In this document: piece by piece, positions 1-64,000 of the stretch
Numbering within the stretch: the first letter of the stretch is position 1
Layout: each line of letters opens with the position of its first letter
DNA from: Schmidtea polychroa
Taxonomy: Eukaryota
Assembly (NCBI GenBank): GCA_044892525.1
Contig: CM097885.1
Location: forward strand, 215,946,001-216,010,000
DNA: 64,000 nucleotides
Direction: 5' to 3'
The notes under the pieces: model-generated
What the model saw: the letters and a program-made list of their open reading frames with translations, nothing else
What the model was told of the DNA's origin: nothing
Databases searched by the model: none
Position numbers and translations under genes: made by a program

Positions 1-2800
1 AACTTCATTTGTATACGCTTTAAATTCGCTTATTGATACATCAATTTTATTTCTTTCAATCAATCTCTCATATTTTGTCTTAAATTCGTTTAATTCATCT
101 CTCAAAATTTCAATTTCCATACTATTTATTTGTTTTATTTCAGGGTCATTTTTAAATTGAACTCTATTCGGAGATTCGACTCGTATATTTCTACATGTTT
201 TCACCATATGACCATATTTATGACAGTTAAAACACCTTATTTCCCCTCGAAAATCAACTCTATCTCTTCCATTATTACTAAATGGACTAGGTCGTCTATT
301 TCTATTGAAAATCTGTTGATTGGGACTCATTCTTCCTCAAAAATTGTTTCTATTTGACTCAACATCATTTCTGTTATCTCCTTTTCTATTTCTATCAAAT
401 CGATTTGTTCGCGTATATTCGAAATAATTATTCCTATTATTCTGATTATCACTGAAACGATTATTTCGATTATTCGATTTATCCCTTGGACTATTAAATT
501 TATTACTGTTATCAAAATTACGACTTGGACTTGGACTAGACTTTCTTCTATTCTTAACATAATTAAGATACAACTGTTTCATTTCCTCCCAAGGAATGTC
601 GTCATCTTTATCAATTGACTTTGTTTTATCTTTTTAAACCTAAATTTCTACTGCTTCCATCGCAGAATTAAATCTATCTTTTTGTATCGCTTCAATTCTT
701 CGTGCCTTTTGTACTAACTCATTTAGGTTTCCATATTCTACCCTTATCAAAGATTTATATAAATGTTTTTGAGTATCATTCATAATTGGTCCTCTATTAA
801 TCTTGTAGTGTGTTCTCCAACACCAAAGGCTTTTCGAGCTCACTCAGTTAAATTAAAAACATATTCACCAATTATTTCTCTACTACAGGGGTGGCGAACC
901 TTTTTTAGATTGCGTGCCAATATTTTAAAATTGAAAAATAAAAACACGCTGGCGTGCCAAGTACATTTTTTAGCATTTTAATTGATTCCATTACATACCA
1001 TGTGTTCACATTAAATGTTTCAAGTCTAGTTTAGTCAAAAAGAATAGTTATAACTACAATTTTAACAAAACTACAATTACTATAATAGTATAACTTTACT
1101 ATAAGAATATATTTAACGTGATTTAGTGACTTAGTAAAATCAATGTGACTTTTGCTGTTGTGTGGTGGATGATAGAAGTTTTATATCTGGAGAATATTTT
1201 GTATTCTTCAAAGCCACACAAGCTGCACTCAAGTTGTCAGTCAAACTGTTTCTGGTATCTGATTTTATAAAGTTCATCGATGAAAACAATGATTCGCACG
1301 AGTAAAAAAGAAAATTGACAAAATCGCAATCGCTACTTTTTTCAGAGAGTTGAAAGTTTCAGGAAGACAATTCCAGACTCTGAACACCTCGTTTCAGCTG
1401 GTATCTGCGGTTCTGATCCATTGCAGCGCTCTCATTCAATTCTATCTAGTCGCACTCGTAAGTCAACAAACCTTTGCTTCCAAATTGAGCTGGACTGTAG
1501 CTCAACTAACTGCATTTCAAAAACTTGTAATTCCATCCAGTCGATCATTGTTAAATCCAAATTTTTAAACTCGACTGTTTTTTAAAAATTTTGTTGTGTC
1601 TTCAAACTTTCTAAACTGAACAAAACGCACTGAAAATTGTTCGAGGGTTGCGTCGATTGTCTCTAAAAATAACAAAATCTGAGCTTCTTTGACAACGGTT
1701 TAATGGATTTCTATTTCAGTATAAAATCTTTTAAGTCTTTGAAAATATTGAAACTCTTGTTTTCCAAATCACATTTGAAATTTTCAACTTCTTTTCAAAT
1801 GCTTTTATAACGCCAAAAGCCTCGTCAACGGTTTTTCCAAAACCTTGTTATGTTAATTTAGATGTGAAGTAAAATCTGTAAAGAACATTAGTCTGCTGAG
1901 CCACTCAACATCAGTTAACTCTGAATACTTCTGTTTGTTGTCTTCCATAAACATTCGAATTTCATCAAGGCATTCCACGAAACGTTCCAGCACATGACCT
2001 CTGCTAAGCCAGCGAACACTATTGTACATTAGTAACCCAGAGTAAACGGACTGGACTTCATTTAACAGCAGTTCAAATTTTCTCTTATTCAAGGCACGAA
2101 AATTAAATCTTTCACCAATAATAATGTCAAAAAGATGTCTGCGTCATCAAATTCGTGCGCATCTTAACTTGTTTATTTTTACTTGTTAAAACAAATGCGG
2201 AATATACAAAAAATGATAGAAAATAATTTATAGATTTAATCATAAGAAATATATATTCTGCCATCTGAAAATGACCTATTGTTCGATTCCTAGTTAACGG
2301 TTTCTAAAATATTTGCACAATAAAATTATGCTGAAGTGTTAAATTGCGATTTCAATGATTTTATACTACTAAAATTTACACAAATTTGTTTTATCTCAAA
2401 GGTTGGGCGTGCCATAGGTTTGCTAGCGCTGCTCTACTACCTTGACATCTATTTCGAAATTTTTGAACATTTATCTTCTGTAAGTCTCTCTTGATTACTA
2501 TTTCACTTCTCAGATTCTCAACTAATTGTTCCCAATTTCTACCCTTGCATTCTAAATTATTATATACTTGTAATGCATACCCTTTTAAATATAATGGTAT
2601 TCGTCTTTTTAGTTCATCTCTTGTCCATCCACAAGCTTCTCCAAACTGGGCAATTTCATGAAAAAAATCATCAAATTTTCCAGGCTCTCCTTTATAATGC
2701 TCTATTGGTAATGTTTTTATCAAAATATTACGATTATTATTTTCATCATTTCTATTTTGCCAAATATGACGGATGTTATCATTATTTTCTATTTATAAAT
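1..2800 (-). pseudogene. gag: Ty3/Gypsy-type gag remnant, interrupted by a hAT at 886-2431; element continues beyond the left window edge
   Basis: Minus strand 2723-2440 reads FDDFFHEIAQFGEACGWTRDELKRRIPLYLKGYALQVYNNL...FRNRCQG (retrotransposon gag capsid pattern). After removing the hAT it resumes SREIIGEYVFNLTE*ARKAF...LNELVQKARRIE, followed by an R/N-rich tract and a CCHC knuckle CFNCHKYGHMVKTC at 234-193. Several stops and frameshifts. Confidence 0.9.
886..2431 (-). mobile_element. hAT DNA transposon (Buster/SPIN/GTF2IRD2-like), internally deleted
   Basis: Ends CAGGGGTGGCGAACCT and AGGTTTGCTAGCGCTG (12/16 inverted match). Perfect 8-bp TSD CTCTACTA at 878-885 and 2432-2439. Transposase remnant ~2130-1140 with VRWLSRGHVLERF and C-terminal CESLFSSMNFIKS...QQKSH*. 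Confidence 0.95.
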
Positions 2801-2874
2801 TATTAAATATTTACAAAAAATTTGAACATTTATCTTCTGTAAGTCTCTCTTGATTACTATTTCACTTCTCAGAT
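2462..2874. repeat. 54-bp direct duplication of a gag segment (2462-2515 and 2821-2874)
   Basis: TTTGAACATTTATCTTCTGTAAGTCTCTCTTGATTACTATTTCACTTCTCAGAT is present at both positions. Confidence 0.9.
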
Positions 2875-2971
2875 AAAATAGATAGAGTAAATTAAGATAT
2901 CATTATCTTCCTAAAGCCAAAAAAATTGTCTGCTTACGAAAATATTTAATTATAAATCGGACTATTTAAAC

Positions 2972-4429
2972 CAGGTATGTCCAACCTGCGGCCCATTCAA
3001 TAATTTTGTGCGGCCCGTTTTGTATAAATATTTATTGTAATGAATTATCAAATATAAATTTTTATTGTAGTAAAATATTACATGTGCGTTCAAAAATTTT
3101 CGAGGTGTTAATAGTGAAATGAGTGTAACTGAAGAACTTCTGGATGTTATGAGTTTGAAACTACTACCGGAAAAAATATACAAGAAGCTGTCGTAAAATG
3201 CACACATGATCATGGTCTGAATTTAGCAAACCTAATTGGAATCACCACAGATGGTGCAGCCTCAATGATCGGTAAAAATATTGGAGCCGTAAAATTAATT
3301 CTTGATTATAGAAATGCCATGGAAAAAGCTTCATTATCTCCGGACCTTTTTATTTGTCACTGTTTTTTACACTTTGAGAATTTATGTGCCAAGTATTTGA
3401 TATGAACCATGTGATGTCAGTCGTTATTAAAACAGTTAACGCAATAAAAAATAATTCCTTGAAACATCGTCAGTTTCAAGATTACCTTCAAGAACTGCTT
3501 TTTTATGCGAAAATTCGCTGGTTAAGTCGTGGGAAATGTTTAGAAAGATTTTGGAATTTGAGAGAAGAGATTGGAATTTTTATGAATGAAAATGACCAAA
3601 ATGTTCCTGAATTATATGACGAGCTGTGGCTTTTGGATTTATGTTTCCTTACAGATATTACTATGAAATTAAACGAACTGAATAGGCAGCTTCAAGGTGA
3701 AAACAAGTTGATCACAGACTGTTATGGAAATATAAAAGCATTCATAACAAAACTGAAACTTTATGAAAGTCAATTAAAATCAAAAAATTCTGTCCACTTT
3801 CCATTATTACATATATTTAATTTTGACAAAAAAGATTTTTCTAAATATGCACAAGAAATTACCAATTTACTACAAGAATTTCAGGAGAGATTTTCATATT
3901 TAAAGAAATATGAGAATATATTTAATATTTTCCTATGTCCATTTGACATTGTTGTGGAATCAGCTCCAACAAATTTGCAAATGGAGTTAATAGATCTCCA
4001 GTCATCTTCTGAATTAAAATATATGTTTGAAGCCAATGATAAAGTTCAGTTTTATAAAAAATACATATGCAATGATAAATTTCCTAATCTAAGAAAACTA
4101 GCGATAAGCGTTACACCTACAATGGGGACCACGTATCTTTGCGAATCTTTTTTTTAAAAATTAAAGATTGTTAAATGTAAAAGTCGTAATAGATTAACTG
4201 ATGAAAATTTAAAAAACGAATGACGATGTGCAACTTCGAAAATACCTGTGGACATAAAAAAATTATCTGAAAAAATTGAAAAACAAGTTTCACATTAAGT
4301 AATATGTATGTATATGTAAAACATAATTTAGTTTGTATAAATTTTTTATAATAAATAAATATGTGCGGCCCACATTATATTTTTATTTTCTATTTTGGCC
4401 CAGTAACCAATTTCGGTTGGACACCACTG
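2972..4429 (+). mobile_element. hAT DNA transposon (GTF2IRD2/SPIN-like), 5'-deleted transposase
   Basis: TIRs CAGGTATGTCCAACC / GGTTGGACACCACTG (12/15). Perfect TSD ATTTAAAC at 2964-2971 and 4430-4437. Transposase ~3110-4298 with TTDGAASM, HCFLH, RWLSRGKCLERF, TYLCESFF and ...QVSH*, carrying a frameshift and stops. Confidence 0.95.
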
Positions 4430-4693
4430 ATTTAAACAATAAACTAAATATAGTTTGTAATACATTTCGCGACATAAAATATACAATTACAGCAATTTTG
4501 TCAACATAATCTTAGGTAATTTGACCGACAATTCAAATTTTATATATTTTGAAGTTCTGTTCGACATTTCGACAATTATTTAAGCGAAAGTTTTATTATA
4601 AAGGTTTGAAATAAGTAGTAACTACTATAAGATGGAATACATAGGAAAATGATGAAGGAACAATGTAAAGCGAGGCACCACGCCTTTTATATG

Positions 4694-4922
4694 CTGGGTT
4701 ACAGGTAATCAAACATTTTACCTTTTCGTGCTGTTTCCAGCGTAACCCAGAATACAATGATGATCCTACCAATTGATACCCTATGAGTGACCATCGTTGG
4801 AAATGTATCAACTGGGTGAGTACTCGCAAAAAGTGAGCGCACTACCTGCACTATAATTGTCGGGTACTCTTTGGGTCCACGGACTATCGATAGAAGATGT
4901 ACGTCCGATTTACTCTGGTCCC
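4694..4922 (-). ncRNA. Unassigned conserved structured RNA module, copy A1
   Basis: Minus strand carries GGGACC...GGAC-CTTCTATCG-GTCC...GGACCC, a GAGTAC/GTACTC stem, stem CCAGTTGATAC/GTATCAATTGG with bulge ATTTCCAA (4804-4797), and a terminal GGGTTAC/GTAACCC hairpin. Homologous to the other seven copies. Confidence 0.7.
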
Positions 4923-5063
4923 TTGACACTATTATTTTCCCAAACCTCACAAATTTCCACTCAACCTCATCAAACTAACATGCAACATACTAATGTGAAG
5001 GTACAACAGCTTTATTTACATTCCAATCATCAGAACATCTTATGGTTCTCGAGGTGATTTATG

Positions 5064-5491
5064 TTACGATGATCCGGATTCGACCAAAGGTCCTTGTTCA
5101 GCCAACCGCAGTCGTTTTAATCGTTCTCTCTTATTTCGACATAACCGTTTGCGCATGATCTTGATGGTTTTGGCCCTATGAATTTCGGCTAGCTCTGTGG
5201 ACATTGACCGGATGGCTGCCGTATCATTCTCATCTATAATCCTCTGATTTTAGCGTGTCTCCATTACGCGCATTTGTATTTTCAGCGCTCGAATTTTGGG
5301 CTTGTCTTGAGTAGTTTGGAGCTGCAATTGCTCAATCTGTTTCATGCGTTTATGCATAACCTCAGGGTGAAACCAAGTCCGTTCCATCTCTCTGCATCAC
5401 TCTTTGAACTTAGTGATGTTGTCTTGAAGACGCTCGACTTGTTGTTGGGCCTGTTCTCTGTCTTGTCTGAGATTTTCGAAGAGTTTTAACA
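5064..5491 (-). pseudogene. Decayed coiled-coil/basic ORF-B exon (unassigned family), copy 1
   Basis: After acceptor TTCAG: VLKLFENLRQDREQAQQQVERLQDNITKFKE*CREMERTWFHPEVMHKRMKQ...KIRALKIQMRVMETR*...RKRLCRNKRERLKR. Aligns by eye with 61601-62067 and 46739-47208. Confidence 0.75.
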
Positions 5492-5734
5492 CTGAATTAC
5501 AAAAACAATTAAACGATTCCTTATACGCTATTCTTCTCCCCCGTCTGAAAGCCTTATCAAACTCAACTCTCAATAGATATATAACAGAGGTCGAACCCTT
5601 ATACGTATTCTATATCTTTGCGATTAAAAATATAAAGATAGTTCGATATGATTATTTATAACAATTCTGTTTATTAAGAATGAATACGACATAAGCTACA
5701 GGGTCATGCAATACAAATAAATATGAAGATCACA

Positions 5735-6125
5735 AATCATTGTTTATTGTTATTGTCATCAGAGATCACAAATGTGTTTTCAGCTGCATGGAGCCGTCTT
5801 TCGGGGTCTACCCCGTTTTTCTCGAGTACTGGCTCGACTTAAGCCTCTTTGATAGGTTTGCCGGTTTCGGCCGCACGAATCTGGGCCTGATTCAGCCGGA
5901 GCTCGTGTTACGCGGTCTCTATGGCGCCGATAGCTCGATCTTGAGCGTCCATTAGCCGATTATTATATGGTTCGGTCTTGACCCCCGCCGGGGCGTCAGG
6001 TTCTGGTCCACTACGAATTACGGGACCCCAGTTGTCGAGGTCTTGATCCCGATTCCATGCGTGTATCTTATAACAGACATACCTGGTACGGAGGCGAGTG
6101 ATGGTCTCGTTGTACTGATTATCTT
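5735..6125 (-). pseudogene. Decayed ORF-A (unassigned), upstream of ORF-B
   Basis: GC-rich island reading RLRTRYVCYKIHAWNRDQ...DRAIGAIETA*HELRLNQAQI with three TAA stops. Resembles WLWNRIRAWNDG...HAIARLRRVELDINDGII at 63250-63960. Confidence 0.55.
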
Positions 6126-7799
6126 TGCTGGGATTGCTAGATTACGACATTTCTAAACATTTACGGTTATAGTTCGAAGATAACAAGAATGCATTCCAGC
6201 TTTCCCAATTGCCCAAAATGGCACATGAACCTTGTCCCACAATTAGAATAATTTAAGTTAATCTTGTTATCCTTGCTCAATTAATAGAACTACTTGATGT
6301 TTGATATATTTTAAATTGAATTAGTAGGTGCAGGTGGACAAAAAATATTTTAATATTACCTCCCATCACAAAACTTATTTATTAACACTAGTATCACATT
6401 TTGTTAGAGACTTTATTCGTAGGTTTGTACAGTTTCAATACCAGTGCCCTAGAGTTTTTTGGGACATTCGATTTAGCAATTAATCCTTTGTTTGAATTGA
6501 TGGGAATTTCATCTAATTAAATACCGCCAAATTCAAATATATTTTATGACGAAATAAGTACTTATGCAATTATACAGGTAAATTATAATATTTCAAAACA
6601 ACAATTATGAAATTATACGGGTAATTTATAATATTTCAAAATAGCAATTAAATTATAGCTTCTGAAAACAACAATTATGAATATATACGGGTAATGTTAA
6701 TCCGTGAAATAATATCTCTGTTATCTTAGGAAGACAGGTTCGTTCGGTAACCAAAAAAGAACGGAAGCGAAAGGACAGATTCGGCAGAGGTGGCGAACAC
6801 CATCATCAGCTATGCCTCAAGACGCATAGTCAGCCAACTAACGATTGGAGGCGTCTATGGTTTGTAATTATATCGATTAAAGTCACTATTTAGTACAAAT
6901 GTTCAGATATCTCCTAAAAAGACTCTAAATCGATTACCTAATTTAAACTTATAAATTCAAATTTATAACTCATATATAAGTAGCATTTACTACTAATTAT
7001 AAACATGTAAGGTATGGTAAGGTCATATATAAAATTTAAATTTGTAAATTGGGATTTATAAATAAGTATGGTCTATTATTATAATTATATATAGTATTAA
7101 AGAGGGGGGTCGTTTACCGAAATCCAAAACCGTAAGTTCAAATTCATAAATTAATATATAAGCGACATTGTTAAAAATTTGAATGTCTAAAGTTTAAATT
7201 GATTTGTAACTTGTAAATAGTAGTAATATACATAGGTATACGATTATGGGCATTGACAATTTACCATTATAAATATTAATAAATGGATAGGAGGGGGTTT
7301 ACTAAATAAAGTTTAAATATGAGCTTTATTAATTTTGTAGCTGGACAGTTAAACTCAGATGATATTGGCTGAATGAATTATGGATCTTGAGTTGCGCATA
7401 TGCATTTCGAAATTTTTACCGAAATATGATTGCTCTTCTCTTACGTGAACTTTTCACTTACGAAATTTAGCTCTTTTAACCTCCTTGTGGTAATTAAAGT
7501 AACCATTCATTTATCGGTTCTGAACATTGAAAAGTCGATTTTTATTCAACTGGTCTTCTTCTCATTCAGGAGTATCTGACAATTTGTCTAATTTCCTCCC
7601 AGCTTTAAAGTTTCCATTTCAGAATTCATATGCGCAATGGGGAATTCCGTACACAAATTGAAGGGTTCTAAATTTTTAGGCCTAGCCGACTACATTTTAT
7701 TAGCTAAATGTTTTGATTAATTTGAGTCTGGAGCTTTACTCCGTTTATAATATTCAAAGGTAATGTGTTGCTGTAGATTTTTAATGTAGACATTAATAT

Positions 7800-8090
7800 G
7801 TGAATTATGCATGTAAAGAGTCGATTTACAGAAAGTTGCTTGCTATCTTGACCGCACTGCGTCCACTACGACAAGCCTTAATGTTATGTAAATCGGTAAT
7901 GTACTACCGTAATATAAATAATAACGATAACGAGTTCCGAGAACTCCGCCGTACCAGAGGGTATTTATCGACGAACCCAGTGGCATATACAACTGAGTCG
8001 GTACGACCTCCGACAACCCCGCAACATATAAATACCAATAAATGCATGCCAGATAATGGCTTGCATACGTCAAGGCTGTGTGCTCAATGA
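7800..8090 (+). CDS. Hypothetical 96-aa ORF or exon, unassigned
   Basis: Open frame in a GC-enriched island upstream of RNA copy C. No recognisable domain. Confidence 0.3.
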   Translation: MNYACKESIYRKLLAILTALRPLRQALMLCKSVMYYRNINNNDNEFRELRRTRGYLSTNPVAYTTESVRPPTTPQHINTNKCMPDNGLHTSRLCAQ

Positions 8091-8459
8091 CGTTAAATTT
8101 AATAGATTAGATGCAGGGCGGATCAAAATCGAAGAATATTCAATTCGATTTTGACCCCTCCTACACGCTAAATAGAAGCAAAAATTCAAAAATTAATCAT
8201 CATAATTATATTAATAAGAGTATAATAATATCATAACCAAAGAATAAATTGTTATTACTGAATGTTTCCGTTGGTTACACAAAATAAACGTAACAAAATT
8301 TTTTTGGCATTAAGAGTGTTTTTGTGACTAAAATGTGGCGGTATATATACCTATTTTTGTGTGTGTAAATACGTGTGTGTGCGTTGATGCAGTAAAACAA
8401 ACTCGAATTCTTTTTAATTCTAGAATATTCTATTTCACATTTTGATGATTTTAATGCCA

Positions 8460-8995
8460 TAATTTTTATTTTTTAATTATTTTTTGTTAAACTTGCCTCC
8501 ATGATGGATTTGAGAATTTCCAGAACACTCCATATTAAATTAAAGTTAATTTTTTTTAAATATTGTTTTCCTAAATTCTTTTCTGGGATTTTTTTTAAAA
8601 CTAATTTATTTAATTTTTTCAACTTCCACTGATTTGAGTAGCTTTTATGATGGATGTCGCCCTATTTTTATGGATTGCTATGGATTTTTGTCTAGAATTT
8701 TGCATTGCTACTATCTTTCGAGTTTATTCGAGTTCGTATTTTGTATTTTTATGTTTCTCTGTTATGTTTGAGTTAATTTTTCTGTAATACTTCTTGCATT
8801 TTGTTGGAGTTTATTTTTAATTTCACTGTTTTTATTTTTTGTTATTTTCCTTTAATTATTATTGTTTATTTGATGTTTTTGTCTTTTAATTTTAACTAAA
8901 CTTATTATTAGGTATGCAAGTTGTGTACCACCACATTTTGCCACCTTTGCAAGATTTTTTGGGTCTAGATATTAGTTCTGGCCCAACATATGGTA
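8460..8995 (+). repeat. AT-rich dispersed repeat family ending TTAGTT(C/T)TGGCCCAACAT(A/G)TGGTAG
   Basis: Terminus matches 22728-22750. Related internal motifs (TCGCCATTAATTC, GATTTTAATCGA) link 22050-22750, 47450-47860 and, inverted, 41270-41760, 34090-34560 and 17190-17290. Start boundary approximate. Confidence 0.5.
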
Positions 8996-9080
8996 GGCGA
9001 TGAACCCAGTGATTTGCCGGCAATTGCTGTTGTAGAGCTCACCTTTTGCCGACAGTCACCCACTAGATCGCAGTTTCAAC

Positions 9081-11579
9081 TAGGGTTTAACAATATTCGG
9101 GTTTCTCAAATATTCGAATATCAAATAATAAATTCTTAAATATTCGAATTATTCGAATATTTCGAATACTTACTTGACTATGTGATAAAAAAATTTTGAA
9201 ATAAAAAAGGAAAATTAAGCAACGATTATTTATAATATTATTTATTAATGAGACTGAAACCAGCTCTTTAAAAATACAATAGCATTAATAGCTTCATCTA
9301 GCATTCTGGTTCTAAGTTTCGATACCACAATTCCAGAAGATGAAAATGCTCGTTCACTCTCGGTTGACGTTGGTTTAACTGTTAGCAGTGCATTATAAAG
9401 TAAATCCAAATTTCGTGATCTTACTCCAGTGGCTTCATAAATTTGGAATTCTTTGTTGAGCGAATTAAAATTATCACCATTAATTGGGATTGAAGGAGCT
9501 TGACTTTTTGTGATTGCTAAATTTAACTCATCGGCAATTGATGTAGGTTCAGGTTCAACACGAATGACTACAATTTCATGGTTTTCTTCACTGTTACTAT
9601 GTTGCACATTAACTTCTTTTAAAAATAATCGTTGTATTAGTTCTTTGTCATATGATAATGTAATGGTTCTAGGTGAATAAGAAAACCATTTGTTGTTTTC
9701 TTTTGATGCTGATAAATTATGCAGAAACCTCAATATTGATACCATTGCTTTATTTCTTCTCTCATTTATACGTTTGAGTAAAATTTCTTGAAATTTTATG
9801 CTTAATTCAGATTCTTCTTCCGCTAACTTATTAAGTAAAAATATAACTATCGTCTCGCAAGTTAATAATGTAGCATCTTTTCGGCTTAGTGCTAGAACCG
9901 CAACTTTTAAAGGAGCTAGAACTGCTAACATATTTTTAAGAGTGGTAATATTGATTTCACAAATTTTATCAAAAGCATTTAATTCAATTAAACTGGTTTT
10001 TATGCAGCTATATAACATTAGAAATCTTTCGATCATTGCTTCAAGAGAATTCCATCTGGTTTTAATATCTCTTATCAAACTTATTTCTTTTTGAAATTCT
10101 TGTTTTACGTATCGCTGTAAAATGCTATTTTTGGTGAGTGACCGTCTAAAGAAATCCACGACCTTTCGAATTTCTGTTATTGCTTTTTGGTAATTGGGTA
10201 GAAGAATAATGCGGTGCTCTTGTTCGGTTTCAATTTCACCAAATATTTCACCATCATCAAATTCATCATATGATTTTGATTCTGAATCTAAAGTATTTGG
10301 ATCACATATTTCTTCTTGATAAATATGTTTCTCGTTATTTTTGTAGAACATATCCATCACAGCTAAATGAATAGCATGATTCATACATTGAACGTGGTGT
10401 GTTGGATTCTCACGCCCAAACTTACACATAACACTTGCACCATCAGTGGTTGATGCAACAATATCTTTTGCAAATGTGATACCAAATTCTTTTAAATGTT
10501 TGTCTACAATTCTTTGAGTTTCTATGGCATCACAACCTCCAATTATTCGAACCATCCCTAAATTGAAAAAAACCGAATCATTACAATGAATATTTATATT
10601 GAAATATCGTTTATTGGCTAGACTTGTCCATTCATCGAGCGTTAGACTGAATCTTTCACTACTTTTTATTCTTACATTTAACCTTTCAATTGTAATATTT
10701 TTTTTGTTTTTTAAAATAAGAAATTAATAAATCCATTACTTTTGCCGGATTTTTGGGTAAAGTATATCCTTTATCAGAAATAGATTGTCTTATAAAAGAA
10801 ATTTTTGTTATTCCATTTACTGTGAAACCATCCTCAGAAACTAATCTTGCTACAATTTCATTAAGTTGTTGTTTTTTCGTGGTAACAAAATTTAAAATAC
10901 TTGAACTGGTACATATTTTTTTTGAATTGAAATTGGAGCTGTCTTCTGTCAAGCGCTTGGCAGTAAGATCCATCATATGTTTCAACTTTAAATGATTTAA
11001 CATGGGAGTTGTAGTAGATCCTTTGCAAGTTACCTTGTGTGGACATTTTGTACAAAAGGCCTCATCTCCATTTCTTTTAAAATACTTCCAAACTTCAGCC
11101 CGATTACTCATTATTTATTAATAAGGACTGAAAAATGTGAAATTTTAAATCCTTAAAAATATTTATACTTAAGTAATTGTTACTATTCTTCCAATATAAC
11201 AAAGTTCCTTTATATTTATATTTTTAGAATATTAAATTAAAATGAAATGTAATTACCTTATATTTTTGTGTTTATACATATATAGATGATTAGATCACGA
11301 TTGAATAAAACAATTGATATTTAAAAAACAATTGATATTTAACTTTTTAACAACGCTAACGGCCTACTATACTACGTACTTTTGAACCAATAAAAAAATA
11401 TTTGAAATTAATTAATAAAATTAGCGACATCTTTTATATTTCTTTTTGTAATTTAAGCTAATTAAAGAACCATTAATTATTCGACGAATAATTTAAGAAA
11501 ATATTCGAATATTGAATATCAAATGTTGTACAGATTATTCGAATAGTATTCGACGAATATATTCGTGTGTTAAACCCTA
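9081..11579 (-). mobile_element. hAT (Ac/hobo-like, BED finger) transposon, near intact
   Basis: Perfect 11-bp TIR TAGGGTTTAAC/GTTAAACCCTA. TSD GTTTCAAC / GTTCCAAC (7/8). Subterminal TATTCGAATA repeats. Confidence 0.95.
9245..11111 (-). pseudogene. BED-finger hAT transposase with one frameshift near 10700
   Basis: BED finger (VWKYF...CTKC...MLNHLKLKH) in 11111-10686. A shifted frame gives FSLTLDEWTS and runs into the 436-aa ORF with TTDGAS, CMNH, TRWNS and TESERAFS. Confidence 0.92.
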
Positions 11580-12478
11580 GTTCCAACGTCGATTTCGACG
11601 GGTGTTTAGTGATCAATTAAAATAGTTATGCGCGGTTGCGGAGGGGATACGGAAATAAGGAAAAGCGTTGGTCAAATAAGCAGTTAAAAGTGAAAGACCT
11701 TCCCCACACGTAATCCACCAATAGTTATGGGAGAAACAAGGGAGAAAAATCGACTAAATATTAAACAATTAATGCAAATTTCATAATTACACGCACTATG
11801 ATTTTACGAAGTAGCAGAAAATACGTAGGTGGACATCACAAATTGGCATAAATACCAAACAAAATTTCTTTATTTCAACTTGTGTGAAAATAGTTTAACT
11901 GTGAAAATTGGTTAAATGATTAAACTGAATTCTATGCACGTTGGGCGGTAGTTTATATTTGGTTAATGCATTTTCTATGTTAATTAAATCTTTTTAATGT
12001 TATTTGTTTTTTTTGTCTTCTGTGAATTTTGTTTATGAGACAGTCGAAAATATGAAATGAGGGCAGACGATTGGTACTCTGTTGTGTGGTAGTGGACAGG
12101 TTTGAAAAGGTCTGGTCATTTCACATCATGTGACATCATTCATGGCCGTTGCCACAGAGAGGTGATCGGAGGTATGATGGGTATCCAGGTAAGATCAAAA
12201 ATTTTCGTTCAATAATAGAATAATTAATCAAACTTATGTCTTGAAATTAGTTAGAATTTAGAATTTCGCTTTGATCGAAATAAGACGATCACAATATTTC
12301 TCATGAATATTCACACAACGAAAACTAGATAATAACGATCATTACAAAAGATCTAAGAATAAATTTTCAAAATGAAAAATGAGGGCAGATCCCTGCTCAA
12401 TATTTTTGAAAGCAACGTTAAATACCACTCAATAATGAGGACCATAACTAAATAATCAAGAAGGAACAATAAGTAAAT

Positions 12479-12581
12479 AAACCTGACTATGTAATAAGTA
12501 TTAATGTAATGAGTAGTAATTCTAGCAGTAGAGCTCACCTCCTGATTCTTGAGCCACTGTGTAAATTACCAACATAGCTAG
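12479..12581 (+). ncRNA. Partial structured RNA module copy D (3'-truncated)
   Basis: AAACCTG...ATGAGTAG...GAGCTCACCTCCTG...ACTGTGTAA ATTACCAA CATAG matches copy B1 and stops just after the bulge. Confidence 0.5.
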
Positions 12582-12856
12582 TAAAAGTAAAATAATCAAA
12601 AAACTCAATATGAAAAAAATGTTTTGAAAACTTATGAAGACCTTATGTGTCAGTGTCTCACTGTCTGTTAAGCTTTAATTACAGTACAACTGGTGGTCTA
12701 GCTGGATTGTTTGAATTTAAGGTAAATTTTATAATTAATCCAATTTCTCTCTATTGGTTAAGTTTTGTGTTAAATTATTATTTCAATATCTAATTCATTG
12801 GTCACTTTTTGTTGTAAACATGCAATACTTAATTACGCATTGTAAGTATTTGAATA

Positions 12857-15182
12857 ATGGACAGGTTACAGATTACAAGGGAAACCAGAGGAAAATCAAA
12901 TGTATATTTGATTGGTTCAACCTTGTCTGACATTCTCGGAGTAAAGTTACCAACATATCACCAAGCTTTTGGTTATTTCATACATCTTCACCAAGATGAC
13001 AATCTGGCAGTACGTGATTCTAGTCGACAAAACGTCGTAAAGGTGTTTGGATTTTAGAATAAGTCCGAATTGGGCAGTCAAACATTCCATCAAAAAATGG
13101 GAAACATTTTTTGTTGAATGGAGTGGTCTACAAAAGCATAAGAATCGGGAAACCAGTGGATACAAGACGAATGTGGATGAATTCATCACACGCCTTGACA
13201 ATCTCTTTGACATTGCTCATTCGGATATCCTCACTTTGATGACTATTCCTCCTCTCAAAGAAAAAAGATCGACCAGGCTCAATGGGGCTCTTGACAAGGT
13301 TGAAGAACTAAAGAGTAAACGTAGTTTGGATCGGAAGGAGGCAGAACTGAAGCATAGGAAGCGATCACAAGAGCAAATTCAAATGATGATGAGGTTGACG
13401 AAGATGAGTTCGCTGATAAAAGCAAAACTTACAGTTAACCAGATGGACCCAAGAGAAATAAAAATCAATTTATTTTCACCTGGTTTAACATCAACTTTCA
13501 TCACTGAATGCTACCTTCGTTCTAAGTGAAGTAGCTTCCAGCCTTGGCCATGATGTAAACACTTTAAACATCAACCGAAGCTCAATACATCGTGCTAGAG
13601 AAAGTCACCGGGCTGCCAGATCTATCGGTTTGTGATCAGAATTTTCATCAACGAACCCTTGAACGGTTCACTGGGACGGAAAGCTGATGGAAGATTTATC
13701 GTCACATTTACATGTAGATCGTCTTCCAGTCCTTATCTCAGGAGTAAAGACATAATTCGAACAGTTACTTAGCATCCCAAAGTTGTCGGCTTGGATAGGT
13801 GAAGCCCAAGCATCCGCAGTCCTTCAATGTTTGGAAGATTGGGATGTCGAAGATCAGGTCGCTGCTCTTTGTTTTTATACGACCACAAATTTTTATACGA
13901 GCACAAATTAATCAAAGATCTTCTATTCCTGGCCTGTCGTCACCACGGTATGGAGCTAATTGTCGGGGCAGTATTTGATATGACTTCAGTTACACTTCAA
14001 CAAGACCAGACATGCCATGATAAATGGTCATGCATAGACTATGGTGGCTTTCAGGTTGCTTCATCGGACCCATCTGTTGAGTTACTAGTTGATCCATATC
14101 GTTCTGATATCCTGAGTTTTGCCAGAACATATTTGCAAGCTGAACAGCCAAGAGATGACTATGTGAATTTTTCGGACTCAGTTCAAGATGACTGCTTCAG
14201 AAGAGCGTGGTATTTGTGATGTCGTCATTTTTCAGCTATCATACACCTTAATGCCTGGATGACTGCACCACTTGCTGTTGAAACACCAATTAAATGACTC
14301 CAAGCTTATGGGACAACTTCTCAACTATCCTCATTTATGCTGCATTTAGGGTATTTATGCTGCAACCAGCAAGAAGCTTGGTCTACATTGTGGTATCTGT
14401 CCGAGGAGATCATTGGTTTGGCCTTGTTTGACTCCAGATTATCGCATGACTCAAAGAGACTGATGATTGCCACGATGTACGAAGAAGCGCTAGATCATCC
14501 ATCGAAGCGACCCAACCTAAAGTCTGATGCATTCCTGGAAAACTCGGTTTGGAGCAGTTCTGTACATCAAACTCCAAGAAACTGTTCCAGTTACATGAAC
14601 GACCCTAAACACTGGTCGGCAAGGATACATCGGACAAGAACAGGATGAGTCATACAAACGAGCACTGGGCATTGTCAAGAGCTTGGGTGTTGTCAACGAC
14701 AGAGCCGAGCGTGGAGTTGCTCTTATTCAAGATTATAACAACAACTTGAGCAAGAATGAAGATCAACACCAGTTTCTTCTTCAAATTGTGAATGAACACA
14801 GGCGATAATTCCCTGACTGTACCAAGCGATTTGTGCTAGTACTGGCGAAAAATTGGACACTGAGAAATAACAGTAACACGGATGAACAGTTAGCAATCTA
14901 GCAGAGACATAATGCTTAACATGTACAGTTGGAGTTCTTTTTGAATCAGTAATATTATTTTATATAGTAAACCGAACTTTTACAGGCAGTTGTGTGTGAA
15001 ATAAATGTGAATTAAACACACAAGAAAACTGTGGCAATTTAAAATTTAAAACTTAAAAACCGAGGGCAACTTCTAAAGATTTTTTGCACAATTCATTATT
15101 TCTATATTTGGCACAGATTGGATTGGTGACAGAGTTGAAATTTTAACTTTCATTTTTTGCTATGTACTAAGGGACACCCTAA
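12857..15182 (+). mobile_element. Decayed hATm-type transposon (3' TIR visible, 5' TIR not found)
   Basis: Fragments GVKLPTY, LDNLFDIAH, VHWDGKL, DRLPVLISG, LACRHH, PRDDY, LWYLSEEIIGLALFD and VVNDRAERGVALI. Ends GGGACACCCTAA at ~15182. Many stops and frameshifts. Confidence 0.85.
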
Positions 15183-16379
15183 TAACTGTTGGGTGACGAG
15201 GGCAAGCCCATCACCACATTCACTCTTAACAAATATTACAAGACGGAGCCTGGAAAGTACATGTGCCGAGAAGATAGTGAGAGGTCAATATTATAAGATC
15301 AATTCAAACCAATCCAAAAGCAATCCAACCCACCTTGTACAGAAACTAACTATCCTTTATATGTATATTACTATCTTTTAAGACAACTGAATATCATTTA
15401 TGTGTAAACTGTACTGACTAACTTTTATCCTTTGTATTCTGTGTATATTAAATTAATTAACTTTCATTTAACAACTGAGTATCTTTTGTGATTTTGTGAT
15501 TTATATTGGTGTATTGTTTTATAAGAAAAATTATATTTTATTACATATTTAACATTCTAATAAAAGAGGATTAAATAAATAAAACATTGATATTAATTAT
15601 TATAAAATTTAAATAAATCAATCACTAATAGTACAATTAATATTAAATACGAGATATTAATAAAATATTATTATTAACACGCAATATAAAATTAATATTC
15701 TAGGCCGGAAACAAATAATGAAAATAATTATATAATAAATATATAACACGCGATTTTATAATTATTAAAAAAATATGTCAATAATTAATATATAATTCCG
15801 TTCGTATAAGCCGGAAATATAATTATTATATTTTAGGGTTATTAATTTAATATAAATGTTAGGGATAGGCCTGCAGCCTGAAACAATAAAACAATAGATA
15901 TTACTCAAAAAAAGTATATTAAAGTAATAAAACAATTACCTAATATAGAAATATATATAATTAAAATACTATAAATAGAAATAATTTATATTTGGTATCA
16001 ACTAGTGTTGCTAATAAATAGTAGTTATAAATTATAAATAAATATAATATAAATAGTGGTTCAAAATGAGAACCAGTGACGCAAAAATTTGTAAGCGAAA
16101 AACGTGACTAAACATAAAGTACTTAGGAATTGAAAAAGCGAAAAGAAGTACACCATTAAAAATAATCAATTGAGAAACAGCTGTAGAAGTATTAAAATCA
16201 AAGTATTTGGGGAAGCTCTAATAGAAATTAAATATCCAACATTTGGAGTTGGAATATGAATTGAAAATCTTACGGTTGAAAAAAAGTTGTGAAATTCAGG
16301 AGATAATTTGAAACCAGAATATCTGCGGAAATTGTTGAAAAAGAAACAGTTGCTATTTTTTCAAGGTAAAAGAAATTTA

Positions 16380-16755
16380 TTGTCGCAATCAAGGTCCGGA
16401 AGGGTCTCTTCCAACGACGCCCGATGTCATCTTCATGGGCACCAATACTTTTACAGTCGACCCCGGTCAAAGTCACTTCCTCACTGACGGTTCCAGCAAT
16501 TTCCAACCCCGTTCCTGCACAGTCAACTGCCGGAAGCGTAAGCGCCTCATTCGTGTGGAGCGCTCAAAGAAACGCCGGGACAAAACCGCATTGTTCGCTG
16601 TCCCAAACCCTGAAAGAAAGAACTCCACATCCAATCCAGTCCTGTCCAGTACTCCTCAATATCGGATAATACCTGCTGCTAATTCGACGTCGTTCTCTGA
16701 TCCACAACTAGAGATGGATATCGCAGCTATGCTGAGAGAACATGTTGAATTTTGA
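16380..16755 (+). pseudogene. Low-complexity basic ORF-C terminal exon (unassigned), copy 1
   Basis: CRNQGPE..TTPDVIFMGT...RKRKRLIRVERSKKRRD...QYRIIPAANS...LEMDIAAML aligns with 40043-40483. Confidence 0.65.
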
Positions 16756-16938
16756 TAAATAAACTGCATCGATGATTGCCCAAGGACCGTTTATGATCTG
16801 ATTCACTAGTTGTTTTGCTCTGTGAGTGTGTCGGTTCTACAGACATGCTATATAGTTTGTTAGTTGAGAATGCATTGTCATTACTACTCCTAATATAATT
16901 TTGTATCTTTTGACAGTCTGGCCAAAGAAGACAGGAAA

Positions 16939-17182
16939 GATGTAAGCCCTTCTATCGGCATTCTAGAACCCGAAAGTTGAGTATCATGAGTAGTCCTAAC
17001 ACATGAGCTCACCTGCTCATAAACTCCAACCCGTGTGTACATTACCAACATGAGCGACCTCATGGGTACACATGAGGGGGTAAAAGTTATAAATCATAAC
17101 GGGCGTTTGGGAAGGAGTCTTTCTCTGAGACAACAAATCATTGCCCTTAGCAACCACCATCACGACGCACCCCTAAGCGCTC
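16939..17182 (+). ncRNA. Structured RNA module copy B1
   Basis: GATGTAAGCCCTTCTATCGGCA..GAACCCG. Stems GAGT/ACTC and ATGAGTAG/CTGCTCAT. CGTGTGTAC ATTACCAA CATGAG CGAC CTCATG G GTACACATG at 17032-17074. Terminal GGGCGTTTGGG/CCCTAAGCGCTC. Confidence 0.75.
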
Positions 17183-17524
17183 AACAATAAATAAAAACCC
17201 AGATCAGACAAAAACGATATATACATCGATTTAACAATCTAAGATACATAGCACGCACTACATAGGATATAACAAAAAAAATTTTTCAAGCAATTATGAA
17301 TTTAAATCTGAAGAGATAGTCAATTGAAAAAATCCAAGCTATTGTCAATCAGAAATTTTATCATTGGTAAATTTTGGTATTCAATAAATATTTATAGACT
17401 CATATTCTCTTTATTTACATAGGAACCAGTAAAGTTGAGAATTTCAAATATTGAGAACTCAACATAATTATCCATATGAAATCTAGGAATTTTGACCTTT
17501 ACCGGTATTAATTTGAAATTTTTA

Positions 17525-18050
17525 GTATGACCAAACCAAATCACCGAGAAATACAATTAACCGAGGAAATCCAGAAGTTACGCGAGAAGCTAAGCCGGAA
17601 GCAGAAGAGGTTAAACCAAGTAGAAGCGACCTAACAAAGTAGATACCCTTCACGAAAGGATTTTTCGAACAGAATGAGTAAGGGAGGAGCTCATTACTGT
17701 AAGCCGAGTCCAAACGCTCGTAATTCGCCGGAAGCACGATGTGCTGTCTAAAATGTATACGGTAAAGTGACTTGAAGCTAGAATTCCCCAGGGGGCGGCC
17801 CTGAAGGGACTGGATCCAATACCTGACCACCATATAGTGATGAGCCACCCAACAGTCGATGCTATTCTGTTTCAGTAACTCCAGCAACACTGTTAAACAC
17901 CTCTGCAAAGGACCGAAACCGCCGCTTGGGTCGACAGCAAACAAAGGCTCGGTAGATATCCGAACCAAATACATTGGCTCCTCCACCGCCCCAAATGATC
18001 TTCTTGCAGACCCCAAGGCCGATTCGGGCGTCGGTTTATAATTAATGACG
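17525..18050 (+). pseudogene. Decayed coiled-coil/basic ORF, unassigned
   Basis: After a TTTTAG acceptor, shifting frames give TEEIQKLREKLSRKQKRLNQVE, NKVDTLHERIFRTE*VREEL and AKDRNRRLGRQQTKAR. GC-rich island. Confidence 0.4.
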
Positions 18051-18925
18051 TAAGATTTCTTAACGACAGTAGTAGGTAGAAGTGAGTCCACGAGGACTCA
18101 TCATTAAGGTCAACTCAAGGTCATAGAAAATGTTGAGGCCAACTTAATGCCAATGTCATTTTGAGGACAATTAAGCCATTTAAAGTTCAAATTTTGAGGC
18201 CAAAGTTCAATTTTTCCAAATATAAGGTGAACCCCTACCCTTAATTTCAAGGTCAAATTTAAAATTTTTTTAAGTCCATTTAACGAATTACTTTATAGAA
18301 AATTTTCAAAATCTAAACACATTTTAAAGCTACGTTTGCAAATGTCTTTGTATTACACACCTTAAGGATAGAAAATATTTCTAAGCGAGATCTAAAGTGA
18401 ATGTGTGTAGAGTGCAATAAATAACGGTAAAATCAAATTTTTTAAGAAAATACATGTAATTTGGTTTAAATTTATGAAAAATATATGTATATATTTTATT
18501 TTGGACTGATAATCTGTGTGTCTGTATATGAAAACATTGATAAGGAGCAATAAATAAGGGACAGTTTTACTCACACACAAGTTTTATATCATTCGAAAGT
18601 CTACTATATATAATACATAATTGAATCGAATCAAAATAAGGGCAAAATCAAAAATGGTAAAATAAAAAGGTCATTATCAGACATTTTAAAACATATATTT
18701 TATTCGGCTTCACGTAGACTGCAATCCAATGTTCTCCTCCCAGATTAGACGAATCTGTGTTGACAATTATGGCTTGATTCACATCTAAATAGGGAATTTT
18801 GTCTAGTGGGTACAAATTCTTTACCTAATATTTGAGTACCAATTCGATTTATCTGAACAGAACTAACATAATAATTTTATTAGTTTAAAGAAAACTTACT
18901 CCATGACAAATTTATCTAGATTTAT

Positions 18926-19189
18926 TCATAGCAGCATAGTTCTATTTGCAGTAATTTGAACTTCATTTTCAAATACTCCATATATAATAACATGTACCGG
19001 CTCAATAATGGCTCTTGCAAACTTTATATCTAGTCTTAAATTCCCGTTTTGTGGTAATTGACTCTGATTTAAATCAAAATTGGGGGCTAAAACTAATGTG
19101 AGAAATGGGTATTTGGTTTTAAATACTTCAATAATTATTCCACAATTCAAGTTTTTATCTAAATAACCCAAATTTCTAACAATACTCTG

Positions 19190-19246
<57 letters not shown>

Positions 19247-20163
19247 CACAGTAATTATCACTTTCGAAATCTTGAGTATATGATTCCTTATAATCAGTAT
19301 TTTTAGACAAAGTCAATGATGTAACACCAAAGTTTTTGAATATTGAGCTGGTAGTATTTGATACATTATATTGAGTTTCACTTTGAAATGTTATCAAGAT
19401 AAAATTAGGCATTCTCCTGTCACCAAATATTTGTTCTTTATAGAATGATGAAGCACCATTAGCAATAGCAAATTGTACAATTTCCTTTGTTTTTAATGGA
19501 TAATTTGCATGTTTTGAATTAAGACCCAATTGATGTCCAGCTAATACAGAGGGGTCCTCTCGAACTCTTCTTACCAATATTTTGGCATCAACTAATTGAC
19601 ATATTGCTGCACATGCACTAGTAAGAGATAATGCAGAATCTGATTCTTTTCAGTTTAATGTGTACATTAACTCCTGGAAGCAAATATTTCGGTTGATCCA
19701 TAAAGTCGAGTTGTAATGATGAGCACCAATTTTTCTTTCATCATCTGTTGATGCATAACCTATAGGAGTAAGACATGTGTTTTTAGTATCGGAATTGTAA
19801 TTTAAAATAGTTTCTATCATGGCCTTGTGAATAAAATGTATTATTTCCGTCCTCAATCTTGATATTATTAAATCCCAACACTACATCTTTAAATAGAGTA
19901 TGAAACAGGAAATTGTTCCGTATTACATCTGCATTGGCATCCAAAACCTTTCTATCTTTATCTACAAACTTGATCTAAACAGTCAATAAAGTATCGTTTA
20001 AATCTAAATATTCAGTTTGCGAGCCATTAATATAAAACTCGATATCATTTCTACTACCAGTAATTTAAATCATAGGAAAAACTTCCTCGAATGCCCCAAA
20101 TTCGATTACTGCTTGATGCGATGGTCTATCAAATATACATAATTCGGATTTACCACAAATCAT
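18926..20163 (-). pseudogene. Polinton/Maverick major capsid (hexon-like double jelly-roll) remnant
   Basis: MICGKSELCIFDRPSHQAVIE...IEFYINGSQTEYLDLNDTLL; MIETILNYNSDTK; VRRVREDPSVLAGHQLGL..ANYPL; GNLRLDIKFARAII..VIIYGVFENEVQI. Stops and frameshifts. Confidence 0.88.
19193..19245. repeat. (AT)n microsatellite, 53 nt, inside the capsid remnant
   Basis: Pure AT dinucleotide run. Confidence 0.98.
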
Positions 20164-20522
20164 TTTGCAAATATAGTTCCATGTCCTTTCATTCGATTGT
20201 TTATACGCGATATTCCATGTCTTTTACGTTTTAGAGCATCTGTATCTTTTTAAAACCTACCCGCAACCCCTGGTAGAACGTTCCCTAATTCAGCTAAAGC
20301 GTTTGATTTTAGGGATGGTAATATTTTCTGTTCATTCATAATCACATCTTTTGCAGTTTTCATACCAAAACTACCAATACGTTTAAGAGTAGGAAGTGCA
20401 AATCTACCAATTGTTTTTAACCAACCTGATTAAAATACACCTTACTGTTTACCAACGAAATATGGTAATTCGCCGCCAGATTAGTTATTACTATACATAC
20501 TAATAATATCAGAATTAGTCAT
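20160..20522 (-). pseudogene. Polinton core (pVII-like) protein remnant
   Basis: SNN*SGGELPYFVGKQ*G..SGWLKTIGRFALPTLKRIG...KRKRHG..TIFAK*. Has a GG protease-site-like motif. Its stop overlaps the capsid ATG. Confidence 0.7.
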
Positions 20523-20720
20523 CTACTTTACGAAAATGTAATGTCAAATGAGTTTTCGAATCTTTTGGAAAGTTTATAAGATTTCCACTATCGTCACAAA
20601 TATTTATTTCTATATTGTTTATACATGAACTTGAAATTGGTAAATACATGGGATTATCGATATTAATGACGATGTTATCATTAAGTTTTTGTTTTTTAGT
20701 AGGTACGTTTATTATACCGT
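20515..20720 (-). pseudogene. Polinton minor capsid (penton) C-terminal remnant
   Basis: IDNPMYLPISSSCINNIEINICDDSGNLINF...HLTLHFRKVDD*. The stop overlaps the next ATG. Upstream boundary uncertain. Confidence 0.7.
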
Positions 20721-23700
20721 ATTTAAATAATTTTTCAAAAAATTCTTTTTTATCCGATTTAAAAGATCCTTGTGATCATTATAAAATATTTCATAAGGTG
20801 TAGTGAAAAGAGCTTCGCAAAATGGGCATAAATAATATTTTTTATTATAATAATTTTTTAAATAATATTTTTCCATTATTTCATGGCATTGTTTCCCATC
20901 ATGTTCTTTTGAGGTGCAACATTGTTTGTATAAATTGCCTTAAATATTTATAATTGCTTTATTAATTTTTTTAAAACATATTTAACTATAAACATCTCAC
21001 GAAAGTTTATATTTTTTATGGGCGGACAGGTTGATTTTGATCTTGGTTTATATAGTGAAATGCCATATGAAAAAGAATTATTTGATTTTATAATATATTT
21101 ATTTTATTATTTTATGTTTTATTTATTTTTAACCATTAAAAGGTTTAACTATATGGTTTATTTATAATATTGAATTTCATTTACATTATCGGCAATTCAT
21201 TTATCGCTATTGATTATCATTTATTTTAATTATTATTATTATTCCCAAATTATTAATATATTAAAATTTATAAATAAGTTCATTTGTCCCAGGTATATTT
21301 AATTATTTATTTGTTAAAATTCAAAATAAGATAAATTCAATTATAATCATTCATAAAATAAATCATTAAGTGGATGTCCTCATTGATTTTATTTTATTGT
21401 ATTTGTGTAGGTCTTATTATTTGCCATACGTGCATCAATTTTTAATTTTTTCGAATTTTCAATTAATTTTTTTTTATAAATTTTAACTTTTTATAGATTT
21501 AAACTTTTAAATTTCACTGCGCATCCAAATTTATTTTTCACTTCTATACACCTTAAAATGGACAAGTCGCGGCATTTAGCTCACTATGTAAACTTTAATT
21601 AATGAGTCACAATATTATTGAATGCCCTTAATTATTTCAAAATTGTTCAATTGTTCAATTTTTTTAATCACAATTCATATTTTTTTAAAAAATGGCTTTC
21701 AAAATGCATACGAATAGGAACATATTTTTAATTAGAAATTAACTATTTAACAATCCATATATACTTTTAATTTCACTTACATGAAGCATGCTAACTGTTA
21801 CTTCACAAACGTGGTTCCAAAACTATCATCTTGGTTTCGTTAAATGACACTTTCAATTGTCCTCTAGAGACGAAGCGATATGTCTAATTGAGATGTTCGA
21901 CAATCAGGATAAGTGATTAGTAAGGACTCCGCGTCAGAAAACCCCTGTTGTAATTACATTCATCAACACCGATCAATTCAATTTAATACAAAAACAATAT
22001 GTTTTACCAAAAGTGTTTCTGAAAATTTTTAGGCACAAAATTCATTCAAATCTGACTGAAATGCGTTTCCTTATATACCTAAATGTTTGTGTACTACTGT
22101 GTGTCTATTATAATTATTTTTTGATTTAATTTTTATCATTTTAAATGGTGATTTTTGCTAAATAATTATTTATTTCATTTCTAAATTTTTATTTTTTACT
22201 TAATTTTTATTAATTTCGACACCTTGTTTGATATCGCTCTTTTATAATTTCTTTGAATTATTGTTTTGGTTTGATTGTTTTTATCATTTTCTTGGCGATT
22301 TGGGCCGAGTAAGTATTTCTTGAAATTCCAAATTCTCCTATTTTATTTAGCTTTTTGTTGTTTTTCGCCATTTCCCTTCACCACTTTGACAGATTTTATC
22401 GTTTTTTACTTATTTTTCTTGAATGCCTATTTTTTATGTATTTATTCATAAATATTTATAATTTTCTTTGTCGCCATTAATTCGAATCGGTTTTATCGGT
22501 TGTTTATTTTGTGCTATTTATGTTATTTTCACCCGAAACTTCTTGATGTTGTTATTTATTTTAGTTTTACTTTAGTATTTAGTGATATTTACGTTATTTT
22601 CATTAATTTTAAGTTCTTTATTTGATGTTCTTTTATGTCTTGGATTTTTAATCGACTTATTGCAATGTCTTCATATTCTGTAAGACGCAATTAGGTCATA
22701 CTGTCGTCTTTATTTTTAATCAAATTTTAGTTTTGGCCCAACATGTGGTAGAAATTTACACCTCATACCTCAAAGATTTAAAAATCTAACAATAAAAACT
22801 TAAATAGCTGTAGGAAAATACATAACATGTATCTTTTAAAAGAAAAGACAAATTCTTACATAACATTTGGAAAATTTCTAATTAATATATACTTGAAAAA
22901 TTTTATTTCCATAATTTAAATTTTGATGGAAAAATTGTTATTTTTATATTTATTACGTTATAGATAGGGACTACAGTTGACATCCTACTTTCTGAGATCT
23001 CAACATTTTCTGAAATGTATCAAAGTAATTTCAAATAAAAAAACAAATTTTTATATTCACCACGACTCATTATTAATTAAGAAAAACTGGCTTTCAATAG
23101 GAATAAAATTTCAGCACAACTAAATCCTACTGAATAAAATGAACAAAGGTAACATTTACTCGAGAAGCAATTTCAACAATGAAGAAACGAATAATTATAG
23201 TGCGTCAAATAATCCAAAATTAATTATCACAGTATTTCAGATTCAAATACTGATTCAGAATTTGAATTTACAATATTCAAATCATCCAAGAAAGAACGAG
23301 CTTCTTGGAACAATGAGTTTTGTGTGGAAAGTTCTTGAACTGGTAAAGCTACTTTTTGCCATTCTACCTAAACCAGTTACAAATTAACTTAACAATAATT
23401 TTGAAAAGTGTGATTTTTAATAGAACCTTTTATATATTTCATAAATACCGTAGCGCAAAATTTTATTGAAGTGGGAAACAAGAAAATAAATTTTGAAGCT
23501 CAAAAACAAAGAATAAAGCGAGTTTCATGCGAATGGAGGAAGGGTTATCTCAAAAAGAAACAATGTGATTGATGCAATATTTGAAAAGAAATTCTTTTGG
23601 AAATATGAAACTTCTAGAAACGCCGTAGAAAATTTATTAAAATTCATAGATCAATCTTCTAACGGATGCAGTGCATTAGAATTGGATATAGAGTTAGAAG

Positions 23701-26700
23701 TTATAAATGGTATTATCCATTACGGAAATTTTTCATCTTTGGAATTTGACAATTCATTTATACTTCATTTACTTCTGTCAATCGTCTCATACATAAACAA
23801 ACTTCATAAATGAAATTAATGGGAGTTATTCCATATTGTTCTGTTATTCAAAACTTTAGAAAATTCAATTTTTTAAATTAAGTCTGATAATACAATTTTG
23901 TGCAGATTTAGAAAATGTCGTAATATATTAAATAACAAAATAAATTAATCACGATATCTTATTTTAATTTTTTATTTATATATCTATCCAACAGATTATG
24001 ATTATGATATTAAATAATCATAATGCGGTATATCATTAATAAATATACAAAAATTACAACACATGAAAAGTCCCATTATGATCATATGTCTATTAGCAGC
24101 AGCCACCATATTTTATTAAGAACCGAAATTATTTATAGAGGTTCAAAATATAACTATAAATAAAAAAACAACTTCCAAACCGCAAATAACAAGCGAAATT
24201 AAAAGGTTATAAAACGGATATAAAGCAAATTACACCAAACTGAGAAACAATTGTGAATTAGATGTCTCGACGAAAACTATTCAAAAACATGAGCAATAAA
24301 TGGGAAGTATAATATTTTTTAACTAAAGTAAAAAATAAGAAAATTTGAATAAAATTTTTGTATTTTATTATACGATTCTGAATACCCCCATGTTTCTTTC
24401 AAAAATATACTCCTAATTTATATTTGTTAAATAATCATAAGACAATATTATATAATATATTAATTTACACTGATATTTAAATTGAATTATAATTGAAAGT
24501 ATGGATTTTCAAATAAAATATACACATCATTAAATAGTTTTCTCATAAATAAAAAAAGAATTATTAAAGGAAAGAATGTATCATATATCAAGAACAATCA
24601 ATGGAGTATCTTGAATACTATTCAGGCGAGGTTAATAAATTTAGATATAATAACTTATTTAAATTAATTTAAATGAAAAACCAACTTATTAACTTAACTG
24701 TTGGTACTGAGAAAAAATTGATTCAAAATGTTTAAAAAATCGATCAATTCCGATAAAAATGAATGAGTAAATAGCAAATGATAAGTTAAACACAAATATA
24801 ATAATTAAAAATGATAGGACATTCTAGGCAACTGCATTACAAAAATACAAATCAATTAAATAAAATTTTGTCAAAAGTTGTGATAAATAAACAAAGTCGC
24901 CAATTTGTCAAGCGGTCTGTCAGAATACGACTCAGTGGTAATAATTAATTAGGTTAATTTTGATAATTTAAAATGGAATTTGGTGACCGCCGATATGTTG
25001 AACTTGGGAGATGGTAAATTACTCCAAGTGAGTATAGAAAAGCGGGAATAGCACAATTTTGAAAATTATAGTTTCAGCAAATTTGATTTGAATTATTTTT
25101 TTTAAACGAGAATTATTTTGTGTTAAAAAGTGAATAGTGGTTAGAATACGAAAGAAATATTTATAACTAAACGAAAATTGTCATTGATATTTTGTGATTT
25201 GTTAAAGAAATAAATTCGTCATTTGTTGATTTGTGTTTAAATTGAAGGAACAAACGGAATAAAGGCCAACTTTAAATCTTACCGAAATTAATTAGAAACC
25301 AAACAAAATGAATCTTTATAAGTAATATAACGAAAGATTGGAAAATATATTGAAACACATTTTCATAAATTAAAAATCAAAATAGAAAGATGAGTAAGAG
25401 GAAAAGAAATGTTAATATTTTGACAATATAATATGCAATAAACATATGAATTTAAACCTTAGTACCTCGATCAGCGATCTGATATATTTAGAAAGATAGT
25501 AAAAAAAATACTTGATATAAAGATACATAGGACATGTAACATGATGATATAACAATTATTATAATAACAGAAATTGTTTATAGTACTTAAAAACTTGCCA
25601 CATAAAAAGATAGATCTAAACTTAAGTTCATAATAATGTCACCGGCAGGCCACTTTTTGGAAACCCATACTTACTACTTATTAAATAACAGTAATCGATA
25701 AATATTTCGCTCCATATAGATGACTAAGAAAATTTTAAATTTTATGTAATTATTAATTAGTTTTATTTTATCATTTATTTAATTTTTTAAATTTTTTCCT
25801 AATTAATTATTAATTTTTATTTATTTTATTTTTATTTAAATTTTTTTTATTTTCCTTTTTATTATTATGAATATTAATACTTCTATTATTATTTTATACG
25901 GTTTTATATATTTTTAAATATTCCTGTGACCACACATTTACCAAATGATTACAAAACTTCAACGAATCAAATTTGAGTAAAAAGGAGGAAATTATTTATA
26001 ATAAATGAAATAACACGCATATGTTATAGTAATACTCACACATATGGTTGTTAAATGAAAATTGGAAATCCAAATATCTGTTTTGAACAAGATAATCAGT
26101 TTACCAAGAAACGACACAAGAAATCTTAATATTGTGCCTGTTTAAATCTTTAAGTTGAAAGTAAATAATTTGTTGTTGACACTGCCTTGCGTATACATAT
26201 GTTACGATACATGACAATGATAACACATAAAATAACCATTATTTTATGTTTCTATGGAGGTGATTAAGAAAAGATACTCGATTTAAAATAGGGTTTCTAT
26301 AACCGATAATCGGTTTGCCAAAAAAAAATATTAACAAAACCAACTCACGTACACATACAAATTGTAACACAAACACATACATGTTGTAACACACACATAT
26401 AAAGTCATAGTTTAAAAATACATCGATCAATCAAAATCATGCATTGATATTGCATATTTATTGCATAAATGATTAACACTAAATATTTATAAACATATTT
26501 CATTGAACTGCATCAAATAAATTAATGATTTCACCAAATTACAACAAAGCAATGAAATACTGAGGTGAATTACAATAAAGTAACAAAAATCAAATAAATT
26601 ATTTAATCAGATTGCAAAAAAATAATTAAAAAAATAATAAAAAAATCAAATTGCAACAAAGTTATAAAATATTGCAAATATTTTCAATTTCGGATCAAAA

Positions 26701-26892
26701 GAATTTATAGAGAATTAAATTTCATCTATATATTGTTAAAGTAAAAAGTTAATAAAATTATTTTTACTAAATGAAAAATTTAAAAAACATATGTAGCACA
26801 CACAACATTTTTAGTCAACTAATATAGAATTAAATTTTATCTATACTTTATTACAATGAAAACCATACAAATATCTTGACTAAATATATTTA

Positions 26893-29800
26893 CATTGCAT
26901 TTATCAAAAAACTTGACTATGAATCATTAAAGATATCGATGTTTTTTTTGATATTCACGAATTTTCGGCACTGCCTTTTTCAAGTGATTTTGATAAATTT
27001 TAAATTAAATTAAAATTATTAAAAATTAAAAGAATTAAAAATTAATAATAAAAATATATTAATAAAAAGAATTTAAATAAATAATGAAATAAATGTAATT
27101 AACAATAACATATAATTTAAAATTTACTTATTTGGAATATTTATCGATTACTGTTATTTTTAGTATTTAGTTAGTAGGGGTGGTGGTACCAAAGTGACCT
27201 AGTGGTCACACTATTATCTACTAACTTAAAGCAAAATCTCAAGATTGGAATGAAGGAAAATTACTGACAAGCCAATTGCCTTAAAAATATAAACAAATTA
27301 GATCATCAATCCAATCACTCAAAAAATTTGTAGATCAAAGAGTTCGAAGTTAATATAATTAACATTGAAAGCAAACGATAGAGCATGCAAAATACATATG
27401 GAGCTGCATTTGAATAATTATATATATTTTAACCTCTAGTTTTAAAGGGTAACATTTTGTGATGTTATCATTATTGTCTGTTTTTACTTCTTATTACGTA
27501 TTAAATTTTGCAAGTAAATACACGTAATTTATTTTTTTTTTCAATAAAACCGTTTTTTTAAGAATTTTTATTACCAGCAATTACCGAAATTTAAAATTTT
27601 TAATTTAATACCATTACCGAAAATATTTGTTGGTATAAATATTTATATAAATTTAATTTCATATCTATTATCAATTTGTTTTAATTTATTGTAATTATTA
27701 TTGTAATTTTACTATTTAAAAATTTTTTTTATTAGACTAAAGTGTCATTAAAAAAATCACATGTATGGTTATATTATATATGTTTAAAAAAATAATTAAA
27801 AAAGCTGACGGTTACAAGCTAGGAATAAGATTTTATATCACAAATTTCACTTCAAAGATATTGAAAATAAAAACGAGCACACTTTGAACAAACAGGACAA
27901 GTTGGATCTTTTTAGTAGCAAAATTTACAATAGATGCAACAACAACAATGGCTTGCATAGATGGCTTTCCATTTTATCAAATTGCAAAAAGTAAGTTTAT
28001 TAAATTAAATCTTGCAACTAGACTTTAGAACGATACTCCACCGACTTCGTCAAATGGTGTCAAAAACTTGATTTACAAAGATTTTATTGCAAAAAATGTT
28101 TTAATCCATTTCAAAACCAAAGTTCAAAAGATAAAATGTTATTCAATGACAATTACAGAATACACATCTTCATAACATTAAGGATATATGTTCATAATGT
28201 AAATTCTCATTGGTCATTAAGAATGATTCCTAAAGATTATTTGGGCACTAATAAGGTCACAGAATATTTTATGTAAAGATTGAGTGAACATAATTTAAAT
28301 CTTGAACATCATATAGTAAGTCTCACATTCGAGGGACCTTCTGCTATGGTTAATTTTGGTAATATTAATATCTTTGTTCATCAATTATGTCTAAGACGCG
28401 GTATGTGATATATTATGAAGCAGATAACTTCACTACTTTTCGAGAAAAAAATTATATCGATCATTGTGATGACGATTACCAGAATTTAGAAGACGGGAAC
28501 GATTTTGATTCACAATTCAATATTAAATAAGATGATGATTTGAATTTAAAGGATATTTTAAAAATTTCAAAAGATTGTCACTGAAAAGTGATTATGTTTG
28601 AGAAAAATAATTCACAATGTTTTACAAAAAATATTTAAAACTTAAGGAATATATTCCGATTGCTTTAAGAATTCGTGGAATGATAGAAATAATAATAAAT
28701 GAAGATTGGGATACTTTAAAACACATAATATGTGCGTTAATGCCTTTTAAAATTATTATAAAAGGACTTTCGCGTGAAGAAGCTATTCTGTTGAAATAAA
28801 GTAACTTCTTACTAAAATGAACTTATTTTATAAAATTCTAAATTATCTAATCTATTTATTGAAAAATTCAATTAAAATATTTTCAACTTAGATGAAATAT
28901 TCTTGTTGAACTATTGAACTATCTTGGAAATGAAGAAGAGCGAAGAATATAAATTTTAATAATACCATATTACAATATGAGTAGCTTAAACCGTTTGCAG
29001 AGGATGCTTACATGCGATTATATAAAGAAGAAACTGAAATTGAATTTGTAAGTGAATTGGACTCCAATTTTGACTGTAAAAAGGAAGAAATTCTTCTAGA
29101 TGACAGTGTAATATATCAAAGATGTTTTACGAAATAAAAATAAAGGTTGTAAAAAGAGTAAATATTCACAAGATATTCAATTATATGATGATATGAAACT
29201 TTTGGAGGCTGCTAGATAACGATCCAAGATCAGAAAAGATTTATCAAAGTTTAATAATATAATAATATAACAGATATACACGTTAATATTTTACATATTT
29301 CTTGTCAAAGGTAATAGTTGTTATGCTATATTAAATAAAGTTTTATTGGCTATCAAAAATTTCCTTATTTATATAAGATCATCAAGCTGAGATTCTGGCA
29401 ACCCAAACCGTTGAGTGTGGAAAGATTTAGAAATTAGCATAATATCAAAAGAAATATATTGTATTTAAAGTCTGAGATTATTATGAATTGATGGTCATTT
29501 CAAAGAATTGCGGAAATATATTGGTTTTTGAAGAAGATAAGCAAATATACTAGTGTTACAGAATGACAATTTTTAATTTTGACTGAAAAACAATCACTCC
29601 ATCCCAGGAATAATGCAACATAGTGGATTCAGAACGATGGAGCGGCTCAACAATAGAACATCGAAACCACGGATAGGTCAGCAAAGTCCGCGGACTTTAA
29701 TTTGATAGGAAATATTTTGGGTAATATATCCATAATGATTTATACTAAAAAATCGGAAGCATTCAGGTGTTTATTTATACAGTCTGCAGAAATGATTAAA

Positions 29801-30153
29801 TTTATCGATTGATATAACATGTCTTTATGAGAACTTTACGAACAGTTTTTTGATGTTATAGGAAAAAGTTTTTTTAATATAAATGTTCGTCAGTGTTTGC
29901 ATTATCAAGTAGTTTCAAAAATCCTTTCCCTGTTTATATTTAATTCAAATAAGTTAATTTTAAAAAATGATTCTGTAATTATTTTATATCGTAATATATT
30001 GCATTATGACATTTTCTGTATAAATTTGATACAATAAACTATATATTATCAATATTAAAATCACTTGAAAAATCTTGTGCCGAAAATTCGCGAATAAAAA
30101 AAAACCATCGATATCTTTACTGATTCATAGTCAATTTTTAAAAAAATACAATA
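26893..30153 (+). mobile_element. Tc1-like element with ~100-bp TIRs, decayed, carrying an internal hAT remnant
   Basis: TA|CATTG...GACTATGAATC...CACGAATTTTCGGCAC arm at ~26893-26990 and an inverted arm at ~30058-30153. DDE-like remnant near 29620-29730 (QNDGA...SAKSADFNLIGNIW, cf. WPAQSPDLNPIENIW). Confidence 0.55.
27790..29250 (+). pseudogene. Heavily decayed hAT (Ac/hobo-like) transposase
   Basis: MACIDGFPFYQIAKSKFI, YSMTITEYTSS and TFEGPSAMVNFG parallel EDGFTV.., FSLTLDEWTS and TTDGASVMCKFG of the 9081-11579 element. Confidence 0.6.
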
Positions 30154-31400
30154 TCAATATCAGATCTATAATTATTAAATTAATTTTATTATACTACAGT
30201 ATAGTATCTTTTAAATAAGTTCAGTTTAAAAATATCAGAATACATGTCATGTTATCGTGCCATGCAAAACTAAACTTGCTTAGGTACTGAAAATGTATTA
30301 AGCTTAAGAAAAGGAAATAAGAAAAAATTATGCATTGACCAAAAGAACTATAAAATTGACCTCAACTTTGAACTGAAACTCAAATCGAATTAAATATATT
30401 CTATTTACTAAATCCAAAAAGGTTAATTTGGGATTAGAGTTAAAATTAAAGAAAATTGGCAAACAAGTGCGATAAAATCCACATGTTTACTGAAATCTGG
30501 TCAAATAAAAATTCACAGAAAAAAGAAATCAATTACACTGTGAGCATTTTGCAAGACTCTACGAATAGATAAATGAGGCTGGAAAAATAGATGAACTTTT
30601 AGACCAGTAACTGACAAAAGGAAATTTTTGTGATCACATGCATTTTGAGCTGTGTTGCTGGAAGGTGGTTCTTTATCAATTTCAATTCTACCTGTTTCCT
30701 ATTTGTGAATGAATAGATATAACATCTTTGAATACATTCACTAGAAACAAACCTGAACATTATTTACTGGATAAGAAGAACTGGATTTCTGACAGATTTC
30801 ATTCGTCTAAATGACAGTCAGAAATATTCAAAACAATCACAATTAAATCAAATAACAAAAAATGCCATTTATAGTTACGGCAAAGTTATAGATTTTTAAA
30901 AATATAAAAGAATATTATAAAGTAACTGAATAATCTTAAATTAATATCGAAAACTTTTTAAGATATCTAATTAATTTAACCCTTTTTATGTTTTATGAAA
31001 GTTGACGAGAAAATATTTTGAATATACAATAGTTAGTGCAGGATTTGCAACACGAGTACCCTAGTATTTGAATACCCGACATTTTCGTGAATTGCGCTCG
31101 TAATTTAATACCCGAGCAATTCTAATCGAGGACCCAGGAATTTCACAATATAATATTTAAAAAATCCTCCTATTGGTTAAAAGGATAATAGGAAATTTTG
31201 GTATTTTTTGTTATTAGTAATACTAGTTGATAAGTTGATTTCAATTTTGATTATTTTATTTTGATTAACAAATATAACTTATATGTAGTTCGCCTTTGTG
31301 TATGGAAATTCACCAAGATAAGTTTGATCTCGGAGTTGAGTCTTGACTTAACAACAAGAAATTTCATAAAATTCCACAAATAGTTTTATCCAGAGAAATA

Positions 31401-31556
31401 NNNNNNNNNNNNNNNNNNNNNNNNNNNNNNNNNNNNNNNNNNNNNNNNNNNNNNNNNNNNNNNNNNNNNNNNNNNNNNNNNNNNNNNNNNNNNNNNNNNN
31501 NNNNNNNNNNNNNNNNNNNNNNNNNNNNNNNNNNNNNNNNNNNNNNNNNNNNNNNN
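31401..31556. other. Assembly gap
   Basis: Run of N. Confidence 1.
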
Positions 31557-32187
31557 CAATTTCACCACTGATTATTTTTTTCCATTGAATTTAATTAAAA
31601 GACAGCTTGAGGAATATAAATCAGTAATATATCGATGTTTTTTGATACTCACGAATTTTTGGACCTGCCTTTTTAAAGTGAATTTCAAAATTGAAAAATT
31701 AATAAAATCAATAAAAAATTGCTAAACTATAAAGTCACAGAATTTTGATATTTAACCGGACAATCGAGAAGAATAATTAAAAAACAATTGCTCAAACAAT
31801 CAACTCGAATTAAGAAAATCTTCAGAAAATTTTGGTATTTACTAAATAATTGAGAAGAAAAATTAAAAACAAATACTCAAACAATCAACTTGAATCAAGA
31901 AAATCTTCCAAAAATTGATCACAAAATTGTTTCAAATATCTTTTGTATCCAGAGACAATCAATATACTATTTTATCCAAATCCTGATAATCAATGTCTTC
32001 GGATACCTACAAAACTAACTCCAACAACATAAAGTGCGTTTGAATAAAAGTTATATAATTGTTATTGTTGTTTGTTTATCATAAATTAGATTGTCGCAAC
32101 CTTAAATACATTCACCCCAGCTGTCCCGAGACAGTTTTTTTAAAGGAGACTCGGCTGGGCTAAACAAACATATAAACATAGTTGACA

Positions 32188-32346
32188 NNNNNNNNNNNNN
32201 NNNNNNNNNNNNNNNNNNNNNNNNNNNNNNNNNNNNNNNNNNNNNNNNNNNNNNNNNNNNNNNNNNNNNNNNNNNNNNNNNNNNNNNNNNNNNNNNNNNN
32301 NNNNNNNNNNNNNNNNNNNNNNNNNNNNNNNNNNNNNNNNNNNNNN
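32188..32346. other. Assembly gap
   Basis: Run of N. Confidence 1.
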
Positions 32347-32429
32347 ATATTAAAGTACAAATACATAATTGACGACATTCCCAACACTGTATAAAAGCAT
32401 AGAAAGCTAACATTCATAATAGTCTCAAT

Positions 32430-33110
32430 TCTAAAAACAACTCAATCTTGACTCTCAAATTCTATTAAAACCATTGGCCAGACTTGACAATCTTATATTT
32501 GTATGAAACATGACATCAGTGTGTTATGAATCCAGTTCTTCCAAAAAGTTTATAAACTCTATGGTTCAGTGATCTTCCTCTAATAAAATTGACAATTTCA
32601 ATAACAGGCTTGGCCACATTATTTTTAAAATATTTTTGTATAAAGACGGTTGGTGAAAAAAAAATTTTTTGAAATGGGTTTATTTTATCTACATTATCTT
32701 GAATTCTTCTTAGTGAACCTTTAATTTTACCTGTCATTCTTGGGCATTCGTCAGTAGTCACACTCACGAGTTTAGTCCAGTCTAGGTTTAACTTTACAAG
32801 ACTTCTTTACTCAACTTCTTTAAGTAAATCTTCTCCTGTTATTGTGCTAGTTCTTCTGTCAGTGTAAAATCACTTGACACTCCTCAAATAAAGATCAATA
32901 GCTGGGAGGTGTCTCTTATAATATAACAACGGTGGGCAAATGCGGCTCTTCGTTGAGTAAACTGCGGCTCATTGATAATTGAATTCTTGATAATCGAATT
33001 CGATTTTTTATTTTGAAATTTTTCACTAAATGTTTTGAGAAAAAATTTTTTGTTGCAATTGTATTTTCATAAATGTCAAAAATTAACGAAACATTGTTTT
33101 TCACATTTTA
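32430..33110 (-). pseudogene. Buster/SPIN-type hAT transposase fragment
   Basis: DFTLTEELA..., SVTTDECPRMTG and IVNFIRGRSLNHR. Confidence 0.75.
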
Positions 33111-33396
33111 CTGCTTTTTAAAATTATTTTGTAGTAGGCGGCGCTTTGTTATAACAACGAGAGAGAAGCATCAAAAATAAATTTAGTGAATTTTGATTGG
33201 TTATTATATTGTTTGTACAAGATTGCGATCGTTTGTATATTTTAGTATAGTTTTCTATTCGTGTTTTTTGAAAAATTTGGTAAGAAGATTTTTTTATGAA
33301 GCATTTTAAAATTTTAAACTAATTAAAATTAAATTAATGTCTTTTTATTATTTTGTTTAAATTTCAGCCATATAGTTATTTAAATTTATTATTATA

Positions 33397-33959
33397 ATGA
33401 CATCAGAAAACATCAAAAAACGAAAATACAGACAAGAAAATAGAACTTTTCAAGAAGAATGGACAGAAAAGTTTTTTTTTATTGACAATAATGGTAAATC
33501 GTTGTGTCTTATTTGTAAAGGTACAATTTCCAACTACAAATTAACCAATTTACGTCGACACTATGAAGTAAGTCATCCACACTTATCAATTCAATATCCA
33601 CTCAATTCAAACTTGCGGACAGAAAAACTTAAGTCATTGCAATCAGGGCTTCAAGCCCAACAAGGACAAGTCTCTTTAATCAAATTAATGAAATAAAAAA
33701 AAATATGTACTTTACTATGGTGGCTCTGTAAAAAATAAATTTTCGGAAAATGGCTCTTATTGAACCCATGCGTTCCCACCCTTGTAATATAACATGGTTG
33801 GTTGAAACCGTATTTTCTGCCGTTTCTGAAGTACTATCAAAACGAAGAAATTTGTTAAACATTGAGCTTCGAGGAGATCTACACCTTAGACTAAACCAAT
33901 CACTTACGATTGAATTGGACACTTTGGTAGGGCGCCATCAAGATCAAGGAAGTCATTGA
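33397..33959 (+). pseudogene. GTF2IRD2/SPIN-like hAT, internally deleted (N-terminal zinc finger joined to C-terminus)
   Basis: KKRK..ENRTFQEEWT..FFF...CLIC...NLRRHYEVSH, then VETVFS..KRRNLL...LVGRHQDQGSH*. Confidence 0.85.
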
Positions 33960-36183
33960 ACAGATATAGAACATTCAAAACTCAAAGTGTCGGAATTTTA
34001 GCGCCAAAACATAAGCCTGGCAGCGGTGTTCACTCACGTGAAGGGTAAATGGTAATTCAGTCAATCACTGCCATATGCTTGTCGAGCAGAAAATTTAGTT
34101 TTTGTAATTTATGTTGGGCTAAAAACCGGGGAAACCCGAATTTTTCTGGAAAATAACTAAATAAATCCTTGTGTATAGCATCAAATTTGGGTAATCACTC
34201 AAGTATTAAGTAAAAACAAAGAATAAGGAAAGTAGAAATATTAAATAAAATAAAATCGCCAAAACGAAATAGACATCGAATAACTCTTAAACAAACAAAA
34301 CACAACCATAACTGATAGGCAAAGCAAAATAGCTAAGAAAAATAAAAAAAAATATCAAAAAAATAAAATATTAATAATAAAACAAACGATAATTAAGAAA
34401 AACGAAAAGAATAGAATACAAAAGCACCAACAGAATAACCAACAGGATCCAACAAAAGAAAGAGGAAAATAAGAAAAATTAAATTATTTAATAAATTACA
34501 AAATAAAAGAAATAAACCACCTCAGGGAAAGCGTTAATAAGAATAAAAAAGAGAAAAAATCACCACTTTACACAATAGCTGGATGAAATTTAATATATAA
34601 GAAAGCGACTTGACTGATTCCCTCAATTTTTAAACTCTGAATTTAGGACAATCGTTTGAACTCACATTTAGTTTCAATCATTTCATTCAAGGTTAAGGAA
34701 ATCATCCAGCATTAATTCGAAATAGTTAGCTTCAGTTATAAAGCGCACCATAATATTCTATTTGGATCGAAATCGAGAAATGTAAATTTTATGTTTTGTT
34801 ATTTTTATTTTTACGTTATGTATACTTAGTTGAATTGTAAAATTATTATGAATTAAAATATTAATATCGTTAATAACGTTCTCTTTTCTCATCATATAAA
34901 TATATTTGCATTCAGGTAAAAAGTCGATTAAGTATGAAATTTTTATAGTTTCGAAAATGTCCTTAGAATGAAGAACTGGAGTCGAAATATTATTGTAGAA
35001 TTTATGAATGGGAAATTAAGAGTGATTGACTTTGCAGCTAAGTTCGTGGAAGATGTTTAGATCGTGGAAATGATTAAGGTATGTTGAGAACCGATAACAT
35101 AGACGCTATTCCAGAAGCGATTTGGTCACTGAAATGCGATGCGAAATATAGACATGGAAAATACTACCAAGAATCGGTGAACCATTAGGCATCGACGTAG
35201 AATCCCAGAGATCTATCAAATTAATAACGGTGCCGAGCAACGGCCGAGGATGAGAAGAAATTGCCGAGGAAAATTAGGAGACATTGAGAGTAAGATGAGA
35301 TTGAAGTAGCAAGAAGAATCCATGAAGATAAAACATCGAAACCAATGAGAAAGCACGAATTGAGCTACAGCGAGCCAGGCAGAGTATTAGCACGGAAGTA
35401 TTTTCAGCGAGTATAGGATCGGTAGGCGCTAACAGAATAAGGGAGTGTGAATCACTCTTAATTTCAACTAAATGAGGCAAGTCTTGATAGAAGCAGATAG
35501 GAAATACTTGAGTGTTGCAATTTTTTTAAAATTATATTATATTGATTTGATTTTTATTAATGTGCATGGCGAAACCGTTTGGGAGGACGTTTGGATGCCG
35601 TTGGTACTTGTACTGATGGTGAACAGATTGTTCTCATAGATGGGTGCGCTAAGAGTTCAGGTAGATGTGAAATAGTGTGAGAAGTTGATCGTCTGAATAG
35701 GAATAGTAAACGAGATTGTTCTTCAAATCAGCAGTGGATACAGCTCGAATTACGAATAGGCTAGTCTTCTTCTATCACATAACCTTTTCCGTTAAGCAGT
35801 TTCAATGAAGCTCTTGACCCTACGTGACCCATTGGTCGGAGACAATACAGTAACACCTCCATTAGCACACTCTGAAAACTCCGGTAAGACGTTCCAGGTT
35901 TACTTTCACTTAGATATGGCCGACCAAGCTGTCAATTGTATTTTTCAAGGAAATCGACGAATTTGCTAAACATCCGCAATCATTCACGTACCTGATGTAG
36001 CGTAGACTCTAAGAAAATCCGTGTGGATAATCGAATGTAAACTTCCGTCGTTTATCAGAAAAATCACCGTCAGTCATTGAGGTAGACTTATTATATCACT
36101 ATATTAAGGCGTGAGAAATTCGCTCGATTAGACATAACCATCTCCTTAAATCAAAATAGTAATCTGTTATTATTGTCGTAATT

Positions 36184-37443
36184 AAACTCAAACAGGATGT
36201 GCTGCTAATATCGACGACGAACAACTTTCTAAAATTCTGACTTCACCGGCATCACTTAGTGTAAACAAATTCTGGGGACTGAACACAAAAGTTTATTGCG
36301 ATAAAATAATTCATTAATCCAACCTACTAAGGAGAAATGTTTATCATTACTAATAATTAATATTATCATTTAATTAACTTATCCCCTGCGAAATAGAGTG
36401 GAGCTTATTTTTGAACTTTCAAAATATTACCTTCTTACCCTCCCATTCTGTTCCTATATATGAAAGAAAAATTCAGGCAAAATATGAACACAATTGAACA
36501 ATATTTAGGGGTAGCTCAAGGACAGAGAAGTTTCTGATACTCTTAAGCAGCGGCCGCCCATTTATTTACGGTACTTTACTATAGTAACTGAGAACTAAGT
36601 AAATTGAGACTTTCTCAGACTCTGATAATCATACAACATTTCAATATCGTCATCTTCTGAAACCAGCTTAGATGGTGGAAACATGAAAAGTGGAGAAAAT
36701 CTGAGTGATGATGCTGCAGGAGGCAGCACATTTCGGACGCCAAAAAGAAAGAGGGGGCGAAAAACTGTTATTACTCCAGAACTTGCAGTAGCTTTAGATA
36801 GAACTAAAGTGTCAAACTCAAACAGGATGTGCTGCTAATATCGACGACGAACAACTTTCTAAAATTCTGACTTCACCGGCATCACTTAGTGTAAACAAAT
36901 TCTGGGGACTGAACACAAAAGTTTATTGCGATAAAATAATTCATTAATCCAACCTACTAAGGAGAAATGTTTATCATTACTAATAATTAATATTATCATT
37001 TAATTAACTTATCCCCTGCGAAATAGAGTGGAGCTTATTTTTGAACTTTCAAAATATTACCTTCTTACCCTCCCATTCTGTTCCTATATATGAAAGAAAA
37101 ATTCAGGCAAAATATGAACACAATTGAACAATATTTAGGGGTAGCTCAAGGACAGAGAAGTTTCTGATACTCTTAAGCAGCGGCCGCCCATTTATTTACG
37201 GTACTTTACTATAGTAACTGAGAACTAAGTAAATTGAGACTTTCTCAGACTCTGATAATCATACAACATTTCAATATCGTCATCTTCTGAAACCAGCTTA
37301 GATGGTGGAAACATGAAAAGTGGAGAAAATCTGAGTGATGATGCTGCAGGAGGCAGCACATTTCGGACGCCAAAAAGAAAGAGGGGGCGAAAAACTGTTA
37401 TTACTCCAGAACTTGCAGTAGCTTTAGATAGAACTAAAGTGTC
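36184..37443. repeat. 630-bp apparently identical tandem duplication across a transposon junction
   Basis: 36184-36813 is repeated at 36814-37443. No differences seen by eye. Confidence 0.95.
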
Positions 37444-39265
37444 AGATCGCAAGGCTGTTTTCGTTATTGCAGAAACTGCTAAAAGCCTGGGACAGAACAT
37501 CGACGAACTTGCTCTAAACAGAGACTCGATTCGACGACTTAGGGTAGAACATCGAGTTCAGAGAGCTGCCAACATAAAAGCAAAGTTCCAGGATAATGTA
37601 CTACTTGTAGTTCATTGGGACGGCAAACTGATTCCTGATCTGATTGGAAAGGAGAAGGTTGATCGACTGCCGGTTTTGGTTTCTGGAAAAGGAGTATCTC
37701 AGCTACTTACAGTTGCTAAGCTTCCATCTGGAACAGGCGAAGCTCAGACTGCTGCTGTATATGAAGCCATCAAAGACTGGGGCATAGCCAAGAGTATCCG
37801 AGCTGTGTTTTGACACTACTAGCTCAAACACTGGTCGGATTGCTGGTGCTTGTGTACTGTTAGAGCAGAAGCTTCAGAAGGAGTTGTTATCACTGGCTTG
37901 TAGGCACCACATTATGGAACTGATAATTGGGGCAGTTTTCCAGGTCTGCATGGGAGCCTCATCCTCCCCAGAAGTTGCACTCTTCAAACGCTTTCAAGAG
38001 TTCTGGAGATTTATAGATACGGCTAAGTATGAAGCAGGCACTACAGCTGATGACGTAGCAAGTTTACTGGAGGATATAAAGCAAGACACCGTCGATTATG
38101 CCAACAAGTATCTTGAACAGAGTCAGCCGAGAGATGACTATAAAGAATTCTTGGAACTTGTAATTGTCTTCCTCAGTGCTGCTCCTCCCAGAGGTGTACG
38201 GTTCATGGCACCTGGTGCAATGCACCATGCTCGTTGGATGTCCAAGGTGATATACAGCCTAAAAATTTGGATGTTCAAGGCGCAGTTCAAGCTGACTACT
38301 GCAGAAGAGCGAGGGTTGCGTGATGTTTGTGTATTTGCAGTACGAGTGTACCTGAAAGCTTGGATATCTGCACCTCAAGCAGCAGGTGCTCCATTCAGTG
38401 ACTTGCTGCTGCTGAAGTCGCTGCTCGAGTATTCATCAATACATGCAGCCATTTCAAAGGCAACATCTCGCAAGTTTGCAAATCATTTGTGGTACTTATC
38501 TGAGAAACTGGTAAGCTTGGCTTTTTTCGACAGTCGGGTCAATTCGTCAACCAAACGACTGATGGTGAGTGCCATGCAAAATGATGAAAACCAGGATTCT
38601 GATCATTGCAAACGTATCACAGTTGCTCTTGGTTCATTTAAAGAGAAAAACTTGGAAGATTTTGTCACAGCTACATCAATGATTCTGCTTCAACAGCTTG
38701 AACTGCCAGATGGATTTCTTGCAGTTGACCCAGACTTGTGGGGAGACAGAGATGATTACAAACAAGCTGCAGAAACAGTTACATCTCTAAAAGTTGTAAA
38801 TGACCATGCTGAGCGTGGAGTGGCCCTCATTCAGGAATACAGTGGATTAATCACCCGTGATAAAACACAACTTCAATTCTTGCTGCAAGTTGTCCAGGAC
38901 CATCGCAAAATGTATCCCGACAGCAGGAAAAAGACTCTGTCCGCCATCTCTGGGTTTACATAATAACAGTTAATTTCAAGTTTGCTGGACATTTACAGAT
39001 TGTTTGTGTCAGAAGCTAAAGAAACATTTCACTATTAATGTCTATGTGTGTAACACTGAAGTTTGCAAAAAAATAAAATAGAATCAGAATTTGTTGAATT
39101 TACAAAAATTTTATCATATTTCAGGCACTTGAGCTACCTCTAAACATAAAAATTTATTGCTTAAACTTTTTATACAGTGTTTCTATACCATAAGGAACAG
39201 ATTAGGGGGGTAAGACTTTCAAAAATTATTTTTTTATTTTTTTTTATTTTTTAAGCTCCACCCTG
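37024..39265 (+). mobile_element. hATm-type transposon, young
   Basis: TIRs TAGAGTGGAGCTT / AAGCTCCACCCTG (11/13). Perfect TSD CTGCGAAA at 37016-37023 and 39266-39273. Confidence 0.93.
37313..38963 (+). pseudogene. hATm transposase broken by one extra T near 37810
   Basis: VVHWDGKL, DRLPVLVSG, (AVF)DTTSSNTG, LACRHH, PRDDY, HHARWM, LWYLSE and VNDHAERGVALI. Lacks the N-terminal region seen in the 12857 copy. Confidence 0.9.
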
Positions 39266-40042
39266 CTGCGAAATGCCCATTATAATTAAAAAGTAAAGGT
39301 ACTGCGAAATAATCTTAACTCTAATTAGACAAATAAACGAATCAGATGAAATGACGGGTAAGAAGCGTACCGAGTAGGATGTGGGTTATAGTAGAGGTTG
39401 AATTCAAATTCGAAGTGAAGATTCAACATCTCAAATCGGTAAGCCTCCCCTCACTGAAAATTCATTTCTATTTGTATAATGTTAGATTAATTTAATTAAA
39501 TTCGAATTGTGGTCGGCGAAAACTCAAGTACCAGGTTAAGATAATTTTCATTTCACGTTACTCCGTTCTGAAACCACCCGATCTAGCAACATTAGGCCTC
39601 GCCCTAAATTAATCGCAAATTTAAATAGATTTCATTTACAGTAAAGGATAATAAACCATTCATAATTTGATCAAATCTCGCTCCCGGTAGTTTTATAAAG
39701 TAAGGATGAGTTCGGTTAAGCAAATGATGGAAAGATTCCGTCGACTTCTGCAATCGTGTGTAAAATTTGAAAGCGGTAACTTCTGAATAACAATGAATGT
39801 GGCTCGAATTTACTACCAGGAAATCCCCTTAACGAAAATGTATATTTTAGCTTATGTCAGAACCGAATCTTCCACCATCCGACCCGAAACCAAGTTTTTC
39901 GTGCGCCGATAAAAACGCAAATGTGCGTCAACTAAACAAATAGACACGCTGGTTCTCCCCACCACCTATGAAGGAGGCGAACAAAAAGATTCAACGAAAT
40001 TGAAACGCCGCATCCACGAGTTTCCGCTTGCGGACAAACTGA

Positions 40043-40483
40043 ATGTGTTTCCAGTTCATCATCGGACCGTCTAGATCATTATGTAACAATCATGGCCCCG
40101 AGATATTTCCTACTGCAACCCCTGACATCGTTTTCCTGGGAACCAGTCAGATGCAGCCGACACTCACTGGTACTTCCAGACCATCAAATGTTCCAGCGAA
40201 CTCCGACAGCGTTCCAACTCAACCAAATCCACGAAAAAAGAAAAAACGGTTAACCCGGGCGGAAAGATCCAAGAAACGTCGTGACGAGATCTCGGCCCTG
40301 GAAGCGACTCTGTTTGCCGTCTCTGAGGTCAGTAAAATCCAACCGCCGCATGCTCCGGTGGCACCAATTGCCACCCAATATCGATCGATTCCAGCAGTTA
40401 ATTCTAGGGCTGTTAATGATTCATACCTGGAATCTGACATCGCCGCCATGTTAGCCGAGGGCGAAATGCAGACGGCGAATTGA
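40043..40483 (+). CDS. ORF-C terminal exon (unassigned, basic NLS-like tract), copy 2
   Basis: 146-aa open frame CNNHGPE..TATPDIVFLGT...RKKKKRLTRAERSKKRRD...LESDIAAML, homologous to 16380-16755. Preceded by small exon-like segments at ~39330-40040. Confidence 0.65.
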   Translation: MCFQFIIGPSRSLCNNHGPEIFPTATPDIVFLGTSQMQPTLTGTSRPSNVPANSDSVPTQPNPRKKKKRLTRAERSKKRRDEISALEATLFAVSEVSKIQPPHAPVAPIATQYRSIPAVNSRAVNDSYLESDIAAMLAEGEMQTAN

Positions 40484-40775
40484 CCAATATTTACTCGAGA
40501 CTGTTGTAGTTACTCGGTTCCAATTACAGTTGTCGCAAATTTCAAAGATTGTGTGAACTGATTCAATGATGTTTCTAACTTCTATATATCTAGATTTGTA
40601 ATACTTCTAATATAATTGTGTATCAGATGCTTTCTTTCGTTGCGTTTTGTTGCGTGATGTATAATCATAGAACAGTTTGTTAGAGAGTCACGTAGGTGTA
40701 ATAAACTTTTAGAGACGACCTAACTTGAATCATGGGTGTCGTATAGTCGAAAAGGGATCAGATAAGAAAGAAAAA

Positions 40776-41017
40776 GATGTAAGTCCTAACGGCAATCAGG
40801 AACCCGAATGATGAATATCGGTAGGAGTAGTACTAACATAGGGGCTCACCTGCTTACGAATTCCAACCCATGTGTACAGTACCAACATGATTCCTTATCA
40901 TGGGTACACATGCGGGAGAATACTGTCAAACCATATTGGGCGTTTAGGAAGGAGTCCTCCATAGCACAATCGTCATCATTCCTAGTAACTGCCTTTGAAA
41001 CACACCCTTAGGCGCCC
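40776..41017 (+). ncRNA. Structured RNA module copy B2
   Basis: CTAACGGCA..GAACCCG. Stem GAAT/ATTC (compensatory to GAGT/ACTC in B1). CATGTGTAC AGTACCAA CATGAT TCCTT ATCATG G GTACACATG at 40869-40912. Terminal GGGCGTTTAGG/CTTAGGCGCCC. Confidence 0.75.
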
Positions 41018-42984
41018 AACATTTAGCTACTGTTTTGGGTACTTGTATTAGTTGTATATACCTACATAGTAGAATTATTCGTGGGACATATTTTAAACAT
41101 CACTGGGCCACTTATTCGTCAATAGTTGAGTTATCTTTTGATAGCTCAAAGTATTTTGAATATCTTTCGCTAGATTTGTTTTTGCTTCAAAGGCCCATTT
41201 TAATCTTTAATCCAAAATACTTTTAAATGGAGCTTCATTATAGTTCTTCCTGCCTCTCGTTCAAGTGTTGGACAAAAAGTGATTTAGGCCCACGTATAGT
41301 TAGCGTGATGGAATGAGTCGGAAAATAGGACGCAGGCACAAATACCGAATAAAGTTAAACTCAAGACACGTCAAAACATCGATTAAAATCCACTAAACAG
41401 AATTCATTTGACACCAAAATGACAAACACAAAACTAAAGAAGAATAAAATAGGAAAATAAGTATTTCACGAAACGAACTGAAACATAACATAAACACATC
41501 AGAAAAAAATTTGAATTAATGGCGATAATAGAAAGTAGCAGCGGAAATTAGAAAGATTTCGACAAAAAAACACCAAAAAATGAATTAGGAATAATAATTT
41601 CAATAAAAATAATAAAAGCTAGAATATTCTATAAAAATGGCGAAATTCATCATAGCTGCCAAGTAGCTAATTGAAACAAACTAAAAGATAAAATATTTGT
41701 GAATTAAATTATCAAAAAACTAAAATCAGAATTAAAATAAATAGGTTAGGGTGATTGTACTATTCTTGAAACGCTTCCAAAATCTGATCGAAAGCCGTCA
41801 CTTGGTCACTAGGCATTTACACGCCGGCGATTCGTCTTGCCTTTATATCACTAATAGGCTGATTTACTCTGATTTAGTAATCTCTTGTGCTTTTATTTGG
41901 ATTGTGTTGTGTGCGCGCTGTTTATAACATATTTCATAAATATCAAGACATTTTTTAATAATGTATTTAGACGAAGAATTGAGAGTACTTATACCAAATA
42001 TCGCTGAAATCTGCAAATGCCGACAAGCGGATGTATTACATTAAATGATTTTCGCATCAAGTAAATTCCATTCGAGTATATATATTTCAAATGATTTAAA
42101 AGCAATGAATTTGCAAAAATTATTTTAATGTATTAATAAATATATTTTACTTAATATTTTCATAAATTATAATGCAATAATGAACCTGGATCAGATGGTC
42201 ATTACTGTATACAATTATTAAAATTTGATATTTTAATTGCAGGAAATACAATATTTACACCGTTAATAACACCAACCAAATTATAATTATAAATTTGTCT
42301 GGATCAAATAATTAATTGAAATAAATGTAATGCAATTAACAAAAAAATGAAACAAAACATTAAAATAGTATTATTGCTAATAGAATTATAATTAGTATGT
42401 TATATGCAAGGAATTATTATTATATGTGATTATATTTCAACAAATTCTAACTTTTACTTGTAAAGTTGAAGAATTTCTAGAATTTTCTGAGTGAGATTCA
42501 CTAGACAACTCATCATTAAAATTTATTAATAAATCCAACTTACAGTTTAGTTTTGGATAAATTTGATGATCCTCGTTTATAATGACTTGGCATAACAACT
42601 CTTAATTAACACTTAAATACGTTTAAATAAAATCATTCATTTTTCTAAAATTAATATATGACTAATACACAATATCATAAATAATATTCAATTATTATTA
42701 AAATACTATAGAAAAAATAAAGTGCAAGAAATTAGACGTGGTATATTTAAGAATATTAAAACAATGCAGATTCCAGAGTAATTTTAATTATTTAAAATAT
42801 TTTAATTAAGATAATTATTTCACTTTCAATTTAATATCGAAATATTTTAATTAAAGTACTGAAAGACTAAATATATAAAAGCACAAATTATAAAATATAT
42901 TTATATTATAACATTAAATTTCAAAAAAAATGTGCTTAAATATTTTTATAACATTTTTATTGATTAAGTTTTGTTTCATTTTTG

Positions 42985-43226
42985 GAACGTCACTATAGAT
43001 TTAAAAGTGACAGTTTATACTGGTACTTATAGATGTTGAATCGACTCCTTCATAAACGTCTACATGATTATTGTACTTTATGCCATCTGGGCATCCATGG
43101 TGATAACCAAGTTGGTGCTGTACACAATGTTTGAAAATCCATGAGCAGGTGAGGTCTATCCCTAAAACTACTCCTCATGATATTTTTATTTTCGGGTTCT
43201 GGACTGCCGATAGAAGGTCTTACGTC
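42985..43226 (-). ncRNA. Structured RNA module copy F
   Basis: GACGTAAGACCTTCTATCGGCAGTCCAGAACCCGAAA...GAGTAG...CTCACCTGCTCAT...TGTGTAC AGCACCAA CTTGGT TATC ACCATG G...GACGTTTATGAAGGAGTC. Confidence 0.7.
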
Positions 43227-43635
43227 ATTTTTATTCTTTTGCGACTGTTGCTCGATTTTTGTCATATGATCGTTTAATTGTGGTCCACATTTCTGGATGT
43301 TTACTATTGTTCTTTTTCTAAAGTTTCGCGCAGGAATTCACCCATATTTCCCGGTTAATAAATGTTATTTTATTATTCTATGCAATACCTGCGAATATTC
43401 AACCTATCTTTCAAATATGTTAGAAGATGGAAGAACGTTAAAAACTTTGAAACTCAAATACTATATAATAGGAACAAACAGGTACAGAGTAAATATGCAT
43501 GTGGACAATAGTCAATGATGATGATATCTATGCGATGAAAAGAATAAACATTATTGTTATAACTTATTATTAACAATTTGATTTATATTGATTTATTCTT
43601 GATGACATTATAATAAATTTGTATTGTTGTTATTG

Positions 43636-43818
43636 NNNNNNNNNNNNNNNNNNNNNNNNNNNNNNNNNNNNNNNNNNNNNNNNNNNNNNNNNNNNNNNNN
43701 NNNNNNNNNNNNNNNNNNNNNNNNNNNNNNNNNNNNNNNNNNNNNNNNNNNNNNNNNNNNNNNNNNNNNNNNNNNNNNNNNNNNNNNNNNNNNNNNNNNN
43801 NNNNNNNNNNNNNNNNNN
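43636..43818. other. Assembly gap
   Basis: Run of N. Confidence 1.
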
Positions 43819-45699
43819 TATTTACTTTTACAACCATCTGGTTAATTATGTTTACTTTATTGCACTGAGTGCATTTGATCTTTTATTTGTTTTATTTGCA
43901 CTAAGTGCATTGTTTGTGGGAGACGAATTTTGATTTTTATTTTAATTTTAGGTTAATTTTGTTATAATTATGGAAAATTTAAAAAAATATATACTTTGTA
44001 ATTCAACAAATGAAAATAATACTTTATAGCTCAGAATTTCCGTATTGTCTGTCATTTGTTTTAGGCTATTTATTATTTTAAATGACCTTTTGACTAGTCA
44101 TGGACATTATCGATTTTTTGATATTTTATAGGGACTTTGAATTTTGCTAATAATTGAATGTATGTATATATAACATTTGTAAATTTATTGGCAATTATTA
44201 TTTTTAACATTATATATTGTGATTTTTGGAATTGAGTAAAAAAAACTAATTATATTAAATTATCAATTGTGCACAGTGCAAAGTGTGTAATTTGTAGTAA
44301 ATACCGTTTTCGGTAATAAAACTATACAAATGATTATATTGATTTTAGCTGTTATTTTCGAGTAATTTATTACGTTATAACCACTTAGAAAATTTGCTAG
44401 AGTGTATTGACATTCGAAGTGGAATGTCAACAGGGATTTCATATATAAATCGACTGATTTCTCAGTCAAACCACCCAAAAAATAAGAGCTTCTAATAAGA
44501 GTTGTAAATTCAGAAATTGATATTGCAATATAATTTAGGGCATACCTATTTTACACATCCGAGCTCAGGAAGCTGCAAGCATTTACATACACATACACAC
44601 GCATATTTTAGCAAGGATCAGGCTATATTTCCAACCTTGACTTATTTTATATCATAGCTACTCATAAATTTCATAATATTACCCAAAATTAAGCCTTGCA
44701 TACTCCAACCGATATCATTGTCTTTATTACCACTCCCAACTCAATAAAAGTCATAAAAGGTCCAGTGACGAACCCGTCGGAGCCCCTCCGAACGAATCCA
44801 ATCGACTGAGTGAGCAAGATCCGCGAACAACCGACTCGACACCAAGGCGCTAGGCGTCAGCATGTTGCGAACATTTTTGAGTCTTAACACACTATTTAAA
44901 ACTTTGAATATATATGAATGAAACCGAGCACGATAACCTTAATTACAAAAATTAACATAGAAACAAATGTTAAAAAGAATAAAACAACAAAAATTAAGTA
45001 AAACTAAATTGATTATAAAGTGTTATTAAATCATAACATTATATAAAATTATACCTTACATAAATTTATACTTTACATTAAATTACCAAATCCAATTCAA
45101 CTTACCACGATGGCATAAACCGAAAAATGAGAGAGCTGATCGCAAAATTTCTTAAATGAGTGAATTTGTCACTGTCTAAAAAAGTGTTTCAACTAAATTT
45201 GCAATCAGTATTTATACTGATTTTAATTGCATTCTCTGCCACTAGATCCAATCAGAATGCAGTAAATTTGAATTAATTTTGCACAAATGCCTGAGTCTGT
45301 AATTATTTATTTTTAATTTAATTAATTTAAATAATCAAAATTTTCCAATTTTTATTAATTTTTACTATTTAATTTTATAAATTTTATAATTTAAATAATT
45401 TTAGCTAATTTTATTTTAGTTTTCATTAATTTAAACAATTTAGTTTTATAAATTTTATAATTTACATAATTTTAACTAATTTTATTTTAATTTTTATTAT
45501 TTTATCAGTTTACTAGTTTCAATTTTAAATTTATTTATTTAGAATATTTTCATATTATTAATTAATTTATTACCGATTATTTTATTTATTATTATTTTAT
45601 TTTCTAGTTGGTAGATTTTTCGAATGCGATATTTCTCCTAACTGTGTTGGTGATTGCAACCTCTTGCGTTTCTTGATTCTATTACACGTGTTTTATTTA

Positions 45700-45800
45700 G
45701 TACACCGTCAAAAGGCCCCGGGACAAAACGACTCCATCAAAAAGACCCCGACATAACAGCCTCCGACAAAAGGGCCTCTGACAATAGGACCGCGTAGATA
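45700..45800. repeat. Short imperfect tandem subrepeats (GACAAAAGG-CCC-like), probably a transposon subterminal array
   Basis: CAAAAGGCCCCGGGACAAAACGACTCC..CAAAAAGACCCCGACATAACAGCCTCCGACAAAAGGGCCTCTGACAATAGG. Confidence 0.45.
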
Positions 45801-46453
45801 GAAAATTGAATTGGATCTTAGTGAACTGTGATAATACTCAACTTTATAACTACGTACTATTAGGCATTTTTAGGCACTTTATTTTGTATTTTTGGTGCAT
45901 AATCATGGATTTTGATTCAACTGGGTGCGGTTTTTATGTTATGTATTTTCGACACATTAAAACAAACTCTCAATCCTTGATTATAGCCCAACACTTTGAA
46001 GTCTTCAGCTATCAACATTAATTCGACAAATCTTTCGGTTTCCTTTACGAAATCTTCAACATAGGTTTACATTTCTAAATTTTTCTGTACCATATTAGAT
46101 GTTTGATTTCTTGATTTAATAACATCCATAATATTTCAAAACAAAACAAAACTATATTTTTAAACACAAAACAAAATGTCTCTTATTTAAACAATCTCTG
46201 TTTTTAGCTTTGAGGATATTTTCGCACGCATGAGTTAATAATTGAATATTTGTACACAAGCATTCAATAGATATTTTATATTTTAATTTTCAATCATTCT
46301 TAAATATATTTAATTTACCGTCAAACAATTTAATAATTTCGACATTCACATTTAATTGATTATTTTAATTTATAATTTATAATCTACATTTATTAAATTA
46401 TTTAAATCTATTTAAAACTGGAAATTAAATAATAATTCTGTTTAATTACTTTC

Positions 46454-46678
46454 ACACAGGTAATACAGATACTAACCTTTTCTGATGATTCCAGCTCAAC
46501 CCAAGATACAAGATACCCAAGATATGTCACACGATAACCGTAAAGTACTCAAAGTTGGTACTGTACCGCATTTGAGAAAGGAAAAGGAGCGTACTTCTAT
46601 GCATTATAATTGGCAAGTGTTCAAAAAGGTTTGTAGACTGCCGATAGAATGCTTTGTGCCCGACTTTTGTCTGGTCCC
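46454..46678 (-). ncRNA. Structured RNA module copy E (decayed)
   Basis: GGGACCAGAC...TTCTATCGGCAGTC..AAACC...TAC AGTACCAA C...GGGTTGAGCTGGAATC..GAAAAGG...ATTACCTGT parallels copies A1 and A2. Confidence 0.65.
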
Positions 46679-46738
46679 AACTATTTTGAATCTGACAGAA
46701 GAGTGTATAAGTCAATGGATTTCGGTCCAAACATGTAT

Positions 46739-47208
46739 TTAAATAAAACAAATTGAACTCGATCCCGACAACCATGGCATGCAATCTGAGCCTTTCTTTC
46801 TGGTTGTCGTCTTGCTAGTTCCTTTTTTCCCGGTTTACATCTTCCGACTGAAAAATAGATTTTGCCTTTAGTTCAAACACTCTCTGATGAGTTGGGTCGG
46901 CTGGAAAGAGCTTTAATGGTGGTCAGGACAGTACTATCTTGGTGAAAGACTCATTTATGTCGATTTGTCTCTCTTCGGTCTCCAGGTGTCGTATCTTGAG
47001 CTTTAAGACCTTAATTTCTTCTTGATCCAGAACGTCTTGCACCTGTAAATAAGCGACCATTATCTTTTGTTTATAAGGCTTGAGTGAAACTACGCGTATT
47101 CCATTTATTTGCAGTTAAGTTTTGAGTGATCAGCCCTTTAGAGATGCATTTCCATTTGTTTTTTAGTCTCAATTAGGTTAGTGCAAAATCCTTCGAAAAT
47201 TCGTTCTA
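46739..47208 (-). pseudogene. Decayed ORF-B exon, copy 3
   Basis: Same acceptor phase (TTCAG|T). VERIFEGF...CK*MEYA*FHS (cf. CREMERTWFHP) and IKVLKLKIRHLET (cf. IRALKIQMRVMET). Confidence 0.65.
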
Positions 47209-49044
47209 CTGAAATTAAAATGATCAATTAAAAACGAGCAACCGAGAATCATGTATACTGTTATTTCATTCAATAATCTGGAGAAACTTTAACGAAATAA
47301 GTTAAAGCCAATAGCATGCTTATTCGAGACGTTAGGGCGTCCCATTCTTCATAAAGCCTTTATCCACAGCGACACAGGAGTTTACAGGGTTAACTGGTTA
47401 TGACAAACAAAGTTCCCCAACATTCTGAGGTCAAACATGTCAATGATTTTATTGACTTGCATGTTTCCCTGCATATTTTTGCATTTTTCTTTGAATTTCT
47501 ATTATTTTTTATTATTTTTCTATTATTTCTATTTTTTTATTTTTTAATTCATTTTCCTATTATTTAAATAAATATTTTATTCTCAATTCTTATTTTTATT
47601 CATCGCCGTGAATTCGAATTTTTATTTATTGTGTTATTTATTTATGTTATATTTGTGTTTGTTTCATGCCATACTTTTGTCATTAATTTTAATATTTACT
47701 GATTTTGGTATTATATTTGGTCCTTTTTCCGTGTTTACTTGTTGTTTTCTACATGTTTTGATTTTAAATCGACTTAAGACTATGTCTGCATATTATGCAC
47801 ACGCTTTTTGCTCAAAATTCTAGATTAACTTTGGGTCAAAATAAGTTTTTGCCTAACGTTATTTTATACATCTTCAGACTTTCATTTGCCATTGTTTACC
47901 AACCTCCCCCTCAAAAACTTTGATTTCTACTTTTAACATATTTAGTTAGATTTTAGTTAATTTCTAACAATTTTTCATTTTATTTTATGCATTTTATATA
48001 TCCCGAACACACCGTTGCTTAGCAACGGGTGTCAGGTTGTAGAAATAATGTTATCTAAGGGAATATTGAGCAGTATGATCCATGTAATATTTGATTTGAA
48101 AATCATTTTTTGGGCTATCCAAAGATATCTGAATTGAATTTTCTTTGTTTAAATGAAGTGATTTTTTAAAAAATTGTTTGTTTAAATGAGGTTTTTAATT
48201 TGAAAATTTGAAAATATTAAGCAAAATATTTATAAAAATTAAAATGAAAAAATATCATGTAGATTTATTTTAAAATTTAAGAATAATATTAAAAATAATA
48301 ATAGGGAATTATCGCATTATTGAGTTAGTGTATTTTTAATTTGACATGATTTTAAAAATTATTGATTTAATTAAAATACGTCTCAAATCTGAAATATTAA
48401 TTTTAATAATACTAAATTAAAAACTCAGTAATTTTTGGATTATTTTGAATTAAAATTTATTATTGATTTATTTTTAATGGTTACCGAAAATCTAAATATT
48501 AAACCAACAACATTTAACTTAAAAAAATAAAAACATTACAACATAAGTCATCTTCTATCATAACTCATCCGTGACATGACTATTAAAGGGGAGAAGACAT
48601 GGCGCTCCTAACTATTCAAGTGTTAAATATTTTATTATATTTGACTACGGTGAGCTATTACAAATTGATGAAACTTGAGTTTGTTATAGGAAAAGGAACA
48701 TTAATAATAGAAATCAACCATTAACCTTCTATTAGTATTTTGTGAAACTGTGGCTCGTCATGTTATATGTAGTTCTCGGAACAGAGCTCTCTTTGTACTG
48801 GTGCCTATTCTCTTGTGTCATCTTAGAAACGTTATCATTTCCGATGCTCATGAATCATTAACAATTTCCACATAAAATACTATATCGACAACTTCCATTA
48901 TAAAAAAGTTTTCAGGAAATTGATGTGAAAAGTGATATAAGTCGACGACAGTAATTTATTACAAATTTGGTACATAATTTTTCCTAAACCATGTTCAAGA
49001 CTAAATTATTTTATATAATGATACGCCCTAAAATGCTAACGCAG

Positions 49045-49413
49045 CTAATTCGTTAACATTTCCATATTTATCTGATTTTCATAATTAATCTTCCCTAATT
49101 GTTTTAAAAATGCAATTTTATCATCTGAAAATAGGACATCAGGTTTATAGTTTTTAAGCCGTTCTTGCTCATCAATGAACTCTTTATAAGACTGGTACAA
49201 AATTGGTTCCGGATTAAGATTCTGATTGTACACTCCATGAACTATGAACTGATTAAATTGCTCAAAATGACATTTCTCATGATATTGAATAGATCTCCAA
49301 TGCATTTTTGATAATTTATTTGGATTGTCCTTTTCAGCAAATGCCATGAGATCTTTATTGCACATTCCACAAACTCCAAAATTTGTGGTTCCATGTCGAA
49401 CCATCAAATGGAC
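49045..49413 (-). CDS. Predicted downstream exon of the multi-C2H2 zinc-finger gene
   Basis: Acceptor TTGTAG|GTC at 49414/49413, reading VHLMVRHGTTNFGVCGMC...HEKCH. It completes the finger begun at the end of the 57993 exon. Confidence 0.75.
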   Translation of the reverse strand, partial: VHLMVRHGTTNFGVCGMCNKDLMAFAEKDNPNKLSKMHWRSIQYHEKCHFEQFNQFIVHGVYNQNLNPEPILYQSYKEFIDEQERLKNYKPDVLFSDDKIAFLKQLGKINYENQINMEMLTN

Positions 49414-50129
49414 CTACAATAAAACAACAGAATAAAAAGATTAAATAACTATTTTTCGATACAATAAACTCAAATGGAATCCTTGAAATCATAACATTTG
49501 CAAAAACAATGTTTTCTTATTTCAGAAAACCAAATTTTGGGGGTCGGCTTATATGCGAGTATATATAGTATATCTTGAAAAGTATTACTTGGATTATAAA
49601 ATTTTCATTCGAGATTCCAAATCAAACATTTTAGAAAAATTGAGAATTTTGAAAAATTTACAATGTTTCACATATGGAATTTTCATTATCTGGGTAATAA
49701 AAAAATAATTTAAATCTAAATAAAAAAACTCCTGACTCTTTGTTTATATAAAGCTACAAATACTCTTTAACTGAGACTTTGGAATAATGAAATTTGCAGT
49801 TTTTTTAACACAATTTCTAGGTTAACGCAATCATTTTCAGTTTGCTACAATAATAACAATAACAATAAGATAATAACGTAACATTATGCACAACATAAAT
49901 GTATATACAAAATTTCAGTCAACAAAACATAACAAAACATATAATAAAAAATGCATGTAAACTTTCGATATGTAGAAATTTTGCATGAAATAATAACATT
50001 TAAAATTTAAAATAATAACATAAAAAAACTCTACTTTGAGTTGTCGAGAAAATGAAAAATATTCGTAGGATTTATCTTATAGTTATAATAAAAATATTTT
50101 GTACAGGATTTCTGAATTTTCAGTTATTA

Positions 50130-50921
50130 CAGTCAACCCTCCTACAACGTGACGGATGCGTCCTTAGGAAACGACGCGTTGTAGGAAATCGCATTGTAAG
50201 AGGCATGAACTCTATAAATAAAAAGGGGTTAGGTTCCAAGTATAAAAAACTGCATTTAAATTAATAAAATGAAACTTTAATAAGTTAATTTCCAAGATTT
50301 TAATAGGAAGTCTTCAATAAAATTATAATAAATTAATAAAATTTAACAAAATAATTCACGTTTTTAAAAATTAAGAACTAAATAAAAATTCAAATTTTTA
50401 AAAATTAAAATATAAAAAGAAATGTTGATGCATATTATTTATTTATCTTCTTCATCATTGCTAAGCGGATGATGTCACGAACGTTTTGCTGGTGCTACAT
50501 CCGAATCTGAATTACTGGAGCAATGGATAGGTTCGTAAGGTCTTGCGATCGTTATCGGCTTGACAAAATTAGTTATTATAAATTGTTTCCTTTTTGCGAG
50601 CAAATCTTTATAAATTTCGTCATAAGGAGACAAGCAATTTTCTAAATTTCTTGTAAATTTTTGACTTCTTTCATCCATTGGATCATTCTCTAAAAATTAA
50701 TTTGCTAACTGCTTCGCCATATCTAAACCTTTTTCTACACATTTTACAGTATACAGAATACACACACATTTCTGTATATACAATGATTTTTTAAAAGGTA
50801 CATTTTTTAATATCGCGTTGTAGGGAAAAAACTCGCGTTGTGATAAAAATTGCCTTAATTTATAAATCGCGTTGTAGCGAAAACGTGTTGTAGAAGTGTC
50901 GCATTGTAGGAGGTTTTACTG
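50130..50921 (-). mobile_element. Tigger/pogo non-autonomous derivative
   Basis: TA|CAGTCAACCCTCCTACAACG ... CATTGTAGGAGGTTTTACTG|TA. Internal MDERSQKFTRNLENCLSPYDEIY..KRKQFIITNF matches a Tigger C-terminus. Confidence 0.88.
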
Positions 50922-51368
50922 TACGAAGGCGAAGAAAAAATAGTAACATAAGATTTATTTTTTAAGTTACAATTAATTTATAGTTTATACAGCGTTTCAA
51001 ATATATATTTCATAAACTCGAAAATCTTAAGTTTTATTAACTTAAGTTTAAAAAATATTTTGATAGAATTTTAGAACTTGACAAAACCAGAATAATCAAT
51101 GCCATGAAAAATCAAATGCAGCATTAGGACGACAATATTAAGAACGAATGAATTCAGTTCAATGTTCTTTTCAAACCGCTACGATGTTGTCAACGAGACT
51201 CTGGAAAGTAAGTTCAAGAAGAAGATTATAAAAACGTAAAAAAACTATTTGGTTGATTTTCGTTTTTTTCTCAAGGTCTTAAAACAATAGAAATCTTCGG
51301 TGATTATTTTTATGTTGTTAATGTAGTGCTTCTGACTCCCACTCTCTCAATTTAATAATTGAACTTAA

Positions 51369-51514
51369 CCGCTTGCGGACGGTAGGCCAGCACTGCTGGC
51401 CACGAATTATGTTCCAGACGTTCTACAATGTATAATGGCAATGTATAAAGATTTTATGCTAAAAAATAATATATTAAAATACTACTTATTAAAATTAATT
51501 CCGTCCGCAAACGG
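51369..51514. mobile_element. piggyBac-type MITE, 146 bp
   Basis: TTAA|CCGCTTGCGGACGG ... CCGTCCGCAAACGG|TTAA (13/14 TIR). Internal hairpin GGCCAGCACTGCTGGCC. Confidence 0.85.
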
Positions 51515-53534
51515 TTAAAATATATTATTAAATTAATTAAATTAAAATCAAAATTAAAAGCATTGTTTAAATAATCGGGACTGTTTTTTCCAAAAATCAA
51601 ATTCAATATAAAAAAAATAATTAGACATTCAACTTCCCAATCATCAAATCTCGTCGGAACCAATAAAGCAAATATGCCAAACATTCAAGAAACTGAAGCC
51701 TTCGTTTTATTAGCTATCATCTATCTGATGATGGTCAAGATCTTCAACAATATCCATACAATCGCCAGATAAAGTGTCCGTGCTTTCTTTGGTACATTGA
51801 CTATTGGAGCAGATATATCAATTATTTATCTCAATGTTCTTTTAAATAAAATCTTTATTCGAATTAGTTGTATGTCTCTAAAATTGATCTAACTTATTTT
51901 AAATCGAAATAATTCCCCAATTTAATTTATAAATTCTAAAAATGCTAAGAAAATTAATTATAAATAAACTATAATTGAAATAATTCCAAGCTAAAAAATA
52001 TCTAAAAACATTTATATCTAGTGAAAAAATTTTTAATTAATAATTAAATCGACCGAGGCCACAGCAAACTTTTAGTTAGTGCGTAGCTCCAAGGTACCAA
52101 TGCAACACTAAAGGTTCACCGTATCCGAGTCTAGTGGGCCATTGCGAGGAATAACTTCCTTAATTAATGAAAAGGACTTAAAGCGCATGACGACAACTCA
52201 CCAAAAATCTATACTCAATTGAAATCAATTGAAAGTTTTCTATGCATTTACTAAGGAATAGTAAAAGCTCGTTTCTTAAACGTCCAGTGGGTTGAGAGAA
52301 ACGAGCATATAAACTTTATTGACACAAAATCATCACAACACACAAGAAAATTTCAAATTGGGCCAAATTTAATGAACTAGGACATATTTTAAACCTTTAA
52401 TGAATAAAATTAAGGGCAACCCCTTACGAAAAGTTGCTTCAAGCCAGATATTAGTTATAGACATAAACTAAAGGGGCCCCTATCAAATTATTCACAAATC
52501 AATTATAAATTTCCCAATTATAAATTATATTCGACTCATTGTCCTTACTACCAATTATTATATTATTAGTACATTATTACATTTATGTTAACCTCAGATT
52601 CATTAACATTATTACCTTATTATTAGTTTTATGATTATTGCGATGTTTTGTCGTCCTTTTCTCGAAAGTTCAAAGTAGAGTTGTCCGATTCAAAATCTAA
52701 AATATTTTCCCCCATGAATTTTTAATATATTAAAAATAATGATATGTTAACAATATGTTAATTACTTTTAACTTTCGAAATAAAAAAAGCTATAATAATT
52801 TGCATGTATTTTATATATGCTGTGTTTGTATGTAAAATTATTTTCTGTCACTTTCTCAATTCCTATAATAAAACTTTTAACTTTCGGAACATTAAAATTG
52901 TAACACAGGTAAGTTTGTGTGTTACTATAGTATAATTTTTTAGATTATAGAAACTTTTATATTTCGGATTTAGGTGTAGTTTAGATCAAAATATTTCATT
53001 TTTTCTGAAAACAATACTGTGGATTATAGGTCAAATAGTTATTTACTTAAATTATATTGATTTGAAGCTCAATAATAATAAAAATTAATAATTAAAAATA
53101 TTTCACTAGGAAAATATTTCACACAATGAGAACTACCCTTACCGCGTTTCATCCCATGAACTAAATTGGGTAGACGATTCAGCCATTTCAAGCAGTCTTG
53201 GCCAGTGAGGACGGGTTAAGAACCAAAGCATCAGAGCTAACAACTTGAAAACCAGTCCTCACGACCAAAACCATTTTACACGACAACATTATACCTTTAA
53301 TCTAAACTTACATAATCTCTGAAATATAAGAAACCATTTAAAAGTAGAAATGTAATAATATTACAAAATGAAATACCCGATATGTGGTTAAATAAACCAA
53401 AATATAATTAAATTGATTTAAATAAACAAGCTGGAATAATAATAGCTAATGTATATGTAAATAATCGGATATGAATAAGTAAAATGTAATAATCGTATAT
53501 TTTTCGATGTTCACGAATTTTCGGCACTACCTTA

Positions 53535-53715
53535 TACATTATTAAAAAATATTTGACTATGAATCAGTAAAGAATATCTATATTTCTTTTGATATTCACG
53601 AATTTTCAGCACAGCCTTTTTGAAAATCACCTGAAAAAGGCTGTGCCGAAAATTCATGAACATAAAAAAAATATCGATATCTTTACTGATTCATAGTAAA
53701 ATATTTTATAATAAA
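53535..53715. repeat. Foldback palindrome made of two Tc1-like TIR arms
   Basis: ~80-bp inverted arms around 53625-53635, same family as the 26893 and 30153 arms. Another partial arm at ~31620-31680. Confidence 0.75.
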
Positions 53716-53772
53716 TACACTGTCAATTGAAAAGAAATCAGAGGTGAAAATTGAAAAGTTTTTATAATATAT

Positions 53773-53801
53773 ACTAGCTGTTTTACCGGACTTTGTCCGT
53801 G
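53773..53801 (+). mobile_element. Possible Helitron-type terminus
   Basis: ACTAGCTGTTTTACCGGACTTTGTCCGTG resembles, from recall, the CTAGCTG..CCCG..CTTCG.CCG ends of insect non-autonomous Helitrons. Confidence 0.3.
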
Positions 53802-54070
53802 TTTACATTTATTATAATAATTCATTTAAATTCATTTTTTTTATTTTAGATAATCTCTGACACTTTAATTTATCTTCTAAATAAAAATCAATTATTAAAC
53901 AATCACGAAATAAATTATTCGCTCCATTCTCTGAATTTCATTTCACTTTTTTAATTCTTTATTTCATATGAGTTTAAATATTATTATTATTTATATTAGT
54001 TTTAGTTATATATTACATTTTCAATATAAATTACATTTTCATTATTTTTTTTGCATAATGACGTTATAAC

Positions 54071-56230
54071 CAACGTTCCCTCTAATTTTTCCTCGACATA
54101 TGCGGCGGAAAATTCGCGTGGGCAATTATTTTTTAATAAAAGACAAACTTGGCAAATTTTTGGAAAAAATAGTTTCTAATGAAAAAACAACATTCCTTAT
54201 TACATAGTTCAACAGGTAATATATATTAAAAATTATAAATAAAAAGAAACTCAAAAAAACTTAAGAATTCATAATATTTTGATAATAAAAAATAATTTGA
54301 AAATTTTTATTTACATCTTTTCATGCCTCTCTTTATTATTTGAATTTTATCTCTTTATCTCTTTATTACATGAACTTTATCTAAATCAATATTGCCACGT
54401 GATGAAATAAATGTCTTTATTCTCATTAAGTTATCCAAATTATCCACTTTTAGTATGTTTCTAGATTTAGATTTTATTGAATTCATTAAACTAAACCCAC
54501 GCTCGCAATCGTCCATAAGCGTTGATAACTCTTTAAATTGGATATCTTCATAAGCCAACTTTACTAAATCTAAAAAACTGAAAATATAGTTGCTTTTGAT
54601 TTTTTCAATAATTAAAAATTTGAAATCTGTATATTGTTTTGAAATTTGTTTTTCTGTTTCTGTGTTATATTCAGGTATGATATTTTGATATTTCGTTACT
54701 AGTTCTTTCTTATAATCTTGTTCAAAGTTAAAATCTTTTGAATTTGTTATAATATTATGATCAAATACATTCCAATCCATTACATCTTCTTCTGGGAATC
54801 TATTACATAAATTTTTGTATAATAGCTCTATGAATCGCAATATTTCAGAAGTAACCTCACCAGGATATTTATCAATAAGTTTCTGTGCACAATCACTCCA
54901 ATGAACGCTTTCACCTAAATTTTGAGTTTTGAGTTTTTTAATCTTTGCTTTCGCAAATTGCATTGCTTTCATTACAGTCAACAACTTCCTTTGAAATATT
55001 TTGCAAAGAGCTGACAACTCTTCTAGCCCATCATTTAAAACTATTATTGTAATACGATATTTTGGATCTTTAAGAAGTTTTGTACAATATTTATATATTA
55101 TATCATTGCCTTTTTCTACTTCGTCTGTGCTGTATTCTATTAGTATATCGTAATGTCTCAATAACCATCGGACTTCATCTAAGGGACGAAATGATAATAC
55201 GTCACATTCGGTTACGCAAGCCACTTCTTCGAAACTGCTTTTCTTAACAGTTGATCTACTAAACATTGTATTGTCTTTAGTAATTTCTCAATTTTACACA
55301 TTATTGGTACTTGTTTCCAGACATCGTCAATTCCCAAGTCTTCTCTATGGGCCACACAATGTTGCTGCAACACCATTATTTATCCAAAGCATTAGAGATG
55401 CCCCATCTGATGTAAACATTACCATTTTCTCCATATTTTGATCATTTTTAATATAAAATTTGTTAATTGCTTCAAATATACAGGAACTATTACATTCATA
55501 CAACTTTATTATTCCTGCACAGTTTGTTTGAAACTCGGATGAGTTTTCTGGACGATATTATACATCTAATATTAATGCTTTATGTGTAGATATGTCAGTG
55601 CTTTCATTAACAATTAAACGATAAAATGTCGATTTTCTTAATTCATCAAATATTTCTTTATGAATCACAAAATTAATACATGTTACAAATTCGAAAGTAT
55701 AGTTTTTGCTTCGCCAATTTTTAGGAATTGTTATATACTTTTCCATATGATCATGGATTTCCTGCACTGAAGCCATAGAAGTGTTAATTTTAATAGACAA
55801 AATAATATTATTAATTAAAATTTTAATTCATCAATATTTTTTTCTAGTTTTTTACGTTCTATTAACTCTGCACGATTCTCTCTTCTTTCTGCTGTTAAAC
55901 ATAACATTTCTTTAATTCTACCTTTTCTGTAATTTTGCAATTTAGATACAGCATCCAAATGAATTTTTGTCGTAAATGCCTTTTTAAATAATATAATTTC
56001 CACTGCATCCATTCCTTTTTATTGAAATCGCATTCAGCATTTGCTTCAGCACCTATGTTGCAAAATACGTCTTTTTCGTTATTATAATTAAAAATATCAC
56101 ATAATTTAATATTTTTTAAAAGCAATTAAACATAACATTTCTTTAATTCCACCTTTTCTGTAATTTTGCAATTTAGATACAGCATCTAAATGATTTTTTT
56201 TCGTAAATGCCTTTTTAAATGATAATATTA
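54071..56230 (-). mobile_element. Decayed hAT of the ZNF862/C17orf113-like type
   Basis: Terminus CAACGTTCCCTCTAA at 54071. Motifs LIVNESTDIS, FTSDGASLM, HCVAH, EVRWL and CERGFSLMNSIKSKSRN (303-aa ORF 55266-54355). ~100-bp internal duplication at 55894 and 56127. Confidence 0.82.
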
Positions 56231-56239
56231 TAATAAATT

Positions 56240-57334
56240 TTATTTAAATAAAAATCTGCTCCGAAAAGACAGATTGGTCCTTTTAACGTTCTGCTAAACC
56301 AGTAGACTTATGATCATATGGAGAAGTAAATATCCATTAGATGTTAAAATTATCAACTAACCCTTTTATTTGACTTCCCTCGAAAACCTAACCTCTATCC
56401 AAAACAATGTAAGTTGGTTTACCGAATTTGTATATCCAATTGTGTAAAAGTACTGAGTAGACGTTAAACTAACAATCTTGCTGAACTGATCAATTATTAC
56501 TACCAAATAACTGTTACGGTTTCTGGTTTCCTTCATATGAGCGATTACGGTTTGTTCCATCGAATTTATTGTTACCTTAGGAATTAAATATTCAGCTGTT
56601 TTACTTGTCAAAACTTTCCTTCTCATGCATAATTCACATATATTTATCATATCTCGTATATGGGTTACCATGTGTATCCAAAAGAAATAATCGTTCATAT
56701 AATTTGTTGTTTTCTTAACTCCTAAATGACAAAAGTCCTTTGTGCATATCCTGTACGACTTGTGACGCTATCTTTTGCGGAATTATAATATTCTGCTTAT
56801 CATCATTTACTATAAATAACACATTGTCTTTTACCAATATCTGATCCAACTTTTTTTGAATACATAAGTCTTGTTACAATATCCTTGACAATCATGTTTT
56901 CGGTTTGATTTGCAGAAAGAACTTCGCGCACTAATTTTCTCACTCTGATTACAAAATTTTCAAACCTTTTGTCCGATCTCTGCTTTATCAGACTAATGTC
57001 CTCGATATTTTGCAAAAAAACATTTGAATTTTACATATTTTAAAATAAACCAACTTTTTATCTCTTGATCTGAGGCCGGAGTCTTTTATGCTTCCTTAAA
57101 GGCCACCCATAACTCTTTTGCGTCTCCATGAAATAACAAATCGAATGCTGCTCCTAAATTGAGCGAATTTATCGTCACAAATTCTTCAATAGATACAAGC
57201 CAGTCCTTTTCATTTTCTTCTTTTCCTCCAAAAAACTTCCTTATCACTGGATAGATTGAATCTTGAATATTCTTTGGCAATTTTCTGCCTATGCTATGAT
57301 CTCGTCAGAGCAGCGATTTCGGCGTGGTCGCCAG
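56240..57334 (-). mobile_element. Internally deleted Ty3/Gypsy remnant (PBS, gag, integrase)
   Basis: PBS-like TGGCGACCACG at 57333-57323, resembling the complement of a tRNA-Arg 3' end. Gag FFGGKEENEKDWL..FDLLFHGDAKELW. Integrase HLGVKKT..YFFW..CELC, YLVVIIDQFSK and TSPYDHKSTGLAER. Confidence 0.88.
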
Positions 57335-57992
57335 TAACATTTTCATTAAAAATCATTAAAACTAACACGATATTTTCAAATATATATTTATTATAAAATC
57401 TGAATATTTAAACAATATATAAATTTAAATATCATCACTTTGATAATATAAAAGTTTACAAATTATTAATATTTTTTTTAGTTTTTTAAAAATATTTTTA
57501 AAAAAATTGGACGAATCTTCCGGCCACCATGAAACGATGAAAATAAACAAACTACATTTTACTAGTGTTAAATTGCAATTTCTAAATGTATATTGTTATT
57601 AAGATATTTTTTATGGTACCTACAATTTAGGAAATGCTACTCATAACATTATCAAATATATTATTGTTGCATGTAAAAGATGAAAAACAAATTATGCAAA
57701 AGCGCCCCGTAGCGAAAGGGTTAAAGTTATTTCAAAAGTTAGTGAAAGATCAAGTGCTGAAATAAGCACACTATAAATAATTTTTGATGACCGATTTAGT
57801 GAAATTATTTTGTTGACATTTTTATCTCATCCAAACATCAAATATGATAAAGATGTGTTCATATAAGGGGATGTAAAATTTAGATACATAACAATATAAA
57901 TTCTGGGCAACAATGAGCCGAAAATCGAGTTTATTATAATATTTTTATATTTCATATAAGGAATTTTATGAGTAAATTGAAAATGGATTTAC

Positions 57993-59024
57993 CTGTAACT
58001 TAGAAACTGACGTAAAAATTGTCATGCAATAAAAACAAGTTAAATTCATAGGTATCTTGCCAATAAATAATTTCTTTTTGATGATGAACTCTCTCCGCAA
58101 CATCAATTCTAGAGTGTGACTATTAAAAATATGTTCATTCAACTGTGGCACATTGGGCACCTCAAATCCACAAAGTTTACATGCTATTTTCATATCATTC
58201 CTGTAACTAAATGAAACAGACAAATCTTCCTTTTGAGCATTTTCGGCAAAAGATTTTATTTGAATATATCCATGAAAACATAATGTATGGATGGTCAATT
58301 GAAACAAATCGACTATATTTTCACAACTACTCAAAGCATCTTTATTGAGGGTAGGTTTGTAGTAAAATAAGGCGCAAGTATATTTGACGCCATCACTTTT
58401 AGGTTTTTTATTTGAGGTCTCAGACAATTTATAATACAGAAGATTAAGTTCTGGTCCATGTTCATCAACCGCATGGACTTCATGGACATTGACATCGGAT
58501 GATTGAAATTGAGCGCTACATAAACTGCATCTTTTTGGATGTTTTAATGGACTATGCCGGATCACTAGATGTATTTGGAGGGCAGCTTGAGAACTAAAGA
58601 TCTTGATTTTTTTGCATAAAATGCAAATCAAAGGACAATAAGAATTGTTATACATTTCAATTAATTCCTTCAATTTTGCCACCTCTGTTAAAAAGCATCT
58701 ATGCTCATTTACAGTTGAAACTCGAATTTCCTGGTTACAGAATTTACAGGAAATTAACTGTTCCAAATGCAGTTTCGCTGCCTCCTCTTCCGACAACGAC
58801 GGAGCGTTATGAATGAATGAGGCCATATGAGAGTGCCATTGGACTAAATCTGAAAATTCCATATGACAAAATACACAGTAATTTGAAGATTTCTGAACAA
58901 TATGCGGGTTCCATATATGCGTAATGGACTTTTTCTCATTTTTAAAATAATTTGTAAAGTTAATGTTTTCAGCAATTTGAGAAAAGTATGGAAAACCTGA
59001 CACGTCCTCCTGATTACTATACAT
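57993..59024 (-). CDS. Multi-C2H2 zinc-finger protein, large exon
   Basis: Uninterrupted frame with several CxxC...H...H motifs (CVFC..H..H, CILC..H..H, CSLC..H..H, CKLC..H..H, CFYC). Donor CAG|GTAAAT at 57993/57992. 5' boundary uncertain. Confidence 0.85.
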
Positions 59025-61320
59025 ACTTAAGTTTTTATGAAAATATTATAATCAATATATTTTTAAAGTAATAATTGATAATTAGAAAATGATTATACAC
59101 CAATCTCTCGCTTAATAAAAATTATTTTTACAAAGTTTCGTCATAACGTTATTTCAAAATTAATCCAAAGTCTCGGTTTATGTAATAAAATTTCAATTTA
59201 CGAACAATTTTTCGTTATCGAATTAATTAATAAAGTTTTTATTGATTATTGAATCCTGCCAATTTAATTTACCCACTCCTAACCGGCCCTCTGTCGAGTT
59301 CGCTTCAACTTCCTTTGATAATTGTCTAATTAGTCGGGTCTCAGTACGCTCCGGGATTTCCATTAGCGATTAATTAATTTTTAATTCATTTGTTTTTGCT
59401 TTATAACTTTTTATGGGGATTCCGTAATAAATTTCTGGGCTCGTCTTTTGATTTGACGTTCAACCATACACACTTCCACAGATCAATATTAATTTTCAAT
59501 TAATTTTTGAACTATTAGTATTTTGATTTTTTTAATGATTTTTATTATGCTTCCGTTTTATTTTATGACTATATATATTACCCCAACATTACTTAGACCT
59601 TTGAGGGTTTATCCATGATGGGTGAGAATTTTCAAAGGATCAAAATATTTTATCACTTAAGATTTCATAACACTTCATAATCTATATGTCCACTGAAAGG
59701 GGAAGCAATGATCATAATTTATTTTACCATAGATTCTTCTAATTTTTCCAAGTATTGATTTTTGATAGTAGCCATAGTTCTATTTAGATATTGAATATTT
59801 TCATGTACTTCGGCCCGAATTATTATTTTAGTAAAGTTTCTTGTCATATCATTTGAAAACAGCTACACCCAATTCCGAAATTGAGTAACCTCTATAATTC
59901 ACGTTGGTGTGCACACCAGTTGAGTGAGTCACCATTTACGTGAAAATGAAGTTACTCAATTTCATTTATTCAATTTATTAAAAATGGTTTTCAGGTAATT
60001 TTTTTAATTTCAAGTATATTTTAAGACTTGAATTTTGATTTTATATAATTATGAGATCATTATTCAAGTTCTTAAATATTACTGTTAGTCATCATTTATA
60101 ATTTATCATTTATAAATATAATTTAATTCAATTTCAGGTGTTTTTTAGGAAATTTATGATATTTTATGCATTAATATGGATTTATTTCGTTAAAATGTAA
60201 GTTAGATATTTTTATATTTATAAATAAATAAAGTAATCACCAAACACATTTATTTTTTAAGACATTTAGGAAAAAATCGGCGTACATGAACGAAATAATT
60301 TTTTAAATTTTTATAATCTTCTTTCTGCAGCTCATTTTCGATGGCTTTTTTCTTTCTGTAAATCAAAATATCTCGAAGGTTTTCAATATGTGAAATGCTG
60401 CCTTCCCACATACTATAAAATATTTTAATATTTTGTAATTTAATGAATAAAACTTACATTGTATTTTCTTCTTTTTCCCTAAAGCTCAAGGTAGAGCTGT
60501 CGGAATCTAAATTAAAAGTATTTTCTTGCATTTTTTAATAATTTTAAAATAATTATATTTTAACAATATGTTAACAGTTATTTATTTCGGAACAAAAACC
60601 TATATAAGAATTTTGCATGCATTTTTCATTATGGGTTTTGTGTTGGTGTGTTCAGTTATTTTTCTCTCACCTTCACAAAACCTATAATAAAGTTACTAAA
60701 TTTTGGAACAATAAATTTCTACACACAGGTAAGTTTGTGTGTTCCTATAATATATATTTATTGATTTTTTTTAGATTATAGAAGTTATTAAATTTCGGAA
60801 TTAGGTGTACTTCATTCAATTGATGAGATCACATATACTACTCAAACCCACCTCAATAACAACGTCTGTCATCCTGTTATAATAGTTTACTCCTGCCTAC
60901 GCCCTCCAACATATTTAATTCACTTTCACGCTAGAGAAATTTTGTGATAAAATGACTCGAAAAATTTCTATATTGTTTTATAAATTTATTAAAATACTAA
61001 ATTAAGACTTCTTAAATTTATGAAATTCATAAATTGGTAAAATTTTGATTCTTTAAAAATCCCAAAACAATTGATAAGATTAAAGTTTTTGAAAATTTCT
61101 GAGAATTCTTCCAATATAATTTCCATGGAAACGCCAAAAATTTATTTATAATTGAAAAATTTAAATTTCTAAAAATTTGGTTGTTTATTCGCACCAACGC
61201 ACTCACATTGATAGTGAAATTTCCAAATTTTGGTAAAATTATTTTACTATAATTTTATAATAATCAAATTTCTACTTTCAGGAGAACAATTCCTGGGGAG
61301 ACTTAATTCCCTATTACGGT

Positions 61321-61552
61321 GGGGTTACAGGTAGATCACATTTTATCTTTCGGACTGTTTCCAGTGTAACCCAGAATACAAATATGTTGCTATATTGCTT
61401 GATATCCGTTGAGTGAACAACGTTGGAACTGCTTCAAAGGGGCGAGTACCAGTGAAAGGTGAGCATACCTGTCTATACTATAATCAGTAAGTACTCAAGC
61501 GGGTTCGCGGTCTGCCGTTAGAAATCATGTGTCCAACTTTAATTTAGGTCCC
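61321..61552 (-). ncRNA. Structured RNA module copy A2
   Basis: GGGACC...TTCTAACGGCAG..GAACCCG. GAGTAC/GTACTC around GCTCACCTTT. Bulge AGTTCCAA with upper stem CGTTG/CAACG. Terminal GGGTTAC/GTAACCC. Confidence 0.75.
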
Positions 61553-61600
61553 TGCTGTACTAATCACCTTCTTCATGTTTCTACTCTACTCAATCTCCCT

Positions 61601-62067
61601 TCACATTCTCACTTTACAAGGCAGACATAAAACCTTTAATACATGACTGGATTTATTTATATAAAAGGAAAATGACACCCACTCAACTATCGTGTTAGGT
61701 TCTTGACTGCCATTAATTGTTTGCTCATCTTTAGCCGAGCAAATTCGTTTCCTTCTGCGCGCTGTAGTCCGTTGCTCAGCTTTCTCCATCTACTTTACCT
61801 CCATTGGGCGAATTTGCTGAGCTACCCTTTGATCGATACGACTTTGGCTTATCTCTGTTTCAAATTGGCGAACCTGGAGTGTAAGAGGCTTTAACTCTAC
61901 TTGAACTTGGACGTTCTTGAGCTTTTTGTTCATTTTAGTGGGTTTGAACCAAGTGACTTCGAGTTCTCGGCACCGTCCCTTAACTTTGTTGATCTGGAGT
62001 TGCAACTCTGCTGTCTGTTTTTGTACCGCTCCATTATCTTCACTCAAGGTTTTCATTAGTTCAAACA
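61601..62067 (-). pseudogene. ORF-B exon, copy 2 (one in-frame TAG at 61790)
   Basis: After TTTAG|: VFELMKTLSEDNGAVQKQTAELQLQINKVKGRCRELEVTWFKP...LTLQVRQFETE...RRRKRIC. Confidence 0.75.
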
Positions 62068-63249
62068 CTAAATGAGAAGAAAATGATTGAATTTGGAATT
62101 ACTGACGTTTAATTATCAATACCCAACCCAATTACCGCTGTGGGTCACACGTTTTCGCTATTCTATTCTGTATTATTACCTATTATTACTCATCGTGTTT
62201 TTATTTATATTACTTTAACTTAGTCGTAAAATTATAAATTCATTAGAAATTATAAACTCATTCGAAGACCCATCATTTTTTATTTCAAAACAAAACATTA
62301 CATTCGATAAATTCACACCGACAGTCATCATTGCTCAATGCTGAAGTAATTATCTAATCGATTAAAATCCTTGTTTATTACTATAGATCATGTCCTTCGA
62401 AGACCAAACCACGTCATTTATTCACGCAAGCATTCACTTTCATTCAGACGATAAGACATCAACTAGACAATTTATTTATTAACACTAACATTACAAAAAG
62501 ATTAGTAAGCTACATAAGTATTATAGTTTGTTATATTATGTTGATTATTATTTTTTTTGTTTATTCTATTTTTACTCTTTGTTATATAGAGGAAATTTTG
62601 TAAGACCCGATAGAGTCACCGATAAAAAATGTGGCGGGACAATGTATCGTGTGTATGTATCGCGTACTACACTATAAATAATAATGAGATTGAAATATAA
62701 AATCAACTAAGTACAACTAACAAACTATAATTCTAACTTTTATTTAAAAAAATGCTATAAGACCTTATTTAATAGGGATATCACGAACCGTGGTCGTCGT
62801 CTTTTGAGATTGTTAGTTATTTAATCGGGAGACTTAGGAAATTGTGATTGAAATTGGTGGATTGTAATTAAGAGAGTTTTGAGTTATTTTGTTGAACTTA
62901 GAATAAACTTTGAATATCTAGATCGCTTGTTGTTTAATCGGGAAATTTAGTAAATTGGGATTGAAATTGGTATCTCTGTCTTCTTGGTTTTTAATTTTTC
63001 TTTCGATTGTTCAAAAATATCCAATTGCTGTAGTTATATCTTTCGTAATTTCTTTATGGATTTTTTTCGAATTTTTTAATTTTATTCGATTTTTGTTTTT
63101 ACTATAGCGATAATTTACTATTTATTTTACTATTTATTTACTATAGTAAATTATCGGTATATAGTTTTTAAAATATTTCATTTCCCAAAACGTACGGGAA
63201 CGAAAATTATATAAATAAAAAAAAAGCTAATTGAGGTTTTGTTTTAACC

Positions 63250-63960
63250 CATAAAAACAATAAAAATATAACATACTACAACAATAAGCATGAACAAATC
63301 GCGATTTCTGCTCCGATTTGTGGGGAAGTCCACGCTTCCGCGGGGATTTACCATAATTCCATCCGACTGAGCTGGGTGTCTCGATTTACCGATGTTGTAA
63401 CTCTACCAATTGTTCTCTCCACTCCGAATTTGATTGATACAAATGTTCATCCGTATTTTCAATAATGCCGTCATTAATATCCAACTCCACACGACGTAAC
63501 CGAGCGATAGCGTGACTTACTTAGTTTACGGCTTGAAGCTGAGCTACGCGGGCTAGATCCAGGGTTGGCTCTCACTTGAGCACAACCATCGTCAATCCTC
63601 ATCTTTCAGTGATCTGGACTGCATTGCCCCCCTGGCTTGGCGACTAGGTTCAATTCGGAATCCGTCGTTCCACGCCCGAATTCTATTCCACAACCACTCT
63701 CGCTGCGGGATTGTGACCGAGTGTTTCCTAGTGGAGTCCGTTGATGGTTGATTTTCTCCGTGTTCGAGCTAGGCTGCTTGATATTGACCCGCAGAGGATG
63801 GCCCAGCGTCAGCCCTTCTATTGTATGATTCGGATTTTGGCATGATGTTACAACAATACGCAGGAAAAATCATTGATGATTTACTGATCGCGCTATATAT
63901 ATAGTAGGTAGCTGTACCTATGTGCGGCCGCGGATGCCGATCTTTAGTCATCGGATTCAT
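63250..63960 (-). pseudogene. Decayed ORF-A, copy 2
   Basis: GC-rich island with WLWNRIRAWNDGF and HAIARLRRVELDINDGII. Stops and a frameshift. Confidence 0.5.
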
Positions 63961-64000
63961 TATCGATTTTTCGCTGGTGTGAATATTAGCCTATGTGTTA

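What the first reader, a model, noticed from the sequence alone, without database searches (positions are those of the whole stretch)
4694..61552. Eight copies of an unassigned ~240-nt structured RNA module with covarying stems
Seen: copies at 4694-4922(-), 9002-11716(+), 12479-12581(+, partial), 16939-17182(+), 40776-41017(+), 42985-43226(-), 46454-46678(-) and 61321-61552(-) share a common order of motifs. These are a 5' hairpin with CT(T/C)CTA(T/A)CGGCA, then AACCC, a stem enclosing CTCACC, a stem-bulge-stem, and a long terminal hairpin (GGGTTAC/GTAACCC or GGGCGTT/GGCGCCC). Primary sequence diverges strongly while pairing is kept, e.g. GAGT/ACTC to GAAT/ATTC. Most non-Watson-Crick pairs read as G-U on the strand co-oriented with the upstream ORF, implying function as RNA on that strand. 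Established: such covariation marks functional RNA. The module matches no ribozyme, snRNA or intron core I can recognise. Inference: it is a cis-acting 3' RNA signal (replication/RT recognition, cleavage, stability or packaging) of an undescribed mobile element or endogenous virus family.
Basis: partly seen in the sequence, partly recalled or inferred. Interest (0 to 1): 0.92.

Follow-up and report, generated by a model that had tools for sequence, protein, structure and literature searches.

The report
Structured 3' tail of small repeats
A 240-base non-coding module, repeated eight times in this AT-rich animal genome window, is the conserved and partly base-paired 3' end of a family of roughly 1-kb interspersed repeats, while the large "upstream ORFs" nearby belong to unrelated hAT DNA transposons.

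Summary
The eight copies are real. Profile searches recover six full copies, one fragment, and one copy split by a 2.5-kb hAT transposon. They form two subfamilies, 41-49% identical between them and 56-71% identical within each.

One domain, a stem/8-nt internal loop/stem, shows clear covariation. It is 86.9% paired against 65.9% in shuffles (0 of 500 shuffles reach it). Ten of 14 pairs change on both sides, and there are ten G-U pairs against two A-C. A second hairpin and the terminal helix have weaker support. The 5' hairpin and the "stem enclosing CTCACC" are not established. Whole-module folding energies are unremarkable.

No Rfam family matches, and no relatives were found in metagenome or viral collections.

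The large upstream ORFs are hAT transposases (Hermes fold, terminal inverted repeats, 8-bp target duplication). They are nested or neighbouring insertions, not part of the module's element.

The real unit is about 0.8-1.0 kb: a small lineage-specific ORF, a spacer and the module, ending just after the terminal hairpin. It has no inverted or long terminal repeats, no poly(A), no target duplication and no reverse transcriptase.

My best reading is a sense-strand cis RNA tail of non-autonomous retroposons. That mechanism is inferred, not shown. Interest is moderate.

The parts
4694..4934 (-). Module copy C (A-type), complete
   Evidence: nhmmer E 3.8e-54. It has the best-folding terminal three-way hairpin, z -4.75.
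8992..9080 (+). Module copy 2, 5' piece, ending in the conserved internal loop
   Evidence: The A-type HMM hits 8992-9086 at E 3.7e-4. Sequence read. The piece was analysed apart from its 3' piece.
11580..11716 (+). Module copy 2, 3' piece: inner stem, 3' strand of the outer stem and the terminal hairpin
   Evidence: CM R1 gives a partial hit at 11567-11612. Inner stem is 6/6 paired. Terminal helix folds.
12509..12577 (+). B-type fragment, middle of the module only
   Evidence: nhmmer E 1.9e-8 with the B-type seed.
16927..17186 (+). Module copy B (B-type), complete
40763..41021 (+). Module copy A (B-type), complete, downstream of the only intact small ORF
42990..43239 (-). Module copy E (B-type), decayed. 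No demonstrable homology upstream; an assembly gap lies 396 nt upstream.
46451..46689 (-). Module copy F (A-type), with a decayed or truncated terminal helix
61312..61563 (-). Module copy D (A-type), complete
17030..17076 (+). P3 domain in copy B: 9-bp outer stem, 8-nt 5' internal loop with a 1-nt 3' side, and a 5-6-bp inner stem. The same domain lies at 40867-40914(+), 43084-43130(-), 4769-4815(-), 61395-61441(-) and 46527-46573(-).
   Evidence: Alignment A7. Pair counts. CM R1 scores 46-55 bits for all six copies.
40043..40483 (+). Small ORF of the B-type unit (146 codons, intact)
   Evidence: It is 39% identical in amino acids to 16339-16752. Differences by codon position are 63/54/92 of 135, with pS 0.80 and pN 0.43. 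No homologues found.
16339..16752 (+). Homologous small ORF of the second B-type unit. It is open for 138 codons, has no start codon at the aligned position and ends at the same stop.
5067..5609 (-). A-type small ORF remnant (coiled-coil-like with a basic tail), broken by two in-frame stops
61604..62098 (-). A-type small ORF remnant, broken by one in-frame stop
   Evidence: It is 36% identical over 97 aa to the copy-C remnant.
46684..47114 (-). A-type small ORF remnant, broken by at least one frameshift and several stops
   Evidence: The similarity was judged by eye only.
37024..39265 (+). NOT part of the module family: a nested hAT DNA transposon with inverted termini of about 140 nt and a perfect 8-bp target duplication (37016-37023 and 39266-39273)
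   Evidence: The Artemia relative L002 has the same termini.
37259..38963 (+). hAT transposase gene of that insertion. It is broken by one frameshift and lacks the N-terminal part present in relatives.
   Evidence: Over 1,200 homologues, up to 78% identity. A model of a relative hits Hermes transposase with prob 1.0 and E 2e-5. No Pfam hit.
12854..15180 (+). NOT part of the module family: a decayed second hAT copy upstream of unit B. Its transposase is broken at least nine times by a mix of stops and frameshifts.
   Evidence: A candidate right terminus was found.
9081..11579 (-). NOT part of the module family: a third hAT transposon, with its ORF at 9245-10555(-). It is inserted in the internal loop of module copy 2 and has an 8-bp duplication with one mismatch.
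   Evidence: Dimer_Tnp_hAT at E 6e-7. Junctions read.

Best explanation
The module is the conserved, non-coding 3'-terminal segment of a family of short interspersed repeats. Each unit is about 0.8-1.0 kb and consists of a small lineage-specific ORF, a spacer of 50-280 nt and the 240-nt module. Two subfamilies carry ORFs with no demonstrable relationship but share the module.

The module most likely works as RNA on the sense strand. Its conserved single-stranded blocks are presented by a scaffold made of a stem/internal-loop/stem domain and a terminal branched hairpin at the very 3' end. The most likely mechanism is that this tail is the recognition and priming signal for a reverse transcriptase supplied in trans. 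This is how SINEs and other non-autonomous retroposons borrow the structured 3' tail of a 'stringent' LINE.

Shown: the copies, their limits, selection on the module, covariation in one domain, and strand bias. Inferred: that the module is transcribed, that copying goes through RNA, and that an RT-encoding partner exists elsewhere in the genome.
For: - Eight copies in 64 kb, on both strands and in unrelated flanks.
- Homology between copies ends at or within about 4 nt of the terminal hairpin.
- Module identity is 71-77% between two units whose adjacent ORF has saturated synonymous sites (pS 0.80) and is 57% identical at the DNA level, so the module itself is under constraint.
- The ORF shows a third-codon-position excess of changes (63/54/92), so the units evolved as functional entities.
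- P3 covariation is significant against shuffles and slid controls.
- P3 shows G-U 10-14 against A-C 2. All four differences between the two B-type terminal helices pass through G-U on the sense strand.
- The A and B subfamilies share the module (HMM E about 1e-4, collinear) but not their ORFs (hhalign prob 3.5%).
- The units have no TIRs and no terminal direct repeats.
- Copies have different 5' extents: about 250 nt for copy E, 780 nt for copy D, and 870 to over 1000 nt for the rest.
Against: - There is no reverse transcriptase or endonuclease in the window. Pfam scans of 40 open stretches, 35 from the window, found only hAT and zinc-finger domains.
- No other element in the window carries the P3 motif.
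- No target-site duplications, poly(A) or terminal microsatellite were found.
- Four or five units are of similar length, which fits a defined 5' end better than random 5' truncation.
- Whole-module folding is not better than shuffles, nor better than the antisense strand.
- Only seven partly related sequences are available, so covariation statistics rest on few independent events.
- No transcription data are available.
Confidence: 0.42

Rival explanations
1. The units are members (mostly pseudogenes) of a multicopy gene family spread by DNA-level duplication. The module is a conserved 3'-UTR element for stability, localisation or translation control. It is not a transposition signal.
For: - The small ORF evolved under purifying selection.
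- Unit 5' limits sit at pyrimidine-rich stretches ending in AG, which look like splice acceptors, so the unit could be a terminal exon.
- No TSD, poly(A) or RT was found.
Against: - Eight copies in 64 kb lie on both strands in unrelated flanks, most of them decayed.
- Two ORFs with no demonstrable relationship share the module.
- No shared upstream exons were detected.
- Homology ends exactly at the hairpin, which is typical of an element terminus.
- The ORF has no homologue anywhere.
Confidence: 0.2
2. The units are endogenised copies of a small RNA replicon or virus. The module is its 3' cis-replication element and the small basic ORF is a structural protein.
For: - A structured 3' end without poly(A), ending in C/A-rich letters just after a hairpin.
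- A small basic ORF with no cellular homologues.
- Modules shared between ORFs with no demonstrable relationship resemble modular viral genomes.
Against: - The copy density is that of a transposable element.
- No relative of the ORF or of the motif pattern was found in IMG/VR, and the metagenome scan gave only chance matches.
- There is no polymerase gene.
Confidence: 0.1
3. The structure acts at the DNA level. It would be a single-stranded DNA terminal hairpin of a rolling-circle (Helitron-like) or other DNA element without terminal inverted repeats.
For: - There is a terminal hairpin at the very 3' end and no TIRs or TSDs.
- G-T wobble is also tolerated in single-stranded DNA.
Against: - There is no CTRR-type terminus 10-12 nt after a short hairpin, and no A/T host dinucleotide pattern at the ends.
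- The structured region is 240 nt with several domains, much more than a Helitron end.
- There is no Rep/helicase gene in the window.
Confidence: 0.07
4. One reading: the module is the 3' signal of the element that encodes the large co-oriented upstream ORFs.
For: Two loci show the same order: large ORF, small ORF, module.
Against: - The large ORF is a hAT transposase with a Hermes fold.
- In one locus it sits in a transposon with its own inverted termini and a perfect 8-bp target duplication, ending about 770 nt upstream of the unit.
- Relatives in Artemia and in two metagenome contigs have no small ORF and no module downstream.
- A-type units have no such ORF.
Confidence: 0.03
5. There is no functional structure. 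The copies are simply related repeats, and the helices are chance or inherited palindromes.
For: - Whole-module MFE z-scores are weak and the antisense strand folds equally well.
- RNAalifold is weak on all six copies.
- There are few independent sequences.
Against: - P3 exceeds all 500 shuffles and all slid registers, with 10 of 14 pairs doubly changed.
- The split copy keeps both P3 stems with yet other letters.
- The module is more conserved than adjacent coding sequence.
Confidence: 0.08

Closest known systems
Structured 3' tails shared by 'stringent' LINEs and their SINEs (L2/CR1-type, for example the eel UnaL2/UnaSINE1 pair) - from general knowledge
   Same: A conserved stem-loop-bearing 3' end is shared between elements whose bodies show no detectable similarity. 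There is no need for poly(A), copies have variable 5' extent, and function is on the sense RNA.
   Different: The module here is 240 nt with several domains rather than a hairpin of about 60 nt. There are no terminal short tandem repeats. No RT-bearing partner and no target duplications were found in the window. The non-autonomous units carry a small ORF rather than a pol III head.
R2 retrotransposon 3' UTR (a structured RNA of about 250 nt bound by the R2 protein; Rfam RF00524) - from general knowledge
   Same: Similar size, multi-helix fold, location at the extreme 3' end, no poly(A), and primary sequence diverging while helices are kept.
   Different: There is no Rfam match even at E<=5-10. 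The flanks are not rDNA. No RT ORF lies upstream.
ORF1-only non-autonomous LINE derivatives (HAL1-type) - from general knowledge
   Same: A short unit with one small, basic or coiled-coil-like ORF followed by a LINE-like tail.
   Different: No similarity to any LINE ORF1 family in Pfam. The ORFs of the two subfamilies show no detectable similarity to each other.
Helitron 3' terminal hairpin
   Same: A hairpin next to the 3' terminus, with no TIRs and no TSD.
   Different: There is no CTRR end, the structured region is much larger, and there is no Rep/helicase gene.
hAT transposons (Hermes, Ac, hobo). This comparison applies only to the neighbouring or nested elements, not to the module.
   Same: Hermes-like fold, termini starting TAG/CAG, and an 8-bp target duplication.
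   Different: The transposase family has no Pfam hit at all. It has long (140-320 nt) imperfect inverted termini.

Membership tests
LINE-dependent non-autonomous retroposon (SINE-like, stringent tail) | An RT-encoding partner element carries the same 3' tail | tested here: not met
   No RT was found in the window. CM R1 finds the P3 motif only in the known copies. The rest of the genome was not available.
LINE-dependent non-autonomous retroposon (SINE-like, stringent tail) | Target-site duplications flank the copies | tested here: not met
   No direct repeat of 12 nt or more links the 3' flank and the upstream region in five copies. The copies are old, so the test is weak.
LINE-dependent non-autonomous retroposon (SINE-like, stringent tail) | Common 3' end with variable 5' truncation | tested here: inconclusive
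   The 3' ends coincide. The 5' extents are about 250, 780, 870, 900, 915 or more, and 1000 or more nt. Most cluster near 0.9 kb.
LINE-dependent non-autonomous retroposon (SINE-like, stringent tail) | Poly(A) or a short tandem repeat at the 3' terminus | tested here: not met
   Read directly.
Structured functional RNA (general) | Covariation beyond what relatedness explains | tested here: met
   This holds for the P3 domain only. The hairpin ending in the GCTCAC block is at 11/1000 and the 5' hairpin is not significant.
Structured functional RNA (general) | Folding energy below shuffled sequence, and strand-specific | tested here: not met
   Whole-module z-scores are -1.6, +0.5, -3.1 and -0.65. 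The antisense strand folds equally well or better. Only the G-U/A-C counts favour the sense strand.
Any Rfam 15 family (ribozymes, R2 element, UnaL2, snRNA and others) | A covariance-model match | tested here: not met
   Gathering thresholds were applied to the whole window. E<=5-10 was applied to four module/unit regions. Only chance-level snoRNA and miRNA matches appeared.
LTR element (module as the LTR) | Two direct copies flank an internal region, and solo copies lack the ORF | tested here: not met
   There is no second copy or terminal direct repeat upstream of the units. Five of the six full copies are preceded by their subfamily's ORF.
TIR DNA transposon / MITE | Terminal inverted repeats | tested here: not met
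   The inverted match of the terminal 45 nt is not above shuffles in five units.
Helitron | A 5'-TC...CTRR-3' structure with a short hairpin 10-12 nt before the end, inserted at an AT dinucleotide | tested here: not met
   Ends were read. There is no CTRR and no consistent A/T flank.
hAT superfamily (for the element at 37024-39265) | RNase-H-like transposase with the hAT fold | tested here: met
   Foldseek returns Hermes chains at ranks 1-12, with prob 1.0 and E 2e-5 to 1e-3.
hAT superfamily (for the element at 37024-39265) | Terminal inverted repeats and an 8-bp target-site duplication | tested here: met
   The same termini occur in the Artemia locus L002.
Endogenous viral element | Protein or nucleotide relatives among viral sequences | tested here: not met
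   No match in IMG/VR by motif pattern or by ORF profile. The ORF has no match in 1.8 billion representative proteins.

The most novel reading that the evidence does not exclude
The units could be an undescribed kind of small mobile element. It would be about 0.9 kb, with a single orphan ORF (a basic and/or coiled-coil-like nucleic-acid-binding protein) and a 240-nt multi-domain 3' RNA that serves as its replication or reverse-transcription signal. The RNA module would be exchangeable between lineages with unrelated ORFs. The module would then be a new RNA family with a conserved protein-binding internal loop.
Probability: 0.2. Interest if true: 0.65.

Novelty: new variant of a known kind. Interest (0 to 1): 0.42.

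Why it matters
If the reading is right, this adds a well-defined structured RNA motif that is not in Rfam. It also adds an unclassified, very abundant repeat family (one copy per 8 kb here) to the annotation of a poorly described AT-rich invertebrate genome.

The P3 domain offers a concrete handle, a conserved 8-nt internal loop held between two covarying stems. It could be used to find the enzyme or partner element that copies these units.

The work also corrects the annotation. The conspicuous ORFs next to the modules are hAT transposases of a widespread family with no Pfam hit. That family has close relatives in crustaceans and aphids.

Tried and rejected
- Rfam at gathering threshold on the whole window, and at E<=5-10 on four regions: no family found.
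- A short degenerate motif pattern scanned against JGI metagenomes gave 13 hits. All were chance, because none matches the module HMM. The same pattern gave 0 hits in IMG/VR.
- Searches with the small ORF found nothing: word-index search, full HMMER profile search of 1.84 billion representatives, IMG/VR and Pfam.
- Pfam on 40 open stretches (35 from the window, around all copies, and 5 full-length hAT relatives) found no RT, endonuclease, integrase or Rep domain.
- Protein coding by the module itself was rejected. Stops occur in every frame, and no frame is shared between copies.
- An LTR reading and a TIR reading were both rejected.
- A TSD search found nothing convincing.
- Shared upstream exons or longer elements were sought and not found. 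There is no similarity among the GC-rich islands upstream of the units.
- Homology between the A-type and B-type ORFs is not supported.
- Structure-aware MAFFT (Q-INS-i and X-INS-i) is not installed. A whole-module covariance model was not built, because I expected its size to exceed the calibration limit and a long typed structure string was avoided.
- An ungapped 9-mer test of the terminal helix was significant in only one copy.
- Possible alternative pairing of the first conserved 5' block with the 5' strand of the terminal helix was seen, but it has no covariation support.
- Organism identification failed. Exact look-ups and a homologue search with a zinc-finger ORF found nothing. Literature searches gave nothing relevant.

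Full report
SETTING. The window is AT-rich, with 22-30% G+C in the background and G+C-richer islands of 35-48%. It carries one Rfam match above threshold, a mir-753-type hairpin at 60017-60078. From memory this is a planarian miRNA family, so the host is probably a flatworm, but I could not confirm the organism. Three assembly gaps exist as stated. None lies inside a module copy or its ORF. The nearest gap (43636-43818) is 396 nt upstream of copy E and only limits how far that copy can be followed.

ARE THE COPIES REAL? Yes.
- Self-BLAST links 16936-17119 with 40773-40956 (77%) and 4696-4857 with 61322-61484 (75%).
- An HMM of six copies recovers all six at E<=1e-49 and a fragment at 12512-12577.
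That transposon has its own inverted termini and an 8-bp duplication with one mismatch. I analysed the two pieces apart and never joined them.
- The copies fall into a B-type (16927, 40763, 42990) and an A-type (4694, 61312, 46451, and the split copy).
- Identity is 59-71% within B, 56-68% within A, and only 41-49% between the types.
- The A/B relationship is distant but real. An HMM seeded with A-type copies alone finds B-type copies in the right register at E 1.7e-4 to 1.3e-3. 41 of 291 columns are invariant.
- The module is not coding, because stops occur in all frames and no frame is shared.

IS IT STRUCTURED? Partly shown.
- Whole-module tests are unimpressive. MFE z-scores are -1.6, +0.5, -3.1 and -0.65. 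The antisense strand folds as well or better. RNAalifold on a MAFFT alignment of all six gives -5.2 kcal/mol. Part of this weakness is misalignment, since a one-column gap shifts one strand of the main helix.
- I therefore tested helices whose two strands are fixed by invariant sequence anchors, which leaves no freedom to choose the register.
- The stem / 8-nt internal loop / stem domain (P3; 17030-17076 and its equivalents) aligns with only a single one-column gap. It is 86.9% paired against 65.9% in column shuffles (0/500) and 26-48% when one strand is slid by 1-3 columns. Ten of 14 pairs change on both sides.
- The split copy keeps the inner stem (6/6) and most of the outer stem, again with different letters.
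- Non-Watson-Crick cells are G-U 10 and A-C 2 in six copies, or 14 and 2 with the split copy. Folded on the antisense strand, the domain would be 77% instead of 87% paired.
- One outer-stem position is G-U or U-G in six of seven copies.
- A hairpin whose 3' strand ends in the conserved GCTCAC block is 83% paired (11/1000 shuffles). The 5' hairpin is 83% paired but does not exceed shuffles.
- The terminal helix folds in five of seven copies, with domain z-scores from -4.75 to +1.24. Its letters differ completely between A and B. The four differences between the two good B-type copies all pass through G-U on the sense strand.

WHAT IS UPSTREAM?
- The large ORFs are not the module's genes. The 391-codon open stretch has over 1,200 homologues of 500-670 residues in crustaceans (up to 78% identity in Artemia franciscana), copepods, aphids and metagenomes.
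- That family has no Pfam hit and no PDB sequence match. An AlphaFold model of a full-length relative (pLDDT 78) hits Hermes transposase chains at ranks 1-12, with probability 1.0.
- In the window this gene sits in an element, 37024-39265, with inverted termini of about 140 nt that begin TAG/CAG. The element is flanked by a perfect 8-bp duplication.
- The Artemia locus has the same termini. Neither it nor two metagenome loci has the small ORF or the module downstream.
- The element is thus a hAT DNA transposon inserted about 770 nt upstream of unit A. Its transposase has one frameshift and lacks the N-terminal part.
- A second, much more decayed hAT copy (12854-15180, at least nine stops and frameshifts) lies upstream of unit B.
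- With three hAT copies in 64 kb, I read this repeated neighbourhood as coincidence.

THE REAL UNIT.
- Homology between units A and B covers only about 40026-41021 and 16316-17186. That span is a small ORF, a 280-nt spacer and the module.
- The ORF is intact in A (146 codons) and open in B. The two are 39% identical, end at the same stop, and differ mostly at third codon positions (63/54/92; pS 0.80, pN 0.43). It was therefore a real coding sequence.
- The module next to it stayed 71-77% identical, so it was under direct constraint.
- A-type units carry a different ORF, coiled-coil-like with a basic tail. All three remnants are broken: two stops, one stop, and a frameshift plus stops. It shows no demonstrable homology to the B-type ORF.
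- G+C-rich islands and alignments put unit lengths at about 780 to over 1000 nt, and copy E has only about 250 nt of demonstrable homology.
- The units have no inverted or direct terminal repeats, no convincing target duplication and no poly(A). Homology ends at or within about 4 nt of the terminal hairpin.
- No RT, endonuclease, integrase or Rep domain was found anywhere in the window. The P3 motif occurs only in the known copies.
- The small ORF has no relative in 5.8 billion clustered or 1.84 billion representative proteins, nor in IMG/VR. The motif pattern finds nothing real in JGI metagenomes or IMG/VR.

INTERPRETATION.
- The data show a conserved, sense-strand, partly base-paired non-coding tail. 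It is shared by two lineages of short, abundant repeats whose ORFs have no demonstrable relationship.
- The closest analogy is the structured 3' tail by which non-autonomous retroposons are recognised by the reverse transcriptase of a 'stringent' LINE, or the R2 3' UTR. I put about 0.4 on that mechanism.
- It fits the shared-tail-with-different-bodies pattern, the exact common 3' end, the lack of TIRs and LTRs, and the strand bias.
- It lacks its key witnesses: a partner with RT, target duplications, and transcripts.

NOVELTY AND SCORE.
- Structured 3' tails of repeats are a known kind of feature. This one is unmatched in Rfam, unusually large, and attached to orphan small ORFs. I rate it a new variant of a known kind, with moderate interest (0.42).
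- The evidence base is eight old copies from one window.

Noticed in passing
window 60017-60078 (+): A hairpin matches Rfam mir-753 above the gathering score (67.5 against 62 bits, E 2e-13). It is the only Rfam hit in the window and hints at a flatworm host.
   Followed up: partly
window 37024-39265; L002 4196-7378: A hAT transposon family whose transposase has no Pfam hit. It is 77-78% identical in protein to copies in Artemia franciscana and has similar inverted termini, which suggests possible horizontal transfer between distant animals.
   Followed up: partly
window 36184-36814 and 36814-37444: A perfect 631-bp tandem duplication spans the left junction of the nested hAT (target duplication, terminus and start of the gene). 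It is either a very recent duplication or an assembly artefact.
   Followed up: no
window 9081-11579: A third hAT element (ORF 9245-10555 on the minus strand, Dimer_Tnp_hAT) landed exactly in the conserved internal loop of module copy 2. Its 8-bp duplication has one mismatch.
   Followed up: yes
window 26886-27034, 30014-30160, 31579-31717, 53539-53727: A family of roughly 100-180-nt inverted or palindromic repeats (76-86% identity) that looks like a MITE. Two members flank a 3-kb segment.
   Followed up: no
window 52644-52981 and 60460-60812; 51219-51310 and 60230-60323: Another dispersed repeat family (75-77% identity), unrelated to the module.
   Followed up: no
window 3378-4154 (+) and 1856-2143 (-): Two open stretches that are 45% identical over 80 residues, on opposite strands and with no Pfam hit. 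This is probably another repeat-encoded protein.
   Followed up: no
window 57966-59024 (-): A 352-codon ORF with weak C2H2 zinc-finger matches and no homologue in the 5.8-billion-protein collection.
   Followed up: partly
for example window 16967-16972 versus 17101-17106; 4872-4877 versus 4741-4747: The first conserved single-stranded block of the module is complementary to the 5' strand of the terminal helix in most copies. This could be an alternative, mutually exclusive pairing, but it has no covariation support.
   Followed up: partly
window 45349-45490: A 71-nt AT-rich tandem repeat, with related copies elsewhere (8450, 22173).
   Followed up: no

Follow-up and report, generated by a model that had tools for sequence, protein, structure and literature searches.

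ORF-B, a conserved gene within the LTRs of Burro-type giant Gypsy elements of Schmidtea polychroa

ORF-B is, judging from its sequence context, a gene within the LTRs of Burro-type giant Gypsy elements, and it lies in the sense orientation relative to gag-pol. Its position in the LTR, this orientation, its linkage to an RNA module, its low dN/dS and the conserved bases at the donor and acceptor are observed jointly, and leave almost no room for doubt. The overall reading, in which a selected LTR gene is expressed from a spliced transcript that builds an ATG and encodes a Rev/CERV-type exporter of unspliced RNA, is tentative, and its probability lies a little below an even chance. The carrier element is already known. 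The window, which is the whole stretch of 64,000 nucleotides that was analysed, holds three ORF-B copies, and from their reading frames all three are decayed and dead.

ORF-B copies and their carrier element

The sequence-only reading had placed three frames on the minus strand of the window, each beginning in the same phase at an AG acceptor. All three are found there (Table 1), but copy 2 is far more decayed than that reading implied, and the end given for copy 3 (61601) overruns the homologous end by ~100 nt and spans an AATAAA at 61657. In every frame, a T-rich tract and AG are followed by two bases and then the first full codon. Copies 1 and 3 align at 34% identity along 122 aa (E 6e-21, database of three sequences). 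Copy 2 matches copy 1 at 32% over 50 aa only (E 2e-6); its CRExExTWFxP-type motif contains stops, is barely recognisable and does not share a frame with its LKLKIRHLETE segment.

Copy 1 groups with the young Burro clade (support 98/97) and is 48% identical to the intact ORF-B of a paired-LTR element, E1. By sequence comparison, it lies in a decayed solo LTR that is colinear with the E1 LTR (71% identity in the 5' 700 nt, 76% in ORF-A, 80% at the 3' end). The sequences on either side of it, CATA and TATA, make up a 4-bp target duplication that differs at one position. The companion gene in this LTR, ORF-A, is also decayed and is 52% identical to the intact ORF-A of E1 (E 3e-30); its RGRP segment is AT-hook-like. 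Copies 2 and 3 are older fragments. The putative ORF-A remnant near copy 3 has W-x-R-I-x-x-W-N and KRGLP segments in two different frames.

Table 1. Features of the window related to ORF-B, its LTR and the RNA module
Feature	Positions	Strand	Basis
Decayed solo LTR, Burro-type, 4297 bp, TG...CA, with ORF-B copy 1	4692..8988	-	colinear with E1 LTR
TATA box; initiator-like site at ~8329; predicted leader exon whose last base is A (8259), then GT donor	8259..8351	-	sequence only
ORF-A, decayed LTR companion gene with C-terminal RGRP segment	5780..6150	-	similarity to E1 ORF-A
ORF-B copy 1, predicted last exon, acceptor AG/TG, 2 internal stops	5064..5491	-	similarity to E1 ORF-B
Predicted poly(A) signal AATAAA following ORF-B copy 1, ~320 nt from LTR end	5011..5016	-	
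RNA module copy 1, structured LTR 3' end (predicted U5)	4692..4925	-	alignment and covariation
ORF-B copy 2, heavily decayed by frameshifts and stops	46739..47208	-	
RNA module copy 2, degenerate, no recognisable LTR terminus	46456..46682	-	LTR-end matches of 68-70%
ORF-B copy 3, older lineage, acceptor AG/TG, one internal stop in the homologous part, ~8 residues deleted relative to relatives	61700..62067	-	
RNA module copy 3, LTR 3' end	61317..61559	-	
Weak candidate remnant of ORF-A, upstream of ORF-B copy 3	63317..63696	-	tblastn E 0.023 only

E1 exceeds 30 kb in total and has multi-kb direct LTRs (2812-7130 and 32892-37210, 4.3 kb) that are 99.98% identical, with TG...CA ends and a 4-bp target duplication, TTTG. 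Its primer site matches the 3' end of a genomic tRNA-Pro(TGG). Pfam matches above curated cut-offs comprise CCHC, MATH, fusion glycoprotein, protease, RT, RNase H and integrase domains, and further ankyrin, TRAF and BIR-RING domains. BCL2-like, Ubi/SUMO-like and dUTPase-like motifs, which a review annotated partly by HHpred, were not reported in E1 by Pfam at E <= 0.01. The polyprotein frame is in two pieces in E1 (645 + 4223 aa) and is a single 4442-aa frame in E3.

A genome search with the copy-3 frame gave 3864 first-look candidates; 150 were scored, all at E <= 1e-13, and 96 of these have a same-strand partner 28-42 kb away. These form 49 LTR pairs, 40 of them spaced at 29.5-30.5 kb (random placement gives a mean of 0.25 and a maximum of 2). 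The genome also holds many solo LTRs, of which L144, L148, L150, L153 and L155, among 20 stretches, have perfect 4-bp TSDs, and many ORF-B copies are open. Two further paired-LTR elements carry an ORF-B lineage at 40% identity, and ORF-A and ORF-B, with the LTR and leader phase common to both, are kept together in lineages only 28-40% identical.

In 53 of 59 protein-found loci and 11 of 19 module-found loci, ORF-B lies upstream of the module by no more than 900 nt. The proposal that it is a protein of the module-carrying element is borne out; as internal cargo it was misplaced, because it sits inside the LTR itself. Three of the six unlinked loci are in rearranged LTRs (L028, L034 and L042), two have LTR-like pieces upstream (L030 and L037), and the sixth is L040. 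A host gene was considered and rejected: with the best 300 of thousands of genome candidates scored, none of the copies examined stands outside an LTR context, and no named homologue was found.

The RNA module is not a free RNA gene; by alignment it is the structured last ~240 nt of the LTR, and in 5' LTRs it adjoins the tRNA-Pro primer site. Both sides change in 13 of 48 pairs, versus 6.4 in shuffles. The module ends in one telomere-like hexamer, but an identity as tRNA-like 3' end or telomere-attachment signal was dropped because the module is the LTR terminus before the primer site. An Rfam search of the whole window gave no match to the module, but only mir-753 and low-complexity microRNA matches, and no ribozyme match at E <= 1. 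U5 roles in priming, packaging or integration explain the module's conservation equally well.

Selection and the predicted spliced transcript

Along the core and basic part of ORF-B, dN/dS is 0.10, 0.08, 0.19 and 0.21, and in the tail 0.72 (181 pairs, copies picked for open frames). To judge from these ratios, ORF-B is kept by purifying selection, as the sequence-only reading had proposed. Private and shared variants give 0.27 and 0.14 (p 0.15) in a set biased to intact copies, from which 3 of 30 loci were dropped because the acceptor pattern was missing.

The protein has ~150 aa and a basic C-terminal segment with 11-12 K+R per 25 residues (dN/dS 0.21). This 25-mer is as rich in Lys as in Arg (7K+5R, 7K+4R and 6K+6R), whereas Rev basic motifs are dominated by Arg. 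NES-like patterns occur in three of three ORF-B proteins at partly different places, but the pattern is unspecific and common by chance. A monomer model predicts long helices at 2-39 and 42-92, and with a pTM of 0.36 only the helices are trustworthy.

No homologue of similar length is found among 107 candidates, and none among 7993 longer candidates, which is weak evidence. The sole match among 1.84 billion representatives is an unnamed 157-aa protein (P0002), 40% identical to E1 ORF-B and up to 86% to another lineage of this genome. Pfam finds nothing at cut-off in 22 ORF-B members, and seven scattered coiled-coil families each appear in one of the 22. The best PDB sequence match is a liprin coiled coil (E 0.07), and the ESM Atlas returns generic coiled-coil look-alikes with low recognition. 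The fold check that had been suggested, using Foldseek with the ORF-B model against PDB and viral sets, gave no match at E <= 0.001. E1's own ORFs include no paralogue (best E 0.025).

The ORF-B acceptor reads AG/TG (the slash marks the junction) in 46 of 51 loci, and G stands at +2 in 38 of 38 open copies, counts that are not independent events because the copies are related. For comparison, across 16 degenerate codon columns that are conserved, the most frequent third base reaches a median of 56% and a maximum of 92%. For the first donor after the LTR TATA/initiator, the final base is A in 17 of 18 rows, with positions -2 and -3 varying, and also in two older copies; the sole exception, a G in L148 (the same as L039), has a Met at codon 4 of its ORF-B. 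Splicing of such a donor to the acceptor would create an ATG. The two bases after the ORF-A acceptor vary freely ahead of ORF-A's own ATG. In 11 of 18 rows the leader has an upstream ATG whose reading frame is open and matches that of ORF-B, so the split codon is not necessarily the start there. The TATA, initiator and leader layout is the same in all LTR families examined, and most relatives have AATAAA or ATTAAA at a distance of ~300-370 nt from the end of the LTR. ORF-B is thus likely to be expressed from a spliced LTR transcript, with one Met codon built only at the predicted junction.

In the scheme that we consider quite probable from these signals, transcription would start at the TATA/initiator ~675 nt into the LTR, and a leader of 55-70 nt, ending in A, would be spliced to one of several acceptors. 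At the ORF-B acceptor, the leader A and AG/TG would give A/TG. Lineages with a closed frame at the leader's own upstream ATG would use this codon as their start; in those with an open one, it would encode an internal Met, preceded by an extension of 12-14 residues. The ORF-B mRNA would end at the poly(A) signal ~300 nt before the LTR end; the module would consequently be absent from ORF-A, ORF-B and leader-to-internal-ORF mRNAs, and present only in read-through, intron-retaining RNA. E1 has seven other accessory ORFs with AG 0-3 nt ahead of the start ATG, so alternative splicing appears to be essential to the element, which then needs a route for unspliced RNA.

Contigs of the available sequencing runs, which are not recorded as RNA, were compared with two stretches that exclude the leader, and show no leader-to-ORF-B junction, start site or poly(A) site. 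Run X2, of unknown kind, has one contig that skips the GT..AG stretch 5295-5449 of L051, a weak hint of a different intron in the same LTR as ORF-B. A search with promoter-region DNA returned near-identical copies only. SL trans-splicing was rejected as the source of the start codon: the AUG of an SL with this ending would not be in frame with ORF-B.

Possible functions of ORF-B

By analogy, ORF-B may be a Rev/CERV-like exporter, a function to which we give somewhat less than an even chance. Its long helix would oligomerise, its C-terminal part, rich in Lys and Arg, would direct it to the nucleus and bind the structured module RNA, and the protein would promote nuclear export of the 30-kb genomic RNA. 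The earlier suggestion of a structural protein is not favoured over such a regulatory role. A wider picture, speculative and rather unlikely, would make Burro an invertebrate complex retrovirus-like element, with the LTR a two-gene cassette (AT-hook and Rev-like coiled-coil), a leader joined to ~9 acceptors, a start present only after splicing, and intact solo LTRs acting in trans. If this were true, a splicing-gated feedback switch would operate between accessory mRNAs and the unspliced genome.

The leading alternative, also unlikely, is that ORF-B is a nuclear regulator of LTR transcription or chromatin (Tat/Tax/Tas-like or anti-silencing), perhaps through coiled-coil pairing with ORF-A. It would account for the retention of both genes in one LTR with one leader phase, for the helical segments and basic ends in both, and for the targeting of Burro by PIWI silencing that is mentioned in excerpts of PMC8532177. 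However, ORF-B matches no DNA-binding family, and nothing links it to DNA rather than RNA. In bZIP factors, a basic region with invariant Asn and Arg lies directly N-terminal to the zipper. An identity as a bZIP factor was rejected, because the basic part of ORF-B is C-terminal to the coil and 22 members give no Pfam bZIP match; the bZIP-like Asn is missing in two of three lineages.

Less likely still, ORF-B could be a particle or replication helper, namely an RNA chaperone or nuclear-import factor for packaging, tRNA annealing or strand transfer. Strand transfer would cross an unusually long predicted R region (~3.3 kb), the protein has a basic tail and a coiled coil, its gene adjoins the structured primer-proximal RNA, and nuclear roles of this sort are proposed for plant additional ORFs in the sections seen of PMC7264820. 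Gag already has CCHC knuckles, however, and a separate LTR mRNA, possible from solo LTRs, would better fit a trans-acting regulator.

It is improbable that ORF-B acts on the host cell, as the BIR-RING, TRAF and MATH cargo might, with solo LTRs perhaps supplying a host benefit. Burro carries apoptosis and ubiquitin modules (PMC6431247), the B-IAP of Burro1 is reported, at second hand in part of PMC13465017, to protect stem cells, and open ORF-B copies are numerous; but no host homologue was found, all three window copies are decayed, and the private-versus-shared comparison given above shows no clear difference (p 0.15). Membership in a Penelope-like or Terminon element, which the sequence-only reading had raised together with the giant Gypsy context that stands, or in a host gene family, would suit the telomere-like hexamer and the splice acceptor, but is practically impossible, being ruled out by the paired LTRs with their TSDs and primer site, by the Gypsy-type RT, RNase H and integrase, and by the lack of an Rfam ribozyme. 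Terminon and Penelope-like elements instead have an Athena/PLE reverse transcriptase and a 3' hammerhead ribozyme, and they lack an LTR-integrase system.

Comparison with known systems

Burro/GYPSM1 elements are planarian giant Gypsy-like LTR elements, as sections of PMC6431247, PMC13465017, PMC8532177, PMC11410931 and PMC13238120 describe. Like E1, they exceed 30 kb and have multi-kb LTRs, a Gag-MATH-env-PR-RT-RH-IN-ankyrin polyprotein and a BIR domain. They are abundant in planarians, and one cargo protein is reported to support stem cells. The excerpts of this literature describe no LTR ORFs, spliced leader or split codon, and do not address accessory-ORF expression or export of the splice-signal-rich 30-kb RNA; Grohme 2018, Lee 2026 and the supplements, which lie outside this scope, may describe the former. 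The seen part of the PMC13524379 main text mentions neither Burro nor planarians. ORF-B is a concrete candidate for an export factor, with an exact predicted splice junction.

Coding sequence overlaps the LTR also in MMTV sag and HIV nef, which lie in U3 of vertebrate retroviruses. The predicted place of ORF-B is, by contrast, past the start site, within a very long R that it shares with a second gene. On its own, a solo LTR would then form a complete cassette of two genes.

Rev, Rex and Rem are small basic proteins made from spliced mRNA. HIV Rev, HTLV Rex and MMTV Rem are paired with RNA response elements (PMC2661877, in part). ORF-B is likewise small, basic and predicted to come from a spliced mRNA, with the structured element predicted only on intron-retaining RNA; it differs in its long coiled coil, Lys-rich basic part and gene wholly in the LTR. 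Neither its sequence nor its predicted fold resembles Rev, Rex, Rem or CERV in the searches made. Plant Gypsy additional ORFs (Grande, RIRE2 and Retand), as far as excerpts of PMC7264820 go, resemble ORF-B in encoding conserved, orphan, probably nuclear accessory proteins.

The CERV protein of C. elegans Cer1 is, in the sections seen of PMC10309623, made from a spliced mRNA and needed for export of Cer1 genomic RNA; it has an NLS, a potential leucine zipper and a candidate NES. Like ORF-B, it belongs to a Gypsy-type element and has no homologue outside its host group, and a spliced mRNA is predicted for ORF-B too; ORF-B, by contrast, has ~150 aa, lies within the LTR and is known here from sequence alone. 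If ORF-B is an exporter, it would be a second invertebrate Gypsy case after CERV, independently evolved, and one with regulatory genes wholly within the LTR that are spread by solo LTRs.

ORF-B in the LTRs of Burro-type elements

The three decayed copies of ORF-B, an accessory gene encoding a coiled-coil-type protein, lie on the minus strand of the window where the sequence-only reading had placed them. In each copy, a T-rich tract and an AG precede the frame, whose first complete codon starts after two more bases. Their proposed homology is clear for copies 1 and 3 (34% over 122 amino acids). Copy 2 carries frameshifts; it retains a weak match and little of the WFxP-type motif.

ORF-B is real, its identity is explained, and its carrier is known. 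When the genome was searched with the part of copy 3 that is open, 3864 candidates came up, of which 150 were scored; for 96 of these, another match lies on the same strand at a distance of 28-42 kb. They form 49 pairs, 40 of them spaced at 29.5-30.5 kb, versus a mean of 0.25 under random placement. At G000:C4:44132873-44192764, three ORF-B matches 29.8 kb apart suggest tandem elements with a common LTR. Six of these paired regions were retrieved. The full element E1 has two LTRs of 4.3 kb each, which are 99.98% identical, run from TG to CA and are flanked by TTTG, and its primer site agrees with the 3' terminus of tRNA-Pro(TGG) genes in the genome. By Pfam, its long frame contains CCHC knuckles, MATH, a viral fusion glycoprotein, protease, RT, RNase H, integrase and ankyrin, and TRAF-MATH and BIR-RING ORFs lie downstream. 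This organisation is the one given for the giant planarian Gypsy elements Burro/GYPSM1 (PMC6431247, section 7); B-IAP of Burro is reported in PMC13465017. The tRNA-Pro(TGG) pattern has 1574 matches genome-wide, and the genes form a large tandem array with a 475-bp period at G000:C1:130.90-130.95 Mb (L166).

The E1 LTR contains both ORF-B and its companion gene ORF-A in sense orientation to gag-pol, and its last ~240 nt are the structured RNA module. A module search of the genome gave 702 candidates, of which 40 were scored, with 76-82% identity excluding the window's own copy; in 14 of the 20 loci listed, the similarity stops abruptly at a motif that ends in CA, intact or decayed, and the flanks beyond it are unrelated. 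A second ORF-B lineage, 40% identical, likewise occurs in paired LTRs around Burro-like interiors. After the older LTR type, to which copy 3 is similar, the exact primer-site pattern used in the search occurs once in the genome and is followed by the leader RING ORF.

Within the window, copy 1 is a complete solo LTR of 4297 bp (8988-4692), with a 4-bp duplication containing one mismatch. It clusters with the young Burro clade in a tree that kept 27 of 52 rows after thinning and in which L002 and L010 sit on long branches. Copies 2 and 3 are each a fragment from the 3' part of an LTR, with a 5' end that could not be placed. Another Burro-type LTR 5' end, at 22743 to about 22000 on the minus strand, has its own TATA/initiator-like site near 22079 and apparently carries neither ORF-B nor the module.

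Features of the window and of element E1 (L051, 5' LTR region of E1; L054, a further genome stretch)
Feature	Location	Strand	Remarks
mir-753 hairpin	60017-60078	+	Rfam, 67.5 bits vs gathering score 62
Exact 631-bp tandem duplication	36184-37444		
Long transposase-like ORFs	37259-38963		Adjoin the 631-bp duplication; label by appearance only
Two related short ORFs	16339-16755 and 40043-40483	+	Basic KRKRLxRxERSKKRR motif
DNA-transposase-like frames	9245-11114; 3133-4157; 54355-55287	-; +; -	hAT/BED-finger-like by appearance
359-aa open frame	57966-59045	-	Several C2H2-like zinc-finger spacings
ORF-B of E1	L051:6265-6729		
ORF-A and relatives	L051:5686-6048	+	Core RLRxRxIWxxIHxW and terminal KRGRPRK kept across lineages only ~30% identical
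Primer site; stretch ahead of the 3' LTR	L051:7131-7156 and L054:2830-2892		8 nt beyond the end of the 5' LTR; no purine-rich tract before the 3' LTR
36-nt exon-like block with GT donor, inside LTR	L051:5259-5294 and 5450	+	Positions 5294 and 5450 are joined in one contig of run X2

The mir-753 family is of planarian origin, and by its content, this hairpin and the Burro-type element, the DNA comes from a planarian-type flatworm. The two short ORFs with a basic motif form a second repeated orphan family in the window, and related DNA is also found near 43108-43248. The transposase-like frame at 9245-10723 (minus strand) is open over 492 amino acids, and the frame with zinc-finger spacings is possibly a host exon.

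Splice signals and a predicted split start codon

At the ORF-B acceptor, 46 of 51 loci have AG|TG. The G after the acceptor T is present in 38 of 38 open copies, as compared with a median of 56% and a maximum of 92% for the commonest third base at 16 conserved degenerate codon columns. Because a Val or Leu codon would wobble at this position, the invariant G suggests a Met codon, and hence an upstream exon ending in A is predicted. A conserved TATA box and initiator-like site are located about 655 nt into the LTR, and the first donor past them has A as the last exon base in 17 of 18 rows, preceded by two bases that vary (each of the two E6 LTRs is counted as a row, and for L154 either of two candidate donors gives an A). 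The last base of an exon is usually G, not A. In the sole row with a G-ending donor, ORF-B has Met at codon 4. Two promoters have no donor within the distance searched; S2 and L158 have one further on, ending in A, and L144 has no clear donor.

Splicing of this short first exon, or leader, to ORF-B, with the ATG assembled as A|TG, is the likely route of expression as judged from these signals. No ORF-B splice junction was seen in the sequencing-run contigs, which are not recorded as RNA and were compared with stretches lacking the leader. In 11 of 18 rows the upstream ATG of the leader is in frame with ORF-B without a stop; the result is a poorly conserved extension of 10-14 residues, which counts against reading A|TG purely as a start codon. 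The E5/E6/L155 lineage has this upstream frame closed or shifted, so that translation there would begin at the split ATG. Between the ORF-A acceptor and that gene's own ATG lie two bases that vary freely, a spacing imposed in one comparison by the search pattern. Seven further accessory ORFs of E1 have an AG 0-3 nt before the start ATG (the second ATG in the 269-aa ORF), which suggests that one leader may be spliced to many acceptors. The donor of the exon-like block in the E1 LTR is mutated in E3. Most of the 38 loci listed, the E1 type excepted, have an AATAAA or ATTAAA some 300-370 nt ahead of the LTR end. For the E1 LTR, the predicted transcript would start about 675 nt into the LTR, use a donor at L051:3542 with acceptors at 5684 and 6263 as well as internal ones, and receive its poly(A) about 280 nt ahead of the LTR end. 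No description of ORFs in Burro LTRs or of the split codon was found in the literature covered, which lacked two primary papers or supplements.

Selection on ORF-B and structure of the RNA module

Of 78 loci, 51 could be aligned from the N-terminus, and in 38 the frame stays open over 120 codons or more. Median pairwise dN/dS is 0.09-0.23 in every divergence bin, for pairs that are not independent and a locus set that favours intact copies. Regional values are 0.10, 0.08, 0.19 and 0.21, versus 0.72 for the C-terminal tail (181 pairs, pS 0.1-0.6), which is an internal near-neutral control. The AlphaFold model of ORF-B (pLDDT 83, pTM 0.36) consists of a pair of long helices with a break at the WFxP motif, followed by a short helix, a linker and a basic helix. 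Family, structure and fold searches gave no match for ORF-B, and among 1.84 billion representatives it has one relative, which is unnamed. ORF-A has no Pfam match.

The 48 predicted pairs of the module are 95.9% paired across 19 diverged copies. Thirteen pairs have changes on both sides; shuffling gives 6.4, and none of 500 shuffles reaches 13, a contrast inflated by the relatedness of the copies. The fold of the E1 copy has a z of -4.4. In the layout inferred for the element, the module would lie 3' of the ORF-B poly(A) signal and, for every internal mRNA spliced from the leader, within the intron, and so would be carried by read-through unspliced RNA only.

Possible role of ORF-B

Of the roles considered, we tentatively favour that of an export factor for unspliced element RNA. 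The element appears to be subject to extensive alternative splicing, yet its 30-kb unspliced RNA must be exported. ORF-B is small, basic and helical, and would be made from a predicted spliced RNA, and the structured element is predicted to mark unspliced RNA only. Alternatively, ORF-B could act with ORF-A as a transcriptional regulator, which we regard as less likely, or could be a helper in replication or particle formation, which is less probable still. An effector directed at the host is the least probable of these roles.

For the export-factor reading, CERV of the Gypsy-type element Cer1 provides a tested precedent (PMC10309623). ORF-B lacks the homology that membership with Rev or CERV would entail, and its likeness to these proteins is one of analogy.

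Follow-up and report, generated by a model that had tools for sequence, protein, structure and literature searches.

The 64-kb window analysed here (C1:215,946,001-216,010,000; positions without a contig name refer to it) is AT-rich, has repeats that point to a planarian-type genome, and contains several copies of one hairpin, which was searched for over the 781-Mb assembly. In copy B1, at 17032..17074 on the plus strand, it forms a 9-bp lower stem, an 8x1 internal loop, a 6-bp upper stem (CATGAG/CTCATG) and a 4-nt loop. The arms at 17033-17040 and 17066-17073 pair in the lower stem, the bulge ATTACCAA occupies 17041-17048 with a near-invariant A at its first position and CCAA at 17045-17048, and a lone G (17065) stands opposite. 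The hairpin is found at no fewer than eight places in the window, namely in B1, B2, A1, A2, C, and three further copies, all within long terminal repeats (LTRs) or remnants of them. Copy B2 (34112..41021, +) is a complete solo LTR that later took up insertions. It runs from TGTTGGGC to GCCCAACA, is flanked by a 4-bp target duplication (TTTA/TTTA) and has its bulge at 40878-40885; inside it (36184-37113), a stretch of at least 300 bp recurs identically in the same orientation with 630-bp spacing. Copy A1 (4692..8988, -; bulge 4797-4804) is a solo LTR starting with TGTTGGGCC at 8988, with flanks that agree in three of four bases (CATA/TATA), and it sits inside a C-type LTR, 90 bases upstream of a hAT insertion. 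That insertion (9081-11579, with TAGGGTTTAAC ends and the 8-bp duplication GTTTCAAC/GTTCCAAC) splits the fold of copy C (8989..11720, +; LTR end at 11720) within the bulge, so that the 5' arm, displaced to about 9062-9071, is unreadable. Copy A2 (61317..61553, -; bulge 61423-61430) comprises the fold and the LTR end. The three further places are a B-type copy (43038..43241, -) with the bulge AGCACCAA at 43112-43119, an A-type copy (46455..46678, -) with the bulge AGTACCAA at 46555-46562, and a B-type fragment (12515..12575, +; hairpin match at 12565) that stops just past the bulge. In B1, a terminal domain (17101..17186, +) closes on the LTR 3' end (...CAACA), and because no primer-binding site (PBS) follows, B1 is what remains of a solo LTR or a 3' LTR, its 5' part having been lost. 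The window copies are dead solo or broken LTRs that carry the fold passively.

The original prediction described a stem-bulge-stem at 17032-17074 with a conserved 8-nt bulge and freely rewritten helices. The structure is present as claimed, and both its pairing and its two-sided changes lie far above shuffled controls. A first look at the genome gave 1439 (B1), 3112 (A1), 163 (C), 702 (A2), and 17 (46.5-kb copy) candidates, which are not copy numbers. Fetched loci yielded 166 distinct matches, 151 of which could be anchored at the bulge, while 15 had no aligned column or no room. In a covariation set of 72 copies picked for diversity out of the 151, 87.3% of 997 cells pair, compared to 66.0% after shuffling and at most 47.8% in slid controls. 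Two-sided changes occupy 277 cells, compared to 98.5 in shuffles (reached by 0 of 500) and 33-76 in slid controls, although the copies share kinship and these counts are not numbers of independent events. Such changes are seen at 13 of the 14 hairpin pairs, and most positions show three or more pair types. The stem-bulge-stem is therefore a real, evolutionarily conserved RNA fold.

Column conservation is higher in the bulge than in the stems, with a mean top-letter frequency over the 151 copies of 0.87, compared to 0.70 in the upper and 0.65 in the lower stem; the values for 38 representatives (<85% identity, pairing score >=14) are 0.85, 0.71, and 0.58. Within the bulge, the predicted conservation holds for positions 1 and 5-8 (0.92-0.99), but not for positions 2-4, which vary (G/T, T/C, A/T). 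At position 4, A occurs in 109 copies, T in 37, G in 5, and C in none. The helices do covary, but they are not rewritten throughout: conservation of the two closing C-G pairs and of the opposite G (0.87-0.93) equals that of the bulge. The fixed set thus comprises C(-1), A1, C5, C6, A7, A8, C(+1), and the GGG on the opposite strand. The B1 bulge ATTACCAA is found in 33 of the 151 copies; the A1 bulge ATTTCCAA, which had been counted among the kept forms, turned out to be a private change (2 of 151). The bulge word alone barely exceeds chance, with 37 matches compared to 26.5 +/- 4.5 expected and 3 of 100 shuffles reaching 37.

The hairpin belongs to a conserved fold of about 250 nt at the LTR 3' end of Burro-type giant Gypsy elements. 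Ten multi-copy subfamilies share positionally fixed words, namely CTTCTA at about -94 from the bulge, AACCC at -75, GCTCAC at -34, and CCAAC at +4. In B1, CTTCTA, present in all 10, belongs to a small hairpin, CC-TTCTATC-GG (16948..16958, +), which we take to resemble a T-loop. Downstream of it, GAACCCG (16966..16972, +) is the complement of CGGGUUC, the T-arm 5' strand of tRNA-Pro, and may act like a primer activation signal. An upstream hairpin with covarying helices (16986..17020, +) carries the conserved GCTCAC at an internal loop. The consensus folds of the A and B types both return this upstream hairpin and the stem-bulge-stem, with two-sided changes at 15 of 37 and 20 of 31 pairs, respectively. 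In the A-type consensus, AACCCA is paired with UGGGUU of the terminal domain, and in the B-type consensus, GAACCCG is unpaired. GAACCC is found in 22 of 25 distinct PBS-bearing U5 regions. In one subfamily (L179, L205), the bulge is kept, GAACCC is absent at -75 and the terminal domain is longer. A search of 16850-17250 against Rfam gave no match up to E=1.

The LTRs encode one or two small proteins, whose ORFs follow splice-acceptor-like sites; one product has an AT-hook-like RGRPRK tail and the other a coiled coil with a basic tail. Copy B1 retains the broken 3' part of the coiled-coil ORF (16339..16755, +), and further LTR-borne ORFs are found at 40043-40483 and in another locus (L185:41-405 and 630-1102). 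In B1 and A1, AATAAA follows the second ORF, which suggests that the fold is placed in U5. Contigs of four sequencing runs, guessed to be RNA, fall mostly on the last 230 bases of the A-type LTR, a distribution that shows neither transcription nor ends. The LTR-borne ORFs had no homologues in the word index and gave only weak coiled-coil matches in Pfam, with no known family. A profile search returned 15 proteins at E <=0.001, most of which, among those inspected, share a coiled-coil/W-x-x-P core within unnamed gene models; one match (P0002) was false and repeat-driven. A role of these accessory proteins as transactivator or export factor is possible.

The identity of the element follows from its ends and its internal region. 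The LTRs start with TGTTGGGC and end in CCAACA or CCACCA, and are thus of the TG...CA type with a short inverted repeat. The sharp start was found by walking to the 5' ends, and some copies share sequence past the CA end. An exact 4-bp target duplication is present in 6 of 15 long copies with this start, in addition to B2; 3 of the 9 long copies without a duplication are PBS-bearing 5' LTRs, at which none is expected. Sampled PBS-bearing LTRs lead into gag, CCHC, MATH, fusion glycoprotein (L224), protease, RT, RNase H, integrase, and ankyrin (L215) domains, with the order PR-RT-RH-IN in downstream proteins 1 and 4 (Pfam). The internal region spans about 25 kb, as judged from one case with a 3' LTR at that distance downstream (L211-L213), and one short internal region lacks pol (L208-L209). 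Three internal/3' LTR junctions (L209:2400-2431, L213:5709-5734, and L223:1000-1034) show no clear purine run and carry GGG(T/C)CCC..GAGTG.TT in place of a polypurine tract. At the first of these, the stretch GGTCCCGG is also found in the tRNA, and the junction could base-pair with GGGACC at the 5' margin of the U5 fold.

This architecture is that of Burro/GYPSM1, giant Gypsy-like LTR retrotransposons of planarians (PMC6431247), which share the ~25-kb internal region, a giant polyprotein with gag, CCHC knuckle, MATH, fusion glycoprotein, PR-RT-RH-IN and ankyrin, accessory ORFs, and thousands of copies; the assignment is by architecture as described there. Section 7 of the same paper describes no U5 RNA fold, primer tRNA or LTR-borne ORFs for these elements. 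A search for a PBS-bearing copy of the B1/B2 subfamily itself found none and returned two of a sister subfamily, so that B1/B2 is tied to the element by its target duplications (L044, L045, and B2) and the shared fold. A non-LTR or retroplasmid element with a 3'-terminal tRNA-like structure, considered since a 7-bp stem and ACCA, but no poly(A), stand at the end of A-type copies, is ruled out by the TGTTGG starts, the 4-bp duplications, the PBS, and gag-pol. The terminal CCA/ACA is an LTR terminus that runs on into the spacer and PBS rather than a free RNA end, and B-type copies finish in AACA. No common RT was found in 95 upstream regions of up to 9.6 kb each, and no convincing target duplication of >=7 bp was seen at 79 element ends. 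The bulge sequence is constrained while the helices covary, and this within a reverse-transcribing element, in agreement with the original view of the hairpin as a functional core.

The primer of the element could be assigned from its PBS. Genome-wide, 970 exact matches consist of an LTR end, 3-8 nt and TTGGGGGCTCAGCCGGGAT, compared to none for the reversed control. The 18-nt PBS is complementary at 18 of 18 positions to the last 15 gene-encoded bases plus CCA of tRNA-Pro(TGG). In all of the first 30 PBS-bearing loci, including subfamilies with strongly differing flanks, the hairpin lies 104-160 nt before the LTR end. With an anchored pattern, CCAAC is found at the bulge in 27 of 27 distinct PBS-bearing leaders; a looser tally gave CCAA in 28 of 30, probably because an earlier site was caught in two loci. 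About 7-8 nt (TGATTTT or TACAAATT type; L178-L207) separate the LTR CA from the PBS. The usual LTR-to-PBS spacer has two bases, and the greater length would mean unusual integrase end processing.

The genes for tRNA-Pro form long tandem arrays of a 475-bp TGG and a 442-bp CGG unit (C1:130.90-130.94 Mb and beyond, C3:142.53-142.58 Mb and beyond; assembly G000), with ~2,300 pattern matches. Two patterns found no tRNA-Pro(AGG) gene, perhaps because its sequence is different or because the assembly lacks it. In the PBS-pairing stretch, tRNA-Pro(CGG) differs by a single base, which faces PBS position 18. This position is T (UGG type) in 970 cases, A (CGG type) in 18 and never C or G, even though non-UGG tRNA-Pro genes number 616 (the first 100 listed are all CGG) compared to at most 2293 pattern matches for both isoacceptors, i.e. 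at least 27%. The 970:18 ratio is only suggestive of a bias toward the UGG isoacceptor, as a terminal mismatch alone gives some discrimination and ancestry could also account for it. In Ty1 and Ty3, the tRNA is not the source from which the PBS is inherited (PMC5371799). The bases right after the 18-mer are highly variable, with 16 five-letter forms in 30 loci, as would be expected if the junction were remade at the modified A58 in every cycle.

The bulge reads as a codon of this primer. Its CCA is a proline codon of the primer tRNA and is followed by a purine, CCAA being complementary to U33-U34-G35-G36 of tRNA-Pro(UGG), and the invariant stretch covers exactly this codon plus one purine. Position 4 would face G37, and G37 of tRNA-Pro is normally methylated and unable to pair. 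From the codon-plus-purine bulge, the T-arm complement GAACCC and the precedents of T-box and HIV, we propose that the U5 fold is a primer-docking platform in which the bulge reads the anticodon of tRNA-Pro(UGG), as the A-rich loop of HIV does, and we put the probability of this reading at about 0.45. In the genomic RNA from the 5' LTR, the 3' 18 nt of tRNA-Pro(UGG) would anneal to the PBS, and annealing would free the T-arm 5' strand to pair with the upstream GAACCC(G) as a primer activation signal. The intact anticodon arm would then dock on the codon CCA formed by C5-C6-A7 of the bulge, A8 would stack on U33 or pair with it, and the bulge geometry would be held by A1, the opposite G and the closing C-G pairs. 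As an outcome, the UGG isoacceptor would be selected and the start of minus-strand synthesis controlled. LTR identity, location, PBS, tRNA, covarying fold, fixed letters, and complementarity are the observed elements of this model, to which all intermolecular pairs outside the PBS and the effect on initiation are added as what we infer from them. A stronger version, in which a T-box-like tRNA reader evolved independently, with a specifier codon decoding the anticodon, the T-arm gripped and perhaps the elbow contacted via the T-loop, is somewhat doubtful; if true, the element would pick one proline isoacceptor and gate its reverse transcription.

Several results bear on the strength of this proposal. 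A 1.45-Mb scan in which the bulge was left free revealed no family with another triplet among its 63 matches, of which 53 had CCAA, 4 had shifted registers of CCAA and 6 had single changes. All PBS-linked families share tRNA-Pro(UGG), although the search pattern itself required that tRNA, and CCAA rather than CCGA is retained at the six A-type PBS loci examined. A bulge/anticodon match of 3-4 bp can arise by chance, and as a set the conserved U5 words show no greater complementarity to the tRNA than to shuffles (4-mers 10 of 35, p 0.21; 5-mers 1 of 7, p 0.53), so that the case for docking leans on position-specific matches and precedent. In 27 leaders, the predicted mean unpaired probability is 0.34 for C5, 0.38 for C6, 0.88 for A7, and 0.95 for A8; in these folding predictions, the pairing of C5 and C6 seems to come mostly from a slip onto the GGG strand. 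In 3 of 4 bulges, UGG and CGG could not be told apart by simple duplex energies, because the model slid into other registers.

Other functions of the bulge can be envisaged. Fixed loop letters and fixed closing pairs amid free helices would also fit a protein-binding site, for Gag/nucleocapsid as a packaging signal, for RT, or for the LTR-encoded basic coiled-coil protein in a TAR- or RRE-like circuit. The fold is located in the leader region, as are retroviral packaging signals, and many LTR subfamilies encode an ORF with an arginine/lysine-rich tail directly upstream. Nevertheless, a young B2-type LTR (L168) keeps the bulge without such an intact ORF in its last 1.5 kb, and protein binding leaves unexplained why the fixed letters spell the primer codon; we consider this reading rather unlikely. 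CCAA has two further complements within the element, UGUUGG at the LTR start and UUGG at the PBS edge. CCAAC(A/G) might instead pair with UGUUGG at the 3' LTR start, circularising the RNA 5' to 3' for strand transfer, or CCAA might mask the PBS edge until the tRNA arrives. Every LTR start seen is TGTTGG, a 6-bp match with a G.U pair, both spacers finish in TT ahead of the PBS TGG, and Ty3 employs 5' and 3' PBS halves (PMC5371799). We consider such long-range pairing unlikely, given that the 6-bp form has to open an invariant closing C-G pair and that position 4 is never C although its partner would be G; moreover, LTR starts are in any case set by integrase, so that nothing covaries.

A local switch, in which C5-C6 slip onto the invariant GGG strand and leave an AA bulge, or a tertiary contact of UWCCA with a GNRA hairpin of the terminal domain, appears decidedly unlikely. 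The slipped register can pair in 67-92% of the 72 copies per pair and also appears in folding, but its five pairs total 5 two-sided changes compared to 45 in the main-register pairs 9-42, 10-41, and 11-40. Pairing of the bulge with TGGAA of the terminal hairpin, as originally suggested for A1 and A2, has proved weak. A2 (UUCCA/UGGAA) and young A-type copies (UACCA/UGGUA) are complementary, but position 4 and the loop letter match in only 21 of 46 A-type copies and mismatch in 25, and no TGGAA-type terminal hairpin was seen in the B-type alignment; where present, it is predicted to fold by itself. The other early idea, that the bulge serves as an epsilon-like template for protein-primed reverse transcription, has become very improbable now that the element is recognised as an LTR retroelement with a tRNA PBS. 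The stem-bulge-stem outline is indeed that of epsilon (PMC12691608), and CCA occurs again at the LTR end. However, a canonical 18-nt PBS is present, pol is of the Gypsy type with integrase and no terminal protein among the Pfam matches, and the CCA/ACA end is an integrase-type LTR terminus with target duplications. The element ends beginning with TTGG(T/A)A that this idea called for did not appear either, since the minus-strand ends actually read TGTTGG or TGGTGG.

The proposed docking platform can be compared to several known systems. In HIV, the A-rich loop pairs with the primer anticodon loop and the primer activation signal contacts the T-arm; HIV-1 and HIV-2 thus share with the planarian element a loop upstream of the PBS that is complementary to the primer anticodon loop and a motif complementary to the T-arm 5' strand (PMC3185550). 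In contrast to HIV, the planarian element presents a sense codon (CCA plus A), which sits in an 8x1 internal loop; the hairpin around this loop covaries and lies 104-160 nt from the LTR end. The HIV A-rich loop is close to the PBS. Moreover, the planarian bulge is kept across subfamilies with unalignable flanks, whereas the importance of the HIV loop depends on the isolate, and the pairing that has been shown for HIV is here predicted from complementarity. In T-box Stem I, the specifier codon occupies a side bulge and a conserved purine follows on its 3' side (PMC7583486). The planarian bulge has the same arrangement and is predicted to read anticodon positions 34-36, but no K-turn, AGUA/GAA S-turn, interdigitated T-loop pair or UGGN antiterminator bulge was seen in the alignments. 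It also differs from T-boxes in belonging to a eukaryotic retroelement, in placing the tRNA 3' end on an 18-nt PBS, and in giving no Rfam T-box match (16850-17250, E=1).

Ty1 and Ty3 are likewise LTR retrotransposons and require contacts with the tRNA outside its acceptor stem, but they use tRNAiMet and a split PBS engaging the T- and D-arms (PMC5371799), whereas the planarian PBS is a full retroviral-type 18-mer. HTLV-1 uses one tRNA-Pro(UGG) isodecoder, i.e. the same primer family with the same isoacceptor bias, and the relevant part of PMC11251516 does not name the RNA determinant of this choice. Hepadnavirus and nackednavirus epsilon share the stem-bulge-stem outline with a conserved bulge but differ in protein priming, DR1/DR2 and a terminal protein (PMC12691608), none of which applies to the planarian element.

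The element class and extended primer contacts in retroviruses and Ty elements are already known. The U5 fold, the primer assignment and the codon-like bulge are apparently new, as no description of a Burro U5 structure, primer or codon-like bulge appeared in the literature searched, which included PMC11410931, PMC8532177 and PMC13238120 and outside which lie the original Burro paper and Repbase. These results supply an RNA family absent from Rfam, name the primer of Burro-type elements and identify a very dense repeat of this genome as their solo LTRs. The role of contacts outside the PBS in primer choice is still argued for HIV (PMC3185550), and the single-isodecoder choice of HTLV-1 is unexplained (PMC11251516). 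With thousands of diverged copies, a covarying structure and few fixed letters, the planarian elements make the question of primer choice open to test.

Finally, the window contains features separate from the LTRs. ORF pieces on the minus strand (17522-19649), with similar pieces in another locus (L101), have no Pfam match and presumably resemble Polinton/adintovirus capsid-region proteins. Copies of another, MITE-like repeat family, palindromic and bounded by terminal inverted repeats, are found at 26906-27034, 30014-30139, 31638-31702, and 53500-53714. The sole Rfam match in the window is a mir-753 precursor at 60017-60078 (67.5 bits).
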